DNA from: an uncultured Clostridia bacterium
Lineage (GTDB): Bacteria; Bacillota; Clostridia; TANB77; RGIG9151
Length of the DNA stretch: 54,819 bases
Reading direction: 5' to 3'
Assembly: GCA_934500865.1 (NCBI GenBank)
Contig: CAKSUD010000002.1
Location: 1 to 54,819 of the forward strand
How positions within the stretch are numbered: position 1 is the stretch's first letter; the number at the start of each line of letters is the position of its first letter. Position numbers and translations under genes: made by a program. Positions 1 through 54,819 of this stretch are shown here, piece after piece. Under the pieces are notes generated by a model. It was not told the DNA's origin. It searched no databases and saw only the letters and a list, made by a program, of their open reading frames with translations.

Positions 1-582
1 GACCGGGAGGTGCTTTCCGCCTTTGTGCATAAAGGAATGATCTACGAATCCGCAGACTACCACAACGCCGTCTTCGTAGGTTACGATGAACACAGCATTG
101 CCCGACACGCACACAAAAGAGGAACAGGCTCTGAAAGCACCTACAAAGGCAATGCGGAAAGCTGCGATCCCCGTTACAGTTTCCACTGGACCGGAAAAGA
201 CAACACGCTCTATCTCTTTGAGGCTCCCATAGATATGCTGTCCTTTATTTCTCTGCATAAGGAGAATTGGCGAAGTCACAGCTATGCCGCCGCCTGCTGT
301 GTCGGGGATCAGGTGCTGTTCCAAATGCTGAAAGCGAACCCCAATATCGACACCGTCTATCTCTGTATGGATAATGATGACGCAGGTCAAGCGGCGAACA
401 AGAGAATATCCGACAAGCTCTTTATCCGGGGCATCAAACATGAGATCCTCGTTCCGTCATTGAAAGATTGGAACGAGGACCGGCTGGCAGCTGGAGGCAA
501 TGCTCCGCACATCCGTGCGGAGTTTTCTTTACCCCAAGAAGAAAGCGAGGAAGAAGAAATATGCCAAACATTGCAGCTTTAA
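1..582 (+). CDS. DUF3991/Toprim-domain protein of a conjugative element (5' end cut by the window edge)
   Basis: The reading frame is open from nt 1. It carries Toprim-type acidic motifs LFEAPIDMLSF and CMDNDDAGQAA. It lies directly upstream of the coupling-protein gene and overlaps it, which is the usual Firmicutes ICE gene order. Confidence 0.75.
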   Translation, partial: DREVLSAFVHKGMIYESADYHNAVFVGYDEHSIARHAHKRGTGSESTYKGNAESCDPRYSFHWTGKDNTLYLFEAPIDMLSFISLHKENWRSHSYAAACCVGDQVLFQMLKANPNIDTVYLCMDNDDAGQAANKRISDKLFIRGIKHEILVPSLKDWNEDRLAAGGNAPHIRAEFSLPQEESEEEEICQTLQL

Positions 583-1794
583 TCACCGTCGCCGCAGTTA
601 TGTTTGCCGTCCTCGGTGCGATCACGCTGATCGCCCATATCTATAACCTCAACAATATCAAGAGCAAAACGGTCGGCGACGGCCAGCACGGCACGGCTCG
701 ATGGGCAACCAAAGCGGAGATACGAAAGACCTACCGCCACATCCCGTTCACGCCAAAGAAATGGCGCAAGCAGGCAAAGCAAAATCAAACGCCTACCATG
801 ACGGCGACAGCACCGAGAAAACTGCTCCGAAAAACGACCAGGCCGACCGAGGAAGCGCTGCCGCAGGGCATCGTGGTCGGGTGCAAGGGCGGCAAGCATC
901 ATACCACCGCAATGGTAGATACAGGAGATGTCCACGCGCTGATGATTGGTGCGGCGGGTGTCGGTAAGACTGCCTTTTGGCTGTATCCCTGTATCGAGTA
1001 CGCCTGCGCCAGCGGAATGTCGTTCCTATCAACCGACACCAAAGGCGATGTTATGCGTAATTACGGCAACATTGCCAAAGGCTACGGCTACAATGTTTCG
1101 GTCATTGACCTACGTAATCCTACACGCTCCAACGGCAACAATCTCCTGCACCTCGTCAACAAGTATATGGATTTGTATCAGCAAGAGAACAAGCTAATAT
1201 ACAAAGCCAAAGCCGAGAAATATGCCAAGATTATCTCCAAGACCATTATCCTCTCAGGTATGGACGCGGCGAGCTTCGGTCAGAATGCGTACTTCTATGA
1301 CGCCGCCGAGGGATTATTGACTGCAACTATTCTGCTTGTGGCAGAGTTCTGTGAGCCGCAGAAACGGCATATCGTATCGGTATTTAAGATTATACAAGAA
1401 TTGCTTGCACCTTCAAGCAGAAAGGGTAAGAATCAGTTTCAAAAGCTTATGGAGCTTTTACCGAACGACCATAAAGCCAAGTGGTTCGCGGGAGCCGCGC
1501 TGAACACAGCCGAACAGTCAATGGCTTCGGTTATGTCAACGGCGCTGTCCCGACTGAATTCCTTTCTCGATTCAGAGTTGGAACAGCTTCTCTGCTTTGA
1601 TACCGAAATTGATGCGGAGAAGTTCTGCAATGAGAAGTCGGCTATCTTCGTAATCATGCCGGAGGAAAATCCCAACACCTTCTTTATGATCTCTTTGATC
1701 ATTCAACAGCTATACAGAGAAATCCTTGCAGTGGCTGATGAAAACGGCGGCAAGCTACAAAACCGCTGTGTTTTCTTCTGCGATGAGTTCGGAA
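561..1794 (+). CDS. Type IV secretion coupling protein (TraG/VirD4 family), exon 1
   Basis: ATG at 561 follows GAGGAAGAAG. The product has an N-terminal TM helix, Walker A MIGAAGVGKT and Walker B FFCDEFG. The frame stops at 1809-1811, five codons after the GTGCG at 1795 that starts a group II intron. Confidence 0.85.
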
Positions 1795-2514
1795 GTGCGA
1801 CACGTTCCTAATTGAAAAGATTAGGCGTGAAGCTGAAATATAATATATAAAAAGATGAAAGGAGTTTTATATAATCAGTTTCATAGAACTGATAACCTGA
1901 GTAGTGGAATGAGGGAGTAACGTCCTGAAACGCTACCTCTAATACTCCGACTGGCACTAAAGGGAAACCTCTTTTGTCAGAAGCTCGGTGAAGTCGGCTG
2001 AGAGTAACCGTAAGAAAAAGAAAATTTCTTTTTCACGAAAGCAGTCAAGAGGTTGGCTGTGTTACCTATAGGTCGGGAGTCTATAAAATATATATGGTGA
2101 GAATGATAGAAATATCTGACGAACCTGTGAATGTACGGGTCTAAAATTCGACTGCATAGAAATGTGCAGACCGTATTGTACGGTGATAATGAGGTAAAGT
2201 AAGATTTTCCGATATGAAATACCTTATAGTGTTAAAGGCACTATCAAGTTATCAGGCTTAGAGCAGGCACCTAAGTATATATGCTAAAGATAAGGTTATC
2301 GGAACGTGGCAACCTACAATACACAAATGTGGTTTGGTCGAAGAATAATAAGCCAATTTAATTGTGGGTAAAGCAGTGGCATTACTGATGATGTTCTCTG
2401 TAATGGAGAACGGAGGAACAGCCACAAGTCGATGATAATAATTGATTATAGGTATAGATTTTCATAGCTTCGAGTAAGACTAAGAAAAACAACTTCTTAA
2501 CGGAGGTGTTGCCT

Positions 2515-4380
2515 ATGACAAAACAAAAGAAACTAAGACATTTGGAATACTACGATTTACAAGATACTTTTGATAAATTGTATGCGGATAGCAAAAATAA
2601 TAAAATTTTTACTAAACTTATGCAAATTATTGCGAGTGAAGAAAATATAAAACTTGCATATCGCAATATCAAAAGTAATGTAGGTAGTAAAACTTCAGGT
2701 GTTGATAAAGTAAATATCAATGATATTGAAAAACTTAATTCTCAAGATTTTATTGAGATTATTCAACGCAAATTTGAGTGGTATAAGCCTAAACCTGTAA
2801 AAAGGGTGGAAATTCCTAAAACAAATGGAAAAACAAGACCACTTGGAATTCCTACAATAGTTGACAGATTGGTTCAGCAATGTATTTTACAAGTGTTAGA
2901 ACCGATTTGCGAAGCAAAATTCCACGAAAGAAGTAATGGGTTTAGACCTAACAGGTCAACAGAACACGCTATAGCACAATGCTATAAAATGATACAAAAA
3001 CAATATTTATATTTTGTTGTGGATATTGATATAAAATCGTTTTTCGATAATGTTAATCACGCAAAATTAATAAAACAAATGTGGAGTTTAGGTATCAGAG
3101 ATAAAACATTACTTTCAATAATTAAGGAAATGCTAAAAGCACCAATAATTATGCCAAATGGAGAAATTGAATATCCTACAAAGGGTACACCGCAAGGCGG
3201 TATATTAAGTCCATTACTGTCTAATATAGTGCTTAATGAATTGGATTGGTGGGTTGCAAGTCAGTGGGAAGAAATGCCCACGCACAACACTTTTAGTATT
3301 TGTTATAATTACAGTGGAACGGTAAATAAATGTTATACTCGAAAAGTTTTGAGAGCAACAGGGTTGAAAGAAATGTATATTGTAAGATATGCAGATGATT
3401 TCAAGATTTTCTGTAGAACACGAAATGAAGCAGATAAAATATTCATAGCAGTAAGGCAGTGGATAAAAGAAAGATTAAAACTTGAAATCAGTGAAGAAAA
3501 ATCCAAAGTTGTTAATCTAAAGAAGAATTACTCTGAATTTTTAGGTTTTAAAATCAAAGCGACCAAGAAAAAGGGTAAATATGTTGTTTATTCGAATATG
3601 ACAGATAAAGCAATAAAGAATGAAACTATAAAATTAAAAGAACAAATTAAGGTAATACAACATTCTGAAAATGCGGATAATCTAATCCTCAATGTAAAAC
3701 ATTACAATTCAATGGTGTTAGGTATCCATAATTATTACCGATATGCAACTAATGTAACAATAAGTTGTAGGGAAATTCAGTATAGGCTTAATACATCGAT
3801 TTTTAATAGGTTGGGTAAAATGATAAGCAAACACGGAACGATTTCCCGTTCACTCATTCAAGAAAGGTTTGGCTCATCTGAACAATTAAGGTTTATTTGT
3901 GATGAGCCTTTATGTCCTGTTGGATATGTGCAAACGAAAAATCCTATGTATAAAAAGATTAAAATTTGTAAATATACCCCAGAGGGCAGAGAAGAAATTC
4001 ATAAAAATCTAAAATTCAGTAAAACAGTAATTTCTGTTATGCATTTATTAAGTAAAGAACAGTTATATGATAAAAGCATCGAATATTATGATAATAGAAT
4101 TTCGCTGTTTGCGGCTCAATATGGGAAATGTGCTATTACAGGTAAAGAATTATGTATTGATGAAATTCACTGTCATCATAAAATACCTAAATTCTTAGGT
4201 GGCACTGATGATTATTTTAATCTTATAATTATACATAAAGAAGTACATAAACTTATCCACGCAATATCAATGGAAATTATAAATGCAAGCCTTAATCAAA
4301 TCAAACCGACGAAAATAATGCTTGGAAAAATCAATGAATTAAGAGAAAAAGTTGGAAATGAAAAAATTCGAGTTTCTTGA
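2515..4380 (+). CDS. Group II intron reverse transcriptase/maturase with C-terminal HNH endonuclease domain
   Basis: GGAGG at 2502-2506 lies 8 nt before the ATG at 2515. RT motifs are present, including GTPQGGILSPLLSNIVLNELD and RYADDFKIF. A maturase (X) region follows, then the HNH region CAITGKEL...HCHHKIPKFLGGTDDYFNLIIIHKEVHKLIH. Confidence 0.92.
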   Translation: MTKQKKLRHLEYYDLQDTFDKLYADSKNNKIFTKLMQIIASEENIKLAYRNIKSNVGSKTSGVDKVNINDIEKLNSQDFIEIIQRKFEWYKPKPVKRVEIPKTNGKTRPLGIPTIVDRLVQQCILQVLEPICEAKFHERSNGFRPNRSTEHAIAQCYKMIQKQYLYFVVDIDIKSFFDNVNHAKLIKQMWSLGIRDKTLLSIIKEMLKAPIIMPNGEIEYPTKGTPQGGILSPLLSNIVLNELDWWVASQWEEMPTHNTFSICYNYSGTVNKCYTRKVLRATGLKEMYIVRYADDFKIFCRTRNEADKIFIAVRQWIKERLKLEISEEKSKVVNLKKNYSEFLGFKIKATKKKGKYVVYSNMTDKAIKNETIKLKEQIKVIQHSENADNLILNVKHYNSMVLGIHNYYRYATNVTISCREIQYRLNTSIFNRLGKMISKHGTISRSLIQERFGSSEQLRFICDEPLCPVGYVQTKNPMYKKIKICKYTPEGREEIHKNLKFSKTVISVMHLLSKEQLYDKSIEYYDNRISLFAAQYGKCAITGKELCIDEIHCHHKIPKFLGGTDDYFNLIIIHKEVHKLIHAISMEIINASLNQIKPTKIMLGKINELREKVGNEKIRVS

Positions 4381-4425
4381 GTTTTGAAGTTTATACTAAT
4401 CTAATCAATATGCATTGTCGATGGA

Positions 4426-4459
4426 AAGCCGTGTGAGTTCGAAAGACTCACGCACGGTT
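4426..4459 (+). ncRNA. Group II intron domain V (catalytic hairpin)
   Basis: The 34-nt sequence AAGCCGTGTGAGTTCGAAAGACTCACGCACGGTT has an AGC triad at 4427-4429 and a GAAA-containing loop. Its architecture matches the canonical DV consensus. A short hairpin (GCGAT...ATCGC) follows, consistent with domain VI, then the intron end. Confidence 0.85.
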
Positions 4460-4509
4460 TGAAGCGGGGGAAAATTTGGCGATTGCATCAAAGAATTACC
4501 TATCGCTAT

Positions 4510-5246
4510 CATTGCCGAAAATAGAATCCGCGGAGATGATGTTCTCTGCATCCCGTTCAAGGCGATTGCAGATTGTACCGATTATACAATCCTTCTCACA
4601 GCTCGACAAGAACTACGGCAAAGAAGGCGCGGAAATCATTGTGGACAACACTCAGCTCACAATATTCGGCGGTTTCGCCCCCAACAGCTCCTCGGCAGAG
4701 GTACTCTCCAAAGCCCTGGGCAGCCGAACCGTGATGTCCGGCTCGGTCAGCCGTTCAAAGAACGATCCCTCGCAGTCATTACAAATGATTGAGCGCCCGT
4801 TGCTCACACCCGACGAATTAAAATCTATGCCCAAAGGTCAGTTTGTTGTGATGAAAACAGGCGTACACCCGATGAGAGTCAGGCTAAAGCTGTTCTACAA
4901 GTGGGGCATTCAGTTTGACAAGGATAACCCCTATACCGTAACAGACAACGGCGACCGTAAGGTGGTGTATGCCGACAAGAAGGAAATTCAGGACGGCATC
5001 CTCAGAAAATATCCGCCGGAGTGGAAAGAGGAAACGCCTGCACCGAGCAGCTCGGACGGCGGCGGTCAGGCACAGCAGGACAGCCCAAAGAACGAGCCGC
5101 AGAGAACTCCGCCGAAGGATAAGAACAAGGGCGGCAACCCCATCCGTACCTCACCGCCGAAAAAAGAAACTGCTCCCGACATGACGGAAGCAGAAATCAT
5201 AAAAGACTTAACCGAAACGGAGGTGCAAAGCAATGAGCCGTCTTGA
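4510..5246 (+). CDS. Type IV secretion coupling protein (TraG/VirD4 family), exon 2
   Basis: The frame continues the T4CP core (RSRRLQIVPIIQSFSQLDKNYG..., LLTPDELKSMPKGQFVV). It ends in a Pro/Lys/Glu-rich low-complexity tail. No independent start or RBS is needed if the gene is spliced. Confidence 0.85.
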
Positions 5247-5493
5247 TTTTCTTTACCGCACCGAGCTGCCGCACAGGGCTGTTGCGGTATATATCTATCT
5301 CGCAGATCGGACGAACGCGAACAACGAGTGCTGGCCTGCCATCCCGACCATAGCAGCAGACCTAAAGTATTCACAGTCCACCGTCAGGCGCGGCATCCGT
5401 GACCTCAAAAAAGCGGGGCTCCTCGAAACCGAGCAGCGCTACCGTAAGAAAGGCGGCAAGAGCAGTTTGCTTTACAAAATTAAAGGCACCTAA
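5233..5493 (+). CDS. Small helix-turn-helix DNA-binding protein (ICE backbone)
   Basis: The ATG overlaps the end of the coupling-protein gene. The 86-aa product has a winged-helix-like segment, IPTIAADLKYSQSTVRRGIRDLKKAGLL. Confidence 0.7.
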   Translation: MSRLDFLYRTELPHRAVAVYIYLADRTNANNECWPAIPTIAADLKYSQSTVRRGIRDLKKAGLLETEQRYRKKGGKSSLLYKIKGT

Positions 5494-5661
5494 GGCGGCA
5501 AAAAATATACCTTCCGCCAGGGGGCTATTGCGCCTACTTGGTGGAAGGTGCCACCTATCATGGTGATAGGTGAAGTGAACTGCCCAACTGAAAAGATATT
5601 ACATCAGAAAGAATAAAACACAAGTATAACAGCGTAAAACGACTCATAATAAGGAGATATA

Positions 5662-5715
5662 CACATTTACACCTTTTAAATATAAATATGTATTTAGATG
5701 AAAATGTGGTATTAT
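5662..5715 (+). promoter_or_regulatory. Operator box copy 1 (most degenerate) plus candidate -10, upstream of the AraC regulator gene
   Basis: The box is CACATTTACACCTTTTAAATATAAATATGTATTT (5662-5695). A TGgTATTAT follows at 5707-5715. A second extended -10, TGCTATAAT, lies at 5785-5793 nearer the gene. Confidence 0.5.
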
Positions 5716-5839
5716 AGTTGCGGATTGCAATAACTTTGTGGATTGAATTATATCGAAAAAACATTTGAAAAATCACAGAAAAGATGCTATAATATAATCA
5801 AAGAGTTTTTTATCAATTTTAGTTAAGGAGAGTAGCATA

Positions 5840-6688
5840 ATGCTTAAAGTGCCTCAAAAAGATAATGTAGGTACAGAAGAGTACTTTTATATAGGTGATA
5901 CAGTTATTAACTCTCTTTTTAACGTGTTGCTTGCGGGAATTACTGAGCCTGATAGTGAGTATTTTATATATCATCCTGCATGTAAGCTATGGGTTTTTGA
6001 ATATGTTATTTCGGGGGAAGGCTATATAGTTACTGAGAATAGGACTTATACTGTAACTGAGGGTGATTTTTATGCTATATCCGAAGCAACAGAGTGTTAT
6101 TATTATTCCGATAAAAATAATCCGATGAAAAAGATTTGGATAAACCTTACCGGTAATTTGGTGCGCCATCTTATGCGTGATTACGGACTAAACAATGAGG
6201 TTACAGTTTTAAAATGTGATATTCGTAATTTGTTTGAAGAAATGCTTGAAAACTTTAAAGGTGAAGATAATTACATTATTGCAACGCAATTAAAGATTCA
6301 TGAGATCATTGCAAAAGTATCTCCAATTCATACAAAGAAAGCAAACACAGATTTGATTGAGAATATTCATAATTATATTATTGAAAACAGTAATAAAAAT
6401 TTAGAAGTTGATGTTTTGTGCAAAGTATTCTTTATTTCCCGTGTACACATGACACAATTATTTAGAAAGAAATACGGCACTTCTCCTTACAAATTCTTTA
6501 TAAAAACAAAAATGGAATTGGCAGCGGATATGCTTATTAATACAGATATGTCTATTAAGGAAATAGCTTTGTCGCTATCTTATACTGATCCACATCATTT
6601 CAGTAATGCTTTCAATAAGTTTTTTAACTGTTTTCCAAGAGAATACAGGTTAAAAAACAAAATAGCACCCACTGATAATAACGATTAA
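5840..6688 (+). CDS. AraC family transcriptional regulator (cupin-like sensor domain plus HTH_18)
   Basis: RBS AAGGAG precedes the start. The C-terminal dual HTH reads ...VHMTQLFRKKYGTSPYKFFIKTKMELAADMLINTDMSIKEIALSLSYTDPHHFSNAFNKFF... Confidence 0.9.
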   Translation: MLKVPQKDNVGTEEYFYIGDTVINSLFNVLLAGITEPDSEYFIYHPACKLWVFEYVISGEGYIVTENRTYTVTEGDFYAISEATECYYYSDKNNPMKKIWINLTGNLVRHLMRDYGLNNEVTVLKCDIRNLFEEMLENFKGEDNYIIATQLKIHEIIAKVSPIHTKKANTDLIENIHNYIIENSNKNLEVDVLCKVFFISRVHMTQLFRKKYGTSPYKFFIKTKMELAADMLINTDMSIKEIALSLSYTDPHHFSNAFNKFFNCFPREYRLKNKIAPTDNND

Positions 6689-6695
6689 AACTTAA

Positions 6696-6740
6696 AACAA
6701 TATCAGAATTGTATGTTATCAATTTTGATATTGTTTTTTT
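6696..6740 (+). terminator. Putative intrinsic terminator after the AraC gene
   Basis: AACAATATCA (6696-6705) pairs with TGATATTGTT (6726-6735) and a T-run follows. The stem is AT-rich and the loop is long, so this is only moderate evidence. Confidence 0.5.
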
Positions 6741-6750
6741 GTATACCTTA

Positions 6751-6810
6751 CAAATTTACACCATTTGTGAACAAATATACATTTTTTTTAAAAAACAGAT
6801 ATGATATAAT
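6751..6810 (+). promoter_or_regulatory. Operator box copy 2 plus extended -10 promoter of the deacetylase/oxidoreductase/GH39-like operon
   Basis: The box is CAAATTTACACCATTTGTGAACAAATATACATTT (6751-6784). TGATATAAT lies at 6802-6810. The -10 hexamer starts 21 nt after the box end. Confidence 0.7.
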
Positions 6811-6842
6811 CAAATAAAAAAAGAAAATTTAGGATAGTTATT

Positions 6843-7690
6843 ATGCGATATAGAATTATGCGTTTTCCAAACGGTAAAACAAAGGCTTTGACTTTAAGCT
6901 ACGATGACGGCGTAGTGCAGGATAAGGTACTCGCCAAAATAACTGCCGAATACGGTATAAAATGCACCTTTAATTTAAGTGCCGGCTGGCTTAACCGTAA
7001 AAATCATTTGACCGATGACGAGGTAAAGGAGTATATTTTAGCAAACGGTCACGAGGTTGCAATTCACGGTAACTGCCATATAGCACAGGGTGTCGCATCG
7101 ATTAAGGACGGTATACGTGATATGCTTGACGGTAGACGCAATCTTGAAAATAGGTTTAATAGAATTATTAAGGGGATGGCTTATCCCGATTCAGGTGTCA
7201 ATTATACACAGTTTACTGATTATAGTGAGATAAAAGCCTATCTTCAAATGCTCGGCATAGTCTATGGTAGATCGTCGGGACACGATAATAATAATTTCAG
7301 AGTTCCTACCGATTGGCATAAATGGATTCCTACCTGTCACCATAATAATTCTAATTTATATAGTTGGTTAAATCAGTTCAAAGAGTTAAACAACAAAGAA
7401 GGATATCTTGCACATCTTCATCCAAGACTTTTTTATCTTTGGGGGCATACCTATGAGTTTGAAAATGATAATAATTGGGATGTAATTAAGGAATTTTGCA
7501 AACAGGCAGCAGACAGCAGTGATATTTGGTTTGCTACAATATAGAAATTTATCAATATGTAAAAGCCTTTGAGTCACTCGAATTTAGCGTTGATAATGAT
7601 ATTGTATACAATCCATCGCTTTTTGATGTGTATTTTCGACTTGATAATAATGAATATATGATAAAATCAGGTGAAACGCTTTATTTGTAG
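6843..7690 (+). pseudogene. Polysaccharide deacetylase (CE4/NodB-type) interrupted by a frameshift near 7538-7544
   Basis: NodB motifs LSYDDG and AIHGNCH are present. The frame stops at TAG 7542-7544 after ...IWFATI. The remaining C-terminus (IEIYQYVKAFESLEFSVDNDIVYNPSLFDVYFRLDNNEYMIKSGETLYL) continues in another frame to TAG 7688-7690. One extra A in ACAAT would restore ...WFATNIEIYQYV... Confidence 0.7.
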
Positions 7691-7748
7691 TGAAAATGTT
7701 ATATAATTTTGGAGATAAAAAATTTTAAATTCATATGGAGGTTTTGTT

Positions 7749-8747
7749 ATGTTAAATGCTGCAATAATTGGTTTTGGAGGAATTGCAAAGGGCGCACACC
7801 TTCCGGGCTACAAAACACTTGAAGAAAAGGGAAAGGTAAAGCTTGTTGCTGCTTTCGATATTCGTGAAGAAGCTTTTACTCAGGGCACGCAGATTAATCT
7901 TGCATCATCAGATGCATCTGATAACGAGGGTATACATTTTTATACTGATTTAGAAGAAATGTTAAGTAAGGAGAAAATTGATCTTGTTGACATCTGCGTT
8001 CCTACATATCTTCATAAGCAATATGCTGTTGATATGCTAAATAGAGGTTATCTTGTTTTAAGCGAAAAGCCTATGGCACTCTCATCTGCTGACTGCAAGG
8101 AAATGGTAGCAGCATCTAACGGCAGACTAATGATTGGTCAATGCCTTCGTTTTTCTTCTGAATATATTTATGCTAAAAAGTTGGTGGAAGAGGGTACATA
8201 CGGAAAGCCTACCTCTGCAACTTTTAGAAGACTAAGTGAATCACCTACATGGGGGTGGGATAATTGGTTTATGGATTATAACCGTTCAGGCGGTGTAATC
8301 TTTGATTTGCATATACATGACCTTGATATAGCACGCTTTATTTTTGGTGAACCTAAAAAGGTATCTTGTATTGCAGGAGGTCATCACATTGTAGAAGATG
8401 CTTTTGCACACTCGACTCTTTATTACGATGGTTTTACCGTTTTTGCTGAGGGCAGATGGGATCAAATTAAAATGCCGTTCGCAGCAGATTTTCGTATATC
8501 TTTTGAAAAAGCAAACATTGTATGTTCGGGCGGTCAGGTTACAGTTTATCAATATGATGGCGAAGAGTTTACAGTACCGCTTAACAGTGAAAGTATGTAT
8601 ATGAAGGAAATTGAATATATAACCGATATATTTGTAAATGGAGGAGAAAATACACAAAATCCCCCTGAAAGTGCGGCTGAAAGCATCCGTCTTGCTGAAA
8701 CGCTTAAAGAAAGTGCCAAGAATGACGGCGAAGTACTAAAATTTTAA
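7749..8747 (+). CDS. Gfo/Idh/MocA family oxidoreductase
   Basis: RBS GGAGG precedes the start. It has an N-terminal Rossmann motif AIIGFGGIAKGAHLPGY and the family motif VLSEKPMA. Confidence 0.88.
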   Translation: MLNAAIIGFGGIAKGAHLPGYKTLEEKGKVKLVAAFDIREEAFTQGTQINLASSDASDNEGIHFYTDLEEMLSKEKIDLVDICVPTYLHKQYAVDMLNRGYLVLSEKPMALSSADCKEMVAASNGRLMIGQCLRFSSEYIYAKKLVEEGTYGKPTSATFRRLSESPTWGWDNWFMDYNRSGGVIFDLHIHDLDIARFIFGEPKKVSCIAGGHHIVEDAFAHSTLYYDGFTVFAEGRWDQIKMPFAADFRISFEKANIVCSGGQVTVYQYDGEEFTVPLNSESMYMKEIEYITDIFVNGGENTQNPPESAAESIRLAETLKESAKNDGEVLKF

Positions 8748-8763
8748 TCAAGAGGTGCAAAAA

Positions 8764-10110
8764 GTGAAAAACATATCTATTGATTTTACTAAAGATTGCG
8801 GTAAATTAAAGCCTATGCATGCCGTTAATAATGGACCTATTTATAAGTTCTCTGCTGACCAAAGAATTACAAATATGGATGCGTGGAAAGAAGCGGGCAT
8901 ACCTTATGCCAGAACTCACGATTCCGCCTTTTGCAGTACATACGGCGGACCTCATTGTGTTGACGTAAATCTTATTTTTACAAATTTTGATGCAGACCCT
9001 TATGATGCTGCAAATTACGATTTTGCTTGTACGGATGAGTATTTTAAGGTTATTAATTATTCGGGCACAAAGATATTTTATAGATTAGGTGCCAGTATTG
9101 AGCACTGGGTTAAAAAGTATAATACATTGCCACCAAAAGATTTTACCAAATGGGCAGTTATATGTGAGCATATAATTAAGCACTATACTGAGGGTTGGGC
9201 AGACGGCTTTAAGTATGATATTGAATACTGGGAAATCTGGAACGAGCCTGACCTTGACCCTGATGATGCTACTAATAAGCGAACTTGGGGCGGTACAAAG
9301 GCACAGTTTTTTGATTTTTATGCAACTGCCGCAAAGCATCTTAAAGAGTGCTTTCCGCATCTTAAAATAGGCGGTCCTGCGCTCTGCTGTGACTTGGATT
9401 GGGCAAGACATTTCCTTAAAGAAATGAAAAAGCGTGGCGCTGCTGTTGACTTCTTCTCTTGGCACCGCTATGCTTATGAGCCTGTATTTATTGCTGAAAC
9501 AGCACAGACAATTCGTAACATTTTAGACCAAGAAGGTTTTGAGAATACAGAGAGTATAAACAACGAGTGGAACTATGTAAAGGGATGGTCGGGTGATGAG
9601 TGGTTATATTCACTCCGCAGTGAAAAGAACTTAAAGGGTTCTTCCTTTATTCTTGGTACAATGTGCGCTTGCTCTTATGCTCCTATTGATATGCTTATGT
9701 ATTATGATGCCCGTCCTTGTGCTATGAATGGTATGTTCGCTACGGATTTTGTCTGTGATTGTTTAAAAGGATATTATCCGTTTAAAATGTTTAATGAGCT
9801 TTATAAATTGGATAATGCAGTAGCGGTAAAAAATGATACTAATTTGTTATCTGCCGCCGCTGTTAGCGAAGATAAAGCTGCTATTGTATTCACACATTTC
9901 TGTGATAACGATGAAACACCTACCGAAAAAGTTAAACTTAATATGCAAGGTTTTGGCGGTAAAAATGGTGTTAAAGTAAGTTGTTATTTGCTCGGCTGGG
10001 ATAAAGATTTAGAACTTGTTAAGGAAGAAATATTATCGGGCGATAATTTTGCAACAGTTCTTGAAAGCGAACTCTATAGCAGTTATCTTGTGGTGCTTGA
10101 AAAGATTTAA
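8764..10110 (+). CDS. Clan GH-A TIM-barrel glycoside hydrolase, GH39-like
   Basis: YWEIWNEPDLD matches the acid/base region and SINNEWNY is a candidate nucleophile region. The GTG at 8764 lies 8 nt after AGAGG. The ORF track starts at GTG 8755, which abuts the RBS. Confidence 0.65.
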   Translation: MKNISIDFTKDCGKLKPMHAVNNGPIYKFSADQRITNMDAWKEAGIPYARTHDSAFCSTYGGPHCVDVNLIFTNFDADPYDAANYDFACTDEYFKVINYSGTKIFYRLGASIEHWVKKYNTLPPKDFTKWAVICEHIIKHYTEGWADGFKYDIEYWEIWNEPDLDPDDATNKRTWGGTKAQFFDFYATAAKHLKECFPHLKIGGPALCCDLDWARHFLKEMKKRGAAVDFFSWHRYAYEPVFIAETAQTIRNILDQEGFENTESINNEWNYVKGWSGDEWLYSLRSEKNLKGSSFILGTMCACSYAPIDMLMYYDARPCAMNGMFATDFVCDCLKGYYPFKMFNELYKLDNAVAVKNDTNLLSAAAVSEDKAAIVFTHFCDNDETPTEKVKLNMQGFGGKNGVKVSCYLLGWDKDLELVKEEILSGDNFATVLESELYSSYLVVLEKI

Positions 10111-10119
10111 GGTGATATT

Positions 10120-11136
10120 ATGTTAAAGGTTGCAGTTATTGGTTGCGGAAGTATATCCTGTATGCATTTAGAACCGGCGGTAGCTTTGGAAGAAGCAGAG
10201 CTTGTTGCGGTTTGTGATATAAAGCCTGATAGGGCAGAGCATGCTGCTCAAAAATATAACGCTAAGCCGTATACAGATTATATGGGAATGTTCGAAAAAG
10301 AACAACTTGATGCGGTGCATATTTGTCTTCCTCATTATTTACATACAAAGGTTGCTTGTGACGCCTTTAAAAAGAGGATAAATGTACTTTCCGAAAAGCC
10401 AATGAGCATAAAGTACGAGGATGCCATAGAAGCGGTAGAATTAGCAGAAAAATGCGGCGTTAAGTATGGAGTGATTTTTCAGTGCCGGTATAACACACCT
10501 TCAATGCTTGTAAAACAGCGAATTGAGGACGGTAAACTCGGCAAAGTAAAATGTGGAAGAACAACCCTTACATGGTATCGCTCCGATAATTACTATGACC
10601 ATTCCGATTGGAAAGGTACATGGGAAAAGGAGGGTGGCGGCGTAATAATCGACCAAGCCATACACTCTATCGATCTTGCTAACTGGATGATAGACAGTAT
10701 ACCTATAGAAATTCAGGCATCGCTTCATAATCGCAACCACGAAAATATGGTAGTTGAGGATACGGGTGAAGGAATTATAAAGTATGAAAACGGAGTTCTT
10801 TTGTCCTTTTATGCTATGAATAATTATTTTGTTGACGAACCTATTGAAATAAGACTTGTTTGTGAAAATGGTAAGGCTATTTTCTCCTATGATAGAGCCG
10901 AAATCAGTTATAATGACGGCACATTTGAGGCGGTAAACAATATGCCGCAAAAAATGGTTTCGTATACGGGCGGTAAGGATTATTGGGGCACACAACACGC
11001 TGTTCAAATCAGACAGTTCTACCGTTCTGCATTAGGTCTTGAAGAACTTGAAATTTCAGGCAAAGAGGCTCTTAAAATTCAAAAAATCATTTGTGAAATT
11101 TATAAAAATGGCATAAAATATCTTAATAATAAATAA
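10120..11136 (+). CDS. Gfo/Idh/MocA family oxidoreductase (second copy)
   Basis: It has the Rossmann motif VAVIGCGSIS and the motif VLSEKPMSI. It is a paralogue of the 7749 gene. Confidence 0.88.
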   Translation: MLKVAVIGCGSISCMHLEPAVALEEAELVAVCDIKPDRAEHAAQKYNAKPYTDYMGMFEKEQLDAVHICLPHYLHTKVACDAFKKRINVLSEKPMSIKYEDAIEAVELAEKCGVKYGVIFQCRYNTPSMLVKQRIEDGKLGKVKCGRTTLTWYRSDNYYDHSDWKGTWEKEGGGVIIDQAIHSIDLANWMIDSIPIEIQASLHNRNHENMVVEDTGEGIIKYENGVLLSFYAMNNYFVDEPIEIRLVCENGKAIFSYDRAEISYNDGTFEAVNNMPQKMVSYTGGKDYWGTQHAVQIRQFYRSALGLEELEISGKEALKIQKIICEIYKNGIKYLNNK

Positions 11137-11148
11137 TTGCATTGTGCA

Positions 11149-11177
11149 GGCAGAATGTTATGTCATTCTGCCTTTTT
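11149..11177 (+). terminator. Rho-independent terminator
   Basis: GGCAGAATG (11149-11157) pairs with CATTCTGCC (11164-11172) and TTTTT follows. Confidence 0.85.
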
Positions 11178-11240
11178 GTTATATGACGGATTTTTGATGA
11201 TATAACAGTAAAGTTTTAGATAAAACTGCAAAAATACATA

Positions 11241-11300
11241 CAAATTTGCACCTTTTGTTATCAAATATGTATTTATTTTTCTAAACATATATATTATAAT
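11241..11300 (+). promoter_or_regulatory. Operator box copy 3 plus -10 promoter of the long transporter/enzyme operon
   Basis: The box is CAAATTTGCACCTTTTGTTATCAAATATGTATTT (11241-11274). TATAAT lies at 11295-11300 and again starts 21 nt after the box end. Confidence 0.7.
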
Positions 11301-11334
11301 TTTTTTATGATTTAGCAACTAGGAGTTGTATGTT

Positions 11335-13242
11335 ATGAAATTACGATATCCAGCGGTACCTATTGTTACTTGTACCCCTGATTTTAGTCTTTGGTCGACA
11401 AGTAATAATTTGACCGACTCAGATTTACAGCACTGGTCAAATGCAAGACAGCCTTTAAGAGGTGTGCTTAAAATAGATGGTAAGTCTTATGGGTTTCTAG
11501 GTAATACCGAATGTGAAAAAATGACACAGACAAATTGTAATGTTGATGTGTTTTCTACGGTTTATAGCTTTACCGCAAACGAGGTGGATCTAACTCTTAA
11601 ATTTACAACACCACTTCTTTTGGATGATTTAAAGGTAATGGCAAGACCGATTACTTATGTTGATATTGAGTGTGTGCGTAAAGATGGACAAAATACACCC
11701 ACTACAGTAGAACTTACAATGTTTGACAACGTGTGTGTGTTTGAAGGCGAAGAAAATGCATCTGTTGCTTGGACATCAAATGAATATGGATGTGTTTCTG
11801 CAAAGGTAGGTAACAAGGAGCAGAAACCTCTTTCATACGATGGAGATATGAAACCAACTAATTACGGTTATGCTTATATATCCGTAATTGAAAATACCGA
11901 TAAAGCTTCTGCACACGTGAACAAACTTTCAGATAAGAACGAAAGACATAGCATAACAGTTTCTGCCACAACCAATGATGGTGGTAAGTTTAATTTTATT
12001 TTGGCTTATGACTCAATTTATTCTATTGAGTATTTTGGCGAAAAGCTTGATTGCGTTTGGAAAAATGAAGTCGACACAATGGAAAAACTAATATCTATTG
12101 CTTTTAAAGAGCGTGAGCATATTTTAGAACGGTGTCAAAAGTTTGCTGCGGAATTAAAGGATGAAGCAATTGAAGAAGGTGGAGAAAAATACTGTGACTT
12201 GCTTACTCTTGCGTACCGCCAGACAATAGGTGCTCATATAATGGCCGAGGATAATGATGGTAATGTGCTCTTTATTTCGAAAGAATGTGGTAGTGGCGCA
12301 CACGGTGCAACGGTAGATGTTACATATCCGTCAACACCTCTTTTCCTTAAATATTGTCCTGAACTTATAAAGGGAATGGTTAGACCAATTTTTCGTTATG
12401 CTAAAACAGAGGAATGGTCAAATCTTTATAAATTTGCACCCCATGATGCAGGCTTTTATCCGAAAATAAATGGTCAGACATATCCGGAGGGTAGAGGACT
12501 TGACGCTGAAACGCAGATGCCTGTTGAAGAATGTGCTAATATGCTTGTTATAAGTGCGACACTTTCCAAAGCTGACGGAAATGCAGATTTTGCAAAGACA
12601 GAACGTCCACTCCTTAAACAGTGGTATGATTATTTGCTTGAGTTCGGTTATGACCCCGGTGAACAACTCTGTACAGACGATTTTGCAGGAAGGCTTTCTC
12701 ACAACTGCAATCTTTCAATTAAGGCGATAATGGGTATTGCATCCTATGGAATTATTTGTGATTATTTGGGTGAAAAGGAAGAAGCTGAAGAAGCTATGAA
12801 TATTGCTAAGGCCTTTGCACTTAAGTGGGTAGAGGACGCAAAGGCAGAAAACGGAACCTATCGCTTGTCATTTGATATTTCTGATAGCTTTAGTTTGAAG
12901 TATAATGCTATTTGGGATATGCTTTTTGACACAGAAATTTTCCCGAAGGATTGCTTTAAATACGAACTTAAATCTTACATAACAAACCATATGGATAAAT
13001 ACGGGACGCCTCTTGACAATCGTAAGGACTATGCTAAATCTGACTGGATTTTATGGTGTGCAACTATGATGGAATCAAGAGAAGATTTTGAAAAAATGAT
13101 TTCACCTTTATGGGATTTTTATAATGAGTGTGAGGCAAGAATACCTATGACAGATTTATATCACACAAGCGATGGAACTGTTCAACAGTTTAGAAACAGA
13201 ACTGTACAAGGCGGTTTATTTATTAAACTTTTAAAGTTTTAA
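11335..13242 (+). CDS. Glutaminase-A-like putative glycoside hydrolase (DUF5127/DUF4965/DUF1793 architecture)
   Basis: The N-terminus LRYPAVPIVTCTPDFSLWS...HWSNARQPLRGVLKIDGKSYGFLGN matches the signature I recall for this family. The length is about 635 aa. AGGAG lies upstream, and TTG 11326 is an alternative start. Confidence 0.65.
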   Translation: MKLRYPAVPIVTCTPDFSLWSTSNNLTDSDLQHWSNARQPLRGVLKIDGKSYGFLGNTECEKMTQTNCNVDVFSTVYSFTANEVDLTLKFTTPLLLDDLKVMARPITYVDIECVRKDGQNTPTTVELTMFDNVCVFEGEENASVAWTSNEYGCVSAKVGNKEQKPLSYDGDMKPTNYGYAYISVIENTDKASAHVNKLSDKNERHSITVSATTNDGGKFNFILAYDSIYSIEYFGEKLDCVWKNEVDTMEKLISIAFKEREHILERCQKFAAELKDEAIEEGGEKYCDLLTLAYRQTIGAHIMAEDNDGNVLFISKECGSGAHGATVDVTYPSTPLFLKYCPELIKGMVRPIFRYAKTEEWSNLYKFAPHDAGFYPKINGQTYPEGRGLDAETQMPVEECANMLVISATLSKADGNADFAKTERPLLKQWYDYLLEFGYDPGEQLCTDDFAGRLSHNCNLSIKAIMGIASYGIICDYLGEKEEAEEAMNIAKAFALKWVEDAKAENGTYRLSFDISDSFSLKYNAIWDMLFDTEIFPKDCFKYELKSYITNHMDKYGTPLDNRKDYAKSDWILWCATMMESREDFEKMISPLWDFYNECEARIPMTDLYHTSDGTVQQFRNRTVQGGLFIKLLKF

Positions 13243-13281
13243 TTTCTAAATAGTATCCTATTTTTTAGAAAGGAATGCGTT

Positions 13282-16086
13282 TTGCATAACAGAATTATGA
13301 ATAAAAGAATTTGTGCTTTGATTTGTGTAGTTGCTATCATTTTCTCGGCTTTATCCTGCGGATTAGTTGTAGTTGCTGATGATAAAAAAGAAAATATAAT
13401 AACAGTAGAGCAATACAATAAAAATGGTGTCAAATATACTTATCGCAACATATCGGATAATGGTTTGAAAATATCAAAGGGAGAAATTATCAGCGGTAAA
13501 TTCAATGTAGATAAAGCAGGCAACTATTATTTAAAAATTTACTATAAACAGGAAAATTCTGTTTATGGGATAACTAATGTGATAATAAGCCTTGATGGTA
13601 ACAAGATCTCAGAAAAGTATTTTTCATTGAAGCATATATGGCGTTATGCAGATGAGTATTTCGAGGATGCACAAAAAAATCAGATAGCACCAAAGCAAGA
13701 GCTTTATACCGATAAGGTATATGAGTTTATTTCTGATTCTGTTACTGATAACGCAGTAAAGTTTGAACTTTCTTCCGGTCCTCATGTCATAAGTGTTACA
13801 GCACTTGAGGAAGAATTTGTTATTTGCGGTATGGAACTTATCGAAATAACAAAAGCACCTACTTATGATCAATATTATAAATTATACGAAAGCAAAGGTG
13901 CTAAAAGGGTCGGCAAAGATGCTTCGTTTTATATTGAGGCAGAGGAAAAGGCTGTTAAATCTTCAAAGAGTATAGTAGTAGCTAATGACAGAAGCTCGGT
14001 GTCAGTAACACCGTATGATCCTGTTCTTGTTCGCTATAATGTAATAGGTGGTGATAGTTGGAACAGCATAGGTGACTGGATTGAGTGGACTGTAAAAGTA
14101 AAAGAAAGCGGCTTTTACGGAATTATGCTTCATGCAAATCAAAGTACAAAAATCAATGATAATTCATACCGGTGCCTTACAATAAACGGTAAAGTTCCCT
14201 TTAAAGAGGCAGAGCTTATAGAGTTCGTTTATGATAGAGGATGGAACAATATAGTTCTTGGAAATAAGAACGGAACTTACAACTTTTATTTTGAAAAGGG
14301 AAGGGAATATAAGTTAAGGCTTACCGCTTGTGCCGGTAAAACCAAGGAGCTTGTTGAAAGGGTATCGGAGCTTGTTACAGAGCTTAACAGGGACTATCTT
14401 GAAATACTTATGATTACAGGCTCATCTCCTGACATTTACCGTGATTATAAGTTTAAAAAAGTAATTCCGGATACACTCGAGAGCCTTGATAATATATGTA
14501 AAGAGTTGAAAAAGATAGAAGAGGAATGGTATAATTATTCCGAGGGCGGAGCCAGTCTTGCGGATATTCAGCAAATGTACGAGTTGCTTGAAGATATCGA
14601 AGAAGATCCGGATACATTAGCCTCAAGAATGAAACTTCTTACAAGCTATATTTCTTCTTTGCAGACATGGGTTTCAAACAGACAGGAACAACCGCTCAAG
14701 CTTGATTATATTTATATCTATTCCTTAGATGAAAAAATTGGCAATTCACAGGGCAACCTTTGGAAGATACTTTGGCATCATATACGTCAGTTTATCTCAT
14801 CTTTTACCACCGATTATTCGGCAATAGGTAACACCGAAAACACATTGGATAAAAAGCCAATAACCGTTTGGCTTGGTGCAGATGCAGCTATGATTTCTGC
14901 TACCACAGGCGGAACGGGCGGTCGTGACCAAGCACAGATAGTAACCCGTCTTACAACGAATGATTTTGTATCAACAAAGGGTATTCCTACTAAAGTTGAA
15001 CTTGTAAATGCAGGTACATTGCTTACAGCCGTACTTGCCGGTGTAGGTCCCGATGTAGCACTTGGTCTCAACCAAGCAACCCCTGTAAACTATGCACTTA
15101 GAAATTCGATTGTAGATTTAAGCAAATTAGAAGGTGTTGATGAAGTTTTAGAGCAATTTGACAAATCGGCATATGAGCCTTTTAAGTTGAACGGCGGCTT
15201 ATATGCTCTTCCGCAAAATCAGTCTTGGAATATGCTTTTTTACCGTAAGGATATTATAAAAAATCTTGGAATTACTACCGATGACCTTACTACGTGGGAT
15301 TCAATACTTAAAGATGTATTACCAATTTTGCAAATAAATTATCTTGAATTCGGTATACCGAATGAAATGGGTATGTATTTGTCATTTCTGTATCAGCGTG
15401 GCGGTCAGCTTTATTCTGATGACCATATGACAACCCTTATGAATTCACCCGAAGGTATATCGGCTTTTACAGATTATACAAATATGTTCCTTGAAAGCGG
15501 ACTGCCGGTAGCATATACCTTTGCTGACCGTTTTAGAAACGGTAGTATGCCTATCGGCGTTGCAGGTTATACAACATTTAACCAATTAGCAGTATATGCA
15601 CCCGAAATTGAAGGACTTTGGGCTATGCTTCCAATGCCGGGTACAATGCAGGAGGACGGTACTATAAACAATGTAACTACCACTTCTACCGAGGGTTGCG
15701 GAATCTTTAAAACAGATAACCTACAATCCTCTTGGGAGTTCTTAAAATGGTGGGTATCAGAAGAAACACAGCTTACCTTCTCACAGGAGCTTGAAACCTT
15801 GCTTGGTGCAGCAGGTCGAAATCCTACTGCAAATAAGCTTGCAAGAGAAAAACTGGGTTGGTCAGAAGAATTTAGAACAGCACTTATTAAGCAGTCTGAA
15901 AATCTTGTGGGTATACCTGAAATTGCCGGTGGATATTATACACCGAGATATTTTAGCTTTGCCTTTACAGATGTTGTTTACGGCGGAAAAAATGTTAACG
16001 AGGTTATAACACAGACTAAGAAGGAAATTGATGCAGAAATTGCAACAAAGACCGAAGAATTATTAGGTAAGGAGAAGAAAAAATAA
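13282..16086 (+). CDS. Giant extracellular solute-binding protein (N-terminal CBM-like region plus helical region, fused to a family-1 SBP domain)
   Basis: It has a signal/anchor segment ICALICVVAIIFSALSCGLVVVA. The N-terminal ~520 aa contain beta-sandwich-like segments. The C-terminal ~400 aa are typical of a sugar SBP (WLGADAA..., LYALPQNQSWNMLFYRKD). Its stop overlaps the start of the next permease gene (TAATG). ATG 13297 is an alternative start. Confidence 0.8.
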   Translation: MHNRIMNKRICALICVVAIIFSALSCGLVVVADDKKENIITVEQYNKNGVKYTYRNISDNGLKISKGEIISGKFNVDKAGNYYLKIYYKQENSVYGITNVIISLDGNKISEKYFSLKHIWRYADEYFEDAQKNQIAPKQELYTDKVYEFISDSVTDNAVKFELSSGPHVISVTALEEEFVICGMELIEITKAPTYDQYYKLYESKGAKRVGKDASFYIEAEEKAVKSSKSIVVANDRSSVSVTPYDPVLVRYNVIGGDSWNSIGDWIEWTVKVKESGFYGIMLHANQSTKINDNSYRCLTINGKVPFKEAELIEFVYDRGWNNIVLGNKNGTYNFYFEKGREYKLRLTACAGKTKELVERVSELVTELNRDYLEILMITGSSPDIYRDYKFKKVIPDTLESLDNICKELKKIEEEWYNYSEGGASLADIQQMYELLEDIEEDPDTLASRMKLLTSYISSLQTWVSNRQEQPLKLDYIYIYSLDEKIGNSQGNLWKILWHHIRQFISSFTTDYSAIGNTENTLDKKPITVWLGADAAMISATTGGTGGRDQAQIVTRLTTNDFVSTKGIPTKVELVNAGTLLTAVLAGVGPDVALGLNQATPVNYALRNSIVDLSKLEGVDEVLEQFDKSAYEPFKLNGGLYALPQNQSWNMLFYRKDIIKNLGITTDDLTTWDSILKDVLPILQINYLEFGIPNEMGMYLSFLYQRGGQLYSDDHMTTLMNSPEGISAFTDYTNMFLESGLPVAYTFADRFRNGSMPIGVAGYTTFNQLAVYAPEIEGLWAMLPMPGTMQEDGTINNVTTTSTEGCGIFKTDNLQSSWEFLKWWVSEETQLTFSQELETLLGAAGRNPTANKLAREKLGWSEEFRTALIKQSENLVGIPEIAGGYYTPRYFSFAFTDVVYGGKNVNEVITQTKKEIDAEIATKTEELLGKEKKK

Positions 16087-16982
16087 TGAAGCTTTCTTTT
16101 AAGAAAAATCGTGATGGAAGTTTTTCGTATGTAGCCTTAATGCTGCCTTATTTAATAATATTTTTCACATTTACCGTTTTGCCTGTTCTTATTTCAATGT
16201 TTTTAAGCTTTACAGATTTTAATGTAATGGAACTACCGGTTTTTACTGGACTTAAAAATTACCAGCGTCTGTTTATGGACGACCCGCTTTTTAAAACAGC
16301 ACTTACTAACACGCTTTTATTAGCTATTATAATAGGCCCTGGCGGTTACATACTTTCTTTCGGCTTTGCTTGGATTTTAAATGAATTTAATCCTAAACTT
16401 AGAAGTCTTTTGACGCTATTCTTGTATGCGCCTTCGATTAGCGGCGGTGCATATATGGTGTGGGCAATTATTTACAGTACTGACCGTTATGGTTGGCTTA
16501 ACAGTATTTTAATGAGCCTTGATATTATTTATGAGCCTATTGCTTGGACTACCGATACCAAATATATGTTCCCGGCAGCAGTAATATCTATTTTATGGAT
16601 GAGCCTCGGTACAAGTTTTTTGTCCTTTATTGCAGGTTTTCAGACTATTGACTCAAGGCTTTATGAGGCGGCAGCGGTTGACGGTATCAGAAACCGTTGG
16701 CAAGAGTTATGGTATATAACTCTACCTACAATGAAACCGCAACTTATGTTCGGTGCAGTTATGAGTATTACAGGCTCCTTCGGTGTTGGTGGTGAAATTT
16801 CAAGATTGTTCGGAAATCCCACAACAAACTATAAATTGTACACATTAGTTATGCAACTTGGTGACTATGGAACGAGCCGTTTTGAGATGGGTTACGCCTC
16901 TGCTATTGCTGTTGTACTGTTCTTCCTTATGATTGGTGCAAACGGACTTGTAAGCAAGATGCTTACAAAGGTTGGACAATAG
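16086..16982 (+). CDS. Carbohydrate ABC transporter permease (MalF-like)
   Basis: It has six TM segments and the EAA-type loop YEAAAVDGIRNRWQELWYITLP. Confidence 0.9.
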   Translation: MKLSFKKNRDGSFSYVALMLPYLIIFFTFTVLPVLISMFLSFTDFNVMELPVFTGLKNYQRLFMDDPLFKTALTNTLLLAIIIGPGGYILSFGFAWILNEFNPKLRSLLTLFLYAPSISGGAYMVWAIIYSTDRYGWLNSILMSLDIIYEPIAWTTDTKYMFPAAVISILWMSLGTSFLSFIAGFQTIDSRLYEAAAVDGIRNRWQELWYITLPTMKPQLMFGAVMSITGSFGVGGEISRLFGNPTTNYKLYTLVMQLGDYGTSRFEMGYASAIAVVLFFLMIGANGLVSKMLTKVGQ

Positions 16983-17013
16983 GAAATTTTAGAAAGGAGA
17001 AAAAGTTGTAAAT

Positions 17014-17883
17014 ATGAGGCTTGTAAATTTAATTACTAAAAAAAGCTTAAGTCGTTCTTTCGGCGGTACTATGGCACTACTTATCTTTATACTTTTGGTA
17101 GCAGCATTTATGCTCTTCCCAATGGTTTTGGTAATAGGCAACTCCTTTAAACCGCTTAATGAATTATGGCTATTCCCTCCAAGATTATTTCCTATAAAGC
17201 CAACAGTCAATAACTATCTTGACTTATTTAATTTGGTTGGTGACTCATTAGTTCCAATTACCCGTTATTTGTTTAATACAGTGTTCATTACTGTTGTTGG
17301 TACAGTATTACATATTATATTTTCTTCAATGTGCGCTTTTTCTTTGGCAAAGGGTAAATTTAGGGGTAGAGAAATTGTTTTTAAAATAATAGTTTTCAGT
17401 CTTATGTTCAGTGCTGCTGTTACAGCTATACCAAGCTATCTTATAATGGTAAAGCTTGGATGGATTGACTCACTTGCGGCTATTATAGTACCTGCTATCG
17501 GTTCACCGCTTGGCCTTTATCTTATGAAACAGTTTATGGAAACATCCATTCCGGACCAGATAATTGAAGCGGCAAAAGTTGATGGGGCAAGTGTATTTAC
17601 AATATTTAGGCGAATAGTTATGCCTAATACTAAGCCTGCTTGGATGACACTTATGCTGTTTTCTGTGCAGACTCTTTGGAATTTGGGTGCTAGCACATAT
17701 ATATTCAGTGAAGAAAATAAAACGTTAGTTTATGCACTTTCGCAAATTGCTGCGGGCGGTATATCCCGTACAGGTGTTGCAGCGGCAACTACCGTTGTTA
17801 TTATGCTTGTGCCGATAACAATATTTATTATAAGCCAATCCAATATTATGGAAACAATGGCAAGTTCAGGTATGAAGGATTGA
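17014..17883 (+). CDS. Carbohydrate ABC transporter permease (MalG-like)
   Basis: It has TM segments and the EAA loop IEAAKVDGASVFTIFRRIVMPNTKP. Confidence 0.9.
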   Translation: MRLVNLITKKSLSRSFGGTMALLIFILLVAAFMLFPMVLVIGNSFKPLNELWLFPPRLFPIKPTVNNYLDLFNLVGDSLVPITRYLFNTVFITVVGTVLHIIFSSMCAFSLAKGKFRGREIVFKIIVFSLMFSAAVTAIPSYLIMVKLGWIDSLAAIIVPAIGSPLGLYLMKQFMETSIPDQIIEAAKVDGASVFTIFRRIVMPNTKPAWMTLMLFSVQTLWNLGASTYIFSEENKTLVYALSQIAAGGISRTGVAAATTVVIMLVPITIFIISQSNIMETMASSGMKD

Positions 17884-17884
17884 G

Positions 17885-19969
17885 GTGAAACAGTTGAAGA
17901 AGATATTATCTATAATTTTGGCTGTTTGCTTTGCCGTACTTTGTATGTCCACTGCGGTCTATGCTGAAACGAGAAACAGTGCTGATTTAACAACTGTTTC
18001 TTACTCATACGATCTTTTGGATAGACCTTACGCAATACCCACACCATTTGTTTATTCTTATTCAATTAAGGGCGAAAGATTGGGCATTGGTTCTTTCAAA
18101 GGTGTATCAGATGTTTTTTATGATGATACAGATTCAACTATAATTATTACCGATAGCGGTAACAACCGCATAGTTATGCTTGACGGTGATATGGGTGTAA
18201 AAAAGCAGATAAGTGAATTTATTTATAACGGTAAAAAGGAAAACTTATCTAATCCTAAGAGTGCAATTATTAAAAGCGGTAAGTTATATATAGCCGATAC
18301 AGGAAATTCCCGAATAGTTGTTATGGAGCTTGACGGCAAAGTTATTACTGTACTAGAAAAGCCTAAAATCAATGCGTTAGGTAAGGACTATATTTACTCG
18401 CCTTATAAATTAGCGGTTGATGATGCAGGACATATTTATGTTGTTGCAAAGGATATTACAGATGGTATTATTTTGCTTGAGGCTGACGGTAAATTTATCG
18501 CTTTCTTCGGTGCACCTAAGGTTACAGTTTCTACTTGGGAGCAACTAAAAAAGCGTTTTATGACCAAGGAACAACGTAGTAAACTTTATAGCTCAATACC
18601 TACTGAATATAACAGTATAAGCATTGATAAAACTGGTTTTATTATAACAACCACACAATCGTTGGATGTTGCTCCGCTTTCAAGACTTAATCATATAGGT
18701 GAAAATATATTTGAAAAGAAATTAAATGTTCCTGCCGGTGATGAGGTTTACGCAAGTGTTTCTTCAACCTTTATCGATGCGGCAGAGGATAATTTCGGTA
18801 ATTATTTAGCGCTTGATAACCGTAGAGGTCGAATATTCGTATACGATAACAGCGGTACAATGCTTGCTTGCTTTGGCGGTAGCGGTGTGCAGAACGGTAC
18901 ATTCCATTCTGCTGACGCTATTGAAATGCTAGGCGAAAAAGTCGCTGTTGCTGATACTACGAGAAATACTATTGAGGTGTTTACTCCTACTGACTTTTGG
19001 TCTTGTCTGACTTCTGGCATTAAAAATATGAATGACGGTAATTATTCTGCTGCAAAGCCTTATTTTGAAAAGGTTATAAACCGTTGCTCTGCTTTTATTC
19101 CCGCACACTTGAATTTAGGTAGAATTGCTTATTCTGAGCAGGATTACCAGACTGCAATGAAGGAATTTAAGTATGCTGATGATAAGGATTATTATTCATT
19201 GGCATATAAGCAGGTAAGAAGTGATTTTATAAATAATAAATTTGGTATAGTTTTGGCGGTATTAGTTGCAGTAATAGTTCTTGTTGTAACGTATGTGAAT
19301 TTAGTTAAAAAATTTCCACAGCTTTCACTAACTTCAAAGCTTGCTGATAAACCGCTTTATAAAAAGTGGAAATATGTTGATTACTGTTCCTTCCATCCGT
19401 TTGACGGATTTTGGTGCGTAAGACGAGAGGGAATGGGTAGTCTTACAGTTGCAAACATAATTTTTGCTTTATTTATTCTGTTCTTTATGATAAGAACACA
19501 GTTTAGCTCATACCTGTTTAAAAACGGAAGTGAAAATGATGTTTTGGTACAGACACTCGGCATTGTTATACCGTTAATGTTATGGGTTATTATTAACTGG
19601 GCATTATCACCTTTCTTTGACGGAAAGGCAAGATTTAAGGATATGTATATTTCCATGTGTTACTCCTTAAAACCCTATTTACTTGCAAGTATTATTTTAT
19701 TCCCGCTAACCTTTTTCTTGGTTGCAGATGAAACTTTCGTTTATACAATTCTTGATAGCATTGTTTGGATATGGATGTTAGGTCTTATGTTCTTCGGTAT
19801 GATAACAGTTCAGGATTTCTCGCTTGGTAAAGGTGTTCTTAATACCGTGTTTACAATGGTTGGTATTGCACTTGTAGTGTTCTTGGGATTAATAATTGTA
19901 AATATTAGTCAGGAAATAATTACATATTTCACCGAGCTTATTTCAGAGGTTGAATACAGGATAACATAG
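17885..19969 (+). CDS. Secreted NHL-repeat beta-propeller / TPR / Yip1-domain polytopic membrane protein
   Basis: It has a signal peptide and NHL-like blades (ITDSGNNRIVMLD, IADTGNSRIVVME, VADTTRNTIEVF). A TPR-like segment and a TM helix follow. The C-terminus is a Yip1-type multi-TM domain starting HPFDGFWCVRREG. Confidence 0.8.
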   Translation: MKQLKKILSIILAVCFAVLCMSTAVYAETRNSADLTTVSYSYDLLDRPYAIPTPFVYSYSIKGERLGIGSFKGVSDVFYDDTDSTIIITDSGNNRIVMLDGDMGVKKQISEFIYNGKKENLSNPKSAIIKSGKLYIADTGNSRIVVMELDGKVITVLEKPKINALGKDYIYSPYKLAVDDAGHIYVVAKDITDGIILLEADGKFIAFFGAPKVTVSTWEQLKKRFMTKEQRSKLYSSIPTEYNSISIDKTGFIITTTQSLDVAPLSRLNHIGENIFEKKLNVPAGDEVYASVSSTFIDAAEDNFGNYLALDNRRGRIFVYDNSGTMLACFGGSGVQNGTFHSADAIEMLGEKVAVADTTRNTIEVFTPTDFWSCLTSGIKNMNDGNYSAAKPYFEKVINRCSAFIPAHLNLGRIAYSEQDYQTAMKEFKYADDKDYYSLAYKQVRSDFINNKFGIVLAVLVAVIVLVVTYVNLVKKFPQLSLTSKLADKPLYKKWKYVDYCSFHPFDGFWCVRREGMGSLTVANIIFALFILFFMIRTQFSSYLFKNGSENDVLVQTLGIVIPLMLWVIINWALSPFFDGKARFKDMYISMCYSLKPYLLASIILFPLTFFLVADETFVYTILDSIVWIWMLGLMFFGMITVQDFSLGKGVLNTVFTMVGIALVVFLGLIIVNISQEIITYFTELISEVEYRIT

Positions 19970-20012
19970 CGTAGGCTATATTCATTTTTTTAAAACAGAT
20001 AGGGAGGATAAG

Positions 20013-22538
20013 ATGAAGAGAATATTTGCATTGATTGTGGCAATTTTACTTTTACTATGCGGTTGCACACAGTCACAATCACCTTTGTCTGGAAATAGCG
20101 TCGAAAAGCCTAAAATCGACTGGAAGTCTGCCGAAACAGATATAAATATAGAAAACAATAATTTCAAGCTTTCTTTTTCGGTAACAAGCGGTGAACTTCA
20201 GATAACTAATAAGAGTACAGGTGCAGTGTTTTCGTCAAGGCAGGGAATATCTGCCGAAGAAGAATCAGCACTATCAGAGCTTGTGCTTACTTATTACGAT
20301 ACACAAAGCACAATTCATACTATGAATAGCTATACTAACTCAGTAAAGCTTGGTTCGTTTAAGGCTTTCAATACCGAAGATGCTATAAGAATAGAGTATG
20401 AATTTAATGAAAAAACTGCTGAGCTTTTAGTTCCTGCAGTTATGACAGTTGAAAGATATGAGGCAATCAGGAATGCCATTCCATCAAAAGATTTTCAAAA
20501 ACTTTCAATGTATTATGAGCTCATATATTCATCAGATAATACTTCTCGTGTTCAGGCCTTAAAAGAAAAATATCCGTATTTAAAGAAAAACGATTTATAT
20601 GTTGTTTTCGATAACCTTATGACAAACGAAAAGCAGAAAATTTCCAATATAATAAAATTGTCAGGTTACACGGCAGAAGAATATATGAAGGATATTGATG
20701 ATATGGGCATTAGCCGTGGCGAAATCAATATCCCCGTTTCCTTTAAGCTTCCTGTTGAGTTTTATTTAACGGATAATGGCTTGACAGTTGAGGCTTGCTG
20801 TAATGAAATAGAATATCCAAAAAGTCTTGCAACATTACAGTCGATTAAATTGTTTTCAGGCTTTGGTATCTGTGGTGAACGTGCAGAAAGCTTTATTTTA
20901 GCTGATGGTAACGGTAGTGTTTCCTTATTAGAAGAAAATGCTGATGAGTTTATTACAGTTCCTATTTATGGTGGCGACCTTACAGTTGCTTCTAAAAATG
21001 AAAGTAACCTTTCACAATCATATCGTCTACCTGTTTGTGGATATAACGCGAAGGGCGGCTCGTTTTTTGCAGTTGTTGATAGTGCGGCAGAGGCTGGGTA
21101 TGTAAATGCAGAGGTAAAGGGTACTACAAATAAATCTGATGCACTTTATTATTCCTTTGATATTGAAGCTATGGATAAGCTATCTATTAGACCCGGCTCT
21201 AATATATCTGATGTAAACTATTATTCGGGTAAGCAACTTACTGTTAATCCTGTCGTTAGCTACTACTTTACCGATGGTGTTTTAAATACAAAAGATCTTG
21301 CTTCAAAATATCGAGAGGTAGTAAACAATACATTAGATTTAAAGGATAAGAAGTCAAATGGCGACCTTATCTGGCTTGAATTTACAGGCTATGAAATGAT
21401 TAATACTACCGTAATGGGTGTTCCTACTCAGAAAAAGGTTGTTCTTTCAAAGCTTAGTGATATAGAAAAAGCTGTTAATGAACTTCATAATAATGGTGTA
21501 AAGGGACTTAATATCCGTCTTAAAGGCTTTGGAAACTATGGTGCTAATCACGCTGCAGCTAATACCTTCGAGCTTGATAAAGATGTAGGAACAGCTGACG
21601 AACTTAAAAGACTTGCAAAGACATTAAACGAAAACGGCGGAAAGCTTTATCTTGAAAACGATATTTCTTTTGCATATAAAGATTATTCGTTCGATGGTTT
21701 TTCTCCAAAAAATGATGCTGTATATTCGTTAAGTGGTTCACTGTGTTATAAATCGGATTTTGATTTGGTCGAGCTTGATTTTAAGAAGAAAGTAGATACT
21801 AAATATATAATTTCTTCACATAATTACCTCTCTTATATGAAAGGCTTTACCCAAAAGTATCTTAAAAAGATAAACGATAAGGATATAGGCGTTTCATGGA
21901 GTGCTGGCGGTAAATGGCTTTTCTCAAATTTTAATGATAAAAACGTATTAGACCGTACGGATGCTTTAAATAATACAGTTGCAACCTTAGAGTATTTAAG
22001 TAAAAACTATTCGTCTGTTATGACTGATGGCGGAAATTTATATGTTATTCCGTTTGCTGACTGTATAACTAATATACCGCTTTACAGTTCAGAATATTCG
22101 ATTAAGAGTTTCGAAGCACCGCTTTATCAGTATTTGCTTCATGGTATGGTTGATTATACTGGCGAATCTATTTCCACGTCGCTTTACAGTGATAAATTAA
22201 GGACAAGGTCAGTTTCTTTGGGTGCAGGTTTCTTATATTCTTGCGTAACCGAGGTAGATGCATACAGGGAACTTGATTCGTATAAAAGATCAGGCTTGTT
22301 TGCACCTGATATTACTACTCTTACAAATCAAATTATAGAAGACTATAAGCTTTATGGTAGCTTCTATAAACATAAGGCAACTTCGAAAATCACTTCAGTT
22401 TCGGAAATTTCGCAAGGTGTTATAAAAACTGAATATAGCAACGGGGATTTCAGTATTGTTAATGAAACTAATAAAACTGTTAATGTTTTAGATTTTGAAA
22501 TAGCAGCAAACAGTTCGTATTTATCGGAGGTGAAATAA
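20013..22538 (+). CDS. Large lipoprotein of unknown function (DUF5696-like by recollection)
   Basis: It has a lipobox LLLLCGC after an RBS GGGAGG and is 841 aa long. The family name rests on remembered co-occurrence with Yip1 proteins, not on a motif I can point to. Confidence 0.6.
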   Translation: MKRIFALIVAILLLLCGCTQSQSPLSGNSVEKPKIDWKSAETDINIENNNFKLSFSVTSGELQITNKSTGAVFSSRQGISAEEESALSELVLTYYDTQSTIHTMNSYTNSVKLGSFKAFNTEDAIRIEYEFNEKTAELLVPAVMTVERYEAIRNAIPSKDFQKLSMYYELIYSSDNTSRVQALKEKYPYLKKNDLYVVFDNLMTNEKQKISNIIKLSGYTAEEYMKDIDDMGISRGEINIPVSFKLPVEFYLTDNGLTVEACCNEIEYPKSLATLQSIKLFSGFGICGERAESFILADGNGSVSLLEENADEFITVPIYGGDLTVASKNESNLSQSYRLPVCGYNAKGGSFFAVVDSAAEAGYVNAEVKGTTNKSDALYYSFDIEAMDKLSIRPGSNISDVNYYSGKQLTVNPVVSYYFTDGVLNTKDLASKYREVVNNTLDLKDKKSNGDLIWLEFTGYEMINTTVMGVPTQKKVVLSKLSDIEKAVNELHNNGVKGLNIRLKGFGNYGANHAAANTFELDKDVGTADELKRLAKTLNENGGKLYLENDISFAYKDYSFDGFSPKNDAVYSLSGSLCYKSDFDLVELDFKKKVDTKYIISSHNYLSYMKGFTQKYLKKINDKDIGVSWSAGGKWLFSNFNDKNVLDRTDALNNTVATLEYLSKNYSSVMTDGGNLYVIPFADCITNIPLYSSEYSIKSFEAPLYQYLLHGMVDYTGESISTSLYSDKLRTRSVSLGAGFLYSCVTEVDAYRELDSYKRSGLFAPDITTLTNQIIEDYKLYGSFYKHKATSKITSVSEISQGVIKTEYSNGDFSIVNETNKTVNVLDFEIAANSSYLSEVK

Positions 22539-23447
22539 GTGAAATTTAATGTTTTAAAGTTAAAGCTATCCACCTTTGAATCAAAACAAAGAATATCGGG
22601 GTATCTGTTTTGTATACCGCTGATATTCGGTTTGATAGCATTCTTCATTCCAAATATAGTACGAACATTTATATTTTCAATAACTGATATGACCTTGACC
22701 GATAACGGTTTTGACCTTTCTTTTGCAGGTTTTAAACATTATTATACTGCACTTTTTTCTAACGAAAAATTTAACGGTTATGCCATTAAATCTCTTGGTA
22801 ATATGCTTCTTGATTTGCCGATAATACTCATTTTCAGTATATTTGTGGCAAGCGTTCTTAATAAAAGGTTTGTTGGTAGAACATTTGTAAGAAGCGTATT
22901 CTTCTTAACAATTATTTTGTCTACAGGTATTGTTACAACCGTTCAGTCGAGCTCGGAATGGGGACTTATGAACACAGGTGCTGCAGCTGACTTTTTAGAC
23001 CAGGGAGGGGCTAGTGCTTCAAAGATATTGGAGTCATTAAATCTCGGCGATGGTCTTATGAAGGTAATTACCTCGTCAGCAAATAAAATTTCTACAATTG
23101 TAACGGCTTCAGGAATGCAGATTTTACTTTTCCTTACAGCTTTTCAGGAAATTTCTCCTGAATATTATGAAGCCGCAGGAGTTGACGGTTGTTCGCAGTG
23201 GGAAATGTATTGGAAAATAACTATTCCGATTATGGCACCACAGATAGTTGTTAATGCAATTTACACTATTGCTGATTCTTTCATTCGTTCTGACAGTAAA
23301 TTATTTAATTATATTAATAGCTTAGCGTTTGGCGGCAATCAGTATGCACTTGCAATGGCAATGTATTTCATATATTTGTTAGCGCTGGCGATAGTGCTTG
23401 GAATTTTAACCGTGGCTTGTATTAAATTCCTTAAAGCAAGTAAATAA
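22539..23447 (+). CDS. Carbohydrate ABC transporter permease (second pair, MalF/LplB-like)
   Basis: The GTG start abuts the previous stop. It has TM segments and the EAA loop YEAAGVDGCSQWEMYWKITIP. Confidence 0.88.
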   Translation: MKFNVLKLKLSTFESKQRISGYLFCIPLIFGLIAFFIPNIVRTFIFSITDMTLTDNGFDLSFAGFKHYYTALFSNEKFNGYAIKSLGNMLLDLPIILIFSIFVASVLNKRFVGRTFVRSVFFLTIILSTGIVTTVQSSSEWGLMNTGAAADFLDQGGASASKILESLNLGDGLMKVITSSANKISTIVTASGMQILLFLTAFQEISPEYYEAAGVDGCSQWEMYWKITIPIMAPQIVVNAIYTIADSFIRSDSKLFNYINSLAFGGNQYALAMAMYFIYLLALAIVLGILTVACIKFLKASK

Positions 23448-23460
23448 GGAGGGAAATTGT

Positions 23461-24372
23461 ATGAAAATCAGAAATATAAGTTCAGTGACACTTAAAAAGT
23501 ACATATTAAAGACTTTGATTTCATTCTTTAGACTTCTTTTCTGCTTTGCAATGTGTTACATGATTTTAAAACCATTTGTTTCGCTCATACTTTCAGCTTT
23601 TATGTCACCCTCAGATTTGCTTGATATAAGGGTAGAAAAGGTGCCGCTTAAATGGAGCCTTTACTATTGGAAAGGTGCATGGGAAGGTCTTGGTTGGAGT
23701 ACAGCAGGTCTTAATTCCTTTATAACCGCAAGCGGTGTTTCAATACTACAAGTATTAACAAGTGTTTTGGTTGGTTATGGACTTAGCCGTTTTAAGTTTA
23801 AAGGCTCAAATCTTTTGCTTTTCGGTGTGGTTCTTACGATGATTATTCCTTTTCAGGTTTATAATATTTCACAATATTTAACTTTTAGGGATTTTCCCAT
23901 TTTTGGTAATCTTATAAACACACCTTGGTCGATGTTTATTTTGTCTGCTTCTTGTATGGGGCTTAAACACGGTGTTTATATTTATATTGTAAAGACCTTT
24001 TTTGACGGACTTCCTAAAGAAATTGAGGAGGCAGCATATATTGACGGTGCAGGTATTTTTAAAACTTTTACAAGCGTAATGCTGCCTAATGTACGAAATG
24101 TTATTGCAACAATTTTTTTGCTTTCTTTCTCTTGGCAGTGGACAGATACTGAATTTACAGGGCACTTAAATAATGTTGTTAATACATTACCTACACGAGT
24201 AACATCCTCATATATGCAGATGGCTACTGTTAAGTCCGCGCAGGATATATTAGGTACAACTATTGCGCAGGGTGCGGCAGTAATACTTATAATTTTGCCG
24301 CTTGTCGTTCTGTATATATTTTGCCAACGATCATTTATGCAAAGTATGTCACGTTCGGGATTGGCAAACTAA
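23461..24372 (+). CDS. Carbohydrate ABC transporter permease (second pair, MalG/LplC-like)
   Basis: RBS AAGGAGGG precedes the start. It has the EAA loop EEAAYIDGAGIFKTFTSVMLPN. Confidence 0.88.
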   Translation: MKIRNISSVTLKKYILKTLISFFRLLFCFAMCYMILKPFVSLILSAFMSPSDLLDIRVEKVPLKWSLYYWKGAWEGLGWSTAGLNSFITASGVSILQVLTSVLVGYGLSRFKFKGSNLLLFGVVLTMIIPFQVYNISQYLTFRDFPIFGNLINTPWSMFILSASCMGLKHGVYIYIVKTFFDGLPKEIEEAAYIDGAGIFKTFTSVMLPNVRNVIATIFLLSFSWQWTDTEFTGHLNNVVNTLPTRVTSSYMQMATVKSAQDILGTTIAQGAAVILIILPLVVLYIFCQRSFMQSMSRSGLAN

Positions 24373-24480
24373 CATATATGTATAATTACAAATATGGGGG
24401 TGGTCAATGCTCTTTTATTGATTTTGCCTTAAAAAAGATTTTTGAGGCACACAAAAAATTTAAGGAGATGTGGAATTATT

Positions 24481-25590
24481 ATGAAAAAGATTTTTAAGAC
24501 AACACTTGCAGCAATAGTTGCAGTAACTATGATTACATTAATTGCCGTTCCTGCCTTCGCTGCAACTCCTGCACCAAATTTTTCATCGGGTGAATATGTT
24601 GATTTAGTGCCTTTTATGGAAGAAGAAAAATATGGTAAGCAACAGGATGAAGAAGACGGTGTTCGTATGAATCTTACCAAAAAGAATAGTGGATATACTG
24701 CAAAGTTTAACAGTCAGGCAGTAAACTATGGTGTAAGGTTTAATACAGACATTTATAATCAAGACAGTGCTATGTTTGTACAGTGCGTACTTGATTCTGA
24801 GCAGGATTTATGGGATTCGGATAATGCAAGAATTTACGGCGGCCCCGTAATTCAGTTGGGTTATGGTAAAATAACACATCAGAATACTGATTGGAGTGGA
24901 TATTTTAGCCTTTTATTCACAGAACAAGACGGTATAGATTTAAGATTTTCTGATAAAATCGGTAACGACCTTGTTTATCTCGGCGCAATTACAAGCGGCT
25001 TAAAGGTCAATTATCCGGATACTAATTCTAAGAACCGCGGAAAAAAAGATTATTTAGTTCAAATTAAATTTTCAAAAAAAGATATAACAGTTTGGGTAAA
25101 TGGTATAGCTGTTATTGACGGTGTTAAGCTCAATAATTTGTATAACTCTACGGGTGCAAAAATACCTTGTACCGTTGAACGTCTTGAAGCGGGTATACAT
25201 GCAAATGCAACAAGAACAACAGTACACGATTTCCGTCTTTATTGCTTAAAGGCGGATGCTAAAGGTGCTGCACTTAACACACCGACAAATCAGGGTAGCA
25301 ATACAGGCACATCCTCCAATACAGTATCAAATAATAGCAATACCTCTGATACCAATTCAAATACTATGTCGGATACAACTTCTACAGATAATACAATTGA
25401 CAACACCAATAATACAACTGATAATGTTGATAATTTGGAAGTGAACACCGACAAGGACTATATTTTAGTTCGCGGTGACGAGGTTGAATTCTTCAATTGG
25501 CTAACACCGGTTATCATAGCTGCTATCGTTGTTTTTGCATTAGGTGCAGTTTGCATAGGAATAATTTTTATAGTTTCTAACAAAAAATAA
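24481..25590 (+). CDS. Cell-surface protein: signal peptide, one B-type beta-sandwich module, Ser/Thr/Asn-rich linker and C-terminal TM anchor
   Basis: The signal peptide is MKKIFKTTLAAIVAVTMITLIAVPAFA. The module contains ...YGGPVIQLG...FTEQDGIDLRFS...YLGAITSGLKVNYPDTNS...VWVNG. The linker is about 60 aa and N/T/S-rich. The anchor is VIIAAIVVFALGAVCIGIIFIVSNKK. Confidence 0.8.
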   Translation: MKKIFKTTLAAIVAVTMITLIAVPAFAATPAPNFSSGEYVDLVPFMEEEKYGKQQDEEDGVRMNLTKKNSGYTAKFNSQAVNYGVRFNTDIYNQDSAMFVQCVLDSEQDLWDSDNARIYGGPVIQLGYGKITHQNTDWSGYFSLLFTEQDGIDLRFSDKIGNDLVYLGAITSGLKVNYPDTNSKNRGKKDYLVQIKFSKKDITVWVNGIAVIDGVKLNNLYNSTGAKIPCTVERLEAGIHANATRTTVHDFRLYCLKADAKGAALNTPTNQGSNTGTSSNTVSNNSNTSDTNSNTMSDTTSTDNTIDNTNNTTDNVDNLEVNTDKDYILVRGDEVEFFNWLTPVIIAAIVVFALGAVCIGIIFIVSNKK

Positions 25591-25600
25591 GGAGGCAAAT

Positions 25601-28600
25601 ATGAGAAAGAAGCTACTTAAAGACATGTTTTGTGTTGTTTTAAGCATAGCCTTAGTGCTTACAAGTACTCAACTTTGGAATTTGGTTTTGGTTGCTTCAA
25701 ATGCTATTCCTAGTTTTGACGACGAAAAGCATAGCAAAGTTTTAGATGTGAGTTCAGTACTTTTCACGGAAAATAAGGTTACCTATCCGCTTGCCGATAT
25801 AAAAGATAAATCTAAGGCTACATTTTCTGAAACAACAATTGTCAGAAATGATAATAACATTTTAAATACAACACCTGTTATAATTTTGGCAGAAACTGAT
25901 TCTAATTTAACAGACGCAACAAGAGGGAATTTTAAAAACTCATATATTGTTATGTGGGCTGCAGTATCAGGTGGATATGCAATAGGTCTTCTCAATTCCG
26001 ATACTAACGGGCCTGCAGTTTTTCCTAACAGCTTTTTAAAGTTTGCAAACCAGCAAAGTCTTACAGGGTTCCCCGGATATTCGGGACAGTATCCAAACGG
26101 TGGTTATGCTATTCCGAATAATCTTAAGGTAACCGCAAAGGTTGAAGGCGGAAAACTTTCTGTTTGGGTTACTTCCGACGGAAACACAAAGGAAGTTTTA
26201 AGAGAATATAGTAGCAGTGACTATAATATTACAGGTAGTGCTGCAGGCTTCCTAATGTCGCAAAAAATCAGTAATAACTATAACTATTCTGCATTGGTTT
26301 GGACCGAAAAGAACAATGTAAACAACGGTATTGCAGATAAGCCGCAGTTTGATAGTGATACTCAGGTCATTGCTCAGGAAATCAAAAAATCCACTTTTAC
26401 AGAAACAAAAACTGTATATCCTTTGACTAATATTATTGATAAAAGCAAGATAACCTTTACAGAACAGGTTATACAGCGTGATGATAACAATGTATTAAAC
26501 ACAACACCAATTGTGCTTTTAGCAGAAACCGATTCAGATATAACTCACGATACAAGGGGTAACTTTAAAAATTCCCATATTGTTTTGTGGGCGGCAGCGA
26601 CGGGTGGCTATTCAGTAGCCCTTCTAAATTCTGACTGTACAGGTCCTGCTGTTTGGATAGATAGCTTTAATGAATTTGCAGGACAGCCTAGTGTTACAGG
26701 CTTTGAGGGCTGGGGTGGTGTCTACCCGAACGGTGGACAGATTCTACCCAACACTCTTACAGTAACAACAAAGTTTGAAAACGGTAAAATTTCTGTTTGG
26801 CTTACAGACGGTGATAATACTATTCAGATTTTAGCTAATTATAAAAGTGATAAATTTAATATCACAGGGGCGGCTATTGGTCAGCTCACTTCTCAGAAAA
26901 TTAGCAATAATTATAGCTACACAGCAAAAGCATGGACTGCTAAGGACAATTATTCAGAGGGATTACCAATATTTGATAAGAATATTCATACGGATATTCT
27001 TGATATGACAGGTATTGCTTCTGCAGATTGGGTTGGCTTTGAGTATAATGAAACCACAGGCGGTAAAATGTGGACTGATTTAATAAGCGGCGGTAATTCA
27101 TCGCTCAGAACAATCGACAGTACTCTTACATATAAGGCGGATAATATTTACGGAAGCGGCTCAATAAAATATAAGACTTCAGGTTATTTGCCTAATCAGG
27201 CTTATCACTATGCTTATATTGCAATAGCAAAAATATCTGAGGGCAGTAAGGTGGGTTATTTAGCTCTTAAATTTGCTGCAGGCGGACAGAGCGTTAAGCT
27301 TTCATTTATAACTCCGGCGGGTGAATCTACCGCTGAACATGCTGTATTAAGCACTTTTGGTAGTGTTAATACAAGTATCGGTACTACACATAGCTTTGCT
27401 TATAGAATTAATACCGAGAATCATTTATTAAGTATTTGGCTTAACGGTATTGCTGTTTTGACTGATTTTGTTATTGATTCAAAATATACAGTAGAGGACC
27501 TTGCGGTCGGCTCAGGTAGATTCTATGCAAGCTTTCAATTAGATAATTACAGAGTTTGGAGATCTGACCCTGTTCCTGAAATTATTATACCCGTTCCTGA
27601 ATTTAACCCTGAGACTGATGTTAATTTAGCACCCTATGCACAGGCTGCTGCATCTAATGTTTCTGGTGTATTAAAGGACGAAATGTTTATACTTTCTCAA
27701 ACTCAAAATATAATAGGAAGTGCCTTTTTCCGTAAGGTTAATTTAGAGGGCGATGGTACAATGTACTACCATGCCGTTATAAACAATGATATTAAAAACC
27801 ATTCAAGTGACGGTGTGTATGACGGTCCCTCTATTGCACTAGGTTCTGTAACCTATGATGAAAACGGCAAATCAGGTTATTTAGTATTAAGATTTACAGC
27901 ACAAGACGGTATTGACTTTAGAATTACTGCCAGAAACGGTACAGACGCCGTTTATTTAGGCGCTATTACAAGTATGAAGTTTAAATATCCTGATACGGAT
28001 AGCGCTGTAAGAAATGATGACACAAATTATGTGCTTGACGTTAAGATGAGCAGAAAATCAATTTCTGTTTGGGTTAACGAAAAGTGTATAGTAAATGATG
28101 TTAAATTTAATTCTTTTGGTGCAGATACCACCAAAAAGGTTACGGTAAATGACTTTATGCCGGGACTTATCTGTGTAAACTACACAGGTACAGTAAGTGA
28201 TTTCTGGTTCTGGTGCTCAAAAGAAGATGCACCCGAATTAAACAGCAGTGCTGCTGCAGAAAAACCTGTATTTAATAAGGAAACACAAACTAACGTTACA
28301 TCAAAAATGCTCGCAGTTATAGCAGGTAAAGATGGTGAATTTAAACTTGAAAAGAACGGTACACTTTCCATTAAGAGTAACAATGTAGGTGAAGGTGAAG
28401 GTACTGACAACGGTGCATATTTCAGTGCAGGTATTAAGAGAATTGGCACAATGTATATGCGTACTGTTATAAAGCCTGAACGTACCCTTGATGAAACTAT
28501 TGCTACAACAGCAATATATGGAGGTCCTGCAATAAGACTTGCCAATGCTACAGCTTCTGTAGATGATAGTGGTGACCAGCACGGATTCCTTGACATTCTT

Positions 28601-28990
28601 TTTACTGAAAGAGACGGTATAGATGTTCGTATACGTGACCAATTTGGTTCTGACGTAAAGTATATGGGTGCTATTAGTATAGGTCTTAAGGTTGCTTATC
28701 CTGATACCAATACCTTCATACGCGGCACAGGCGAATATGAAGTTGTTGCAAAACTTTCTATGACAAGACTTTCATTGTGGGTGAACGGTGTTTGCGTTAT
28801 CAACGATTATAAACTTCACAATATACTTAACTTTGATAACAACGATTACCGTATTGATATTCTTGATTTTGCACCAGGTATATTATTTAACGGTGAAACA
28901 GGTACTGTCGAAGAAACGAGTGTTTGGTGTGCAAAGGAAGACGTTAAGCCTACACGTGATACTGAGTACAGTTACCCGACTGCTTCTTAA
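25601..28990 (+). CDS. Secreted 1129-aa multi-module protein (A-A-C-B-B module order), with no recognisable catalytic domain
   Basis: It has a signal peptide and two 180-aa A modules. A LamG-like middle module follows, then two B modules homologous to the one in the preceding gene (YDGPSIALG...FTAQDGIDFRIT...YPDTDS...VWVNE and YGGPAIRLA...FTERDGIDVRIR...YPDTNT...LWVNG). Confidence 0.8.
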   Translation: MRKKLLKDMFCVVLSIALVLTSTQLWNLVLVASNAIPSFDDEKHSKVLDVSSVLFTENKVTYPLADIKDKSKATFSETTIVRNDNNILNTTPVIILAETDSNLTDATRGNFKNSYIVMWAAVSGGYAIGLLNSDTNGPAVFPNSFLKFANQQSLTGFPGYSGQYPNGGYAIPNNLKVTAKVEGGKLSVWVTSDGNTKEVLREYSSSDYNITGSAAGFLMSQKISNNYNYSALVWTEKNNVNNGIADKPQFDSDTQVIAQEIKKSTFTETKTVYPLTNIIDKSKITFTEQVIQRDDNNVLNTTPIVLLAETDSDITHDTRGNFKNSHIVLWAAATGGYSVALLNSDCTGPAVWIDSFNEFAGQPSVTGFEGWGGVYPNGGQILPNTLTVTTKFENGKISVWLTDGDNTIQILANYKSDKFNITGAAIGQLTSQKISNNYSYTAKAWTAKDNYSEGLPIFDKNIHTDILDMTGIASADWVGFEYNETTGGKMWTDLISGGNSSLRTIDSTLTYKADNIYGSGSIKYKTSGYLPNQAYHYAYIAIAKISEGSKVGYLALKFAAGGQSVKLSFITPAGESTAEHAVLSTFGSVNTSIGTTHSFAYRINTENHLLSIWLNGIAVLTDFVIDSKYTVEDLAVGSGRFYASFQLDNYRVWRSDPVPEIIIPVPEFNPETDVNLAPYAQAAASNVSGVLKDEMFILSQTQNIIGSAFFRKVNLEGDGTMYYHAVINNDIKNHSSDGVYDGPSIALGSVTYDENGKSGYLVLRFTAQDGIDFRITARNGTDAVYLGAITSMKFKYPDTDSAVRNDDTNYVLDVKMSRKSISVWVNEKCIVNDVKFNSFGADTTKKVTVNDFMPGLICVNYTGTVSDFWFWCSKEDAPELNSSAAAEKPVFNKETQTNVTSKMLAVIAGKDGEFKLEKNGTLSIKSNNVGEGEGTDNGAYFSAGIKRIGTMYMRTVIKPERTLDETIATTAIYGGPAIRLANATASVDDSGDQHGFLDILFTERDGIDVRIRDQFGSDVKYMGAISIGLKVAYPDTNTFIRGTGEYEVVAKLSMTRLSLWVNGVCVINDYKLHNILNFDNNDYRIDILDFAPGILFNGETGTVEETSVWCAKEDVKPTRDTEYSYPTAS
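25763..26302 (+). repeat. A-module copy 1 (coding repeat, 180 aa)
   Basis: It runs FTENKVTYPL...RNDNNILNTTPVIILAETDS...GNFKNSYIVMWAA...KLSVWV...SQKISNNYNYSALVW. Confidence 0.85.
26396..26935 (+). repeat. A-module copy 2 (coding repeat, 180 aa)
   Basis: It runs FTETKTVYPL...RDDNNVLNTTPIVLLAETDS...GNFKNSHIVLWAA...KISVWL...SQKISNNYSYTAKAW. Confidence 0.85.
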
Positions 28991-29010
28991 ATGAAAAGGA
29001 GATAATATTT

Positions 29011-29229
29011 ATGAAGACAATATTTTTAAATAGAATGTTTATGAATATTCCTGCTGCAGTGCGTGATGGTGATATTTATTATGTGTCGGCCGAGGAAGCA
29101 GATAAGCTTAAAAATCTGCTTACAGTATTTTCGTTTTTGGCAATAGTTGGCGCTGTTTTGGTTGCAACAATAGTTGTATTATATGTTGTAAAATCACACA
29201 TAGCGAAGAATAAAAGAAAAAGGCGGTGA
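29011..29229 (+). CDS. Small (72 aa) membrane protein with a C-terminal TM helix and basic tail, function unknown
   Basis: A strong RBS AAAGGAGA lies 8 nt upstream. The TM helix is FSFLAIVGAVLVATIVVLYVV and the tail is KNKRKRR. Confidence 0.6.
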   Translation: MKTIFLNRMFMNIPAAVRDGDIYYVSAEEADKLKNLLTVFSFLAIVGAVLVATIVVLYVVKSHIAKNKRKRR

Positions 29230-29238
29230 GGATACAAG

Positions 29239-32200
29239 ATGATGAAGTTATTTAAAAAAAATACTAATGCAATAATAAGTGTAATATTAGCTTTGGCTGT
29301 ATTTGTTTCTTCAACTGTCGGTGTTTTAGTTGTTACCGGAATACTTGATAAAAGTTTTTTAATTGATGTTTTAAAACCTTTTTCCGATAAAAATGATACT
29401 CATGATGATGTGCCGGATGACGAGCCCGATTATCCCGATATTCCTGATTATAATGAACCCGACAGTCCTTGGATACCCGAGGATGAGGCACCGTCTGTAA
29501 ATCCAGGCTATACTACAACCTCTGAAATAGGTGAGGTTTTCCACGACCAAGGTGGAATTTATATGTCACCCATTCAGCCTAAAAATACTGAACGTGCTAC
29601 AATGCGTTTGCGTGTAGAGCGTAACAATGTAACCTGGGCAAAGATTAATATAAGTGATGACTATGGAAAATCATGGATATCCTATCCTCTGAAATATAAT
29701 GCCATTGAGAAAAATGGGAATTTTGAGGATTGGGCAATTATGATACCTAAGCAAGCAGATCCCTATTATTACTATTTTTCGATTGGTAATGACGGCGAAG
29801 AAACAACACAATATTATGGTATTTACGGTATGACTACCGATAAAATTACAAGTTATAGCGATTGCTTCTTTGTACGTCCTGATTCAGACGTTCCTGAGTG
29901 GTCTTACGGTAAATATTGGTATGGTATAAACACTAATGCGTTTTATAATGCGGACCCTATGAATGATCCATCTGGCCAATATATCGATATGGCGTTAGGT
30001 CAGCAAATGAACAGCAATCACTACCGTGCAATGTTCGGCGGAGATTTGCAAGGCGTTCTGGAAAAACTGGATTATATTAAAAGTTTAGGCGTTGAAGGTG
30101 TATATCTTAATCCTTTAATGCCTTCATGGGATGCAGCCGGTTACGGTTGGCTTGAAACATATAGCATAGCTTCTCGCAACGGTAATGAGGAGGCACTTGC
30201 AAATCTTTGTAAAGCTATACATGACAGTGATATGCGTATAATGCTTGACAATGTTGTAGCGCTTTGGCCGGCTAACAGTGTTTGGGCAAATGACCCGAAT
30301 TACAATATTTATCCTTTTGAAGGCTCATTGGCTTCTAAAACAAGTAGATATTTTGATATGTTCTTCTATAATATGTGGCCCGGTGATTATTTAAAACGTT
30401 TTGAGTCTATAGCTCCCGATTATAGCGGAACAAATGCTAAAAAGGCTATTTATAGCGAAAAGGGCTCACTTATTCCAAGGTATAACTCTAATCCTTTTAA
30501 TGTTGATGCTATAAGATATGACTCGTCTGTGTATATTTGGGGCAGCGATACACCTTCGGAACAGATTGTCAAGGAAATGCAGACAGCAGCTAAAAACGCT
30601 AATCCAAATCACTTATTTATAGGTGAAAATGATAAATTCAGATATTACGACTGGGATACTACTTGGAATCTTCATTATGCTGATGCTCAAAGAGATATTT
30701 TCACTTTCAAAAGTACATTTTCGCAATACAAGAGAAATGCAATTAAGTATATGCAATCTATAAATAGAGCATCGGCTCTTTCAACATATAACTATATAGA
30801 TATGATTGACCGTGACAGAATGCGTACTACTGTAAAAACGCAGTGGTTGCTTAATGCAGGTACAATTATTCAGATGACATATTTAGGCTCTCCTGCACTT
30901 CGTTTTGGTAACGAAACTGCAAGCGAAAGCACTATGTCACACAGACTTAATGCATTTAACTGGGACGAAAGCACCTGGAATTATGAAAACTATAATATGG
31001 TTAAGGCACTCGGTCAGTTAAGAAACGAATATGATTGCCTTAAAACAGGTGTTATTAAGTGGGGCGAAATTAATGATGGTGAACAATTTATGTCCTTTGC
31101 ACGCTTCGATAACAAAAATACTGTAATAACAGCAATAAATCGCACCGAAGACACTGTTGAGCATACTATGGAAGTCAGACAGTTCGGCGTCAAAGACGGG
31201 GCAGTTCTTACCGATTATTTGACTGGCAAAAACTATACTGTTAAAAATGGTAAAGTTTCAGTAATTCTTATGCCTGGTGGTACGGTATTTGTAAACGATG
31301 GCAAAACAGCTGATTATCGTTGTAAGTATGAAGTTTATGACATTGATGTTAAGAATGCAAATATAATCACAACCTCACCGAACACTTTTGTTGTGACAGC
31401 TAATAAGGGTTCGTTAGATGGTAAAAATGATAAGGCAATGTTTGCTACCATCCCCTTATTTGGAAATTTTGGTTTTGAAGCTAATATTACTACCAATGAC
31501 AGTTGCGGTGCCTTGGTTGTAAGAGCGTCAAAAGATTCGAATGCTTTGGCATACAGTATAGTAATAGACAACGGAAAACTTACCGTTTATGCAAGAACAG
31601 AGAAAGGCAAGAAGCCAAAGACACTTAAATCGTTAAATTTCAAGGATGGCAGTAAGATAGAAATAGTAAGAAATAATTCGAACAAATTTGCACTTTACCT
31701 TGACGGTGAAATGGTTTCTGGAACTACCGCAAATATTGCTATGGGCAATAAAGTATATGTGGGTTTTGCAGCTTTGGACGGCACGATAAGTACTAATAAT
31801 ATTTCTATCAATAATGCTACATCAAAGTATTGTTCTGACTTTAATTCTACTGTTTTGCCATCAACACTTACTCTTTCTGGTAATGGAGTTTTAGAAAATG
31901 GCGAACTTGTTTTAACCTCTAAAAAAACATTGTTCTCTAAGAGTGAGGATGCCATTTGCTATGCTGAAACTAAAGAAGGCGATTGGACAGCAAAAACGAC
32001 ATTTTTAGCAGAAATTAACAAGGATTATTCCATTGCAGGATTAATTGCAAAATCAAGTGATAACAACAAAGTATTTGGCGGCCGCACTTTAATTGATGGT
32101 AAACAGAAGATAGTATTATCCAGAATTGTTAACGATAAGTTGGCTGTATATGCATCTGTCGACGATACAAAGTCTAATTCTGCACTCACAATTCAACTTC

Positions 32201-33426
32201 AAAGAACGGGCAACTACTTTACACTTATTTATCGTTATGAAAATTCCGATTGGAAGCAACTTGACGGACGTATTTTTACAAGTATGAGTGATCCGAATGT
32301 CGGCATATATACAAGTGGCGATAATGTTGTGGCTAAATTTGATTCGTTTACACTTGGTAATATGCTCGACGGCGGAACTTCTGTAAATACTCCCCATTCA
32401 ATTATTCCTTGGGCGACTAAAACTCAAGGTCAATATGATAATGTTTCTTGGCAATTCCCGTCATGGAAAGTTACAGGTAATGTTGATAACTGGGATTATG
32501 TATCCGGTGGTATTGAACAGAGCTCAAAAACTGTTGACGAGTATCTTTACGATATAAGAAGTGAACATACTGATTTTAGGGCAGAATGTACAATTCAGTT
32601 CAAGAGTAAGACCGGATATGTTGGAATGTTGCTTCGTAAAGTAAATACTGCGACAGATATGAATAACGGTTATCTTGTAAAATTAAATCACGGCGGTAAA
32701 CTTCAACTTCTTAGGGGTAGCACAGTTTTAGCAGAAACAAAAGTTAAAATACCTAAAATGGGTCTTAGATTAGTTGCCGAATGCTCAGGTAATACCATTG
32801 CCGTTTATCATGGGACTAATTTAGAGTTAGCGTTTACAGTACAGGATAGTACCTATATGAAGGGCTACTTTGGATTTATGACTTCAAGGGAAAACGCAAT
32901 AATCGGCAACTTTGATATATCTCTTAATGAATATAAATCATGGACAGCAGTAGCACCTAATTATCTGGGTGACAACAATATTTGGAGATTTTCCGCTGAT
33001 GCTATAAATCTCAATATCGGCAAATCTTATGCGGTGGCTTCATTTAAAGGTTATGCCTATACTAATGTTGATGTGTCTGTTCAAATAACCGCCACACAGG
33101 ATGAAACAGGTTACTCAGGTTTAACCTTTGGACTATCTGAAGGCATTTTACCGAAAGATAAAGGTGTTTCAGTTGCTATCAATGGCACTAATAGTTTAGT
33201 TGTTTTCAAGAATGGTGAAAAGGTCGCTTTTGCCGATATTACAATTAGTGATAAGGTATTGCTTAAAGTGACCGTACGGGATGGCAAATATACCGTATAT
33301 CTTGATGGCAATAAAACTCTTGAGTGGACAGACTGCGAATTTAGCGGCGGTGCCATCTCTCTTTCAGGATATAATACCAAGACTGAATTTAAAAACTTCA
33401 TCGTAAAAGATATGGTAAACGGATAA
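29239..33426 (+). CDS. Membrane-anchored divergent GH13-like (alpha-amylase superfamily) enzyme fused to several LamG/DUF1080-like modules (1395 aa)
   Basis: It has an N-terminal TM anchor and an acidic Pro-rich linker. An amylase N-domain-like segment reads FHDQGGIYMSPIQP. The core reads GGDLQGVLEKLDYIKSLGVEGVYLNPL, RIMLDNVVAL, VDAIRYDSS, LFIGEN and MTYLGSPALRFGNE. C-terminal modules end in motifs such as KGYFGFMTSRENAIIGNFDI. Confidence 0.75.
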   Translation: MMKLFKKNTNAIISVILALAVFVSSTVGVLVVTGILDKSFLIDVLKPFSDKNDTHDDVPDDEPDYPDIPDYNEPDSPWIPEDEAPSVNPGYTTTSEIGEVFHDQGGIYMSPIQPKNTERATMRLRVERNNVTWAKINISDDYGKSWISYPLKYNAIEKNGNFEDWAIMIPKQADPYYYYFSIGNDGEETTQYYGIYGMTTDKITSYSDCFFVRPDSDVPEWSYGKYWYGINTNAFYNADPMNDPSGQYIDMALGQQMNSNHYRAMFGGDLQGVLEKLDYIKSLGVEGVYLNPLMPSWDAAGYGWLETYSIASRNGNEEALANLCKAIHDSDMRIMLDNVVALWPANSVWANDPNYNIYPFEGSLASKTSRYFDMFFYNMWPGDYLKRFESIAPDYSGTNAKKAIYSEKGSLIPRYNSNPFNVDAIRYDSSVYIWGSDTPSEQIVKEMQTAAKNANPNHLFIGENDKFRYYDWDTTWNLHYADAQRDIFTFKSTFSQYKRNAIKYMQSINRASALSTYNYIDMIDRDRMRTTVKTQWLLNAGTIIQMTYLGSPALRFGNETASESTMSHRLNAFNWDESTWNYENYNMVKALGQLRNEYDCLKTGVIKWGEINDGEQFMSFARFDNKNTVITAINRTEDTVEHTMEVRQFGVKDGAVLTDYLTGKNYTVKNGKVSVILMPGGTVFVNDGKTADYRCKYEVYDIDVKNANIITTSPNTFVVTANKGSLDGKNDKAMFATIPLFGNFGFEANITTNDSCGALVVRASKDSNALAYSIVIDNGKLTVYARTEKGKKPKTLKSLNFKDGSKIEIVRNNSNKFALYLDGEMVSGTTANIAMGNKVYVGFAALDGTISTNNISINNATSKYCSDFNSTVLPSTLTLSGNGVLENGELVLTSKKTLFSKSEDAICYAETKEGDWTAKTTFLAEINKDYSIAGLIAKSSDNNKVFGGRTLIDGKQKIVLSRIVNDKLAVYASVDDTKSNSALTIQLQRTGNYFTLIYRYENSDWKQLDGRIFTSMSDPNVGIYTSGDNVVAKFDSFTLGNMLDGGTSVNTPHSIIPWATKTQGQYDNVSWQFPSWKVTGNVDNWDYVSGGIEQSSKTVDEYLYDIRSEHTDFRAECTIQFKSKTGYVGMLLRKVNTATDMNNGYLVKLNHGGKLQLLRGSTVLAETKVKIPKMGLRLVAECSGNTIAVYHGTNLELAFTVQDSTYMKGYFGFMTSRENAIIGNFDISLNEYKSWTAVAPNYLGDNNIWRFSADAINLNIGKSYAVASFKGYAYTNVDVSVQITATQDETGYSGLTFGLSEGILPKDKGVSVAINGTNSLVVFKNGEKVAFADITISDKVLLKVTVRDGKYTVYLDGNKTLEWTDCEFSGGAISLSGYNTKTEFKNFIVKDMVNG

Positions 33427-33452
33427 ATTTGTCTTTTAAGTTGAAAAGTATA

Positions 33453-33481
33453 GCCGTAAGCAGCAAAATACTGCTTACGGC
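33453..33481 (+). terminator. Strong hairpin without a U-tract (possible terminator, attenuator or mRNA processing/stability element)
   Basis: GCCGTAAGCAG (33453-33463) pairs with CTGCTTACGGC (33471-33481), a perfect 11-bp stem. AGAACG follows, not a T-run. Confidence 0.45.
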
Positions 33482-33528
33482 AGAACGAAATATAGCACAT
33501 AAAATTAAATTGGCAAGGAGAAAATTTT

Positions 33529-34899
33529 ATGAAGATTTTTGAAAAAATTCTTTGCATTGCAATGGCTTTAGCAATGTGCTGTACACTATTTACAGGCTGT
33601 TCAGATAAAAAAGAAAATAAAGTTGACCTTAACGGTTATGAGTTTACGATAGCTTCTCCATGGCTTGTAAATGATACAGCAGGCGCAACTCTTGCAACCT
33701 ATGAAAGAGCTTTCCAAAAGCGAAGACAAGAGGTTGAACGTGAATTCAACTGTAAAATAACAATAATTAAACCCGAAAATATAATGCAGCAAATACTTGC
33801 AGGTGAAAAAGTTGCTGACTGGATTAACCAAACAACTTACAATGTTATGAATTATGCTGCCAGTGATTATCTTATTCCTTATGAGGATATCAAGGGAATA
33901 GATATTAAAAGCGATAAATGGATAAAGTCTTATAGCGATTTATTTACTATGGATGGTAAACATTATGCACTTAATTTCTTAAAGCCTGCTTCTGCCCGTA
34001 ATATTCTTCTTGTTAATAAAACAATGCTTAAAGAAAACGGTGTAGAAGAAGATATTTATCAACTAGTTCGTGATAATAAGTGGACATTTGATAAATTTAG
34101 GGAAATGGCGCAAAAATGTACCAATGTGCAAAAAGGTACATATGGTGTTATGTTCTACGATGTTTATGAGGCATTTGCAAGCTTTATAGCCGCTAACGGA
34201 GCTAAAATTGCCGATATTAAAGGTGGTGCCGTTAAAGAATACACTACAAGCAAGGAAGTACTCAACGCACTTAACTTTGTTGATAGCATTTGCAACGAAT
34301 ATAAGGTTGTAAAAATTGATGACAAGCAACGCTCTGGACCTACTTTTGCTACATATACCGTTTCACAGGCACAGATCGCACAGCAGTTCCTTAACAATAA
34401 AATTGCATTCTATATGATGGATATGTGGGTCTCAAATCAACTTATTAAGCCGCTTGAACCTGAAATTGAATATGGTATGGTACCGATACCGATGGGTCCC
34501 GATACTGATAAATATCATTCTTCATCCTTTGGTGCAGATGCTTTCTGTGTAACAAAAAATAATAAAGACCTTGATAAAGCAGTTGTTATTATGAATGCAT
34601 TAGCAGAGCCTGCTGAAGGCTATGAAGGTGACGAGTGGGTAGAGGATGCAGTTATAAACGACTACTTCCAGGAAGGTGATACAGATAGTTTTGAAATGTA
34701 TAAAATCTGTATAGAAAATATGACTTACGATTTTATGCGTACAGAAGGTACAAATGACCTTTATGGTGAGTTTGTAATTAATTGCGGTTTGAATCCTATT
34801 TTCTTCCGTAAGACTTCTGTATCTTCAGCCCTTCAGTCATTTAACGGTGTTCCCACTAACCGTCTGAATGAGCTTTTTGGTTTTGAGAGTAAGAAATAA
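33529..34899 (+). CDS. ABC transporter substrate-binding lipoprotein (family 1 SBP)
   Basis: RBS AAGGAG precedes the start. It has the lipobox LFTGCSD, is 456 aa long and has general sugar-SBP composition. Confidence 0.8.
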   Translation: MKIFEKILCIAMALAMCCTLFTGCSDKKENKVDLNGYEFTIASPWLVNDTAGATLATYERAFQKRRQEVEREFNCKITIIKPENIMQQILAGEKVADWINQTTYNVMNYAASDYLIPYEDIKGIDIKSDKWIKSYSDLFTMDGKHYALNFLKPASARNILLVNKTMLKENGVEEDIYQLVRDNKWTFDKFREMAQKCTNVQKGTYGVMFYDVYEAFASFIAANGAKIADIKGGAVKEYTTSKEVLNALNFVDSICNEYKVVKIDDKQRSGPTFATYTVSQAQIAQQFLNNKIAFYMMDMWVSNQLIKPLEPEIEYGMVPIPMGPDTDKYHSSSFGADAFCVTKNNKDLDKAVVIMNALAEPAEGYEGDEWVEDAVINDYFQEGDTDSFEMYKICIENMTYDFMRTEGTNDLYGEFVINCGLNPIFFRKTSVSSALQSFNGVPTNRLNELFGFESKK

Positions 34900-34920
34900 T
34901 TTTATTTGAGGCGATTTTTT

Positions 34921-35751
34921 ATGAATGTTGGTGTAGTAATTTTACATTGCAGAGAAGGATTAGAGGGGAAATTTAAAGTTTCAGCTGAGCAAGGCTTTAA
35001 GCACTGCCAGTTTATAAGCTGGTCTCCATCCCTTTGGACAGATGACGAGGCTGAAAGGGTTTCTTCGTACAGCAAGAAATACGGCATAGAAATCACTGCT
35101 TTCTGGTGCGGTTGGGAAGGTCCTAATGCATGGAACTTCTATGAAGGTCAGGCAACACTTGGTTTAGTGCCCGAAACTTACCGCCATGCACGTATTAAAA
35201 ATTTGGTAAACGGCTCTGATTTTGCCAAAAAACTCGGCGTTACCGATGTTGTTACACATATGGGATTTTTGCCTGAGAATCCCAACGAGAGGCTTTATAC
35301 CGATGTTGTTTATGCAATTAGATGCATAGCCCGTCATGCTGCTCAGAATGGTCAACGACTTTTGTTTGAAACTGGTCAAGAAACACCTGTTACACTTCTC
35401 AGAACTATTGAAGATGTAGCTACAGGTAATCTCGGTGTAAATCTTGACCCTGCTAACCTTATTCTTTACGGTAAAGCAAATCCCGTTGATGCTTTGGATG
35501 TTTTTGGTAAATATGTTTACGGTTTTCATGCAAAGGATGGCTTTTATCCTACAAACGGAAGAGAGCTTGGACGTGAGGTGCCTGTTGGTGAGGGTAAGGC
35601 AAATTATCCTATGCTTATCAAAAGATTGCACGAATGTGGCTATAATGGCTCTCTTACCATAGAACGTGAAATTTCAGGCGAACAGCAAACCAAGGATATC
35701 CTAAACACAAAGGTATATTTAGAAAAATTATTGGCTGAGATTGAAGCGTAA
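34921..35751 (+). CDS. Sugar phosphate isomerase/epimerase family protein (xylose-isomerase-like TIM barrel)
   Basis: It contains segments typical of the family (VVTHMGF, LLFETGQE, GVNLDPANLILYG, HAKDG...GEGKANYPMLIKRLHECGYNGSLTIERE). The ATG at 34921 lies 9 nt after GAGG. TTG 34906 is an alternative start. Confidence 0.8.
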   Translation: MNVGVVILHCREGLEGKFKVSAEQGFKHCQFISWSPSLWTDDEAERVSSYSKKYGIEITAFWCGWEGPNAWNFYEGQATLGLVPETYRHARIKNLVNGSDFAKKLGVTDVVTHMGFLPENPNERLYTDVVYAIRCIARHAAQNGQRLLFETGQETPVTLLRTIEDVATGNLGVNLDPANLILYGKANPVDALDVFGKYVYGFHAKDGFYPTNGRELGREVPVGEGKANYPMLIKRLHECGYNGSLTIEREISGEQQTKDILNTKVYLEKLLAEIEA

Positions 35752-35763
35752 TTTCTGAATTTG

Positions 35764-35797
35764 TTGGCAGCCAAATAAGTTTTGGCTGCCAATTTTT
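35764..35797 (+). terminator. Rho-independent terminator
   Basis: TTGGCAGCCAAA (35764-35775) pairs with TTTGGCTGCCAA (35781-35792) and TTTTT follows. Confidence 0.9.
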
Positions 35798-35812
35798 AAA
35801 ATGGAGGCTATT

Positions 35813-37927
35813 ATGAATAGCATTTTTGATAAATCTAAGTGGATTTGGTACAAGGAAACCTGTATTAATCAATATGTAGATTTTAGGTGCTACTTTAATC
35901 TTGATAATACAGATGAAGTTTATTTACATATAAGTGTGGATTCAAGATATGCTGTATATGTAAACGGAGTCTTTGTGCCTGCTTTTCAGTATGCTGATTA
36001 TCCTGAATATAAGGTTTATGACAGTATTGATATTTCCTTCTATGTGGGTTTGGGTAATAATAGTCTTGTAATTATTGGGTACTATCAGGGTGAGGATAGT
36101 ACGGTATACCGTTTAGGTGAAGCGGGACTTATTTTTGCAATTACTAATAAAGAAAATATAGTGACGTTTAGTGATAATAAAACACTTTGCAGACAGTCAT
36201 CTGACTATACAAACGGAAAAATTGAGAGAATTAGCGAACAGTTATCCTACTCATTTAGATACAATATGGCAAACTATGATGGTTTTAAGGAAACTGATTA
36301 TAAATGCAATGGCACTTGGCAAAACGCTATTGAACAGGATAAAAAATGCGAACTGTTTAGCCGTCCTATAAAGCAAATGATTGTTAATAAAAGTATAGAT
36401 ACTTATGTAATTTCGCAAGGCGTATTTAAAGATACAATTGACGAGAGCAATCCTTGCGGAGAGATAATGCAAACCGCATTTTTAGGTTTTTGCTCATATA
36501 AAAAAATTGGACTCCCTTGGAATACAACAAAATTACCAAACGAAAACGGTATAAATATTGGATGCGATCTAAAGGATGCTGACGGTATTTATTTAATTAT
36601 AGATTTAGGCAGAGAAGAAGCTGGTGTTTTCGACCTTGACATTGAACTTCCCTTTAATACAAAAATTCTTATTGGCTATGGTGAGCATTTGGAGGATATG
36701 CGTGTACGTACAAGTATTGACGGTCGGCAGTTTGCGGCGGTTTATAACGGAAAGACAGGCAGAAACCGTTTTACATATACCTTTAAACGCTTTGCATGCA
36801 GATATATTTCACTTCATATTTATGCTAACAACTTTAAACTTTATTATGCAGGCTTAAAAACTACACCGTATCCGCTTATAAAAAAGACAAATATAAACAA
36901 TCAAGAGGGCATACATAAGCAGATTCTTGATACCTGTATCAGAACGCTTGAGCTTTGTGTTCATGAACATTATGAGGATTGCCCATGGCGTGAACAAGGA
37001 CTTTACGCTATGGATTCACAAAATCAAATGCTTTTCGGATATAGTGTATTTAATAATCCCGAATTACCGAAAGCCGCTCTTAAACTTTTGGCGCTCGGTC
37101 AAAAGGAAAACGGACTGTTAGAACTTTGCGCTCCTGCAAGGATTTCTCTTACTATTCCTGCTTTTTCGCTTTGCTTTATATCAGCATTAAAGGAATATGT
37201 AGAGAATATAGGCGATACTAAATTTATAACTGAAATGCTTCCAATAGCCGAAAATGTGCTTAAATACTTTTTAGGCAGAATTGATGATACAGGCTTGGTG
37301 CCCTTTATTAAAGATAATGGGATATGGAACTTTTATGAATGGAGCGATGGCTTGAGCGGCGGTAATTTGAGTACCGACGGTAGAGTGATTTCGCTTTATG
37401 ATGCACCACTTAATGCCTTTTTATTGATTGCGTTGAACGATATCTTATGTTTAATTAATGTCGCAAATTTAAAGGATAAGTTTGACTATTATTCTGTTTG
37501 TGCCAATAAATTAAAGACGGCACTAAAACAGTTTTATGATGAAGATAAAAAACTATTCGCATCATTTTTTTCAAATGTCGGCTTAAAACATTACGCCGAA
37601 CTTACGCAATGCCTTATGGTGTGCGCAAATGTTTTAGATGATAGCGATGCTGAAAAAGCACTGCTTGATTGTGTAACCGAAAATAAAGGTTCTCTTGTAC
37701 ATACAACCCTTAGCTGTACGCTTTATAAGTATAAAGCACTTTTAAAGCATAAAGACCGTTATGGCGATTGGATAAAGCACGATATCGAAAATATATGGGG
37801 TAAAATGCTCTATCATGGTGCTACAAGTTTTTGGGAAACCGAACAGGGTGCCAATGCATTTGATAGAGCAGGTAGCCTTTGTCACGGTTGGTCAGCAGTG
37901 CCAATTTATTACTACTTTAACGGTTGA
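35813..37927 (+). CDS. GH78-like (alpha-L-rhamnosidase family) six-hairpin glycoside hydrolase, no signal peptide
   Basis: The N-domain signature is SKWIWYKE...NQYVDFRCYF...ISVDSRYAVYVNG. The catalytic-domain motifs are HEHYEDCPWREQGLYAMDSQNQ and ...SFWETEQ...SLCHGWSAVP. The ATG at 35813 follows GGAGG. Confidence 0.7.
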   Translation: MNSIFDKSKWIWYKETCINQYVDFRCYFNLDNTDEVYLHISVDSRYAVYVNGVFVPAFQYADYPEYKVYDSIDISFYVGLGNNSLVIIGYYQGEDSTVYRLGEAGLIFAITNKENIVTFSDNKTLCRQSSDYTNGKIERISEQLSYSFRYNMANYDGFKETDYKCNGTWQNAIEQDKKCELFSRPIKQMIVNKSIDTYVISQGVFKDTIDESNPCGEIMQTAFLGFCSYKKIGLPWNTTKLPNENGINIGCDLKDADGIYLIIDLGREEAGVFDLDIELPFNTKILIGYGEHLEDMRVRTSIDGRQFAAVYNGKTGRNRFTYTFKRFACRYISLHIYANNFKLYYAGLKTTPYPLIKKTNINNQEGIHKQILDTCIRTLELCVHEHYEDCPWREQGLYAMDSQNQMLFGYSVFNNPELPKAALKLLALGQKENGLLELCAPARISLTIPAFSLCFISALKEYVENIGDTKFITEMLPIAENVLKYFLGRIDDTGLVPFIKDNGIWNFYEWSDGLSGGNLSTDGRVISLYDAPLNAFLLIALNDILCLINVANLKDKFDYYSVCANKLKTALKQFYDEDKKLFASFFSNVGLKHYAELTQCLMVCANVLDDSDAEKALLDCVTENKGSLVHTTLSCTLYKYKALLKHKDRYGDWIKHDIENIWGKMLYHGATSFWETEQGANAFDRAGSLCHGWSAVPIYYYFNG

Positions 37928-37934
37928 GGTATAT

Positions 37935-38333
37935 ATGAAAAATACAAATAAAATCATATCGGCTTTTTGTGCTGTTTTCCTTTTACTTTGTTTTGTGGGA
38001 TGTGATGAAACAAACAAGGATAATAATTCAGAGGCGCAAAACTCTTTCGCTTTACAGCAGTCGGAAACACCAAGCAACGGCGAAAGCAACGTAACAAATA
38101 ACAATAATGATATACAAACTAATTCTTCATTCGATAATAATATTCAACACTTGCCTGATGATTATGTAAATAATGCAGATTTTGATGATGAAATTGATAG
38201 CGATGATTTAGACGGAGTCATCAAGGATGACGAATCGCAAAGTAACGATAGTTCACAAGAGAACAAACCGTCAAAAAATGGTGAAAAAATCGAGTATGAC
38301 GATAATTCTGGTTGGAGTAGTGGCTGGAATTAA
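37935..38333 (+). CDS. Small lipoprotein with an Asn/Asp/Ser-rich low-complexity body, function unknown
   Basis: It has the lipobox LLCFVGCDE. The remainder is acidic and polar low complexity, ending SGWSSGWN. Confidence 0.6.
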   Translation: MKNTNKIISAFCAVFLLLCFVGCDETNKDNNSEAQNSFALQQSETPSNGESNVTNNNNDIQTNSSFDNNIQHLPDDYVNNADFDDEIDSDDLDGVIKDDESQSNDSSQENKPSKNGEKIEYDDNSGWSSGWN

Positions 38334-38348
38334 AAAAGAGGTTGATTT

Positions 38349-41300
38349 ATGGATATTTTGTTTCACGATCAAGGATATAAATATTTTTATCCGTTAGAGC
38401 CAAAGAATACAGATAGTGTTACAATAAGGCTTCAGGCTGATAGAAAACTAAAATCTGTTGTTTTATTGCTTAAAGAAAAGGATAGCAAGCAGATAGAAGA
38501 AATTGAACTTAAATATGAAAAGCAGGATGTAATTGAACGCTTTTCTCTTTACGTTTGTGAAATTCCGCCTAAAACAGATCCGTACCGATATTGCTTTAAG
38601 TCAGAAACCGAGGACGGTACTGTAAAATACCTTAATGTTTTTGGTGAGAGTGACGAATTGAATATTAAAAGCGGATTTTATGTAATTCCGGATTTTACTA
38701 CACCCGATTGGTCAAAGGGTATTTTCTGGTACTCCGTTTTGCCGCATGCTTTTCGTAACGGTAATCTGTTAAACGATAAAACTGGCGAGATTGAGGCAGT
38801 ACCCTTCGGCGGTGGCGTCTGTCATCCGTATTGCAGTCGCTATTGCGGTGATATTGAAGGCGTTAAGGAAAAACTTGATTACATAAAAGACATCGGTGCG
38901 GATGCGGTTTATATGAATCCTTTATGGACTTGTAAGGATGCGGCAGGCTATGGACCCGATAACTTCGATATGCTTGACCCTGCTTACTGTAACGATAAGG
39001 AACTGTCAGAGTTCGTAAAGACAGCTCATGAAAAAGACTTAAGGGTTATGCTTGATGCAGTTGTGGTTTTCTCTACTACAACCAGCAATCTTTGTAATCA
39101 AAATGATGAATGGATTCAGAAGGGCGCATTAGTAGACCAAAATAGCAAATTCTGTGATTATTTTCACTTTAAGAGGTGGCCTGATGAATATCAAAATTAT
39201 TTTGCATCGCTTTTGTTCGATTTTAATAAAGACATTGTAAAAGACTATCTTTACAGAAATGAAGATTCTCACTTACAGCGCTATTTAAAGCCACCTTATA
39301 ATATTGATGCCTGGCGTTTTGACTCGTCTGATTTGCTTTGGGGTGAGGGGCTAAATGCAGTTCAAATAGCCGCCGATATAAAGACTTACCTTAAAAAGAT
39401 CAATCCCGATATGTTGTTTTTGGGTGAGAATTACGGCAATATGGATGAGGGTGTGTGGGAAACCTGTTGGAATATGCACCATCTTTTTAATCTTCGTGAA
39501 TGGATTTTAAAAAAGTATGATATGAAATTTTTCCTTTGGAAGATGCGTATGTCTCTTAACGAACGCTCAAGACCGTTAGCACTTTCAATGTATACTCATT
39601 TTGATACTCACGATGTACCACGCCTTTATCCTCAAGTGGACGAGAAAGAGCGACTTCTTTCGGGTATAATCTGTCAAATGACTTATCTTGGAAGTCCAAC
39701 TCTATATTACGGTGATGAAACAGGGGATAAAAATCTTAATATTGGTTATTATCATAACTTTAATTGGGATACAGATAGTTGGGATACCGACTTTTACAAA
39801 TATTATAAACTACTCGGTACTCTACGCCACGAAAATAATGTCTTTAAAAAGGGAATTGTTCGTGTAGGACTTATAGATAATGAGCGCGAACTATTGTCCT
39901 ACGGCAGATTTGACCAAAACGGTGCAACTGTTACTGTTGTTAATCCCAATAAGGTGATAAAAGGTCTTGAAATACCTGTCGATATTTATGATATCTCTGA
40001 CGGAGCAACACTTACCGATATTATATCTGGTATGAAATACACGGTAGAAAACGGTGTTATTACAGCTGATGTTTTAGGCGGCGGTGCAGTTTATGTACTT
40101 GATTTAAGAGAAGACTTCCCAAGCCTTTTGCAAATTACATATCCGGATACTCTAAAAGTAAATGGTATAAAAACACCTGAAAGAGATTGGAATTACCGTA
40201 TTGAGCTTTTAAAGAAAAGTGGCGATTTTAAACTTGTTGTCGGTGACAATGCGGAAAATGGTATATATTTGTCTTATACTAATAAAGCTTTAAGTTTTGG
40301 TCGTATAGTTTCTGATGAAAAAATACCGTTCTTTACTGAAAATGCAAATACCGATGATATAACTTTGCAGATAGAACGAATTGGTACACGTTATAGAGCG
40401 TTTTATTGTGTAGATGATGGTATTTGGCGGTTGCTCGGTGAAAATCTGTTTGCATCATTTAATTCACCAAGCCTCTATATTAACGGTATTGTAGAAAAAC
40501 AAAGCTTCGGCAATATTGCTTTTGGCGGTAATGATTTATTTGTACCCATAAGCTATAAAGGTTTTGACGGTGAATGGGATAAATTAAATTCAAGTCGTGA
40601 TCTTTTAAAACTTCAAACATTAGATTCTGCAGATAATTACGCCTATGTAAACGGCGGTATTGAGCGTGTGGCAGATGGTTTTGGTACATTCGTTTATCAT
40701 AAATCGCTCAAAAATTTTAAAATTAATGTATCGCTTTTACCACTTGATGACGGGGAATGCGGAATCCTTTTCGGTGCAGACAGTAATGCACAGGGCGGAT
40801 ATAAATTTTTCCTTAATAAAAACGGCGAATATTCATTATGTAATAATGGCGGTTCCATTATAGACGGTATTGTACCGATAGATGAATTTGGCGCAGACTT
40901 TATTATTGAAGCATTTGCAAATAGTCTTGTTCTTTATCATAACAATAAAGTTATATTTTTTGACCGCTTGGGCGATGTTTCGGGCTATATAGGTTATTTT
41001 GGCGGTAAATATAAAGTGTTAAACTTTATGGTTTGTGATTTGTCAGAGGGCGTTACCACCCAAAATGTTTTTTGGAATATTAAGGGAAATAAGGCCGCAT
41101 TTAAAGGAACAGGTCTTTTAAGTGTTAAGGGTAGAGCATATAGTGACTTTAAGGCATCCGTTAAGATTAAAATTGCCGAAAATACCGAAAAATTGGGTTG
41201 TGCGGGAATTTTGACGGCGGCAAACGAAAGCTTACTTCCTCGCTATGACGGACTATTCTTTGCCATATCGTCTGACGGAAATCTTGTTGTTAAGAGTAAT

Positions 41301-41504
41301 AGTAAAATTTATTATAATGAGCTTATTAAGAATAAAACTGATGAGTATTTGCTTACGGTCCAATGTACAAACGGTGAATACAACTGTGCTATAAACGGTG
41401 AATATCTCTTTAGTTTTGGTTTTAAGGAAAAAATGGGTGGCGCAGTATCGCTTTGTACCGAAACAGCCGATGCATTGTTTGAAGACTTTAATATTATGGT
41501 TTAG
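38349..41504 (+). CDS. Cytoplasmic divergent GH13-like enzyme fused to LamG/DUF1080-like modules (1051 aa)
   Basis: It has no signal peptide. It contains FHDQGYKYFYPLEP, CGDIEGVKEKLDYIKDIGADAVYMNPL, RVMLDAVVVF, IDAWRFDSS, LFLGEN, YTHFDTHDVPRL and MTYLGSPTLYYGDE. C-terminal modules end in ...SGYIGYFGGKYKVLNFMV. Confidence 0.75.
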   Translation: MDILFHDQGYKYFYPLEPKNTDSVTIRLQADRKLKSVVLLLKEKDSKQIEEIELKYEKQDVIERFSLYVCEIPPKTDPYRYCFKSETEDGTVKYLNVFGESDELNIKSGFYVIPDFTTPDWSKGIFWYSVLPHAFRNGNLLNDKTGEIEAVPFGGGVCHPYCSRYCGDIEGVKEKLDYIKDIGADAVYMNPLWTCKDAAGYGPDNFDMLDPAYCNDKELSEFVKTAHEKDLRVMLDAVVVFSTTTSNLCNQNDEWIQKGALVDQNSKFCDYFHFKRWPDEYQNYFASLLFDFNKDIVKDYLYRNEDSHLQRYLKPPYNIDAWRFDSSDLLWGEGLNAVQIAADIKTYLKKINPDMLFLGENYGNMDEGVWETCWNMHHLFNLREWILKKYDMKFFLWKMRMSLNERSRPLALSMYTHFDTHDVPRLYPQVDEKERLLSGIICQMTYLGSPTLYYGDETGDKNLNIGYYHNFNWDTDSWDTDFYKYYKLLGTLRHENNVFKKGIVRVGLIDNERELLSYGRFDQNGATVTVVNPNKVIKGLEIPVDIYDISDGATLTDIISGMKYTVENGVITADVLGGGAVYVLDLREDFPSLLQITYPDTLKVNGIKTPERDWNYRIELLKKSGDFKLVVGDNAENGIYLSYTNKALSFGRIVSDEKIPFFTENANTDDITLQIERIGTRYRAFYCVDDGIWRLLGENLFASFNSPSLYINGIVEKQSFGNIAFGGNDLFVPISYKGFDGEWDKLNSSRDLLKLQTLDSADNYAYVNGGIERVADGFGTFVYHKSLKNFKINVSLLPLDDGECGILFGADSNAQGGYKFFLNKNGEYSLCNNGGSIIDGIVPIDEFGADFIIEAFANSLVLYHNNKVIFFDRLGDVSGYIGYFGGKYKVLNFMVCDLSEGVTTQNVFWNIKGNKAAFKGTGLLSVKGRAYSDFKASVKIKIAENTEKLGCAGILTAANESLLPRYDGLFFAISSDGNLVVKSNSKIYYNELIKNKTDEYLLTVQCTNGEYNCAINGEYLFSFGFKEKMGGAVSLCTETADALFEDFNIMV

Positions 41505-41548
41505 CGGTAAAACGTTCATTAAAATTAATAACAAATACATAGTGGTGA

Positions 41549-42649
41549 ATGATCATGACTATAATTTACGGAAAAGATAACAATATAAATTTCAAATTCA
41601 GTGAAGGTTGCGATTTTGTTTTAGAATTAGGAAAAGAACGCAAGAATGACGAAATCCACATTTTACAGCTTACAGATATGCAGATTATCGATTCTTCACG
41701 GCAACGAATCGAGCGTAGACTTCGTCACGATGAAATCGCAGCTTGGGGAAGAGATACCATTAAGGGCAACTGCTATGACCATATAAGCAGCCTTGTTGCC
41801 CAAACAAACCCCGATTTAATATTTATAACGGGTGATATCGTTTACGGCGAGTTTGATGACAGCGGTGAGGTTTTAAAGGATTTTATAGGCTTTATGGATA
41901 GTTTTGAAATTCCTTGGACTGCCGTTTACGGAAATCACGATTACGAATCTAAAATCGGTATAGAAAAGCAGTGTAAGATGTACGAAAACGGTAAATACTG
42001 TATGTTTAAAAGGGGTACTGTTAGCGGAAATTCTAACTTTACACTCGGTATTTCTGTTTGCGGTGAACTTAAAAGGGTAATGTATATGCTCGATTCCCAC
42101 GGTGCTTTAAGAAAGCGGGACTTGCTTCCCGACCAGATAGACTTTATGAAAGCTAAGGCTTCTGCCATTAAAGAAAAATACGGTATGATAGCCGAGGTTT
42201 TTTTGGCTTTTCATATTCCTGTTGATTTTTTTAAAAAAGCTGCCTACTCAAAGGGTTATGCTACCGACGAAAAACCGCACTTTAATATCGGAGTAGATGT
42301 TAAAGCAAAAGATGGCGATTTCGGCTTTGATTATGAAAACGGCGGTACTGGCGGATATGTAGAAACCAACGAAAGCTTTGCCGAGTTTTTAAAAATTGCT
42401 AACATCAAGGGTGTTTTTGTTGGTCATAATCATAGCCGCTGTACTGTAATAGAATATAACGGTATAAAATTGGCATACGGTCTTAAAACCGATCAATACG
42501 ATTATCATACAAGGGGCATTATAGGTGGCACACTTATAACAGTAAACCGTGAAAACAATGATTTTAGGGTTCAGCATATTCAGTCACTTGTGAAATTCAA
42601 TCCTTTTCCGGCACTCGCTCCCTCGTACAAAGACTTTTTTGTGGTATAA
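41549..42649 (+). CDS. Metallophosphoesterase (calcineurin-like), cytoplasmic
   Basis: The motifs occur in canonical order: ILQLTDMQ, ITGDIVYGE, VYGNHDYE, AFHIP and VGHNH. Confidence 0.85.
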   Translation: MIMTIIYGKDNNINFKFSEGCDFVLELGKERKNDEIHILQLTDMQIIDSSRQRIERRLRHDEIAAWGRDTIKGNCYDHISSLVAQTNPDLIFITGDIVYGEFDDSGEVLKDFIGFMDSFEIPWTAVYGNHDYESKIGIEKQCKMYENGKYCMFKRGTVSGNSNFTLGISVCGELKRVMYMLDSHGALRKRDLLPDQIDFMKAKASAIKEKYGMIAEVFLAFHIPVDFFKKAAYSKGYATDEKPHFNIGVDVKAKDGDFGFDYENGGTGGYVETNESFAEFLKIANIKGVFVGHNHSRCTVIEYNGIKLAYGLKTDQYDYHTRGIIGGTLITVNRENNDFRVQHIQSLVKFNPFPALAPSYKDFFVV

Positions 42650-42805
42650 AATAGAAATAAATAATCGTAAAAGATTAAGGACGAAGGATTTAAATTCAAT
42701 GGGATATATATTTTATAACAAAAGGGATTTTTAAAGGCTCAAATTACATTGAAAAACTTAGATAAGTATTTTCTGTTTTGACCCCCAAAAAAATAAAATA
42801 TCATA

Positions 42806-42865
42806 CAAATTTACACCTTTTGTGAACAAATATGCATTTGTTTTGTTTGCTTTTACTGATAAAAT
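42806..42865 (+). promoter_or_regulatory. Operator box copy 4 plus extended -10 promoter of the dockerin-protein gene
   Basis: The box is CAAATTTACACCTTTTGTGAACAAATATGCATTT (42806-42839). TGATAAAAT lies at 42857-42865. The -10 hexamer starts 21 nt after the box end. Confidence 0.7.
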
Positions 42866-42987
42866 AATAATATAGTTTTATACTATAGGGGTGGGAAAAA
42901 GTTTTAAAGGAGTGATATGTAATAAATCGATACACTCATGTAAAAGGGATTATTTTGCCCCAAAAAAATATTTTAGGAGGAAAAAAT

Positions 42988-44523
42988 ATGAAAAAACGTT
43001 CTTTATTGGCATTTGTACTTTCTTTTGCACTAATTTTAAGTGTTTGCACATGTGCATTTGGTGGGGTCGTTGCTTCGGCTGCAACTACGGCACCGTCTTA
43101 TGACCCATGGTCGAGTGAAAAAATCACAACATACGGTACGCAGTTATTTACCGAATCTTTAACAGTTTTAGATATACCTGAATATGATACATCAAAAGCT
43201 GTATATACTAAAACAACCGTAACAAGAAATGATAATAATATACTTAACACAACACCTGTTATACTTTTAGCTAAAACAGATTCTGATTTGACTCATGCAG
43301 AAAGAGGTAATTTTAAAAATTCATACCTTGTAATGTGGATGGCAGCAAGCGGAGGTTATGCTATTTGTTTACTTGGATCTGATGTTACAGGTACAGCAGT
43401 CTTTCCTACAAGCTTTTTGAAATTTGCTGACCAAACTTCAGTAACAGGCTTTGCTGGTTACGGCGGTGTATACCCGGGTGGCGGAGCTTCAATATTAAAT
43501 TATCAAGAGGTAATCACTAAAATTGAAGATGGAAAAATTTCTGTTTGGATGAAAGATAGTGCAGGTAATGTTAAGGAGATACTTCGAGAATATTCACATG
43601 CTGAATATAATATTACAGGACCCGCTGCCGGTTATCTTACTTCGCAGAAGATTAGCAATAACTATAACTATGCTTGTGAGGTTTGGGTAGACGGAATTGT
43701 TGAAGTAGTTGATCCTAACGCACAGCCTAAACTCGATGAAACAACACAGAAAGCTTTTGTAAGCGAAATTTCTTCCGGTATTAAGTCGAATACCGCTATG
43801 GAGTTATATGATATTGACAAATATGTAGCTGACGGTGCTACTGTTTATACAAAGACAGTTGTTAAGCCTTCTTGGGGCTACAATGATTATAGCGGTCCTA
43901 TAGTTGCACTTGCTGCAACCGATTACAAGGCAGACGATACCGATACAAAGGATTACTATTTAGGCGTTTACTGCCTTGGCGGTCACGGTTGGGGTATTGC
44001 TGTTGCTAATGATCGTAATCAGGTAGGCGGAACCTATGTTAAGTATAATATGACTTATTCAGATGGTACAATGCAGTTCCCGACAGATGGCCTTGAAATT
44101 GTTTCAAAGGTATCAGACGGTAAGATTTCCGTTTGGATAGATGGTAATCTTGTACTTGAGAATTATTCAAGCACTAAGTATAACATCACCGCTCCTGTTT
44201 TAGGTGCTTGTGGTTTAAACACAAATGGCTATTCACTTAATGGCACAAAGGCTTGGGTTGATAATGCTGACTACGGCTATTTAGGTGACCTGAATGCAGA
44301 TCTAGAAATCAACATTCTCGACCTCGTTAGAGCCAAAAAGATTTCTGCTAATATTGATGGTGCTTCTGCATTTAACGATAATGTTAAGGCGTTTAACTCA
44401 GAGGGCACAATCGGTTCGGCTGAGCTTATTCAGATGAGGCAGTACCTTTTAGGTGTTATTGATAAATTCGAGGTTGCTATTGAATATGGTGAGGATACAA
44501 CCCCTGCTGAAGGATTGCTCTAA
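42988..44523 (+). CDS. Secreted protein: A module, second beta-sandwich module and C-terminal dockerin-like module
   Basis: RBS AGGAGG precedes the start. The signal peptide is MKKRSLLAFVLSFALILSVCTCAFGGVVASA. A-module copy 3 is present. The C-terminal EF-hand-like pair reads GDLNADLEINILDLVRAKK ... FNSEGTIGSAELIQMRQYLLG. Confidence 0.8.
   Translation: MKKRSLLAFVLSFALILSVCTCAFGGVVASAATTAPSYDPWSSEKITTYGTQLFTESLTVLDIPEYDTSKAVYTKTTVTRNDNNILNTTPVILLAKTDSDLTHAERGNFKNSYLVMWMAASGGYAICLLGSDVTGTAVFPTSFLKFADQTSVTGFAGYGGVYPGGGASILNYQEVITKIEDGKISVWMKDSAGNVKEILREYSHAEYNITGPAAGYLTSQKISNNYNYACEVWVDGIVEVVDPNAQPKLDETTQKAFVSEISSGIKSNTAMELYDIDKYVADGATVYTKTVVKPSWGYNDYSGPIVALAATDYKADDTDTKDYYLGVYCLGGHGWGIAVANDRNQVGGTYVKYNMTYSDGTMQFPTDGLEIVSKVSDGKISVWIDGNLVLENYSSTKYNITAPVLGACGLNTNGYSLNGTKAWVDNADYGYLGDLNADLEINILDLVRAKKISANIDGASAFNDNVKAFNSEGTIGSAELIQMRQYLLGVIDKFEVAIEYGEDTTPAEGLL
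43147..43686 (+). repeat. A-module copy 3 (coding repeat, 180 aa) in a different gene
   Basis: It runs FTESLTVLDI...RNDNNILNTTPVILLAKTDS...GNFKNSYLVMWMA...KISVWM...SQKISNNYNYACEVW. By eye, well over half of the positions are identical to copy 1. Confidence 0.85.
44284..44457 (+). other. Dockerin-like module (two degenerate calcium-binding repeats)
   Basis: GDLNADLEINILDLVRAKK and AFNSEGTIGSAELIQMRQYLLG follow the spacing of dockerin repeat pairs. The second repeat is degenerate. Confidence 0.6.
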
Positions 44524-44554
44524 ACTTCAATGATTTTTACCTTGTAATAACTGT

Positions 44555-44590
44555 AAAAGTCAGACTCGCCATAGCGTGCCTGACTTTTTT
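44555..44590 (+). terminator. Rho-independent terminator
   Basis: AAAAGTCAG (44555-44563) pairs with CTGACTTTT (44580-44588) around a GC-containing loop region, and the T-run runs to 44590. Confidence 0.7.
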
Positions 44591-44616
44591 CTATGAATAT
44601 GTTTTAGGAGGAGCTA

Positions 44617-47600
44617 ATGTTTAAAAAAATTCAAAAGCGTTTATTCGTTATTTTGCTTACGGTTACCATAATCGCGGCAGAATGTGCGGTATCATTTTTC
44701 CCCGTAGCAGCAGCAAGTTACAGCACAAATGACGGATATTTCCATGACCAAGGCGGCGACTATATGTCGCCTGTGGCACCCACCTCTTCACAGGCGGTAA
44801 CCTTAAAGCTTCGTACACCGTCTGCTGATTCAAGTAAAAATGACAAGATATATATACGCTATACTACTAATAATGGTGATAGTTGGACTGATATTTCTAT
44901 GACAAAAACAGGCTCGATATTAGACGGCATATTTGATATTTGGCAAGGAACTATACCTGCTACAAGCAGTCGTTATTATTATCAGTTCAAGTTAGTTGAT
45001 GATGGTTTAATATGGGATACTACAAATTATTTTGGGTTAGGCGGAAAGAGTAGTAGTCAGCTGCCAATCGCAAACTGTTATCAGGTATGGCCGAATTTTT
45101 CGACGCCTGAATGGTCACACGGCGCTTATTGGTATTATGTAGCACCAACATCTTTCTTTAATGGTGACAGCCTTAATGATATAGGTGGGGATATGTCTGA
45201 CTATGCAAGCGGTAAAAAAATGAACGCTGACCACTACAAAGCTACCTATGGCGGAGATGTTAAGGGTGTCAGTAAAAAGCTTTCATACATAAAAGACCTC
45301 GGTTGTACAGGTGTTTATCTTAATCCCTTACATTTATCATATAATGCAATCGGCTATGGTATTATGAATAACTATATGCTTGATTCACAGTATACTACCG
45401 AAAACGAATATAAGCAGTTTGTGAACAGCGCACATAACAACGATATGCGAGTTATGTTCGATGTTTTGGCTCACTCCGTAATTGATGCTAATGTTTGGTT
45501 TAACTCCTATAATAAATATCCTGTAGTGGGTGCATATAATTCTGCAAGTAGTGCTTTCCGTAATATGTTCCATTTTGACAGTAACGGTGCTGTAACTAAA
45601 TTTCTATCATCAAATGCGCTTGATTATGCAAATGATGTTACAAAGAATTTAATGTATAAAAATGAGGACTCTTATTTAAGCCGTTATTTAAGTGACGAAT
45701 ACGGTGCAGATGCTCTACGTTTTGATGCAGGTGCACATCTTTACGGAACAGGACTTACCATAAATCGGATAACCGAAGATTTAACTAGTACATTGAAGTC
45801 AAGATATCCCGATAAGCTTCTTATTTGCGAGAATTACTCCGATGATAGTAATTCTACATCGCATTTAACGAGTGGTTGGGATACCTGCTGGAATACGCCA
45901 ATGATTTATTGGATCAGAGGTCTTGCAGAGGGCACGCAGACAATAAGTGGTTTTGTATATCGCAGTATACATGATGTACTTACTTGGCCGCGTGATATGG
46001 TGCTTTCCATGCAACAGCTTATAACCTCTCACGATCTTGAGCGTTTACAAAATTCAGCAGATGAAACAGGCAGAAGAATGGCAAGAATTTTCCAAATGAC
46101 CTACGTTGGTTCTCCAATGCTTTATTATGGTGATGAAACCGATGCTGAGAGTCTTTACAACAGCAAGATAGAGCAATTTGACTGGAATAAAGATAACTGG
46201 AATATGAATACCTATAATCTTGTAAAGGGTTTAGGTCAGCTTAGAAATGAATATACCTGTCTTAAAAACGGTGTTGTAAAGTTCGGTCAGTCAGATAACG
46301 ACGCAAAGACATTAAGTATGGCTCGTTGGGATAAAAATGGTGCTGTAATTTCTTTGCTTAACGGAAATAACTCTGCTGTGGATATGAGCGTAAACGTTGC
46401 GCAGTTTGAGGTTGCAAACGGTACAGTTCTCACAGACTATTTTACAGGCAAAACCTATACTGTATCAAACGGTAGCATAACTGCAAGCGTACTTGCAGGC
46501 GGTACTGTTTTGGTAACAGGCGGAAATACAGTTTCAACTATCGGCAAATACAACAAAACACTTTTAGGAGGTAGTGGCACTGCTACACTCGGTAGCGATT
46601 CAACTACCATTACATTAAGCGGCAAAGGCTCTGTTACAACCACATCCGACAGCGGACTTTTTGTATATAGCGAGGCTGACAGCGGTTTTGAGCTTGGAGC
46701 TGATGTTAGCACCACAGGAACAGTTGCACTTGCTTTGCGTGATACAAAAGATGCACAGTCAAAAGGCTACTATGCAGTAGTAAACGGTAGTAATAAAACT
46801 ATTTCTGTTTATAAGCGTGAAGCCAATAATCAAGCGTCAACACTTGTTACAACCGCAAATTATACCGACAGTATCCTTAAAATTAAGCTTGTGAGAAGCG
46901 GTAATAATGATTTTAGTGTTCAGACTTTTGAAAAATCCGCTTGGACAACTGTTGCTAATTCACAGGTTAAGTTCTCATTAAGTTCAAAACTCTATGCGGG
47001 CGCAATCAATTTAAGCGGTACTGCTACAATAGGCAATATGGGTATTACTATTTATGACAACACCTATTATGACGGATTTATAAGTGATAAGATAGTTGCG
47101 GAATCCGCTACTTATACTGTACAAAACATTTCACTTGATAAGACTGTTTATGGTAAAGCAAAGCTTTCTTCTGAAATCTACACAGAGAGAACAGGCAACA
47201 CAAACGGCGGCTACGATGCGCTTATTGTACACCTTGGTAATGTAACACACACCAGTGCTTCTTGGAGCGAAGATGTAACAGGTGATTGGTACTTGTATTT
47301 ATCCCGTGAATACGGCTTAGAAATGCGTGTTAAAAAGTTGGACGGTTCTGAATGGTATTGGGGTGCACATTATAAAACCCTTAATTATCCTGACAGTAAT
47401 AGTCTTGAATTTAAAGGTCCGTATACCTTAAAATATGCTTTATCAAATGATAATTTAAAAGTTTGGATTAACGGACAGCTTATGTATGATTACGATTATA
47501 CATCTTGGTTTTCTGTTTATAGCGGAAATGTTACGACCAAATTAAATTTCTTTGCTACCGGATATGGTATGACTGAAAGCAGAACTCCTGTTACAAAGGT

Positions 47601-50502
47601 AACAGATTACAAGGTCTGGACAGATGAAACGGATAATAATACCTTGTCAGCAAGCTTTGCCGCTTCGGGAAATTATACTGTATCAGGCGGCAAACTAAAA
47701 TTCACAGCAAGCGGTCTCAACACCTATCTTAACACAGCTCCCCAAACAGACTGGACAGTTAAAACAGTTGTAGGCGCTACTTCGGGCTATGCAGGCGCAG
47801 CAGCCTATGCAAACGAAAATGACTTTATTTTAGGCGGAAGAAACGGTGGCAAAATAATCCTTGCAAGGGTAATCGGCGGCAATGTTGTTGCTTATGATGC
47901 TGTTGCAGATAAAAGAACAACAGCGGAATTGCAGCTACAACTTCAAAAGGTAGGTAACTATTTCTCGCTTTCATACCGTTATAATGACGAATATGAGTGG
48001 AAAACACTTTCTAACCGTATTTTCGCATCTTATACAACACTTGAATATGGTCTTGCGGCAAGCAATACAGCCGAATTTGATTATATTACCTTAGGTAATA
48101 TGATTGATGAAGGTGTATCACTTTGCACACCTATAAGTAAAGGGAATGAGGTTGAGTTTAATTATTCAAAATTAAATTCTGTTACAAATATGGTAAAGTG
48201 GAATGCACCGTCAGGCACTTGGGAGAATGTTGCAGGCGGACTTTCACAAACAGGCACAAGTGAAAGCTATTATGTTACAAAATCACAGTTTGCTGATTTT
48301 AAAGCTGAGGTAACACTCGGTGTCAGTGGTAGCGGTTATTCAGGCGTTATTTTTGCAAGCGAAAACGGAAAAATAACAAATGGATATTCTCTAACACTTA
48401 AACAAAACGGAGTATTGTATCTTAATATAGATAATAGTCTATATGATATGAAAAACGTTTCGTTTGATGCAGATGGCAAGTTAAGAATTATAATTGAGCG
48501 TATAGGCGACAGAATTATTATTTACACAAATCAAAACCCTACGGTTGCATTTAATATTTTGGATACAACATATACAGAGGGTTATTTCGGATTTACAACC
48601 AGTAATGCAGAAGGTTATTTTGGGAATTATACAGTATTCTCATTAGCTGATAGTTGGACTGAAGAAACAACTACCTACATTGGTTCTGATAGAATTACTT
48701 ATGCTGATAATTCCGTAAGACTGAATGCTAACAGCGAAAAGACAGTAGCTTTACATCAAAAAGGAATTAGCTATACTGATGTGTTAGCAAGTGTTGAGTT
48801 AAGCTACACTACTGCTGAAAACAGCTACGCAGGTCTTTCATTTGCTTCTACAGAGGGTACAAATCCTTTTGATAAGGGAATAGTAATAGCACTTAAAGAC
48901 AATAGTACTGTTGTTGTTTTAAAGGATGGTACAGAGGTTGCATCAGAATTGATTACTGCAAACTCAAGTAATCAGCTCAGTGTAAGCATTAAAAACGGCA
49001 AATATGAGATTTTCTTTAACGACCTTATCGCACCTGTTCTTACATATTACGGCGGTAAAATGGGCGGTAATGTAGGTGTCGCTGCCAAAAATGTAGATGC
49101 AGCATTTACTAGCCTTATAATTGATGATATAAGCGGTACAAACGTATTTGATTCACTTGGATACTATAAAGCAAGTGTGAATTCTGCTTCTAAAAGTGTG
49201 GTTGAAGGTGAGATAGTAACTTTACACACTCCAACAAACAGCTTAGGCTATACAAATAACGGCTATTCATATAGCATTGTTAATAATTCGGGTCTGGTAA
49301 ATACTGAGTATTTTGCCCTTAGCAGCTCGAATTTTGAGGCAGATGGTTGCTATGAGGTGTCAGGTATTCTAAAGAGTGGTGCGTATACTAGCAATAGTAA
49401 TATGGATCTCTATTACGCTATTACAGTAGCATTCAGAAAGGTTACATATAGTGATGGTACATCAGGATATTTAAAGCTCGCTTTAACAAAGGCAAGCGGT
49501 GGTATTTCTATAATTTTTGATAACGATTATTATGAAGCAAATAATAGAAAATACCTTAAGTATGATGTTAAATATGATGACGGTACATACATACGAAATG
49601 ACAATATAGATAATCGCTTTAGAATCATAAGTGATGATAAAACAGTTTCTGTATGGCTCAATGGTACTCTTGTTATAGATAGCTTTGATTATTCTGCTAA
49701 AGCTACAAATGTAGCACCCGCTGCAGGTATTGGATATAATTGTTGCAGATGCAATATAACTGATTTTACTATCAATAAAGCTTCATCCTCAAGTACTATA
49801 ATTAAAAATGTAGGTACGAACGGGTTTATTACGCTTTCTAACGATTCACCAACAGCAGGCGAAAAGGTTACTATCACGAAGAACGGAATAATTGCAAGCG
49901 GTACATTTAATGTTTATTATCTTAATTATGATAAGGTTGAAAAGATAGTTGCTGAAAGAATAGGTTATCGTGAAGATGAATCAAGTGTAGATACATATAG
50001 CTTTGTTATGCCTGATACAGAAAATCCGGTTGTTATCACCTGTGATTTTACTGATGACACTACGGCTAATATTTCAGCACTTGGTGCACAATATCGTGAA
50101 AACGGTACTAAAGCGGATATTCGTTTTGGCACAAGATTGGGTTATAAGGTTACAGATGGCATTATTACAGTAAGTGATGTCGATTATGAGCTTATTGAAA
50201 CCGGTACACTTATAACTACAGTTACAGCACTTAATACGGTGGAGGGTACACACGAAGAACTCGTAACACTTGGTTCAGAGTCACTTTGGGGCGAACAGCA
50301 CAAATATATTAAAAATGTAAAACGCACAAAGTATTATGACTACTGTAATGAATATATTGATTTTGCTGTTTCTGTTACAGGAATAAGCGATTTTGATAAG
50401 GTTTATGTAGCAAGAGGATATGTGCTTACAAAGGATACAAGCGGAAATAATGTTGTATTCTACACAGATGTTATTTATCGTACTGTAAACGGAGTTAAAT
50501 AA
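44617..50502 (+). CDS. Secreted giant (1961 aa) divergent GH13-like enzyme with at least six C-terminal beta-sandwich (LamG/DUF1080-like and B-like) modules
   Basis: RBS AGGAGG and a signal peptide are present. It contains FHDQGGDYMSPVAP, YGGDVKGVSKKLSYIKDLGCTGVYLNPL, RVMFDVLAHS, ADALRFDAG, LLICEN, LITSHDLERL and MTYVGSPMLYYGDE. The later modules include ...EGYFGFTTSNAEGYFGNYTV and a B-like module with NYPDSNS...KVWINGQ. Confidence 0.75.
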   Translation: MFKKIQKRLFVILLTVTIIAAECAVSFFPVAAASYSTNDGYFHDQGGDYMSPVAPTSSQAVTLKLRTPSADSSKNDKIYIRYTTNNGDSWTDISMTKTGSILDGIFDIWQGTIPATSSRYYYQFKLVDDGLIWDTTNYFGLGGKSSSQLPIANCYQVWPNFSTPEWSHGAYWYYVAPTSFFNGDSLNDIGGDMSDYASGKKMNADHYKATYGGDVKGVSKKLSYIKDLGCTGVYLNPLHLSYNAIGYGIMNNYMLDSQYTTENEYKQFVNSAHNNDMRVMFDVLAHSVIDANVWFNSYNKYPVVGAYNSASSAFRNMFHFDSNGAVTKFLSSNALDYANDVTKNLMYKNEDSYLSRYLSDEYGADALRFDAGAHLYGTGLTINRITEDLTSTLKSRYPDKLLICENYSDDSNSTSHLTSGWDTCWNTPMIYWIRGLAEGTQTISGFVYRSIHDVLTWPRDMVLSMQQLITSHDLERLQNSADETGRRMARIFQMTYVGSPMLYYGDETDAESLYNSKIEQFDWNKDNWNMNTYNLVKGLGQLRNEYTCLKNGVVKFGQSDNDAKTLSMARWDKNGAVISLLNGNNSAVDMSVNVAQFEVANGTVLTDYFTGKTYTVSNGSITASVLAGGTVLVTGGNTVSTIGKYNKTLLGGSGTATLGSDSTTITLSGKGSVTTTSDSGLFVYSEADSGFELGADVSTTGTVALALRDTKDAQSKGYYAVVNGSNKTISVYKREANNQASTLVTTANYTDSILKIKLVRSGNNDFSVQTFEKSAWTTVANSQVKFSLSSKLYAGAINLSGTATIGNMGITIYDNTYYDGFISDKIVAESATYTVQNISLDKTVYGKAKLSSEIYTERTGNTNGGYDALIVHLGNVTHTSASWSEDVTGDWYLYLSREYGLEMRVKKLDGSEWYWGAHYKTLNYPDSNSLEFKGPYTLKYALSNDNLKVWINGQLMYDYDYTSWFSVYSGNVTTKLNFFATGYGMTESRTPVTKVTDYKVWTDETDNNTLSASFAASGNYTVSGGKLKFTASGLNTYLNTAPQTDWTVKTVVGATSGYAGAAAYANENDFILGGRNGGKIILARVIGGNVVAYDAVADKRTTAELQLQLQKVGNYFSLSYRYNDEYEWKTLSNRIFASYTTLEYGLAASNTAEFDYITLGNMIDEGVSLCTPISKGNEVEFNYSKLNSVTNMVKWNAPSGTWENVAGGLSQTGTSESYYVTKSQFADFKAEVTLGVSGSGYSGVIFASENGKITNGYSLTLKQNGVLYLNIDNSLYDMKNVSFDADGKLRIIIERIGDRIIIYTNQNPTVAFNILDTTYTEGYFGFTTSNAEGYFGNYTVFSLADSWTEETTTYIGSDRITYADNSVRLNANSEKTVALHQKGISYTDVLASVELSYTTAENSYAGLSFASTEGTNPFDKGIVIALKDNSTVVVLKDGTEVASELITANSSNQLSVSIKNGKYEIFFNDLIAPVLTYYGGKMGGNVGVAAKNVDAAFTSLIIDDISGTNVFDSLGYYKASVNSASKSVVEGEIVTLHTPTNSLGYTNNGYSYSIVNNSGLVNTEYFALSSSNFEADGCYEVSGILKSGAYTSNSNMDLYYAITVAFRKVTYSDGTSGYLKLALTKASGGISIIFDNDYYEANNRKYLKYDVKYDDGTYIRNDNIDNRFRIISDDKTVSVWLNGTLVIDSFDYSAKATNVAPAAGIGYNCCRCNITDFTINKASSSSTIIKNVGTNGFITLSNDSPTAGEKVTITKNGIIASGTFNVYYLNYDKVEKIVAERIGYREDESSVDTYSFVMPDTENPVVITCDFTDDTTANISALGAQYRENGTKADIRFGTRLGYKVTDGIITVSDVDYELIETGTLITTVTALNTVEGTHEELVTLGSESLWGEQHKYIKNVKRTKYYDYCNEYIDFAVSVTGISDFDKVYVARGYVLTKDTSGNNVVFYTDVIYRTVNGVK

Positions 50503-50511
50503 ACATTTTTT

Positions 50512-50547
50512 GCTCACCGAGACAGTGGTGCCTTGGTGAGCACTTTT
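50512..50547 (+). terminator. Rho-independent terminator of the last cargo gene, which also looks like the target hairpin of a group IIC intron
   Basis: GCTCACCGAG (50512-50521) pairs with CTTGGTGAGC (50532-50541) and ACTTTT follows. The intron-like sequence starts at 50549. Confidence 0.8.
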
Positions 50548-50548
50548 A

Positions 50549-50731
50549 GTGTGCTCGGCACGCGTAATAACTTGGTGGTGAAAATCCGCTACAGGCTTGG
50601 CAGTAGGAACTGTTAGCCGAAGACAAGGGCATCCGCCGTGAGACGGAGTCTGAAAGAAGTCGGATTCGGAGACTTAAAAGTGTCTCTGCGGGCAAAGCCT
50701 CGCTCTGACGAACAGAAACTGAATATAAGGC
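50549..50731 (+). mobile_element. Group IIC intron 5' segment (domain I), with no intron-encoded ORF. It is either a truncated remnant or part of an ORF-less derivative.
   Basis: It reads GTGTGCTCGGCACG...GGCAGTAGGAACTGTTAGCCGAAGACAAGGGCATCCGCCGTGAGACGGAGTCTGAAAGAAGTCGGA...TCTGACGAACAGAAACTGAATATAAGGC. This parallels, block for block, the 5' domain I of the Oceanobacillus iheyensis group IIC intron as I remember it. It sits 8 nt after a terminator stem, which is the class C target. The 3' extent is uncertain. Confidence 0.6.
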
Positions 50732-50854
50732 ATTCTTTGTACTAAGAAAAGATTTAATGCTTACGGAAATGCTATAGAGGAATATATGCCAATTCAGAAT
50801 TTATATGGATGATTGGAATAATGCGATATAGAATAAAGTATTTCTTAAATAACA

Positions 50855-50900
50855 GAGCGACGAGCTTGTGAAAAGCAAGTTTGGCGCTCGTTCTTTTTTT
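50855..50900 (+). terminator. Hairpin plus T-run, most simply an intrinsic terminator (alternative: a degenerate domain V-like hairpin of the IIC element)
   Basis: GAGCGACGAGCTTG (50855-50868) pairs imperfectly with CAAGTTTGGCGCTC (50876-50889), and T7 lies at 50894-50900. An AGC triad and a GAAAA loop resemble DV, but the 2-nt bulge is missing. Confidence 0.45.
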
Positions 50901-51310
50901 ATTCGACAAAATAACACATAATTCTACATTTTAAAGGGGGCGGCACCGATGTACAGTATAAACCTTGCTGCATACAAAACAAGGGAAAGAATGAGCGCGC
51001 CATAGGCGACTGCAAGGTGAGTAAGTGAAAAATAAAAGAAGGCATAAGGTGAAGATATAGCTGTAAGGGGTTTAAAACTCCGAACAAGCTGTATTTTAAA
51101 GAAAGCGGGCTGTAATAATGCCCGTAAAATTAACGAAATTAAAGAAGAAAAGACCAATAAAATTGCCGCCCGAAAAGGCTTTGAAATTGGTCGGACCTTT
51201 TGCGTTCTGTATATAAAGCAGCTGCGGCGGCGGTGTAAATGCGGCTGCCGCAGCCCTCCGTATCAATCGTTTTTGAGATTTTCAGGAATGATTGAACGGA
51301 GGAAAATAAA

Positions 51311-51880
51311 TTGAAAAGTATTTTTTTAGTATGGAAAGATAAAAACTGTAACGGGGAAAATCCCGAATGGATACATATGACTGCAAAAGAATTTTTTGAA
51401 TTCAAGCAGAAGCCCGAAAACTCGGAAAGAAAATTTGTTCAGGTAGAGGATAAGAATTTGTCCTCAAAATACTCGGTTATCTTTATTGAGGCAAATAAAG
51501 AGCTGTATAAAAAATGCAATGCCGAACACAGCGAAGATATGCGCAGAAAAGAGGAAAAGAAAAAATACCCGCGCAGATTTGTATCTTTGGATAAGCTGCG
51601 GAGCGATGACTCGGAAACAGATAATCATGAGAGATATTCGGATAACAGGTGGGAGGAAGAATATATATTGGACAAGCTCCAAGCGGAGGAACTGCATAAG
51701 GCGATAGAGCAGCTTACCGAAAAGGAAAAAAGAACCTTTGAGGTAATAACGTTCGCCGTTTTGCAGGGTATCAGCGAAAGGGAACTGGCAGTATCTTTGG
51801 GTATTCCTCAAAAGACTTTAAATTGCCGAAAACAAAAAATATTTAACAAACTTAAAAAAATTTTCGCTCAAAACAAGTAA
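51311..51880 (+). CDS. Sigma-70 region-4-type HTH regulator typical of Clostridia ICEs
   Basis: GGAGGA lies 7 nt before the TTG start. The C-terminus LTEKEKRTFEVITFAVLQGISERELAVSLGIPQKTLNCRKQKIFNKLKK resembles sigma region 4. It lies upstream of the recombinase genes. Confidence 0.7.
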   Translation: MKSIFLVWKDKNCNGENPEWIHMTAKEFFEFKQKPENSERKFVQVEDKNLSSKYSVIFIEANKELYKKCNAEHSEDMRRKEEKKKYPRRFVSLDKLRSDDSETDNHERYSDNRWEEEYILDKLQAEELHKAIEQLTEKEKRTFEVITFAVLQGISERELAVSLGIPQKTLNCRKQKIFNKLKKIFAQNK

Positions 51881-52205
51881 AACCGTACTGTAATATAGTA
51901 GAGGGCAAAAAAACGACCTCTGCGAACATTGAAAAAAGAATAGTACAGCGCATCCTTTACCTTCCTTCTGCTGTCGGGCAACCGATAAGCCACTTGAACT
52001 CTGTTCAGACGGTACGGCGCATCCGTAACGATGGCGATGACAGGCAGAAGAATTAAAGATACTTCCGTCACGAGCAATCGGGCGGCCCGCGGAGATCCCG
52101 GGGGTGGTGAGATTCCAATGAGGCAAAATGCATTGCCGGAGGGTGCGTTCCCAGTGTTCGGGGCGTCGTGGACAAATACGGACAAAACAAACGATTGATA
52201 CTGAA

Positions 52206-52246
52206 ATGACCGTAACCGTTCTTAAAAAACAGTTGCGGTCATTTTT
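52206..52246 (+). terminator. Putative intrinsic terminator closing the GC-rich non-coding stretch
   Basis: ATGACCGTAAC (52206-52216) pairs with GTTGCGGTCAT (52232-52242) with one G-T pair, and TTTT follows. Confidence 0.55.
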
Positions 52247-52322
52247 CCTAATTGGTTTTACGGGAACGGTATAACGGCATACCGCTGCCGTAAGATCAAT
52301 TAAAATATGGAGGTAAAATATT

Positions 52323-52481
52323 ATGAAAACCCGTAACAGCGCATTCTACCGTGAGATATGTATTCTTAGGATACTTGTTAAAATGGGGTACATAGATAAA
52401 AAGGCTTTGCCCTACATTATAGATATAGCGGCAAAGGATTATAACAGTGATTTAATAGTTGATAACCGAAATATGTCTTAA
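52323..52481 (+). CDS. Small hypothetical protein (52 aa) upstream of the recombinases
   Basis: GGAGG lies 8 nt before the ATG. The product is MKTRNSAFYREICILRILVKMGYIDKKALPYIIDIAAKDYNSDLIVDNRNMS. It is below the ORF-track cutoff and I recognise no homology. Confidence 0.4.
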   Translation: MKTRNSAFYREICILRILVKMGYIDKKALPYIIDIAAKDYNSDLIVDNRNMS

Positions 52482-52569
52482 ATAAAAACATTTCAAAAAG
52501 ATGCATTTAAGTCTGGATTTATTCGAACCTATGTGGTATATATTGTGTCGGAAAGGAGAGTGAAAAGCG

Positions 52570-54131
52570 ATGGAAAGAACCGTGACGGCTATAAATGCTG
52601 CAACGCCCCAAGAGGGAAAGATAAGAACGGCAGCCTATTGCAGAGTTTCAAGCGATTCCGCCGATCAGCTTCACTCGTTCTCGGCACAGGTAAGATACTA
52701 TACCCGGCTTATCGGGGATAATGAGTGTATGGAGCTTGTGGATATATACGCAGACGAGGGGATAAGCGGAACAAAGACAAAAAATCGAGACGATTTTTGC
52801 AGGCTCATAAACGACTGCAAAAACGGAAAGATCGACCGTGTACTTACTAAATCGGTTAGCCGATTTGCAAGAAACACGGTCGATTCTATTATGTACGCAA
52901 GATTGCTTAAAGAAAACGGCGTGAGCATACTGTTCGAGAAAGAAAATATAGATACGGCATATATGTCAAACGAGGTGCTGCTTGCGGTGTCCGGCGCACA
53001 GGCCGAGGAAGAATCCATATCTATATCCAAAAATATGATATGGAGCATAAACCGCCGAATGAAAAACGGAACATACCTTGCAAGCCATACTCCGTATGGA
53101 TACAGAATAGAAAACGGCGAATATGTTATCGTAGAGAATGAGGCAGAGGTTGTAAAGCAGATATTTAAAAACTATCTTTCGGGCGTTGCAAAAAAGACAA
53201 TAGCAGATATGCTCAATTCAATGAATGTGCCTAACAGAGAGGGAACGCCTTGGCAGAGAAGCACGGTTGAGTATATTCTCGGAAACGAAAGGTATACGGG
53301 CAACGCTGTTTTTCAGAAAACATATACCGACGCGGCAGAGCCGTTTAAGAATAAGCCCAATAACGGTAAGGTGCCGAAATATTATGTTGAGGATACCAAT
53401 CCGCCGATAATCTCAAAAGAGGAATATGAGGCGGCGGTACGCCTTACCGAAGAAAGGAAAAACAGAAAGCCGTATGAAAAAACAGCCGACCGAACACTTA
53501 ACGGTAAGATTTGCTGTTCGTGCGGCGGAACATTCGGCAGGAAAAAGGTTTCAGGAAAAGCATATTGGTCGTGCAATATCCATGAATCCCACTCGGATAA
53601 ATGCAAGGCAAGGCGTGTACCCGAAGACGATATATACGAGGCATATATAACAGCAGTAAACAAGCTGCGGGAGTATAGGTGCGAAATATTGCTGCCTGCA
53701 ATACAGCAGACGGAAAACTATATCTTCGGGCAGGCAACAGCACTCTTAAAATAAAGGAGATAGACAGGGAAATCGCGGAATTAAGCGATAAGAATATCCT
53801 TATAACAAGACTTCACTCAAAGGGTATTATACGGAGCTTTGAATACTCGGAACAGATATCCGCAGTAAATTCCAAGATAACCGCATTGAGAAAGGAACGC
53901 ACAAGGCTCTTTGAGGAAAGAGATGAAAACGGCACACTTTCGGGGCTGAAAACGCTTAATAACAGGCTTGCGGATCTAAAGAAAACATTAACGGAGTTTA
54001 ATTCCGAACTGTTTGCCGAAACGGTTAAAGGCATCACCGTTCAGAACAACGGGGAAGTGCGGATAGAATTTACAGGCGGACTTACAGTATCCGAAAAAAT
54101 ACCGGACAGGAGAAGGTGCAGAGAAAAATGA
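52570..54131 (+). pseudogene. Large serine recombinase split by an apparent frameshift near 53700-53750
   Basis: RBS AAGGAGAG precedes the start. It has the resolvase catalytic motif AAYCRVSSDSADQ, a recombinase domain (TPYGYRIENGEY...) and a Zn-ribbon (CSCGG...WSCNIHE...C). Frame 1 stops at 53752-53754. The coiled-coil C-terminus (KIKEIDREIAELSDKNILITRLHSKGII...) continues in ORF 53679-54131 in another frame. Confidence 0.7.
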
Positions 54132-54819
54132 AAAACAGGAAAATACCCTACGGCTACGAAATGAAGAACGGAGCTGTTATAATAAACTGCGCTGAAGCGG
54201 AAACGGTTAAAAACATATTTTCGGAATATGTGAACGGTCTTGTGTTAAAGGATATTGCCGCGACGCTTAAAGCGCAGGGTGCGGAATATCTTCCCGGAGA
54301 AACCGATTGGAATAAAAGCCGTGTCAAAAGAATAATAGATGACGCAAGGTACTGCGGGAACGAAAAGTATCCCGAAATAATATCCGCTGAATTGTATGGC
54401 GCAGCGGCCGGTATAAAGCAAAAAAGAAACAGGGCTAAGGAATATACCGTTTGCAGCGAGGACAAGCCTGTTACGGACTCGGTGCGGTGTTCGCTTTGCG
54501 GCGGTAGGCTCAGACATATAACAGACAACAGCAATAAAAAGGCTGAACGCTGGGTGTGCGAGGATTGCAGGATGACGGTATATAAAACCGTATCGGAGGT
54601 AAAGAAAGATATTACCGAAATAATAAACAGGCTTATACATTCCCCGTCACTCACAGAAAACAGGGAGGATAAAGGATATACCGAGTCGCAGGAGGTCATT
54701 CTGAAAACGGCTGAAATAGAAAGAATGACAGCCGCGTCAGAGGTGGATATAACGGCTGTTCAAAAACTTATATTTGAATGTGCGGAGGAAAAATACAGAG
54801 AAAACGAAACTGCAAGACA
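54128..54819 (+). CDS. Recombinase-domain / Zn-ribbon protein lacking the N-terminal resolvase catalytic domain (3' end beyond the window)
   Basis: The ATG overlaps the upstream stop (ATGA). The frame is open to the window end and is therefore absent from the ORF track. It starts directly at the recombinase-domain motif MKNRKIPYGYEMKNGAVII..., and the Zn-ribbon reads CSLCGG...WVCEDC. Confidence 0.7.
   Translation, partial: MKNRKIPYGYEMKNGAVIINCAEAETVKNIFSEYVNGLVLKDIAATLKAQGAEYLPGETDWNKSRVKRIIDDARYCGNEKYPEIISAELYGAAAGIKQKRNRAKEYTVCSEDKPVTDSVRCSLCGGRLRHITDNSNKKAERWVCEDCRMTVYKTVSEVKKDITEIINRLIHSPSLTENREDKGYTESQEVILKTAEIERMTAASEVDITAVQKLIFECAEEKYRENETAR

Follow-up and report, generated by a model that had tools for sequence, protein, structure and literature searches.

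The 54,819-bp stretch of DNA analysed here (hereafter designated the window) comprises a conjugation module on the left, a 45.2-kb block of glycan-utilisation genes and a recombination module on the right (Table 1). The earlier note had read the left flank as encoding a Toprim/DUF3991 protein, a TraG/VirD4 coupling protein and a helix-turn-helix protein, all of which were confirmed by Pfam. The primase-like gene is cut by the window start and encodes 322 residues at full length in two other assemblies of the same element (L004 and L098). The coupling-protein gene is split by a group II intron, the end of exon 1 being set by comparison with the uninterrupted gene of a relative (L019); joining position 1794 to 4510 gives an open 656-residue TraG with both the T4SS-DNA_transf and TraG-D_C domains expected of an integrative and conjugative element (ICE) coupling protein, which reads CDEFG-T-LPKIES as in L019. 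The intron contains a reverse-transcriptase/maturase ORF (2506–4380; RVT_1, 2.2e-41) and, with a G+C content of 32.5%, forms a low-G+C stretch within the left flank that the earlier note does not mention. Judging from its sequence, the intron should splice out, restoring an intact coupling protein. Exon 2 shares 64–90% amino acid identity with 80 genome loci, and the HTH_36 gene is syntenic in nearly all relatives.

Table 1. Features of the window, all read on the + strand.
Feature	Position	Strand	Evidence and remarks
DUF3991/Toprim primase-like protein, C-terminal part	10–582	+	Gene cut by window start; Pfam Toprim_2 3.8e-16, DUF3991 9.8e-15
VirD4/TraG coupling protein, exon 1	561–1794	+	Pfam T4SS-DNA_transf 6.5e-19; NCBIfam conju_CD1115
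Group II intron	1795–4509	+	GTGCGA start, CTAT end; Rfam RF02004 181 bits, RF00029 54.9 bits
VirD4/TraG coupling protein, exon 2	4510–5246	+	Pfam TraG-D_C 1.8e-24, T4SS-DNA_transf 1.6e-20
HTH_36 DNA-binding protein	5233–5493	+	Pfam HTH_36 2.4e-15; last gene of conserved conjugation module
Conserved non-coding two-hairpin motif and conserved tail	5494–5628	+	Hairpins at about 5512–5573; marks left backbone end
Cargo insert	5621–50850	+	45.2 kb, 24 genes, all on + strand
AraC-family regulator	5840–6688	+	Pfam HTH_18 4.5e-20, AraC_binding 6.2e-9
CE4-type deacetylase, two GFO/IDH/MocA oxidoreductases, GH39-like hydrolase, GtaA-type six-hairpin protein	6843–13242	+	Pfam
Two ABC importer sets	13282–25590	+	Pfam SBP_bac_8/1, BPD_transp_1 (four), Yip1, DUF5696 1.4e-95
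Degradative block	25601–50502	+	Pfam; three giant GH13 enzymes (1395, 1051 and 1961 aa)
Truncated 5' fragment of a different group II intron	50632–50819	+	Rfam RF02001 36.7 bits (cut-off 32), E 2.6e-5 locally
Right backbone start	50851–51310	+	Terminator-like hairpin and U-run (50851–50900), then sigma-gene upstream region
Sigma-70 region-4-like regulator	51311–51880	+	Weak Pfam matches: Sigma70_ECF 2.3e-4 (at cut-off), Sigma70_r4_2 3.6e-4 (below cut-off)
pemK RNA motif	52053–52121	+	Rfam RF02913 67.4 bits; also present in relatives
Large serine recombinase 1	52570–54131	+	Pfam Resolvase, Recombinase, Zn_ribbon_recom
Recombinase-domain protein without resolvase catalytic domain	54128–54819	+	Gene cut by window end; middle of three-gene recombinase module

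No type IV secretion genes, oriT, element ends or tRNA genes as possible integration targets were found within the window, and all assemblies of this element end about 3 kb upstream of TraG. Immediately 5' of the primase gene, L098 and L004 (the same element, at 99.99–100% nucleotide identity) encode a 292-residue relaxase C-terminus; it is 94% identical to the 736-residue relaxase of a relative (L023), which is assigned to MobP3 (NCBIfam, 377 bits; cut-off 150) and to Pfam MobL (7.9e-35). Thus, the element possesses an ICE relaxase, the gene itself being located outside the window. Close relatives (81–92% amino acid identity in TraG) carry upstream a VirB4-like ATPase (P-loop_TraG 7.7e-15; AAA_10), an NlpC/P60 hydrolase, a MobC-like protein and the relaxase. 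Together with the relaxase C-terminus in the element itself, these genes dispose of the concern that the flanks are isolated remnants. The genes upstream of the window are known only from relatives, at 64–92% amino acid identity. A plasmid origin was also considered and found unsupported: among plasmid records, the coupling protein had a fragment of 50% coverage as its best match and no close relative.

The insert is delimited at about 5621–50850 because homology with more than 40 relatives is lost at about 5620 on the left, and homology with eight recombination modules begins at 50851 on the right. The two-hairpin motif at the left breakpoint was aligned across 42 elements. As the RNAalifold consensus was poor and shifted, a manually registered structure was used and tested against slid controls; 86.8% of its cells pair, against at most 55% in the controls. 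The motif folds with a minimum free energy of −39.3 kcal/mol (z = −5.7) and had no match in Rfam. Backbone homology stops at 5610–5623, and G+C drops from 55% to 29% across 5400–5700. On the right, homology begins exactly at 50851, with 95–96% nucleotide identity to eight loci among L114–L127, at the terminator-like hairpin (−20.1 kcal/mol, z = −3.6). These comparative breakpoints agree with the composition borders earlier proposed near 5590 and 50900, and composition changes at both. The cargo has a G+C content of 36.4% (30–40% in 1-kb windows) and a GC3 of 0.26–0.36, and its two halves are uniform in composition (tetranucleotide r = 0.985). The earlier impression that both flanks are much richer in G+C held for the left backbone (49–52%; GC3, 0.57–0.64), whereas the right flank is only moderately richer (42.6%, with 37% in the sigma gene). 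The intron fragment sits after the last cargo gene and ahead of the right breakpoint; no domain V/VI was found in it, and its similarity to the TraG intron is at chance level. Likewise, comparison of the two cargo junctions for common direct or inverted repeats gave chance-level matches only.

The cargo begins with an AraC-family gene preceded by a promoter-like site (TTGAAA-17-TATAAT at 5765–5793; promoter scan, 11/12). The importer region encodes a 934-residue solute-binding protein, four permeases, a Yip1/NHL membrane protein, a DUF5696 protein and a 382-residue protein with no Pfam match. In the degradative block, two of the three giant GH13 enzymes contain modules resembling 3-keto-disaccharide hydrolases, and further members are a xylose-isomerase-like TIM barrel, a GH78-like six-hairpin protein, a metallophosphoesterase and some proteins with no Pfam family matches. 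The closest solved structure to the 1051-residue GH13 enzyme (38349–41504) is neopullulanase 1/TVAI of T. vulgaris (4e-56), whereas the GtaA-like and DUF5696 proteins matched no solved structure in sequence searches. Certain cargo proteins are very rare; for the 1961-residue GH13 enzyme, only seven relatives below E = 1e-50 were found among 5.8 billion proteins, and a literature search for GH13 combined with a 3-keto-glycoside pathway gave nothing relevant. The genes are co-directional and tightly packed as previously described, although they number 24 rather than about 30.

A Gram-positive polysaccharide-utilisation locus (gpPUL) is said, after Sheridan et al. 2016, to consist of a co-located regulator, a carbohydrate transporter and at least one polysaccharide-degrading enzyme. 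The cargo contains an AraC regulator, two ABC importer sets and, among its degradative genes, three GH13, one GH39-like, one GH78-like and one CE4 enzyme. No cargo protein matched the SusC/SusD family, which sets the locus apart from the Bacteroidetes-type PUL. Its predicted make-up is therefore that of a gpPUL, with an AraC sensor-regulator, two ABC importers and three putatively secreted, neopullulanase-like giant GH13 enzymes, to which the cargo adds predicted esterase, oxidoreductase and TIM-barrel enzymes.

On the right flank, the sigma-like ORF anticipated earlier is present, supported by weak Pfam matches; its product is 93–98% identical to that of L112, L114, L120 and L127 and 36–41% identical to the syntenic proteins of L082 and L029. 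The syntenic protein of L077, unmatched to that of the window, is a clear Sigma70_r4_2 protein (4.6e-12). The pemK RNA is followed here by a 52-residue ORF (52323–52481) and not by a PemK gene, which follows in L077; the toxin-antitoxin pair that close relatives carry between 52457 and 52469 is absent. Of the tandem large serine recombinases proposed for this flank, the first is frameshifted and the second lacks the catalytic resolvase domain. Recombinase 1 is represented by two ORFs (52570–53754 and 53679–54131), and its alignment with the intact 519-residue L029 protein changes frame in an A-run near 53715, a position covered by no other assembly, where an assembly error and a mutation are indistinguishable. 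The second recombinase-family protein is 45% identical to a 288-residue L029 protein, and its L077 homologue has the Pfam Recombinase domain only. A third recombinase gene follows in L111–L120, its place here being beyond the window. Homology among the relatives ends 1.6–2.5 kb past this third gene, and near-identical recombinase modules are situated in different flanks. The flanks of L120 and L123 begin with a 5S rRNA gene, the former also holding an RNase P RNA. Exact-protein look-ups of the sigma ORF and the frameshifted recombinase returned nothing, and neither the sigma protein nor the recombinase had relatives in scans of viral contigs.

The stretch between the HTH and sigma/recombinase genes had been taken as the usual cargo site, and relatives indeed carry different content there. 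The order Toprim-TraG-HTH is conserved in the 80 genome loci, whose subsequent ORFs group into more than 320 unrelated clusters; about 60 left-anchored and eight right-anchored relatives each hold something different in the slot, including the eight near-identical recombination modules, which differ from one another in their upstream content. The proposed search for 'empty' elements also succeeded, with the two gene groups separated by only 0.86 kb in L077 (a nearly empty slot), 3.2 kb in L082 and 5 kb in L029. By these sequence comparisons, the stretch is identified as a variable accessory region of the element lineage. Sister-element cargo is mostly carbohydrate-related: DUF5696, an ABC permease and GH35 in L114; GH89 with fucose-pathway-like genes in L115; GH36 with a glycyl-radical enzyme in L120; GH36, GH31 and a GtaA-like protein in L121; GH3 and GH13 in L117; GH78 in L018; and a homologous large binding protein with permeases in L047 and L086. 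The 45-kb, 24-gene cargo of the window is far larger than these modules as seen within 10-kb views of the sisters. Several relatives have tyrosine integrases in the slot (cluster C4; recognised by eye).

The junctions were recovered repeatedly, the left on contigs from 10 samples and the right on contigs from three, at 99.3–100% identity. Misjoining of chromosomal glycan genes to ICE fragments, for which the window might seem prone as an entire metagenome contig with both ends in repeat-prone backbone, is effectively refuted by this recurrence, because the junction-bearing assemblies are of MEGAHIT, SPAdes and scaffold styles and derive from different human-gut cohorts. The element recurs in several cohorts, Hadza samples included, a distribution for which the spread of one strain would account just as well as transfer, given that all copies found are nearly identical. 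This bears on a reading that we consider unlikely, namely that the ICE is decayed and immobile, the locus having once been delivered or captured and now being a fixed island of one gut species whose prevalence accounts for the recurrence. Such decay would explain the frameshifted recombinase 1, the missing toxin-antitoxin pair, the identical junctions in copies that are all at least 99.3% identical, and the finding of neither an excised form nor a second host context among them. However, the frameshift falls in an A-run of a metagenome contig, where misassembly may have produced it; by analogy with L111–L120, another complete serine recombinase should lie downstream, and splicing can restore TraG. 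Moreover, the contigs of every assembly end in the backbone at either side, the pattern predicted for a mobile backbone present in multiple copies, and sister elements are found in different flanks.

Related loci also occur outside an ICE context. L099 shares 88–96% amino acid identity in the GtaA protein, binding protein and permease in a different arrangement; the AraC homologue adjoins a peptidase gene in L101 and L105; and in L106–L109, similar loci encode giant GH13 enzymes. In L012, the cargo start from window position 5695 onward is 100% identical and follows the 3' end of a GH10 gene, outside a conjugative element; this GH10 end is 96% identical to that of L110, where an NTP-transferase comes next and no cargo is present. 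Such a pair of sites, together with the tyrosine integrases in the slots of relatives, would fit an independently inserting island that moved by itself into the ICE slot and into one or more chromosomal sites instead of being passively captured. We regard this as very improbable, since no integrase, transposase or terminal repeats were found in or around the cargo, and L012 is a single 2.9-kb contig with the left junction only, for which an exact-match search of JGI metagenomes returned nothing.

Carbohydrate-catabolism cargo is likewise carried by other Firmicutes ICEs, the sucrose and alpha-galactoside conjugative transposons of Lactococcus lactis (Tn5276, Tn6098), which carry few genes, for small oligosaccharides, on a backbone not known to be related to that of the window. 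Among the CTn-type elements of Clostridioides difficile, the CD1115-family VirD4 (NCBIfam NF045973, conju_CD1115) provides the best NCBIfam model for the window coupling protein, whose two halves score 142.6 and 89.5 bits, their simple sum being below the 250-bit cut-off. The Tn1549-family ICEs and integrative and mobilisable elements (IMEs) of Faecalibacterium and other gut Oscillospiraceae/Lachnospiraceae are likewise chromosomal conjugative elements of gut Clostridia and also carry ABC sugar importers with glycan-degrading genes as accessory modules (PMC12084326). They share with the present lineage a VirD4 protein with PF02534 and PF12696, both detected in the window, and a VirB4-type ATPase, for which PF12846 scored 35.7 bits (cut-off 27.5) in the L023 ATPase. 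In contrast, the relaxase is MobP3/MobL here and MOBP7 with PF03432 in the Tn1549 family (PMC12084326); the L023 relaxase matches MobP3 and MobL (PF18555), with no PF03432 at E ≤ 1e-3, and assignment to Tn1549 was rejected on this test. The lineage further differs in its DUF3991/Toprim primase and in a three-gene serine-recombinase module in place of a tyrosine integrase. No topoisomerase III was found in the ORFs screened, which cover part of the upstream clusters. PULs on mobile elements are known in Bacteroides (PMC6907783), where ICE-borne PULs such as the porphyran locus likewise place a whole regulated system of glycan sensing, import and degradation on a gut conjugative element; they belong to another phylum and element family, whereas uptake here relies on ABC importers with solute-binding proteins in place of SusC/SusD. 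Carbohydrate utilisation as an ICE trait is described in PMC10983677.

Collectively, the agreement of backbone families, breakpoints and slot variability supports the original proposal that the glycan locus is cargo of a conjugative element, which every one of its suggested checks that was run also favoured, and the window probably represents the right-hand two thirds of a chromosomal gut-Clostridia ICE with a 45.2-kb glycan locus of foreign composition in its accessory slot. The order in this lineage is a VirB4-like ATPase, an NlpC/P60 hydrolase, small conserved genes, a MobC-like protein and a MobP3/MobL relaxase with Sel1 repeats, followed by the DUF3991/Toprim primase, VirD4/TraG, HTH_36, the slot, the sigma-like regulator, the pemK RNA (with a toxin gene next in some relatives) and three recombinase genes, namely a serine recombinase, a recombinase-domain protein and a serine recombinase. 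Presumably, the recombinases would excise the element as a circle, the relaxase would nick it, and the coupling protein, once the intron is spliced out, would pass it to the secretion system. The cargo would ride passively, and the recipient would gain the use of a complex glycan containing alpha-glucan. The locus itself may have been captured from a low-G+C chromosome through recombination at the slot; neither flanking repeats nor recombinase genes account for cargo loading, which counts against this explanation. A more speculative and rather doubtful extension is that the lineage acts as a specialised human-gut shuttle, in which carbohydrate cassettes are swapped at one site between the two-hairpin motif and the terminator hairpin, the motif aiding cargo loading or early post-transfer expression and not being a passive intergenic remnant.

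The rarity of ICE-borne polysaccharide loci in Clostridia had been overstated, as carbohydrate modules had been described before on the ICEs and IMEs of gut Oscillospiraceae (PMC12084326). Gut-Clostridia conjugative elements with carbohydrate cargo are thus published, and the present one is large and unusual. It appears, from its gene content, to be a well-delimited case in which a putatively transmissible element packages a glycan-foraging system of 24 genes in its entirety in gut Clostridia, where the evidence for such packaging is thinner than in Bacteroides. With identical breakpoints, cargo swapping is directly testable, and the substrate of the locus is worth identifying, given the presence of the element in several cohorts. 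Elsewhere in the lineage, the same slot holds alpha-galactoside, GH89/fucose-type, beta-galactoside and beta-glucoside modules, and with such varied carbohydrate modules in one slot the lineage could be a useful marker of diet-linked gene flow among Clostridia, an example of a known route by which gut bacteria share diet-related traits.

The window is one entire metagenome contig of 54,819 bp, and its long ORFs lie, according to the ORF listing, nearly all on the + strand. Its left 5.6 kb encodes three proteins, and in a scan performed with the C-terminal part of TraG as query against one genome per species, the Toprim–TraG–HTH_36 order was kept in the 80 loci retrieved (nearly all Clostridia MAGs; 64–90% amino acid identity). 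Further upstream, the relatives have in common a VirB4-like ATPase (P-loop_TraG, AAA_10) and an NlpC/P60 hydrolase; the upstream genes also include those for a pentapeptide/DUF6329 protein, a DUF6103 protein, a protein judged MobC-like from its position and by eye, for which Pfam and NCBIfam gave no match, and a relaxase that has Sel1 repeats and is about 730 aa long (Pfam MobL, 7.9e-35; NCBIfam MobP3, 377 bits with a cut-off of 150). Two other assemblies of the same element (L004 and L098; 99.99–100% nucleotide identity) reach 2.4–2.5 kb further left and contain the primase gene in full (322 aa), an Abi_2 gene, and 292 aa of the relaxase C-terminus, 94% identical to the relaxase of the relative L023. 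The conserved module order in the 80 loci and this upstream relaxase C-terminus support the view of the earlier note that the flanks are an ICE backbone, as opposed to isolated remnants. Moreover, the elements it had envisaged, with the HTH and sigma-like genes close together, were found: three relatives, L077, L082, and L029, hold both modules inside one 20-kb view, in the order of HTH_36, a gap (0.86, 3.2, and 5 kb, respectively), the sigma-like gene, and three recombinase genes (about 520, 288, and 545 aa). Because both modules lie so close together in these relatives, the window flanks represent opposite ends of a single known architecture, parted by an insert.

Coordinates and matches of features in the window
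Feature	Position	Match or remark
DUF3991/Toprim primase-like protein	10–582	C-terminal part
VirD4/TraG coupling protein	left flank	gene interrupted by group II intron
Group II intron within TraG gene	1795–4509	RF02004, 181 bits; RF00029, 54.9 bits (Rfam)
Reverse transcriptase, ORF of TraG intron	2506–4380	
HTH_36 protein	5233–5493	
Conserved non-coding motif	5494–5628	two hairpins at about 5512–5573
Promoter-like site of AraC regulator	5765–5793	own site of this gene
Giant GH13 proteins	29239–33426; 44617–50502	
Group II intron fragment	50632–50819	RF02001, 36.7 bits
Strong hairpin with U-run	50851–50900	−20.1 kcal/mol, z = −3.6; opens right backbone
Sigma-70 region-4 protein	51311–51880	weak match
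pemK RNA motif	52053–52121	67 bits (Rfam)
52-aa ORF	within 52053–52481	right flank, after pemK RNA motif
Large serine recombinase	right 4 kb of window	frameshifted
Recombinase-domain protein	end of window	start only; no catalytic domain

The limits of the insert were located from both sides. At the left, DNA homology to more than 40 relatives found via the TraG module runs on for about 125 bases after the stop codon of HTH_36, and in all of them it stops at 5610–5623. At the right, a metagenome scan with the recombinase retrieved many human-gut contigs with the recombination module at 95–96% nucleotide identity, and in eight right modules (L114–L118, L120, L123, and L127) homology to the window was lost exactly upstream of 50851. 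From these breaks in homology, the insert is estimated to extend from about 5621 to 50850 (45.2 kb), which the interval of 5494–51310 proposed earlier correctly brackets. It is the largest among the elements compared, the relatives being viewed over at most 10 kb.

Composition was in partial agreement with the earlier claim that the flanks are richer in G+C than the interior, which held at the left, where G+C drops from 55% to 29% within 5400–5700; the rise at the right was real but modest. G+C and GC3 were 49–52% and 0.57–0.64 for the left backbone exons, 36.4% (30% to 40% per one-kb window) and 0.26–0.36 for the insert, and 42.6% and 0.43–0.48 for the right flank. Tetranucleotide use was nearly the same in the two halves of the insert (r = 0.985), as against only about 0.3 between the insert and the left backbone. 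A low-G+C stretch in the left flank was rejected as cargo, since it is the TraG intron (32.5%; GC3 of its reverse transcriptase ORF, 0.22).

An assembly chimera was excluded, as both junctions recur across samples, assemblers, and cohorts: left-junction contigs were found in 10 samples and right-junction contigs in 3, with 99.3–100% identity to the window, from several assemblers and several cohorts including Hadza. Every assembly breaks inside the backbone on both sides, as would fit a backbone of which the community contains several copies or variants.

The 24 cargo genes encode an AraC regulator, a CE4 deacetylase, two GFO/IDH/MocA oxidoreductases, a GH39-like enzyme, a GtaA-type six-hairpin protein, a 934-aa solute-binding protein and four ABC permeases for import, a Yip1/NHL protein, a DUF5696 protein, a xylose-isomerase-like TIM barrel, a GH78-like protein, a metallophosphoesterase, three very large GH13 enzymes, and five proteins that gave no family match. 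Among solved structures, Thermoactinomyces vulgaris neopullulanase 1 (TVAI; 4e-56) is closest to the 1051-aa GH13 enzyme. The N-terminus of the 1961-aa GH13 enzyme is by eye a signal-peptide-like segment, and of 5.8 billion proteins just 7 are related to this enzyme at E < 1e-50. In the giant GH13 proteins, a neopullulanase-like catalytic core is joined to DUF1349 and 3-keto-disaccharide-hydrolase-like modules. This combination of cargo genes points to an alpha-glucan-containing, probably decorated, glycan as the predicted target. The oxidoreductases, the TIM barrel, and the 3-keto-disaccharide-hydrolase-like modules in combination may resemble oxidative glycoside-cleavage pathways.

Relatives of the cargo locus were also found without ICE genes nearby (L099, L101, L105, and L106–L109). 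In L099, the GtaA-like, binding-protein, and permease genes show 88–96% amino acid identity to the cargo in a different arrangement, with a divergent AraC homologue (62% identity) and an added esterase; in L101 and L105, peptidase genes adjoin AraC homologues (80–84% identity). L106–L109 are similar multi-GH13 loci on gut contigs of 27–80 kb, which also carry Yip1/NHL, DUF5696, and ABC genes. The 2.9-kb contig L012 matches the window at 100% identity from 5695 on, except for a 226-bp deletion, and has upstream of the cargo start (L012 1–520) the 3′ end of a GH10 gene, 96% identical to the chromosomal contig L110 (9933–10323; 41% G+C), where an NTP-transferase gene follows the GH10 gene and no cargo is present. 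Because this one short contig joins the cargo start to the GH10 end, the cargo, or at least its beginning, appears to exist outside the ICE too, representing the donor context or, alternatively, a second insertion. The L012 deletion (6733–6958 of the window) truncates the CE4 gene, and between the GH10 end and the cargo lie 130 unique bases containing a very small ORF that has a strong ribosome-binding site.

The slot content varied widely among the relatives. The 443 slot ORFs 3′ of HTH_36 from 60 relatives fell into more than 320 clusters, the representatives of which include, by eye, ABC exporters, two-component systems, XRE regulators, tyrosine integrases, and large surface proteins. Likewise, near-identical right modules have different genes in each upstream of the point equivalent to 50851, and this cargo is mostly carbohydrate-related: DUF5696, an ABC permease, a beta-helix protein, a GDSL esterase, and GH35 (L114); an FGGY kinase, GH89, a FucU-type mutarotase, a GDSL esterase, and a class II aldolase (L115); two GH36-type enzymes and a glycyl-radical enzyme with its activase (L120); a GtaA-like protein, GH36, GH31, and a transposase (L121); GH3 and GH13 (L117); and ABC exporters (L128). 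Among left-anchored relatives, L018 carries GH78, L047 and L086 homologues of the large binding protein and permeases (31–59% amino acid identity), and L053 homologues of the TIM barrel and GFO oxidoreductase.

Several further features mark the backbone. The borders of the TraG intron (5′ GTGCGA, 3′ CTAT) were set by comparison with the uninterrupted TraG gene of L019; with 1794 and 4510 joined, TraG is open over 656 aa and reads CDEFG-T-LPKIES, identically to L019. The intron occurs at the same place in L017 (71–1105) and L025 (5060–6241), with reverse transcriptases 98–99% identical, although TraG identity to the window is only 89% and 75%, and the TraG genes of L066 and L085 are split by more distant introns (reverse transcriptase 53% identical); introns seem to home repeatedly into the coupling-protein gene. 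Between the relaxase and primase genes lies the opposite-strand Abi_2 (abortive-infection) gene (L004 895–1830; L098 938–1873), and L019, L050, and L077 also have a reverse-strand gene there, which suggests a second, smaller accessory site. Immediately ahead of the slot, the non-coding motif 3′ of HTH_36 is conserved in 42 related elements, comprising two hairpins and a conserved tail (...GTGAACTACCCAC...ACAGCAGAAAGAA), with no match in Rfam; 86.8% of cells pair versus at most 55% in slid controls, covariation is modest, and many G-U pairs suggest that the + strand folds.

At the opposite end, the RF02001 fragment is the truncated 5′ part of a second, different group II intron, directly 3′ of a terminator-like hairpin that follows the last cargo gene, and it ends near the right breakpoint; an intron copy may have been severed by the recombination that joined cargo and backbone. 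Six right-anchored sister elements have no such fragment at the ends of their cargo. The pemK RNA motif is kept in the backbone of every relative checked, following the sigma-like gene in both L077 and L082, the two relatives with both modules that were scanned for it; in L077 (12625–13270), a PemK toxin gene lies 3′ of it, in place of which the window lineage has the 52-aa ORF. In L115, L117, and L118, a different, unrelated sigma-like allele replaces 51318–51928. Close relatives have an extra 1.1–1.4 kb between the equivalents of 52457 and 52469 (L114 8766–9882; L115 8514–9899), by eye a 101-aa antitoxin-like ORF and a 137-aa PIN-like toxin ORF, a pair absent from the window.

Sister elements share 1.6–2.5 kb past the third recombinase gene and then diverge into unrelated flanks, which indicates that near-identical modules sit in different insertion contexts. 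In L120 (15708–15824) and L123 (10477–10593), the shared sequence runs into a 5S rRNA gene, followed 1.3 kb beyond in L120 by RNase P RNA (17169–17541); for that variant, they serve as a chromosomal landmark of the right end. Alignment to the intact 519-aa homologue of L029 showed that the first large serine recombinase switches frame at about 53715, within an A-run, leaving ORFs of 394 and 150 aa; the site is covered by the window's assembly alone, and the frameshift is either a sequencing error or a real mutation. This frameshift, the missing antitoxin-like/PIN-like pair, and the lack of a second host context argue against current mobility of the window's copy.

Membership in the Tn1549 family as defined in PMC12084326 was rejected, the relaxase being MobP3/MobL without a PF03432 match; in contrast to that family, the element here uses serine recombinases and has a Toprim primase. 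Collectively, the observation of the earlier note was confirmed, and its interpretation as a conjugative element with a glycan locus as cargo is supported at the sequence level. The principle of carbohydrate cargo on such elements is already established by carbohydrate-import modules on Faecalibacterium ICEs and IMEs (PMC12084326), SusC/D loci on Bacteroidetes mobile elements (PMC6907783), and carbohydrate utilisation as a known ICE trait in Lactococcus (PMC10983677). New here are the element lineage, the size and content of the cargo, and the fixed breakpoints common to many different carbohydrate modules.

Follow-up and report, generated by a model that had tools for sequence, protein, structure and literature searches.

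Analysis of the window (the whole 54,819-nt stretch of DNA) indicated that a 34-bp box present in four copies is probably the operator for an AraC-family regulator whose gene lies at 5840–6688 and which would activate promoters consisting of a −10 element only in class II fashion. The interpretation given in the first-pass annotation is supported, with two corrections, one regarding the araC-proximal copy and a second araC promoter (P2), and the other regarding the glycan locus, which is cargo of a conjugative element. The regulator is proposed to bind as a dimer to two direct-repeat half-sites of ~17 bp that begin 21 bp from each other; its cupin domain would sense the ligand and mediate dimerisation, and two helix-turn-helix (HTH) motifs would come from each subunit. 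The bound site would cover approximately −68 to −29, overlapping the position of the missing −35 hexamer, and the regulator would recruit sigma-A RNA polymerase to −10-only promoters, usually TGn-extended, by class II activation as at XylS/Pm, AraC/araBAD, and FoxR/foxA. Three units would be switched on, including a CE4-GFO-GH39-GFO operon, a 31-kb GtaA/ABC/GH13 operon, and a unit of a dockerin-like protein and GH13, the inducer presumably arising from breakdown of the target glycan.

Box Copies in the Window

Exactly four copies of the box are present, all on the plus strand and co-oriented with their downstream genes, and both a mismatch count and a position weight matrix (PWM) scan confirmed the four starts listed in the first-pass annotation (5662, 6751, 11241, and 42806). 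The reference sequence CAAATTTACACCTTTTGTGAACAAATATGCATTT is found without mismatch at 42806–42839 (54.9 bits), with two mismatches at 6751–6784 (49.9 bits), with four at 11241–11274 (48.8 bits), and, in its most degenerate form, with seven at 5662–5695 upstream of araC (CACATTTACACCTTTTAAATATAAATATGTATTT; 40.0 bits). After these four, the closest 34-mer of the window differs from CAAATTTACACCTTTTGTGAACAAATATGCATTT at 12 positions, no 34-mer with 12 or fewer mismatches was detected on the minus strand of the window, and dinucleotide shuffles gave zero matches at three or fewer mismatches; with the PWM, built from 11 sites and scored on both strands of the window, the next position on either strand reached 4.7 bits. 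The description of the boxes as lying in the only long intergenic regions of the locus is inexact, as the 204-bp stretch 7545–7748 contains neither an ORF nor a box. The gap at 28991–29238 is not intergenic and holds a small membrane ORF.

Half-Sites and Extent of the Proposed Operator

In the reference copy, the half-sites CAAATTTACAC and CAAATATGCAT are identical at 8 of 11 bases and their starts are 21 bp apart. The claimed direct repeat with 21-bp phasing was borne out both by reading the sequence and by the self-similarity of the site profile, which is highest at a direct offset of 21 (1.81; other offsets ≤1.46), and at the consensus level the half-sites agree at 14/21 positions. An alternative reading is a weak dyad with its centre at position 15 (CAAATTT...AAATATG; score 1.69), which rivals the direct repeat. 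Along the site, positions −1 to 16 and 21–34 carry much information and positions 17–20 and 40–48 little, with a renewed climb at the TG (52–53) and the −10 element (55–60). Conservation comprises two blocks of ~17 bp phased 21 bp apart, with ~4 variable bp between them, spanning ~−68 to ~−29 and including positions C1, C9, C11, C12, and R29/Y30 of the box; these conserved blocks alone are common to the promoters of seven non-orthologous genes. The fuller operator would be more exactly about 40 bp, TA-CAAATTTACACCTTTT-nnnn-ACAAATATGCATTT-ATTTT, the box ending at ~−33 and the ATTTT tail reaching down to ~−28 relative to the start predicted from the −10 hexamers.

An explanation considered very unlikely is that no transcription factor uses the box as its site and that duplication or recombination has spread it as a promoter cassette, acting as an UP-element-like A/T tract or through an embedded sigma-A promoter (TTTACA at positions 5–10, a 17-nt spacer, and T(A/G)(C/T)ATT at 28–33). 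The box is indeed A/T-rich and located in the UP-element zone, rearrangement breakpoints fall at box edges, and a promoter scan flagged TTTACA-17-TACATT within the box at 6751; however, in most copies the embedded “−10” (TGCATT, TGTATT) does not have the key A as its second base, conservation within the box extends well past the needs of sigma-A or alpha-CTD, a separate and better −10 element with TG is conserved at a fixed downstream distance, and the box was found solely alongside one AraC orthogroup.

Promoter Geometry

Regarding the operator and its promoters, −10 hexamers had been reported to begin exactly 21 nt after the box in three copies, and they do so on the plus strand at 6751 (extended −10 TGaTATAAT at 6802–6810, hexamer TATAAT at 6805–6810), 11241 (TATAAT at 11295–11300, without TG), and 42806 (extended −10 TGaTAAAAT at 42857–42865, hexamer TAAAAT at 42860–42865). 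Across seven promoter classes in 11 loci, the same gap of 20 nt (the hexamer starting 21 nt after the box) separates box and −10 element in 18 of 21 assessable sites, the three exceptions having gaps of 19, 21, and 14 nt, at a chance rate of 0.021 per position for a −10-like hexamer. Among the 18 promoters examined, 14 have a TGn extension and all have a best −35 match of only 2–4/6. The fixed 20-nt gap together with the poor −35 matches supports the proposed placement of the box over the −35 region. The geometry, with start sites predicted from the −10 hexamers, is that of the class II promoters of XylS, AraC, and FoxR: a direct repeat phased by ~21 bp, a proximal half-site at −35, a core promoter without a good −35, and a distance from site to −10 that is fixed across targets and specific to one helical face.

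Extended −10 promoters can function without a −35 hexamer, which weakens the case for dependence on an activator. Some AraC-family members repress, and binding of the regulator to the box might block constitutive extended −10 promoters until an inducer frees the −35 region, as would suit the coverage of this region by the box and the 14 of 18 TGn-extended promoters able to work without a −35. Repression is nevertheless judged unlikely, as it would require overlap and not an exact distance, while the 20-nt gap is kept in 18/21 sites in a single orientation; moreover, the site extends on its upstream side to ~−68, far beyond the core contacts of the polymerase, and the experimentally defined activators XylS, FoxR, and CphR sit at the same coordinates.

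The AraC-Family Regulator and Its Promoters

The proposed box-binding protein (5840–6688, plus strand; 282 aa) has an N-terminal cupin and two C-terminal HTH motifs, with Pfam matches to AraC_binding (6.2e-9, residues 51–125), Cupin_2 (9.5e-5), HTH_18 (4.5e-20, residues 193–270), and HTH_AraC (1.4e-10), and PDB matches to the DNA-binding domains of MarA, SoxS, RamA, XylR, and AdpA. It thus has the two-HTH DNA-binding domain of the AraC/XylS family and the N-terminal cupin-type domain of the AraC subtype. The NCBIfam AraC model NF007860 aligns over residues 40–274 with 67.1 bits against a cut-off of 208, which rules out an equivalog of the E. coli arabinose regulator AraC. The HTH recognition helices are conserved among orthologs and different in paralogs.

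Upstream of araC, two candidate promoters were detected on the plus strand. Promoter P1 follows the box and has an extended −10 TGgTATTAT at 5707–5715 (hexamer 5710–5715) with a gap of 14 nt instead of the usual 20. The first-pass annotation was correct in regarding this copy as the most degenerate, but not in regarding it as merely differently spaced: the gap is the canonical 20 nt in the orthologs of L062, L066, L067, L068, L026, and L064, and alignment A1 with these orthologous araC promoters places a 6-bp deletion between box and −10 in the window. Promoter P2 at 5765–5793 (TTGAAA-17-TGcTATAAT) has no box, resembles the sigma-A consensus at 11/12 positions plus the TG, and is conserved in each of the six orthologous upstream regions that were aligned. 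Transcription of araC itself would proceed from the conserved, box-independent P2, with the box-dependent P1 as a second promoter giving positive autoregulation in relatives; in the window, P1, mis-spaced by the deletion, is probably inactive. The araC-proximal copy of the window thus departs from the standard geometry. An intrinsic terminator with an 18-bp stem and a T-run follows araC at 6694–6737 (plus strand).

Predicted Transcription Units of the Glycan Locus

The units downstream of the other three boxes lie on the plus strand, and terminators are found just upstream of the boxes at 6751 and 11241. By Pfam assignment, unit 2 (6843–11136) encodes a CE4 deacetylase (6843–7544), a GFO/IDH/MocA protein (7749–8747), a GH39-like protein (8755–10110), and a second GFO/IDH/MocA protein (10120–11136); its predicted extent is based on the flanking terminators, including the intrinsic terminator at 11148–11173 (plus strand) that ends the unit, and on the presence of no other box. 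A remnant of a box promoter on the plus strand upstream of the first GFO gene (7690–7707), identified in alignment A4 by comparison with the box-bearing GFO promoters of L026, L064, and L068, retains the 3′ CTTT of the box, the spacer, and TATAAT (7702–7707), while the operator is missing.

Unit 3 (11335–42649), with ~22 co-directional genes over a predicted extent of ~31 kb, encodes, according to Pfam, a GtaA-like 6-hairpin protein, a 929-aa substrate-binding protein (SBP), four ABC permeases, Yip1/NHL and DUF5696 proteins, two GH13 enzymes, a xylose-isomerase-like TIM protein, a rhamnosidase-like protein, and a metallophosphoesterase; neither a box nor a persuasive terminator on the plus strand was detected inside it.

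Unit 4 (42988–50502) comprises a secreted dockerin-like protein (42988–44523), whose homologs carry Pfam Dockerin_1, a hairpin with a T-run (~44553–44590), and a 1961-aa GH13 enzyme (44617–50502). In L069 the GH13 giant has a box promoter of its own, while at the corresponding position of the window only the hairpin is present. The suggestion that this distant dockerin gene belongs to the regulon was reproduced in two diverged homolog loci: in L069 the homolog is preceded by an ortholog of the box at 42806, and in L070 by a variant box.

With three GH13 enzymes, GH39-like and rhamnosidase-like proteins, a CE4 enzyme, an SBP with four permeases, and AraC, the locus co-localises glycan-degrading enzymes, a carbohydrate transporter, and a transcriptional regulator, as in a Gram-positive polysaccharide utilisation locus (gpPUL).

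Distribution of the Box and Its Linkage to the Regulator

Pattern scans with the degenerate box core as query gave 13 matches in 185,579 species genomes (596 Gb) and 32 in JGI metagenomes, all single, with at least 7/34 mismatches, and chance-like. The motif is thus not a common dispersed repeat in the window, in these genomes, or in the JGI metagenomes; the first-pass annotation had named a common dispersed repeat unrelated to promoters as a finding that would refute its claim. A dispersed intergenic repeat (REP/MITE-like) was rejected, with four co-oriented copies in 54.8 kb and no genuine copies in the genome and metagenome scans.

The orthologous group of the regulator is tiny, with 13 matches among 5.8 billion proteins, ~9 of them orthologs at ≥62% identity. 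The box adjoins every examined AraC ortholog (62–85% identity; L024, L026, L062, L063, L064, L066, L067, and L068), the examined set being orthologs of at least 62% identity whose contigs were retrieved, and no box was found near paralogs of 43% and 33% identity. This adjacency, which supports the linkage of box and regulator made in the first-pass annotation, holds despite differing gene order, orientation (either strand), and neighbours, and the boxes always point at the downstream gene. In total, 22 box sites were found in 11 distinct loci, the window being compared with related clusters from gut metagenomes; the sites are not independent, many being orthologous and moderately diverged. The genes preceded by a box include araC, CE4, CE2/GDSL, GFO oxidoreductase, GtaA-like/ABC, dockerin-like, and GH13 genes. 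The box at 6751 has an orthologous counterpart upstream of the CE4 ortholog in L067, and that at 11241 has counterparts upstream of the GtaA-like genes in L024 and L063, the GtaA promoters of the window and L024 being similar outside the box too.

Both L069 and L070 carry boxes with no araC within the contig parts retrieved, as might be expected if araC were merely one target of a different host or element factor, such as the HTH_36 protein (5233–5493), the sigma-r4 protein (51311–51880), or a chromosomal regulator. Such a factor appears quite improbable, as AraC is the sole regulator consistently adjacent to the box while other neighbours vary (peptidase M20, ParB_N, CE2, GtaA) and the backbone genes of the conjugative element are absent from the compared loci; furthermore, the −10 elements are of sigma-A type with TG, unlike those of an alternative sigma factor, and a ~40-bp site with 21-bp direct repeats suits a dimer of two-HTH subunits, as proposed for the AraC-family regulator.

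Regarding the evolution of the regulon, the box promoter could tentatively be seen as a portable joining point in a horizontally mobile regulon built of modules, which recombination at or near the box would shuffle between lineages, a possible but rather doubtful reading. Its modules may be CE4, CE2/GDSL, GFO, GtaA/ABC, the giant rhamnosidase, dockerin-like, and GH13, each headed by the same operator-promoter cassette. Hints in this direction are the window GFO promoter, in which the operator was lost with a breakpoint inside the box, the L023 assembly, which parts from the window exactly at 5694/5695, the 3′ edge of the box at 5662, the additional box promoter in L069, and the gene 3′ of araC, which varies between lineages yet always begins with a box. 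If this is true, any module joining the locus would automatically come under the AraC sensor carried by the element, and the circuit would move as a whole with a conjugative element.

Comparison With Known Systems

The arrangement is that of a textbook AraC/XylS system and extends a known kind rather than changing the kind. E. coli AraC binds two 17-bp direct half-sites 4 bp apart, the proximal one overlapping the −35, and its full-length architecture of a cupin followed by a dual HTH is the same as in the regulator studied here, whose sites likewise have ~17-bp blocks ~4 bp apart (araI1-araI2, pBAD); in contrast to E. coli AraC, there is no sign here of a distal O2-like site or DNA looping. 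At Pm, the binding site of XylS is a pair of imperfect direct repeats phased by 21 bp (−70/−56 and −49/−35), of which the proximal one abuts or overlaps the −35 (PMC9804782). Like the present regulator, XylS of the Pseudomonas putida TOL plasmid is an AraC/XylS activator with an N-terminal effector and dimerisation domain, located on a mobile element with the catabolic genes that it controls, whereas its half-site is TGCA-N6-GGNTA and not CAAATnTRCAyyT, protein similarity is confined to the DNA-binding domain, and host and substrates differ (a pseudomonad and aromatic compounds vs. a Gram-positive gut anaerobe and glycan degradation). Repeats spaced by 21 bp, the inversion or mutation of which kills activation, have been verified experimentally for FoxR/foxA in Salmonella and CphR/cphA2A1 in Rhodococcus (PMC9804782, PMC6205950); FoxR binds CGCATAG-N14-CGCATAG at −62/−56 and −41/−35 of foxA (PMC9804782), and the CphR sites are at −69 to −35, with a 2-bp overlap with the −35 (PMC6205950). 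These systems differ in motifs, ligands, and taxa, and have one target promoter compared to three to seven promoter classes here.

The source is a rare, uncultured lineage of gut Clostridia, and the analysis provides a testable regulatory map of its 45-kb glycan-utilisation locus, in which a single sensor and a single operator consensus are placed alongside three to four transcription units. Sensor, operators, and catabolic genes are together conjugative cargo, which makes for a self-contained circuit that could function once transferred to a new host. The operator-regulator pair, whose motif is very clean, is orthogonal to known systems, and given the inducer, it could serve as an inducible switch for gut Firmicutes. 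Gut gpPULs with AraC-type regulators were reportedly described in Roseburia and Eubacterium rectale by Sheridan et al. in 2016; the present locus resembles these as a gut Firmicute locus that unites glycoside hydrolases with an ABC sugar transporter and a transcriptional regulator, and differs in that operator and promoter architecture are readable and that the locus is the cargo of a conjugative element.

Box copies and promoter geometry in the window

Scanning of the window for the 34-bp operator candidate (the box, with positions counted from its first base) recovered the four plus-strand copies reported in the first-pass annotation, at 42806 (no mismatches to the reference CAAATTTACACCTTTTGTGAACAAATATGCATTT; 54.9 bits with a position weight matrix), 6751 (two mismatches; 49.9 bits), 11241 (four mismatches; 48.8 bits) and 5662 (seven mismatches; 40.0 bits). 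The fifth 34-mer by similarity to the reference already has 12 mismatches, and no comparable box was detected on the minus strand in this mismatch scan. As the fifth-best position for the matrix, which was built from 11 distinct sites, scores only 4.7 bits with either strand of the window considered, there are exactly four box sites. The description of these sites as lying in the only long intergenic regions was imprecise, as the 204 bp of non-coding DNA at 7545-7748 contain no box; the apparent gap at 28991-29238 is occupied by a small membrane ORF and hence is not intergenic.

The two direct half-sites described within the box, CAAATTTACAC and CAAATATGCAT, agree at 8 of 11 bases, with starts offset by 21 bp, and the -10 hexamers reported to begin 21 nt past the box in three copies are TATAAT at 6805, TATAAT at 11295 and TAAAAT at 42860, two of the three being preceded by TGn, as had been noted. 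Information content across all sites is high at box positions -1 to 16 (TACAAATTTACACCTTTT) and 21-34 (ACAAATATGCATTT), moderate at 35-39 (ATTTT), low at the variable positions 17-20 and 40-48, and raised at 52-53 (TG) and 55-60 (the -10 hexamer). Exactly 20 nt separate the box from the -10 in 18 of the 21 sites that could be assessed (19, 21 and 14 nt in the others), the chance rate of a -10-like hexamer being 0.021 per intergenic position, and TGn is present at 14 of 18 box promoters. The -35 spot, 16-18 nt 5' of the -10, has only 2-4 of six matches to TTGACA. Taking the -10 as -12 to -7, the site extends from about -68 to -29. When the columns of the site profile are compared with one another, similarity is greatest for direct repeats offset by 21 (1.81; next 1.46); a dyad with its centre at position 15 scores lower (1.69) and is a possible alternative reading. 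The 21-bp phasing, the overlapped defective -35 and the fixed distance to the -10 are consistent with the class II AraC/XylS geometry that the first-pass annotation had proposed. A promoter acting without a factor, or an UP-element, would not account for the C/G positions that are conserved or for the separate -10, which is conserved as well. An alternative sigma-factor promoter was rejected, the downstream element being TGn plus a TATAAT-like -10, as was a sigma-A promoter embedded in the box, whose '-10' has no A at position 2.

A box variant of one lineage, found in contigs L063 (1061-1094) and L070 (559-592), keeps half-site 1 (CAAATnTACACTTTTT) and has ATGAATnnGTATTT as half-site 2; it goes with an AraC protein of 65% identity (P0008).

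Linkage of the box to AraC orthologs

The AraC protein encoded at 5840-6688 has just 13 relatives among 5.8 billion clustered proteins. Its orthologs at 62-85% identity are all from ENA or Logan metagenome assemblies, the record name of one pointing to a Hadza gut sample. The element itself is carried in samples behind the ENA ERZ286xxxxx and ERZ272xxxxx assemblies, in the Hadza sample ERZ4561717 and in SRR29133979. The proposed link between regulator and box was borne out in these relatives, as boxes adjoin every AraC ortholog of at least 62% identity for which a contig was retrieved. Boxes are found upstream of araC itself in L026, L062, L064, L066, L067 and L068 (with a weak copy in L024), upstream of the CE4 gene in L067, of a 1070-aa CE2/GDSL esterase gene in L024 (minus strand, divergent from araC) and L062, of GtaA-like genes in L024 and L063, and of GFO oxidoreductase genes in L026, L064 and L068. 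AraC paralogs at 43% and 33% identity have no box beside them in the retrieved contigs. Homologs of the dockerin-like protein were retrieved at 54-56% identity; in L069 one box lies 5' of the homolog and a further one 5' of a GH13 giant, and the box in L070 is a variant like that in L063, which supports the earlier assignment of the dockerin-protein gene to the same regulon. The total is 22 box sites at 11 distinct loci, every one oriented to the downstream gene. Binding of the box by another factor is unlikely, since across these contexts the AraC gene alone co-varies with the box.

In L026, the genes for a second AraC paralog (P0010, 43% identity; 5214-6038) and a 2280-aa multi-domain rhamnosidase (6181-13023) separate araC from the boxed GFO gene. 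Both lack a box, and the paralog therefore presumably has its own operator; inspection by eye of L026 4970-5214 and 6038-6181 found nothing convincing for a separate operator.

The degenerate core ATTTRCACCNTTT-N6-AAATATNNATTT gave 13 single matches in 596 Gb of species-representative genomes, and a slightly looser pattern gave 32 in JGI metagenomes. All of these differ from the full box at 7 or more of 34 positions, belong to unrelated organisms (archaea, Flavobacterium, Mycoplasma and others) and look like chance matches. Regarding the concern that the motif might be a common dispersed repeat, the box is not of that kind, as it is not widespread in these scans, the source element being in neither collection and the host chromosome lying outside them. 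The sole Clostridia match of the genome-wide scan (L006, Oscillospiraceae MAG JALEVO010000098.1, 2718-2748) lies upstream of a small dockerin-protein gene, with a divergent SBP gene and adjoining rimP and nusA; it has no AraC gene within 8 kb and no -10 at +21, and is thus probably a chance match.

Predicted regulation by the AraC protein

The 5840-6688 protein has an AraC cupin and a dual HTH (Pfam) and aligns over its full length to the E. coli AraC model, scoring 67 bits versus an equivalog cut-off of 208. Both recognition helices are conserved in the box-sharing orthologs and differ in the box-less paralogs. AraC at araI1-araI2 has an arrangement comparable to the box. The layout is also like that of activators studied by experiment: XylS, with repeats at -70/-56 and -49/-35, and FoxR, with CGCATAG-N14-CGCATAG at -62/-56 and -41/-35 (PMC9804782), and CphR, with a site from -69 to -35 (PMC6205950).

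From this site layout of known AraC/XylS activators, the AraC-type domains and the helix conservation we conclude that a ligand-responsive AraC dimer would bind the box and activate sigma-A transcription, a reading of binding and activation that is supported in silico. The dimer would occupy two ~17-bp blocks, with ~4 bp between them and phased by 21 bp, that overlap the defective -35 and are locked on one helical face relative to the -10; the units switched on in the window would be 6843-11136, 11335-42649 and 42988-50502. It is possible that the same protein binds the box as a repressor, given that extended -10 promoters work without a -35, but the strict spacing and orientation argue for polymerase contact. 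As an activator and its operator, the predicted AraC/box pair would be a new, well-defined class II member of the AraC/XylS family, notable for its carriage on a mobile element and its very rare lineage.

The araC upstream region and rearrangements at boxes

Alignment of six orthologous araC upstream regions revealed two conserved promoters. P1 consists, in the orthologs, of the box, 20 nt and TGnTATTAT; P2 (5765-5793) is a box-independent, near-consensus sigma-A promoter, TTGAAA-17-TGnTATAAT (TGcTATAAT in the window), with 11 of 12 matches, and is kept in all aligned orthologs. The araC copy of the box is, as the first-pass annotation stated, the most degenerate and differently spaced, P1 in the window having a 6-bp deletion between box and -10 (5696-5709) relative to L062, L066, L067, L068 and L026. 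The 6-bp shift puts the site on the opposite helical face, and positive autoregulation, apparently ancestral, has therefore probably been lost in the window, where araC would be expressed from P2. The deletion and the degenerate box are common to all identical-AraC contigs whose retrieved sequence spans the region, except L023, which departs from the window sequence right at the 3' end of the 5662 box (5694/5695).

Of a box promoter, the window's GFO gene at 7749 has kept only the CTTT from the box 3' end, the spacer and TATAAT (7702-7707), while relatives have the full box; this decapitated promoter lies at the end of the non-coding DNA that separates the CE4 gene from this GFO gene. In L069 a terminator and a box promoter precede the GH13 giant, where the window has 94 nt with a hairpin only. 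Together, the box loss and the additional box promoter suggest that cassette-headed modules may have been exchanged between lineages.

Gene content and transcription units of the glycan locus

According to Pfam, the region that carries the boxes is a glycan-utilisation locus of 45 kb. It encodes the AraC regulator, a CE4 deacetylase, two GFO/IDH/MocA oxidoreductases, a GH39-like enzyme, a GtaA-like six-hairpin protein, a 929-aa solute-binding protein and four ABC permeases, Yip1/NHL and DUF5696 proteins, three GH13 enzymes (two with 3-keto-disaccharide-hydrolase-like modules), a xylose-isomerase-like TIM protein, a rhamnosidase-like protein and a metallophosphoesterase. Intrinsic terminators immediately 5' of the boxes at 6751 and 11241 fit with separate transcription units, and the unit 42988-50502 has an internal hairpin and T-run at ~44553-44590.

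The dockerin-like protein (42988-44523; 511 aa) is secreted and has two internal ~200-aa repeats. A Pfam dockerin was undetected in it even at E <=1; its C-terminus is dockerin-like by sequence pattern (GDLNADLEINILDLVRAKK ... SAELIQMRQYLLG), and its homologs P0018 and that in L069 do match Dockerin_1, the putative dockerin identity being drawn from this pattern and these homologs only. The C-terminus of the downstream 1961-aa GH13 protein has no dockerin likeness. Named relatives of the GtaA-like protein (Ruminiclostridium, Cohnella, Paenibacillus and Clostridia MAGs) have at most 48% identity.

The GFO/IDH/MocA pair (7749-11136), the TIM-barrel protein (34906-35751) and several 3-keto-disaccharide-hydrolase-like modules alongside GH13 (24442-33426 and 44617-50502) are encoded in one locus, which hints at an oxidative (3-keto-glycoside) step in breaking down an alpha-glucan-containing, rhamnosylated, acetylated polymer. 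A small ORF (29012-29230, ~72 aa) with one hydrophobic segment precedes the 1395-aa GH13 gene.

The conjugative element

A conjugative element carries the glycan locus as cargo: upstream are a TraG/VirD4 coupling-protein gene (468-1811 and 4476-5246), into which a group II intron is inserted, and an HTH_36 gene (5233-5493), and downstream a sigma-r4 gene (51311-51880), a pemK RNA motif (52053-52121) and a serine recombinase gene (52570-53754). The intron (1884-4509) is complete, with Rfam matches to D1-D4-5 (181 bits) and a domain V/VI model (55 bits) and an RT ORF at 2506-4380. A second group II intron fragment without an RT ORF (50632-50819; Rfam D1D4-3, 36.7 bits, just over the gathering score) directly follows the last cargo gene and is a possible remnant that would mark where the cargo ends. 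In L014, Abi_2 and Toprim/DUF3991 genes are present further upstream of the part of the element contained in the window.

What the first reader, a model, noticed from the sequence alone, without database searches (positions are those of the whole stretch)
7749..35751. Possible oxidative (3-keto-glycoside) cleavage toolkit: two Gfo/Idh/MocA oxidoreductases, a xylose-isomerase-like TIM barrel and many DUF1080-like modules
The locus encodes two Gfo/Idh/MocA oxidoreductases (7749, 10120) and one sugar-phosphate isomerase/epimerase-fold protein (34921). The repeated C-terminal modules of the GH13-like enzymes follow a pattern I associate with DUF1080, the 3-keto-disaccharide hydrolase family. They show W..G..W.yvsGGie at the start, an aromatic/acidic DF pair, a central GY.v.l strand and a terminal GyfGf.t....a..gNf.i. 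The trio of Gfo/Idh/MocA, xylose-isomerase-like TIM barrel and DUF1080 is the established hallmark of glycoside cleavage by C3 oxidation followed by elimination or hydrolysis. Known examples are the Agrobacterium 3-ketoglycoside route, levoglucosan LgdA/LgdB, and the Bacteroides thetaiotaomicron BT2156-BT2160 operon as I recall it. Finding these partners together with hydrolases, and DUF1080-like modules fused to GH13-like cores, would be a new combination.
Basis: inference. Interest (0 to 1): 0.7.

Follow-up and report, generated by a model that had tools for sequence, protein, structure and literature searches.

The report
Starch-type enzymes plus keto-sugar gene cassette
A mobile gut-bacterial sugar-degradation locus couples three amylase-family enzymes, whose extra modules are sugar-binding domains rather than the suspected 3-keto-sugar enzymes, with a conserved oxidoreductase plus TIM-barrel cassette that may cleave or remodel sugars by oxidation.

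Summary
The genes are real.

The modules are not catalytic DUF1080 enzymes. Only one, in GH13c and outside the stated range, passes the PF06439 threshold. The module family matches the non-catalytic CBM66 of B. subtilis levanase end to end (profile E 4.5e-16; Foldseek E 3e-11, TM 0.80). CBM66 itself scores above the PF06439 threshold, so that model cannot separate the two kinds. The canonical DUF1080 signature NSG...E.Q..D is absent from every window protein.

The oxidative idea survives without DUF1080. Gfo2 is 31-33% identical to the P2B11 glucuronide-3-dehydrogenase pair and keeps its active-site residues. The TIM-barrel family is followed directly by a Gfo gene in 44 of 73 Clostridia loci. 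In four further loci the TIM and Gfo genes sit among homologues of the same GH13 genes (in one close relative the Gfo region was not covered), as TIM-Gfo1-Gfo2 in one.

Best reading: CBM66-type binding modules on secreted GH13s, plus a cytoplasmic, DUF1080-independent 3-keto-sugar cassette. Its chemistry (cleavage, epimerisation or monosaccharide catabolism) is unresolved. Interest is moderate.

The parts
7749..8747 (+). Gfo1: Gfo/Idh/MocA oxidoreductase with no signal peptide. It represents the type that usually follows the TIM barrel in other genomes.
   Evidence: PF01408, PF22725 and PF02894. Best PDB hits are RgNanOx 6z3b/6z3c and YjhC at about 5e-19. Homologues of 87% (L042), 52-53% (L087) and 40% (L091) identity lie next to TIM and GH13 genes.
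8755..10110 (+). GH39-like clan GH-A glycosidase, cytoplasmic, lying between the two oxidoreductase genes.
   Evidence: PF01229 60.1 bits. A WNEPD motif is visible in the sequence. It is absent from the related loci L042, L087 and L091.
10120..11136 (+). Gfo2: Gfo/Idh/MocA oxidoreductase of the sugar/glycoside 3-dehydrogenase clade.
   Evidence: Best PDB hit is 8tdi, P2B11 glucuronide-3-dehydrogenase, at 1.3e-38, followed by WlbA 3q2i and DgpA 7xr9. It is 31% identical to P2B11-Oxi1 and 33% to Oxi2. Oxi1 residues N147, W179, R181, Y185, N205 and H209 align with Q, W, R, Y, D and H.
29239..33426 (+). GH13a: secreted or anchored TVAI-like GH13 with an N-terminal Ig-like domain, the catalytic domain, a C domain and four beta-sandwich modules.
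   Evidence: PF00128 68 bits, PF02903 and PF22460. An N-terminal hydrophobic segment is visible. A 45% homologue occurs in L087.
31876..32388 (+). DUF1349-like concanavalin-type module of GH13a (aa 880-1050).
   Evidence: PF07081 33.7 bits against a threshold of 32.4.
32401..32943 (+). Type-1 CBM66-like module of GH13a (aa 1055-1235).
   Evidence: No Pfam hit at E<=1. The family profile A2 matches BsCBM66 4azz at 4.5e-16. The AF2 model has pLDDT 90.5. Best Foldseek hit is 4azz at E 3e-11, TMt 0.80. No NSG...E.Q..D signature.
32944..33423 (+). Type-2 CBM66-like module of GH13a (aa 1236-1395), a divergent tandem copy.
   Evidence: PF06439 18.9 bits, below threshold. hhalign of A4 against A2 gives probability 99.3%, E 1.1e-20.
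33529..34899 (+). Lipoprotein that is probably a solute-binding protein, conserved with the GH13/TIM set.
   Evidence: Lipobox LFTGC. A 54% homologue in L087 is annotated SBP_bac_1/8 there. No Pfam hit in the window copy.
34906..35751 (+). TIM: PF01261 xylose-isomerase-like TIM barrel, cytoplasmic, probable start at 34921.
   Evidence: PF01261 102.5 bits. Matches 3tva at 2e-41. Family profile hits: AtHYD 1.6e-5, YcjR 3.4e-4, AL1/BT1 6-8e-4. AF2 pLDDT 92.3 and Foldseek results. A Gfo gene lies directly downstream in 44 of 73 related loci.
35801..37927 (+). GH78-like six-hairpin glycosidase, cytoplasmic, conserved next to GH13b.
   Evidence: PF17389 62.4 bits. Homologues lie upstream of GH13b in L042, L087, L090 and L092.
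38349..41504 (+). GH13b: TVAI-like GH13 without a signal peptide, carrying DUF1349-like, type-1 and type-2 CBM66-like modules (type-1 at 40596-41033, type-2 at 41034-41501).
   Evidence: PF00128 96.3 bits. The N-terminal part matches TVAI 1izj at 1.6e-56. The modules are in A1 and A4. Homologues of 43-50% lie beside TIM/Gfo genes.
41549..42649 (+). Calcineurin-like metallophosphoesterase, conserved in the locus.
   Evidence: PF00149 44.2 bits. A 51% homologue occurs in L042. L088 carries a metallophosphoesterase-PF01261 fusion.
44617..50502 (+). GH13c: secreted 1961-aa TVAI-like GH13 with many modules. Its type-1 CBM66-like module at 48169-48651 is the only one above the PF06439 threshold; the type-2 module is at 48649-49146.
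   Evidence: PF00128 89.5 bits. PF06439 46.4 bits for the whole protein and 33.9 bits for the module alone.

Best explanation
The window carries a large glycan-utilisation locus of an uncultured human-gut Clostridia bacterium, apparently as cargo of a conjugative element.

Two secreted TVAI-like GH13 enzymes (GH13a, GH13c) and one cytoplasmic one (GH13b) each carry a DUF1349-like module followed by a tandem pair of CBM66-type beta-sandwich modules. I read these modules as non-catalytic carbohydrate-binding or substrate-positioning domains, not 3-keto-glycoside lyase/hydratases (confidence about 0.85).

I infer that oligosaccharides are released outside the cell and imported through the lipoprotein binding proteins and ABC permeases.

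In the cytoplasm, GH13b, the GH78-like, GH39-like and GtaA-like enzymes and a metallophosphoesterase work alongside a conserved keto-sugar cassette of the TIM barrel, Gfo1 and Gfo2.

The most likely mechanism (confidence about 0.4-0.45, inferred) has three steps:
1. Gfo2, possibly with Gfo1, oxidises C3 of an imported glycoside that the hydrolases cannot cleave, using tightly bound NAD.
2. The metal-dependent TIM barrel catalyses alpha,beta-elimination and/or hydration of the 3-keto intermediate.
3. The second oxidoreductase re-reduces the 3-keto sugar.

This would be a DUF1080-independent version of the pathway shown for the P2B11 cluster.

Shown: the domain identities, the CBM66 affinity of the modules, the Gfo2 active-site conservation and the conserved gene neighbourhood.

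Inferred: the cell compartments, the substrate and every catalytic step.
For: Modules:
- Profile A2 matches BsCBM66 at 4.5e-16 over the whole module.
- Best Foldseek hit is 4azz at E 3e-11, TMt 0.80, rmsd 2.4. Canonical DUF1080 structures reach only about 1e-6, and 8tda is not in the top 50.
- BsCBM66 itself scores 41.3 bits on PF06439.
- A canonical DUF1080 query finds 14 DUF1080 chains, including 8tda and 8rr2, but not 4azz.
- The signature NSG...E.Q..D is present in 4 of 4 canonical chains and in none of the 7 window proteins.
- Type-2 modules are homologous to type-1 (99.3%).
- Literature: CBM66 modules are appended to varied CAZymes, and two binding specificities are known (PMC11002231).

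Cassette:
- Gfo2 matches P2B11-Oxi1 and Oxi2 at 1e-38 and 5e-41, with active-site residues conserved.
- The P2B11 system works without DUF1080 (10.1101/2024.03.25.586180).
- A Gfo gene follows the TIM gene directly in 44 of 73 loci, with a divergent AraC regulator in 24.
- L042 reads GH78L-GH13b-GH13c-TIM-Gfo1(87%)-Gfo2(92%).
- L087 reads GH13a-SBP-...-GH78L-GH13b-TIM-...-Gfo1(52%)-GH13c.
- L091 reads GH13b-GH13c-Gfo-TIM-TIM.
- L092 is arranged like the window.
- The TIM profile reaches AtHYD at 1.6e-5, YcjR at 3.4e-4 and AL1/BT1 at 6-8e-4, ahead of ketose 3-epimerases and IolI/IolE. Foldseek gives the same order.
Against: - No biochemical data exist for any of these proteins.
- The TIM barrel has no significant similarity to P2B11 Iso1 or Iso2 (E 0.046 and none). 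Its margin over ketose 3-epimerases is small (Foldseek 4e-13 against about 7e-12).
- In most genomes the TIM-Gfo pair is a stand-alone AraC-regulated operon with no glycosidase or transporter beside it. That fits a small, common substrate such as a monosaccharide as well as a glycoside.
- Gfo1, the usual partner, is only 24-26% identical to the P2B11 oxidoreductases. Its nearest structures are NanOx and YjhC.
- In this window the Gfo genes lie 24 kb from the TIM barrel.
- Carbohydrate binding by the modules is inferred from homology at about 22% identity. The BT2157 residues were tested only through a proxy signature, not by alignment to BT2157 itself.
Confidence: 0.5

Rival explanations
1. 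The TIM barrel and the Gfo enzymes are ordinary cytoplasmic catabolic enzymes. They would act on a released monosaccharide, anhydro-sugar or cyclitol through dehydrogenation followed by isomerisation, epimerisation or dehydration, as in IolG with IolE/IolI, ketose 3-epimerases or the 1,5-anhydrofructose and levoglucosan routes. They would not act on glycosidic bonds.
For: - In most of the 80 related loci the TIM-Gfo pair stands alone with an AraC regulator and no neighbouring glycosidase or transporter.
- NCBIfam's best, sub-threshold hits for Gfo1 and Gfo2 include IolG (102-118 bits against a cutoff of 355).
- Ketose 3-epimerases are almost as close structurally as AtHYD and YcjR.
- The TIM family keeps invariant E155, D181, H208 and E253, which I take to be the generic PF01261 metal site (the assignment is from general knowledge).
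Against: - Gfo2's closest characterised relatives are all pyranoside or nucleotide-sugar C3 dehydrogenases: P2B11-Oxi1, WlbA and DgpA.
- IolI and IolE score only 0.6-0.9 against the TIM profile.
- The cassette is embedded among the same GH13 genes in five loci.
Confidence: 0.3
2. The cassette epimerises sugars within glycosides through 3-keto intermediates, as E. coli YcjQ/YcjR/YcjS do. Unusual glycosides would be converted into glucosides that the GH13 enzymes can then hydrolyse.
For: - YcjR, the 3-keto-D-glucoside 4-epimerase (6wn6), is among the nearest characterised relatives of the TIM barrel (profile 3.4e-4; Foldseek 3.8e-12).
- Two oxidoreductases plus one TIM barrel is the composition such a route needs.
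- From my own knowledge, the E. coli ycj cluster also contains a GH13 enzyme.
Against: The similarity to YcjR is weak and no better than to AtHYD. No YcjQ-type zinc dehydrogenase is present. Some relatives carry two TIM barrels with one Gfo (L091, L007, L021), which looks more like lyase plus hydratase.
Confidence: 0.12
3. One reading: the C-terminal modules fused to the GH13 cores are catalytic DUF1080 3-keto-glycoside lyase/hydratases. Together with the Gfo enzymes and the TIM barrel they would form the full trio.
For: The GH13c module passes the PF06439 threshold (33.9 and 46.4 bits). 13 of 42 family members hit PF06439. GH13b and its modules are cytoplasmic, like the oxidoreductases.
Against: - PF06439 also captures the non-catalytic BsCBM66.
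- The modules are far closer to CBM66 than to any DUF1080 enzyme in both sequence and structure.
- They lack the NSG...E.Q..D signature.
- They have about 154 structured residues, against 229 aligned C-alpha positions between BT2 and AL2.
- An exhaustive search finds only 238 relatives, nearly all in large multimodular proteins, and does not reach the bulk of DUF1080.
Confidence: 0.03

Closest known systems
P2B11 cluster (Iso1-Oxido1-Oxido2-Iso2) from a Collinsella-like Gram-positive gut bacterium; Nasseri et al. preprint 10.1101/2024.03.25.586180
   Same: Both come from Gram-positive gut bacteria and are cytoplasmic. Both have two Gfo/Idh/MocA oxidoreductases plus PF01261 TIM barrel(s) and no DUF1080 enzyme. 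Gfo2 is 31-33% identical to Oxido1 and Oxido2, with Oxido1's active-site residues conserved. Other glycosidase genes lie nearby in both.
   Different: The TIM barrel here belongs to a different PF01261 subfamily (3tva-like; E 0.046 and none against Iso1 and Iso2). Gfo1 is NanOx/YjhC-like rather than Oxido-like. Gfo2 lacks Oxido1's C-terminal extension (338 against 408 aa). Here the genes are split by 24 kb and tied to GH13 enzymes. The substrate is unknown, whereas P2B11 cleaves glucuronides.
Bacteroides thetaiotaomicron BT2156-BT2160 and Alistipes AL1-AL5 (3-keto-glycoside pathway)
   Same: The overall logic of a Gfo/Idh/MocA 3-dehydrogenase, a TIM-barrel lyase and a second oxidoreductase.
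   Different: Those systems are periplasmic and need a stand-alone DUF1080 enzyme (BT2157/AL2) as alpha-lyase and hydratase. No such enzyme is present here. NCBIfam BT_2158 and BT_2159 models score only 48 and 39 bits on Gfo2, against cutoffs of 750 and 650.
CBM66: BsCBM66 of B. subtilis levanase SacC (PDB 4azz, 4b1l, 4b1m) and CsCBM66 of Cohnella xanthanase (PMC11002231)
   Same: Same beta-sandwich fold and the same motif pattern (W..G.W, DF, GY, G.fG...a.F.N). The profile match is E 4.5e-16 and the TM-score 0.80. In both cases the module is appended C-terminally to a glycoside hydrolase.
   Different: Identity is only about 22%. Here the modules come as divergent tandem pairs after a DUF1349-like module and on GH13 enzymes, one of which is cytoplasmic. 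The ligand is unknown and is unlikely to be fructan.
Agrobacterium tumefaciens AtHYD (2-hydroxy-3-keto-glucal hydratase, 8ro4) and E. coli YcjR (3-keto-D-glucoside 4-epimerase, 6wn6)
   Same: They are the nearest characterised relatives of the TIM barrel by profile and by fold. Both act on 3-keto sugars.
   Different: The similarity is weak (E 1.6e-5 and 3.4e-4; 15-16% identity). The true nearest neighbour, 3tva, is uncharacterised.
Thermoactinomyces vulgaris alpha-amylase I (TVAI, neopullulanase 1; 1izj, 1ji1)
   Same: The N-domain, GH13 catalytic domain and C-domain architecture matches GH13b over aa 4-578 (E 1.6e-56).
   Different: The window enzymes add 450-1300 residues of beta-sandwich modules. 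They diverge in the conserved GH13 regions by my reading; for example GH13a appears to lack the region IV histidine.

Membership tests
Pfam PF06439 (DUF1080 / 3keto-disac_hyd domain) | Score at or above the gathering threshold of 26.8 bits, for GH13c module aa 1185-1345 | tested here: met
   33.9 bits for the module alone and 46.4 bits for the whole protein.
Pfam PF06439 (DUF1080 / 3keto-disac_hyd domain) | Score at or above the gathering threshold for the modules inside the reported range (GH13a, ORF 24442, ORF 25601) and for GH13b | tested here: not met
   GH13a type-1 has no hit at E<=1. GH13a type-2 scores 18.9, ORF 24442 19.0, ORF 25601 18.8 and GH13b 14.4-14.7 bits.
Catalytic DUF1080 enzymes (BT2157/BT2, AL2: 3-keto-alpha-glucoside 1,2-lyase / 2-hydroxy-3-keto-glucal hydratase) | Conserved channel residues (BT2 E103, N134, E164, Q166, Y190, K245, Q273, H275). 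Tested by proxy through the signature NSG[IVFLM]...E.Q[ILVM][ILVMF]D found in canonical DUF1080 chains. | tested here: not met
   The signature is present in 3h3l, 3hbk, 3u1x and 4jqt, and absent from all 7 modular window proteins and from BsCBM66. Mapping the signature onto BT2 N134, E164 and Q166 is my inference. The BT2157 sequence itself was not available.
Catalytic DUF1080 enzymes (BT2157/BT2, AL2) | Closer in sequence and fold to solved DUF1080 enzymes than to non-catalytic relatives | tested here: not met
   Profiles A1 and A2 give CBM66 8.5e-6 and 4.5e-16, while 8tda, 8rr2, 9fbe and 3osd give 0.8-0.9 or no hit. Foldseek gives 4azz 3e-11 against 4jqt, 3u1x and 3s5q at about 1e-6, with 8tda outside the top 50. 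Conversely, a canonical DUF1080 query does not find 4azz.
Catalytic DUF1080 enzymes (BT2157/BT2, AL2) | Same cell compartment as the partner 3-dehydrogenase | tested here: inconclusive
   GH13a and GH13c start with charged and then hydrophobic signal-like segments. GH13b, Gfo1, Gfo2 and TIM do not (read). No signal-peptide predictor was available.
CBM66 | End-to-end sequence-profile match to a founding member (BsCBM66) | tested here: met
   A2 against 4azz gives E 4.5e-16 and 61.9 bits, covering profile positions 24-184 of 191 and chain residues 8-166 of 172.
CBM66 | Same fold as BsCBM66 | tested here: met
   The AF2 model has pLDDT 90.5. Foldseek rank 1 is 4azz with TMq 0.74, TMt 0.80 and rmsd 2.4 A.
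CBM66 | Binds carbohydrate without catalysis | not testable with these tools
   Needs affinity gels, ITC and activity assays on isolated modules.
Gfo/Idh/MocA sugar/glycoside 3-dehydrogenases (P2B11-Oxido1, AL3/BT2158, DgpA, WlbA) | Rossmann PF01408 domain plus the C-terminal substrate domain | tested here: met
   Both Gfo1 and Gfo2 have them.
Gfo/Idh/MocA sugar/glycoside 3-dehydrogenases (P2B11-Oxido1, AL3/BT2158, DgpA, WlbA) | Active-site constellation of P2B11-Oxido1 (N147, W179, R181, Y185, N205, H209) | tested here: met
   Gfo2 aligns Q, W, R, Y, D and H at these positions. Q and D are the residues AL3 has at the equivalent sites. Gfo1 was not examined residue by residue and is only 24-26% identical.
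Gfo/Idh/MocA sugar/glycoside 3-dehydrogenases (P2B11-Oxido1, AL3/BT2158, DgpA, WlbA) | Oxidises C3 of a glycoside using tightly bound NAD | not testable with these tools
   Needs an enzyme assay.
3-keto-glycoside lyase/hydratase TIM barrels (AL1/BT1, P2B11 Iso1/Iso2, AtHYD, DgpBC) | PF01261 TIM-barrel fold | tested here: met
   102.5 bits. The AF2 model has pLDDT 92.3 and shows a TIM barrel.
3-keto-glycoside lyase/hydratase TIM barrels (AL1/BT1, P2B11 Iso1/Iso2, AtHYD, DgpBC) | Significant sequence similarity to a characterised member | tested here: inconclusive
   P2B11 Iso1 gives E 0.046 and Iso2 gives none. The family profile gives AtHYD 1.6e-5 and AL1/BT1 (8tcs, 8tcd) 6-8e-4, but ketose 3-epimerases follow at 0.01-0.5. 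Foldseek differences are small.
3-keto-glycoside lyase/hydratase TIM barrels (AL1/BT1, P2B11 Iso1/Iso2, AtHYD, DgpBC) | Metal site and catalytic base equivalent to AL1/BT1 (His, Asp, His plus Glu) | not tested
   E155, D181, H208, E253 and H118 are invariant in the family. No residue-level superposition on 8tcd was possible.
3-keto-glycoside lyase/hydratase TIM barrels (AL1/BT1, P2B11 Iso1/Iso2, AtHYD, DgpBC) | Encoded next to a Gfo/Idh/MocA oxidoreductase | tested here: met
   Adjacent in 44 of 73 related loci and in L042 and L091. In this window the nearest Gfo gene is 24 kb away.
GH13 (TVAI-like neopullulanase type) | PF00128 catalytic domain with an N-terminal Ig-like domain and a C domain | tested here: met
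   PF00128 scores 68, 96 and 89.5 bits, with PF02903 and PF22460 also present. TVAI matches at 1.6e-56. The catalytic residues were read by eye only.

The most novel reading that the evidence does not exclude
The 3tva-like TIM barrel plus Gfo1-type oxidoreductase pair has at least 8000 90%-identity clusters in gut and rumen metagenomes, all annotated only as 'sugar phosphate isomerase/epimerase'. It may be an abundant, uncharacterised, DUF1080-independent oxidative glycoside-cleaving system of Gram-positive gut bacteria. In this GH13 locus it would be recruited, together with a P2B11-like Gfo2 and a phosphoesterase, to break linkages or modified residues that the amylase-family hydrolases cannot cleave. 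The whole toolkit would spread on a conjugative element.
Probability: 0.3. Interest if true: 0.7.

Novelty: new variant of a known kind. Interest (0 to 1): 0.45.

Why it matters
Non-hydrolytic cleavage of glycosides through 3-keto intermediates was recognised as a widespread gut-bacterial strategy only in 2021-2024. So far there is a single Gram-positive example, P2B11.

If the cassette found here works that way, a very abundant and unannotated two-gene operon of gut Clostridia would gain a function. It would also show oxidative and hydrolytic routes wired into one polysaccharide locus.

There is a practical lesson for annotation as well. A PF06439 ('3-keto-disaccharide hydrolase') hit on a multimodular CAZyme does not indicate 3-keto chemistry, because the model also captures the non-catalytic CBM66.

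Tried and rejected
- The search for homologous proteins with the 3-module alignment A1 returned nothing, not even the window proteins. I used the exhaustive representative search instead.
- I looked in NCBIfam for BT_2156 and BT_2157 family models on the TIM barrel and the modules. The test was uninformative, because neither BsCBM66 nor the canonical DUF1080 control 3h3l hit any such model.
- I could not obtain the BT2157 or AL2 sequence. The preprint's supplement holds only the P2B11 sequences as text. The active-site test therefore rests on a proxy signature taken from four other DUF1080 PDB chains.
I repeated it with database homologues.
- The modules of ORFs 24442 and 25601 were considered as further DUF1080 or CBM66 copies and rejected (hhalign probability 1.4%).
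- Literature searches for DUF5696, DUF4964, DUF5127 and Art22, and for a prior description of this kind of locus, gave nothing useful.
- From base composition I first suspected rRNA in window 1-5246. It is in fact a TraG gene split by a group II intron.

Full report
**Anatomy**

All genes of interest are on the + strand. In order they are:
- an AraC regulator (5840)
- a CE4 deacetylase (6843)
- Gfo1 (7749)
- a GH39-like protein (8755)
- Gfo2 (10120)
- a GtaA/DUF5127/DUF4964 six-hairpin protein (11326)
- a 934-aa binding protein and two permeases (13282-17883)
- an NHL/Yip1 membrane protein (17885)
- a DUF5696 lipoprotein (20013)
- two more permeases
- two secreted repeat proteins (24442, 25601)
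- GH13a (29239)
- a lipoprotein binding protein (33529)
- the PF01261 TIM barrel (34906, probable start 34921)
- a GH78-like protein (35801)
- GH13b (38349)
- a metallophosphoesterase (41549)
- a secreted 522-aa protein (42955)
- GH13c (44617)

Identical genes occur on human-gut metagenome contigs, including Hadza samples.

**Checking the observation**

The two Gfo/Idh/MocA proteins and the TIM barrel are as described.

The Pfam evidence for DUF1080 is thin. Only the GH13c module, which lies outside the reported coordinates, exceeds the PF06439 threshold, at 33.9 bits alone and 46.4 bits for the whole protein. The homologous GH13a module gets no Pfam hit at E<=1. All other hits score 14-21 bits.

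**What the modules are**

I aligned the three type-1 modules (A1) and searched all 1.84 billion representative proteins. Only 238 proteins matched at E<=1e-3. Nearly all are 500-3400-aa multimodular proteins, so the search does not reach the bulk of DUF1080.

A 42-member alignment (A2) matches the non-catalytic CBM66 of B. subtilis levanase end to end at E 4.5e-16. The solved DUF1080 enzymes 8tda, 8rr2, 9fbe and 3osd are not found at E<=1 (with A1 they score 0.8-0.9).

An AlphaFold model of GH13a aa 1055-1235 has pLDDT 90.5. Its best Foldseek match is 4azz at E 3e-11, TMt 0.80 and rmsd 2.4 A. That is four to five orders of magnitude better than DUF1080-type structures.

Three controls support this reading:
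- The BsCBM66 sequence itself passes PF06439 at 41.3 bits. A PF06439 hit therefore cannot separate lectin-type modules from lyase/hydratases.
- A canonical DUF1080 query finds 14 DUF1080 chains, including 8tda, but not 4azz.
- The signature NSG...E.Q..D occurs in all four canonical chains I could read and in none of the seven modular window proteins.

The second C-terminal module of each GH13 (A4) is a divergent copy of the first (hhalign 99.3%, E 1.1e-20). The module before the pair is DUF1349-like. The modules of ORFs 24442 and 25601 are unrelated.

The literature shows CBM66 modules on GH32, GH43, GH9 and pectate lyases, with two known ligands (PMC11002231; PMC12678895).

**The oxidoreductases**

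Gfo2's best solved relatives are P2B11 glucuronide-3-dehydrogenase (1.3e-38), WlbA and DgpA. All three oxidise C3 of a pyranose.

Using the P2B11 sequences printed in the preprint's supplement, Gfo2 is 31% identical to Oxido1 and 33% to Oxido2. The Oxido1 pocket residues N147, W179, R181, Y185, N205 and H209 align with Q, W, R, Y, D and H.

Gfo1 is more distant. Its best relatives are NanOx and YjhC at about 5e-19, and it is 24-26% identical to the P2B11 enzymes.

**The TIM barrel**

The best match is the uncharacterised 3tva (2e-41). There is no significant similarity to P2B11 Iso1 or Iso2.

A family profile reaches AtHYD, the 2-hydroxy-3-keto-glucal hydratase, at 1.6e-5. It reaches YcjR, the 3-keto-glucoside 4-epimerase, at 3.4e-4, and AL1/BT1 at 6-8e-4. 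All of these rank ahead of ketose 3-epimerases, IolI and IolE.

Foldseek on a model with pLDDT 92 gives the same order, with small margins. The family is very large, with at least 8000 clusters, all named only 'sugar phosphate isomerase/epimerase'.

**Comparative genomics**

A scan of species-representative genomes with the TIM protein returned at least 592 relatives. The 80 loci kept are almost all gut and rumen Clostridia MAGs.

- In 44 of the 73 loci with room downstream, a Gfo1-type gene follows within about 45-160 nt on the same strand.
- An AraC regulator lies divergently upstream in 24 loci.
- Little else is conserved.
- Other partners are a second TIM barrel, an SDR or DUF4432.

Homologues of the window's GH13 genes co-occur with the cassette:
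- L042: GH78L, GH13b (46%), GH13c-like, TIM (58%), Gfo1 (87%), Gfo2 (92%), then an esterase, a GH29, the phosphoesterase and FucI.
- L087: GH13a (45%), binding protein (54%), GH78L, GH13b (47%), TIM (57%), Gfo1 (52%), GH13c (44%).
- L091: GH13b, GH13c-like, Gfo, TIM, TIM.
- L092: arranged like the window.
- More distant GH13 relatives have a phosphoesterase-TIM fusion or an FAD oxidoreductase nearby.

The link between the cassette and these GH13 enzymes is therefore conserved, even though the genes are split in the window.

**How it most likely works**

- Shown: the domain identities, the module affinity to CBM66, the Gfo2 active site and the synteny.
- Inferred from N-terminal sequences: GH13a, GH13c, the repeat proteins and the lipoproteins are extracellular. 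GH13b, GH39L, GtaA, GH78L, the phosphoesterase, TIM, Gfo1 and Gfo2 are cytoplasmic.
- Inferred mechanism: the secreted GH13s, targeted by their CBM66-type modules, release oligosaccharides that are then imported. In the cytoplasm the hydrolases act alongside the cassette. Gfo2, possibly with Gfo1, oxidises C3 of a recalcitrant glycoside. The TIM barrel eliminates and/or hydrates. The other oxidoreductase re-reduces.

This is the P2B11 logic, and P2B11 needs no DUF1080.

**Rivals**

The first rival is ordinary catabolism of a released monosaccharide or cyclitol. It is favoured by the stand-alone AraC-regulated context of most TIM-Gfo pairs. The second rival is Ycj-like epimerisation of glycosides.

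**Novelty and value**

The modules are new members of a known kind, CBM66-like. Their placement on GH13 enzymes, as tandem pairs and once in a cytoplasmic enzyme, is unusual.

The cassette is a new variant of the known 3-keto-sugar gene clusters. It combines a different TIM subfamily, a NanOx-like partner and a P2B11-like second oxidoreductase. It is tied to amylase-family enzymes, and its substrate is unknown. I found no prior description. Interest is moderate.

**Limits**

- There is no biochemistry for any of these proteins.
- The BT2157 residues were tested by proxy only.
- Compartments were read by eye.
- The TIM barrel's affinity to 3-keto-sugar enzymes is weak.
- The GH13 substrate is unknown.

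Noticed in passing
window 10-5246: A Toprim/DUF3991 primase-like ORF is followed by a TraG/VirD4-type coupling protein gene split into two ORFs (468-1811 and 4476-5246). The split is caused by a group II intron (Rfam RF02004 at 1884-2087, RF00029 at 4424-4509) with its reverse-transcriptase ORF at 2506-4380. The same upstream genes occur on metagenome contigs L001 and L003.
   Followed up: partly
window 51311-53754: A sigma-70 region-4-like protein and a large serine recombinase lie just downstream of GH13c. Together with the TraG gene upstream, this suggests that the 45-kb CAZyme locus (5840-50502) is cargo of an integrative conjugative element.
   Followed up: partly
L088 17464-18912 (logan SRR32406668): A single 482-aa protein fuses a calcineurin-like metallophosphoesterase to a PF01261 TIM barrel, next to GH13 genes with CBM66-like modules. 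This fusion hints that the window's phosphoesterase (41549-42649) works with the TIM-barrel chemistry. L087 has a Y_phosphatase3 gene in the equivalent neighbourhood.
   Followed up: no
L042 12890-19484 (Clostridia MAG RGIG3182, JAFSIV010000004.1): In this relative the TIM-Gfo1-Gfo2 cassette is followed by a GDSL esterase, an unknown 413-aa protein, a GH29 alpha-L-fucosidase, the phosphoesterase and L-fucose isomerase. The target glycan may therefore be more complex than a plain alpha-glucan. Gfo1 and Gfo2 are 87% and 92% identical to the window's copies, while TIM and GH13b are only 58% and 46% identical, which suggests separate histories.
   Followed up: partly
window 13282-24372: This block holds a 934-aa solute-binding protein with a long N-terminal extension, two permease pairs, an NHL-repeat/TPR/Yip1 membrane protein and a DUF5696 lipoprotein. 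None of these is found beside the GH13/TIM/Gfo set in L042, L087 or L091, so the window looks like a fusion of two gene modules.
   Followed up: partly
window 24442-28990 and 42955-44523: Three secreted proteins are built from two further repeat families that have no Pfam assignment. One family has the pattern GGP.I.LG...GYL.L.FT..DGID.R...VWVNG, and the other NNILNTTPVI.LA.TD. ORF 42955 ends in a dockerin-like GDLNADLEINILD segment. A homologue of ORF 42955 (33%) is conserved in L087.
   Followed up: partly
window 29239-33426 (GH13a): By eye, GH13a appears to lack the histidine of GH13 conserved region IV (YIDMIDRDR, against THD in GH13b and SHD in GH13c). All three enzymes have unusual region I sequences. 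Their activity on classical alpha-glucans should not be assumed.
   Followed up: no
L007-L086 (80 genome loci): The 3tva-like TIM barrel with a Gfo1-type oxidoreductase and a divergent AraC regulator forms a very common stand-alone operon in gut and rumen Clostridia. The TIM family has at least 8000 90%-identity clusters and no functional annotation.
   Followed up: partly

What the first reader, a model, noticed from the sequence alone, without database searches (positions are those of the whole stretch)
13282..24372. Seven-gene importer cassette: giant SBP, two permease pairs, an NHL/TPR/Yip1 membrane protein and an 841-aa lipoprotein, with no ATPase
The gene order is a 934-aa SBP, permease, permease, NHL-TPR-Yip1 protein, large lipoprotein (DUF5696-like), permease, permease. 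Gene junctions are tight or overlapping (the SBP stop overlaps the next start, and other gaps are 0-43 nt), which points to a single functional unit. Two complete MalF/MalG-type pairs flank two large non-transporter extracytoplasmic proteins. This is not the canonical CUT1 layout. No nucleotide-binding subunit is encoded anywhere in the 45-kb cargo. The system must therefore borrow a host MsmK/MsmX-type ATPase, which is notable for a mobile locus. I recall Yip1-family and DUF5696 genes co-occurring with sugar ABC genes in Firmicutes annotations, but I know of no functional description. This is my best candidate for an undescribed uptake or processing machine.
Basis: partly seen in the sequence, partly recalled or inferred. 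Interest (0 to 1): 0.75.

Follow-up and report, generated by a model that had tools for sequence, protein, structure and literature searches.

The report
Conserved two-part sugar importer with accessories
The seven genes are real and form a widespread, strictly ordered but uncharacterised sugar-uptake cassette of Gram-positive bacteria, in which two ABC transporter channels travel with a propeller/Yip1 membrane protein and a glycosidase-like lipoprotein whose roles nobody has tested.

Summary
Seven co-directional, tightly packed genes at 13282-24372 encode a 934-aa solute-binding protein (SBP), two MalF/MalG-type permease pairs, an NHL-TPR-Yip1 membrane protein and an 841-aa DUF5696 lipoprotein. 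No ABC ATPase is encoded anywhere in the window.

About 100 related loci from Clostridia and Bacilli keep the same genes in the same order, next to different glycoside hydrolases.

The unit has two modules:
- Module A is the giant SBP plus permeases P1 and P2. The SBP carries two CBM-like modules, a helical region and then the binding fold.
- Module B is NHL/Yip1, DUF5696 and permeases P3 and P4. It is the invariant core. It can precede A or occur without A, and then always has an ordinary ~450-aa SBP beside it.

The window has that second SBP too (33529-34899), which Pfam misses.

DUF5696 is a distant relative of GH129/GH101 glycosidases. The window's copy has lost two of the family's near-invariant acidic residues.

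One Paenibacillus homologue has a MalK/MsmX-type ATPase gene directly upstream, so borrowing a host ATPase is ordinary.

No paper describing the cassette was found. My reading is a new variant of CUT1 ABC importers with two conserved accessory proteins. Their mechanism is inferred, not shown.

The parts
13282..16086 (+). Giant solute-binding protein (gSBP, 934 aa), first gene of module A. Layout: N-terminal signal/anchor helix (aa 13-31); CBM-like beta-sandwich module 1 (about aa 40-190, nt 13399-13851); CBM6/35-like module 2 (about aa 215-355, nt 13924-14346); helical/coiled-coil region (about aa 356-520, nt 14347-14841); type-I sugar SBP fold (aa ~525-930, nt 14854-16083).
   Evidence: Pfam SBP_bac_8/1 covers residues 567-836 only. 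The best solved relatives of the C-terminal half are sugar SBPs (Lin1841 5ysb, E 3.8e-12). The N-terminal extension is conserved in 10 cassette loci (alignment A5). Its second module matches the CBM35 of cycloisomaltooligosaccharide glucanotransferase (5x7g, E 1.6e-6) and, more weakly, CBM6/35 entries. The following region matches only coiled coils.
16086..16982 (+). Permease P1 (298 aa, MalF/UgpA-type) of translocator 1.
   Evidence: BPD_transp_1; UgpA/GlcT/PotB-like by NCBIfam; EAA loop EAAAVDG. It is 44-72% identical to the gene in the same slot of other loci but only about 25-40% (partial) to P3. Its start overlaps the SBP stop by 1 nt.
17014..17883 (+). Permease P2 (289 aa, MalG/UgpE-type) of translocator 1.
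   Evidence: BPD_transp_1; UgpE/GlcU/MalG-like; EAA loop EAAKVDG. It is 37-75% identical to the same slot elsewhere and about 25% to P4.
17885..19969 (+). NHL-TPR-Yip1 membrane protein (694 aa), first gene of module B. Layout: signal peptide; six-bladed NHL beta-propeller (aa 40-368, nt 18002-18988); TPR-like helices (aa 370-451); TM helix (453-476); cytoplasmic linker with the conserved FHPFDGFW motif (aa 503-510, nt 19391-19414); five-helix Yip1 bundle (aa ~518-693).
   Evidence: Pfam Yip1, NHL and weak TPR. The AlphaFold2 model has mean pLDDT 86 from a 63-sequence alignment. Foldseek places the propeller with NHL domains (TRIM71, Thin, Brat; E 1e-15, TMt 0.75-0.79). H504, P505, G508, N571 and W572 are conserved in 63 homologues. 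In one clade the protein is split after the first TM helix into two genes.
20013..22538 (+). DUF5696 lipoprotein (841 aa). It has a GH129/GH101-like architecture: an N-terminal beta-sandwich with a helical insert, a (beta/alpha)8 barrel from about aa 450, and a C-terminal beta domain. This copy has N639 and S735 where the family has near-invariant D and E.
   Evidence: Pfam DUF5696, E 1.4e-95. Lipobox LLLCGC. An 85-sequence profile hits ZgGH129 (E 3e-10) and NagBb GH129 (E 1.3e-9) in PDB sequences. Foldseek on a low-confidence model (pLDDT 55) ranks GH129 first (E 1.7e-20), then GH101, then GH36/GH13/GH31.
22539..23447 (+). Permease P3 (302 aa, MalF/UgpA-type) of translocator 2.
   Evidence: BPD_transp_1; EAA loop EAAGVDG. 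It is 30-64% identical to the same slot elsewhere. It starts directly after the DUF5696 stop (gap 0). The two genes overlap by 4 nt in L001, L008, L009 and L011.
23461..24372 (+). Permease P4 (303 aa, MalG/UgpE-type) of translocator 2.
   Evidence: BPD_transp_1; MalG/UgpE-like; EAA loop EAAYIDG. It is 31-67% identical to the same slot elsewhere.
33529..34899 (+). Second, ordinary-sized SBP lipoprotein (456 aa, lipobox LFTGC). It is the probable binding protein of module B, displaced 9 kb downstream of P4 in this window.
   Evidence: Pfam, NCBIfam and PDB sequence searches find nothing. An HMM built from nine ~430-460-aa SBPs lying next to module B in other loci hits it at E 1e-35 (120 bits) and does not hit the giant SBP. 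hhalign against the giant-SBP alignment gives 73% probability and E 3e-5 over 218 columns. The same SBP family lies directly after P4 or before the cassette in 19 of 36 loci with enough flank.

Best explanation
The region is one copy of an ancient, conserved, bipartite CUT1-type ABC glycan-import apparatus of Bacillota.

Module A is a cell-surface binding protein plus the P1-P2 channel. The binding protein combines two CBM-like modules and a long helical spacer with a classical sugar-binding fold. It would capture a large glycan or oligosaccharide and hand it to P1-P2.

Module B is the second channel, P3-P4, with two dedicated accessory proteins:
- The DUF5696 lipoprotein has a GH129/GH101-like fold. 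It would bind or trim the glycan at the membrane surface.
- The NHL-TPR-Yip1 protein would use its Yip1 helices as a membrane scaffold. Its propeller and TPR ectodomain would hold partners or substrate, much as the Yip1 protein YknW modulates assembly of the YknXYZ ABC pump.

Module B's own binding protein is the 456-aa lipoprotein at 33529-34899. Both channels are powered by a MalK/MsmX-type 'multitask' ATPase encoded elsewhere in the host. In this window the likely substrate is an alpha-glucan, because three giant GH13 enzymes are the cargo.

Shown here: gene content, topology, homologies, position-specific orthology, and conserved order across classes and across different enzyme cargos.

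Inferred: co-transcription, physical association, the pairing of each SBP with each channel, and what Yip1 and DUF5696 do.

As separate estimates, I put about 0.85 on a conserved functional import unit, about 0.5 on physical accessory subunits of P3-P4, and about 0.4 on an enzymatic role for DUF5696 in the family. An enzymatic role is less likely for this copy.
For: 1. The same order, giant SBP-P1-P2-NHL/Yip1-DUF5696-P3-P4, is found in:
- Acutalibacteraceae MAGs;
- Butyrivibrio fibrisolvens pNP243 and Paenibacillus cellulosilyticus;
- Paenibacillus sp. HJL G12 and Clostridia MAGs;
- an abundant gut lineage;
- other assemblies.

2. Survey of 80 metagenome loci:
- Yip1 is followed at once by DUF5696 in 66 of 70.
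- DUF5696+P3+P4 are complete in 44 of 45.
- Of 30 loci with both flanks, 22 are canonical, 2 are permuted (B before A) and 6 have B only.

3. Each permease slot is orthologous across loci, while the two pairs are only about 25% identical to each other. The duplication is therefore ancient and every slot has been kept.

4. The neighbouring enzymes differ between loci: GH13 here, and GH43, GH38, GH26, GH1, GH31, GH2 or apiosidase-like elsewhere. The cassette is therefore a generic transport module, not part of one pathway.

5. Loci with B only have the ordinary SBP family adjacent in 6 of 6 cases, against 10 of 26 canonical loci. The giant SBP is always followed by P1-P2, also in permuted loci.

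6. Junctions are tight. DUF5696/P3 shows recurrent 4-nt overlaps, and NHL/Yip1 does too where that gene is split.

7. A MalK/MsmX-type ATPase gene (ABC_tran+OB_MalK+TOBE_2) lies directly upstream of the cassette in P. cellulosilyticus. Multitask ATPases serve several sugar importers and work across species (PMC7658222).

8. DUF5696 is related to GH129/GH101, and the giant SBP carries a CBM35-like module.

9. There is a precedent for a Yip1 protein as an assembly factor of an ABC transporter (PMC4887032).
Against: - No experiment or interaction prediction links the proteins. Conserved adjacency could reflect co-regulation only.
- The DUF5696 model is of low confidence (pLDDT 55). The catalytic residues of GH129/GH101 could not be aligned.
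- The window's own DUF5696 lacks the family's near-invariant D639 and E735. If DUF5696 is an enzyme, this copy may be inactive.
- Half of the canonical loci show no ordinary SBP within the flanks, so the pairing of SBPs with channels is uncertain.
- The YknW analogy concerns a MacB-type exporter, not a type I importer.
- The substrate is unknown.
Confidence: 0.55

Rival explanations
1. The genes are co-regulated neighbours and not a complex. DUF5696 is simply a membrane-tethered glycosidase, and the NHL-TPR-Yip1 protein is an independent surface glycan-binding or cell-wall protein. The two permease pairs are two ordinary importers for two product sizes. The genes sit together because they are induced together.
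For: Gram-positive polysaccharide utilisation loci routinely mix enzymes, transporters and regulators (PMC5320581). DUF5696 has a glycosidase-like fold. Ordinary SBPs accompany module B, so P3-P4 could be a standard importer.
Against: Order and adjacency are kept almost without exception over class-level divergence, at DUF5696 identities of only 20-25%, while all surrounding enzymes change. Enzyme genes of such loci normally shuffle freely. The start/stop overlaps of DUF5696 with P3 recur. No DUF5696 or NHL-Yip1 gene was seen outside the cassette in about 100 contexts.
Confidence: 0.25
2. The accessory proteins form a sensor or gate. The NHL-TPR ectodomain senses the extracellular glycan, with DUF5696 as co-receptor. 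The Yip1 bundle and its conserved cytoplasmic FHPFDGFW segment then regulate the activity of the P3-P4 translocator or signal to the locus regulator.
For: NHL propellers and TPRs are ligand or partner-binding modules. The most conserved stretch of the protein is the cytoplasmic juxtamembrane motif. Regulators (AraC, or a histidine kinase with response regulator) lie near most cassettes. The window's DUF5696 has lost conserved acidic residues yet the gene is kept intact, as expected for a non-catalytic role.
Against: The protein has no recognisable signalling output domain. The regulators vary in type and position and are not part of the conserved order.
Confidence: 0.12
3. The cassette does not import nutrients. 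It handles the cell's own surface glycans, for example recycling or remodelling wall polysaccharide, and the GH-like lipoprotein acts on endogenous polymer.
For: Yip1 proteins in eukaryotes act in membrane trafficking. NHL/TPR proteins occur in envelope processes. In P. cellulosilyticus the neighbours are oxidoreductases rather than glycosidases.
Against: In nearly all loci the cassette sits among secreted glycoside hydrolases for dietary or plant glycans, with sugar-responsive regulators. The permeases are of the type I importer class with EAA loops, and binding proteins are present.
Confidence: 0.05

Closest known systems
CUT1-family type I ABC sugar importers (MalEFGK2; MsmX-dependent importers of Bacillus subtilis such as AraNPQ)
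   Same: It has extracytoplasmic SBP_bac_1/8 binding proteins and MalF/MalG-type permease heterodimers with EAA loops. It has no dedicated ATPase, so it depends on a shared MalK/MsmX-type ATPase.
   Different: Two permease pairs are fixed in one unit. One binding protein is twice the normal size, with CBM-like modules and a helical spacer. Two extra conserved genes, NHL-TPR-Yip1 and DUF5696, have no counterpart in any characterised CUT1 system that I could find.
YknWXYZ of Bacillus (a Yip1-family protein as accessory of an ABC transporter)
   Same: A Yip1-family membrane protein is encoded with, and modulates the assembly of, an ABC transporter complex (PMC4887032).
   Different: YknYZ is a MacB-type exporter with a membrane-fusion protein. 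YknW is a small Yip1-only protein. Here the partner is a type I importer, and the Yip1 bundle carries a 450-aa propeller-TPR ectodomain.
GH129 (NagBb alpha-N-acetylgalactosaminidase; ZgGH129 3,6-anhydro-D-galactosidase) and GH101 endo-alpha-N-acetylgalactosaminidases
   Same: The domain order matches. There is detectable profile similarity in the N-terminal sandwich, the start of the barrel and the C-terminal domain (E 3e-10 and 1.3e-9). These families are the top structural matches.
   Different: Identity is about 10%. There is a ~100-aa helical insert in the N-terminal domain. The catalytic region cannot be aligned. The residues of the NagBb 'HLD' strand are R-L-K in DUF5696. DUF5696 is lipid-anchored and locked into a transporter operon.
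Sus-like 'utilisome' of Bacteroidota (SusC/D with surface binding proteins and a surface enzyme)
   Same: The functional logic is the same: surface glycan-binding proteins, a surface GH-like lipoprotein and a transporter are encoded together and combined with variable enzyme sets.
   Different: There is no homology. It has no outer membrane, no TonB-dependent transporter and no SusD. Transport is by ABC importers, and no complex has been demonstrated.
Gram-positive polysaccharide utilisation loci (gpPULs) of Roseburia / Eubacterium rectale
   Same: [quoted passage not shown]
   Different: gpPUL is a loose definition. The cassette is a fixed 7-8-gene transport module that recurs inside many different gpPULs.

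Membership tests
CUT1-type (type I) ABC carbohydrate importer | Two integral-membrane subunits of the MalF/MalG (BPD_transp_1) type with an EAA coupling loop | tested here: met
   All four permeases hit BPD_transp_1 above the cut-off. NCBIfam best hits are UgpA/UgpE/MalG/GlcT/GlcU. An EAAxxDG motif is present in each.
CUT1-type (type I) ABC carbohydrate importer | Extracytoplasmic solute-binding protein of the SBP_bac_1/8 class | tested here: met
   The C-terminal half of the giant SBP matches. The second SBP at 33529-34899 was detected with a family-specific HMM and hhalign.
CUT1-type (type I) ABC carbohydrate importer | MalK/MsmX-type nucleotide-binding subunit | tested here: not met
   None is encoded in the window. 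This is common for the family, where ATPases are shared (PMC7658222). One homologous cassette has the gene adjacent. The window encodes an incomplete transporter that needs a host ATPase.
CUT1-type (type I) ABC carbohydrate importer | ATP-dependent uptake of a sugar or oligosaccharide | not testable with these tools
   This needs growth or uptake assays.
GH129 / GH101 glycoside hydrolases (for DUF5696) | Significant sequence or profile similarity to family members | tested here: met
   85-sequence profile against PDB sequences: ZgGH129 E 3e-10, NagBb E 1.3e-9, in three co-linear segments. The 12-sequence profile gave E 6e-8. The similarity is remote; DUF5696 is a separate Pfam family.
GH129 / GH101 glycoside hydrolases (for DUF5696) | Beta-sandwich + (beta/alpha)8 barrel + beta domain architecture | tested here: inconclusive
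   Foldseek top hits are GH129 (E 1.7e-20, TMt 0.55), then GH101, then GH36/13/31. However, the model has pLDDT 55 and the barrel half is poorly predicted.
GH129 / GH101 glycoside hydrolases (for DUF5696) | Conserved catalytic Asp nucleophile and Glu acid/base in the barrel (D486 in ZgGH129; D764 and E796 in SpGH101, as named in the PDB entries) | tested here: inconclusive
   The catalytic region does not align. The DUF5696 family has near-invariant D639, R648 and E735 in the barrel (41/42, 42/42 and 40/42), which could play these roles. The window's protein has N639 and S735.
GH129 / GH101 glycoside hydrolases (for DUF5696) | Glycosidase activity | not testable with these tools
   This needs recombinant protein and substrates.
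Yip1 domain family (PF04893) | Pfam Yip1 domain above the gathering score, with a five-helix membrane bundle | tested here: met
   41.3 bits against 28.6, residues 504-667. Five helices follow the anchor helix in the hydropathy profile and the AF2 model.
YknWXYZ-like four-component ABC system | MacB-type permease, its ATPase and a membrane-fusion protein, together with the Yip1 protein | tested here: not met
   No MacB/FtsX-type permease, membrane-fusion protein or ATPase is present in the window. Only the idea of a Yip1 accessory carries over.
Gram-positive PUL (gpPUL, Sheridan et al. 2016) | [quoted passage not shown] | tested here: met
   GH13 x3, GH39-like, rhamnosidase-like and GtaA-like proteins are present, together with the ABC cassette and an AraC regulator at 5840-6688. 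The definition is quoted.

The most novel reading that the evidence does not exclude
The cassette encodes a Gram-positive counterpart of the Bacteroidota 'utilisome'. In this reading it is a stable cell-surface supercomplex. The Yip1 helix bundle would clamp two ABC translocators together. The propeller-TPR arm and the CBM-bearing giant binding protein would hold a polymeric glycan. The GH129-like lipoprotein would process or thread it directly over the P3-P4 channel. That would be a new class of accessory subunits for type I ABC importers, and the first function for a bacterial NHL-Yip1 protein and for DUF5696.
Probability: 0.3. Interest if true: 0.85.

Novelty: new variant of a known kind. 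Interest (0 to 1): 0.62.

Why it matters
ABC importers are the main route by which Gram-positive gut, rumen and soil bacteria take up the products of fibre breakdown. They are thought of as a simple kit of binding protein, two permeases and an ATPase.

Here a fixed module adds a propeller/Yip1 membrane protein, a glycosidase-like lipoprotein, a second channel and a CBM-bearing giant binding protein. It recurs next to many different enzyme sets in Clostridia and Bacilli. The DUF5696 family alone has about 5,000 clusters at 50% identity.

If the extra proteins are subunits, this would:
- extend the known architecture of type I ABC importers;
- give a first function to bacterial Yip1 proteins and to DUF5696;
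- explain how Gram-positive bacteria capture large glycans without a Sus-like outer-membrane system.

The cassette is present in culturable strains, Paenibacillus cellulosilyticus KACC 14175 and Butyrivibrio fibrisolvens D1, so the question is directly testable. In this window it rides on a conjugative element, which suggests the whole uptake module can be transferred and plugged into a new host's ATPase.

Tried and rejected
- The word-indexed protein search with DUF5696 found only 6 proteins. Repeating it with their alignment returned the same 6, so that search was wasted.
- The single genome-contig scan returned only 2 loci.
A 12-sequence sub-alignment worked.
- AlphaFold2 of DUF5696 with the 6-sequence alignment gave pLDDT 55.
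- I tried to map the GH129/GH101 catalytic residues onto DUF5696 with a barrel-only profile of 42 sequences. Only beta2-alpha2 of NagBb aligned, so catalytic competence is unresolved.
- The Yip1 bundle found no informative solved structure. All matches were to the propeller.
- Pfam, NCBIfam and PDB sequence searches of the 456-aa lipoprotein found nothing. It was placed only with a custom HMM.
- Nine literature searches found no paper on the cassette. 'DUF5696' occurs in none of the 8.3 million papers.
- I rejected the idea that the split NHL and YIP1 genes of Butyrivibrio are a frameshift artefact. The split recurs in a whole clade.
- I rejected the idea that the two permease pairs are a recent tandem duplication. 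They are only about 25% identical, and each slot is orthologous across loci.
- The promoter and terminator scans were not above shuffled expectation and give no evidence for internal transcription units.

Full report
**What is in the window**

- Pfam finds a sugar solute-binding fold only in the C-terminal half of the 934-aa protein. It also finds BPD_transp_1 in four ~300-aa permeases, NHL + weak TPR + Yip1 in the 694-aa protein, and DUF5696 (E 1.4e-95) in the 841-aa protein.
- Each permease has an EAAxxDG coupling loop. By best NCBIfam hits the pairs are UgpA/MalF-like followed by UgpE/MalG-like.
- The gene junctions are -1, 31, 1, 43, 0 and 13 nt, with ribosome-binding sites.
- No credible terminator lies between the genes. 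The one strong terminator is at 11148-11173, ahead of the upstream GtaA-like gene.
- DUF5696 has a lipobox.
- The Yip1 protein has a signal peptide, an extracellular domain, one TM helix, a basic cytoplasmic linker and five more helices.

No ABC ATPase is encoded in the window. Pfam on all large ORFs, a six-frame motif scan and an hmmsearch with a MalK-type ATPase all agree.

The surroundings are a large Gram-positive polysaccharide utilisation locus. It contains:
- an AraC regulator and a deacetylase;
- two GFO/IDH/MocA oxidoreductases and a sugar-isomerase-like TIM barrel;
- GH39-like, GtaA-like and rhamnosidase-like proteins;
- three very large GH13 enzymes.

This locus sits inside a conjugative-element context: a Toprim protein, a TraG/VirD4 gene split by a group II intron, a serine recombinase and a pemK RNA.

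**Conservation**

The cassette is not peculiar to this window.

Contexts seeded from DUF5696 homologues at 80%, 40% and 24% identity show the same genes in the same order. So do two Acutalibacteraceae MAGs and three further family representatives.

RefSeq-annotated copies exist on Butyrivibrio fibrisolvens D1 plasmid pNP243 and on a Paenibacillus cellulosilyticus replicon. There the genes are named only 'extracellular solute-binding protein', 'sugar ABC transporter permease', 'YIP1 family protein' and 'DUF5696 domain-containing protein'.

Contexts seeded from the Yip1 protein give the same picture in a Clostridia MAG, in Paenibacillus sp. HJL G12 and in an abundant gut lineage.

A metagenome scan with two Yip1 motifs gave more than 526 confirmed relatives, of which 80 loci were kept. 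I classified their ORFs with HMMs built from the first loci:
- The Yip1 gene is followed at once by DUF5696 in 66 of 70 loci with room for it. The exceptions include broken ORFs.
- DUF5696, P3 and P4 are all present in 44 of 45 loci.

Across loci each slot is orthologous. P1 and P2 are 37-75% identical to their counterparts, and P3 and P4 are 30-67% identical. P1 versus P3 and P2 versus P4 are only about 25% identical. The duplication is therefore ancient, and all four permeases have been kept.

The flanking enzymes differ from locus to locus: GH13, GH43, GH38, GH26, GH1, GH2, GH31, GH29/GH123, apiosidase-like, or flavin oxidoreductases.

The DUF5696 family has about 5,056 representatives at 50% clustering with E<=1e-3, and 3,015 with E<=1e-30.

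**Two modules and an eighth gene**

Among the 30 survey loci with at least 5.2 kb on both sides:
- 22 have the canonical order;
- 2 have the halves swapped, NHL/Yip1-DUF5696-P3-P4 followed by giant SBP-P1-P2 (two more such loci have shorter flanks);
- 6 have only NHL/Yip1-DUF5696-P3-P4.

The unit therefore consists of module A (giant SBP, P1, P2) and module B (NHL/Yip1, DUF5696, P3, P4). B is the invariant core.

Next to module B there is often an ordinary 430-500-aa binding protein (Pfam SBP_bac_1). These proteins form one family (24-54% identity). An HMM made from nine of them finds a member in 19 of 36 loci with enough flank:
- 6 of 6 loci with B only;
- 3 of 4 permuted loci;
- 10 of 26 canonical loci.

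In those loci it usually lies directly after P4 or directly before the cassette.

The same HMM hits the window's 456-aa lipoprotein at 33529-34899 with E 1e-35. Pfam, NCBIfam and PDB sequence searches all miss this protein. hhalign against the giant-SBP alignment agrees. The window therefore has two binding proteins for two channels. I infer that the giant SBP serves P1-P2 and the ordinary SBP serves P3-P4.

**The individual proteins**

*Giant SBP.* The 520-aa N-terminal extension is conserved in all cassette copies. It consists of two beta-sandwich modules followed by a helical region.
- The second module matches the CBM35 of a GH66 glucanotransferase (E 1.6e-6) and, more weakly, other CBM6/35 entries.
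- The helical part matches only coiled coils.
- The binding fold resembles oligosaccharide SBPs such as Lin1841.

*NHL-TPR-Yip1.* With a 63-sequence alignment, AlphaFold2 gives pLDDT 86.
- The model shows a six-bladed propeller (40-368), TPR-like helices (370-451), an anchor helix, short cytoplasmic helices and a five-helix bundle.
- Foldseek matches only NHL propellers.
- The best-conserved stretch is the cytoplasmic FHPFDGFW motif at the start of the Yip1 domain, followed by NW..TLMDGEG.
- In one clade the protein is split after the anchor helix into two overlapping genes.

*DUF5696.* Profiles of 12 and 85 sequences hit the two solved GH129 enzymes, at E 6e-8 and then 3e-10 / 1.3e-9. The hits fall in co-linear segments of the N-terminal sandwich, the first barrel strands and the C-terminal domain. 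The low-confidence model (pLDDT 55) is matched best by GH129, then GH101, then GH36/GH13/GH31.

I could not align the catalytic region. Within 42 non-redundant cassette-linked DUF5696 proteins the barrel has near-invariant D639 (41/42), R648 (42/42), N675, H710, N721 and E735 (40/42). The PDGSG loop (D298) is invariant in 85 sequences.

The window's protein is the outlier, with N639 and S735. Its 91%-identical relative shares both changes. The 80% relative shares only S735. The 40% relatives have D and E. If these residues are catalytic, the window's sub-clade has recently lost activity while keeping the gene intact and in place.

**The ATPase**

Nearly all cassettes lack an ATPase gene. The informative exception is P. 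cellulosilyticus, where a gene annotated ugpC lies directly upstream of the giant SBP. Its product has ABC_tran, OB_MalK and TOBE_2 domains.

Multitask MsmX/MsmK-type ATPases that power several sugar importers are established. They have been shown to work with permeases of other species (PMC7658222). A transferred cassette without an ATPase is therefore expected to function, and this feature is ordinary.

**How it most likely works**

The parts that are shown are a conserved, probably co-transcribed set of two type I importer channels, two binding proteins, one propeller/TPR/Yip1 membrane protein and one GH129-like lipoprotein.

My inference is that this is a bipartite glycan-import apparatus:
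- The CBM-bearing SBP captures large substrate for P1-P2.
- The Yip1 protein and DUF5696 are accessory subunits of P3-P4.
- DUF5696 binds or trims glycan at the membrane.
- The Yip1 bundle scaffolds the assembly.

The only known precedent for the last point is YknW, which modulates assembly of the YknXYZ exporter (PMC4887032).

The rivals are mere co-regulation, a sensor or gate role, and a role in endogenous surface glycans. Near-obligate adjacency under changing cargo, translational coupling of DUF5696 to P3, and the absence of free-standing copies in about 100 contexts argue for a physical partnership. No direct evidence exists.

**Comparison and novelty**

The unit is a member of the CUT1 type I importers by its permeases and binding proteins. 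It is incomplete in the window for want of the ATPase.

DUF5696 is a remote relative of GH129/GH101, but I do not file it as a member because the catalytic residues are untested. The cassette is not a YknWXYZ-type system, and it has no homology to Sus systems. The window's locus as a whole meets the gpPUL definition (PMC5320581).

Literature searches found no description of the cassette or of DUF5696. The searched library lacks most subscription-journal papers, so a description could still exist.

I rate this a new variant of a known kind. It is of moderate to high interest because it is widespread, strictly conserved, uncharacterised and testable in culturable strains.

Noticed in passing
window 468-5246 (+): A TraG/VirD4 coupling-protein gene is split by a group II intron. 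The N-terminal part is at 468-1811 (T4SS-DNA_transf, Walker A at 948). Intron RNA domains lie at 1884-2087 and 4424-4509, with the intron reverse transcriptase ORF at 2506-4380. The C-terminal TraG part is at 4476-5246.
   Followed up: partly
window 24442-25590, 25601-28990, 42955-44523 (+): Three paralogous proteins (382, 1129 and 522 aa) have no Pfam family above cut-off. They share a 30-40% identical domain with only weak 3keto-disac_hyd / PA14 hints. The 382-aa protein has TM helices at both ends. The first two directly follow P4 here and in the closest relatives (L001, L003, L004), so they may be lineage-specific surface additions to the cassette.
   Followed up: partly
window 20013-22538 (residues 639 and 735): The window's DUF5696 has N639 and S735 where 41/42 and 40/42 cassette-linked homologues have D and E. 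S735 arose before N639 in its sub-clade, and H796 (which covaries with E735 across the family) is V. This may be a recently inactivated pseudo-enzyme that is nevertheless retained.
   Followed up: yes
window 7749-8747, 10120-11136, 34906-35751, 29239-33426, 44617-50502: Two GFO/IDH/MocA oxidoreductases and a xylose-isomerase-like TIM barrel sit with GH13 enzymes of 1395 and 1961 aa that carry 3-keto-disaccharide-hydrolase-like (DUF1080) domains. This hints at an oxidative (3-keto-glycoside) step in alpha-glucan breakdown. A related locus (L094) pairs the cassette with the same GH13+3keto-disac_hyd type.
   Followed up: no
window 11326-13242 (+), terminator at 11148-11173: A 638-aa GtaA-like six-hairpin protein (DUF4964-DUF5127-GtaA_6_Hairpin, no signal peptide detected by hydropathy) lies 39 nt upstream of the giant SBP and just after the only strong terminator. 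It is probably the first gene of the same transcript.
   Followed up: partly
window 50632-50819, 52053-52121, 51311-51880, 52570-53754: The 3' end of the window holds a second, weak group II intron D1-D4 match, a pemK RNA motif, a small sigma-70 region-4 protein and a large serine recombinase. These mark the probable end of the mobile element that carries the locus.
   Followed up: no
window 35801-37927 and 37815-38333 (+): The rhamnosidase-like six-hairpin gene overlaps by 113 nt a 172-aa ORF with no Pfam hit. This could be a frameshifted C-terminal domain or a mis-called start.
   Followed up: partly
L007, L011, L017, L018, L035, L036, L043, L064, L066, L067, L072, L074, L075, L079, L093: In one clade the NHL-TPR-anchor part (~500 aa) and the Yip1 bundle (~210 aa) are separate genes overlapping by 4 nt. 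It includes Butyrivibrio fibrisolvens and a very abundant human-gut lineage, whose NHL protein is indexed in 106 blocks of the contig collection. The two halves therefore work as separate polypeptides.
   Followed up: partly
L008 (Paenibacillus cellulosilyticus NZ_CP054609) 5828-25148: Here the cassette is preceded by a MalK-type ATPase gene. It is followed not by glycosidases but by three LLM-class flavin oxidoreductases and two further SBPs, which suggests a non-standard substrate in that organism.
   Followed up: no
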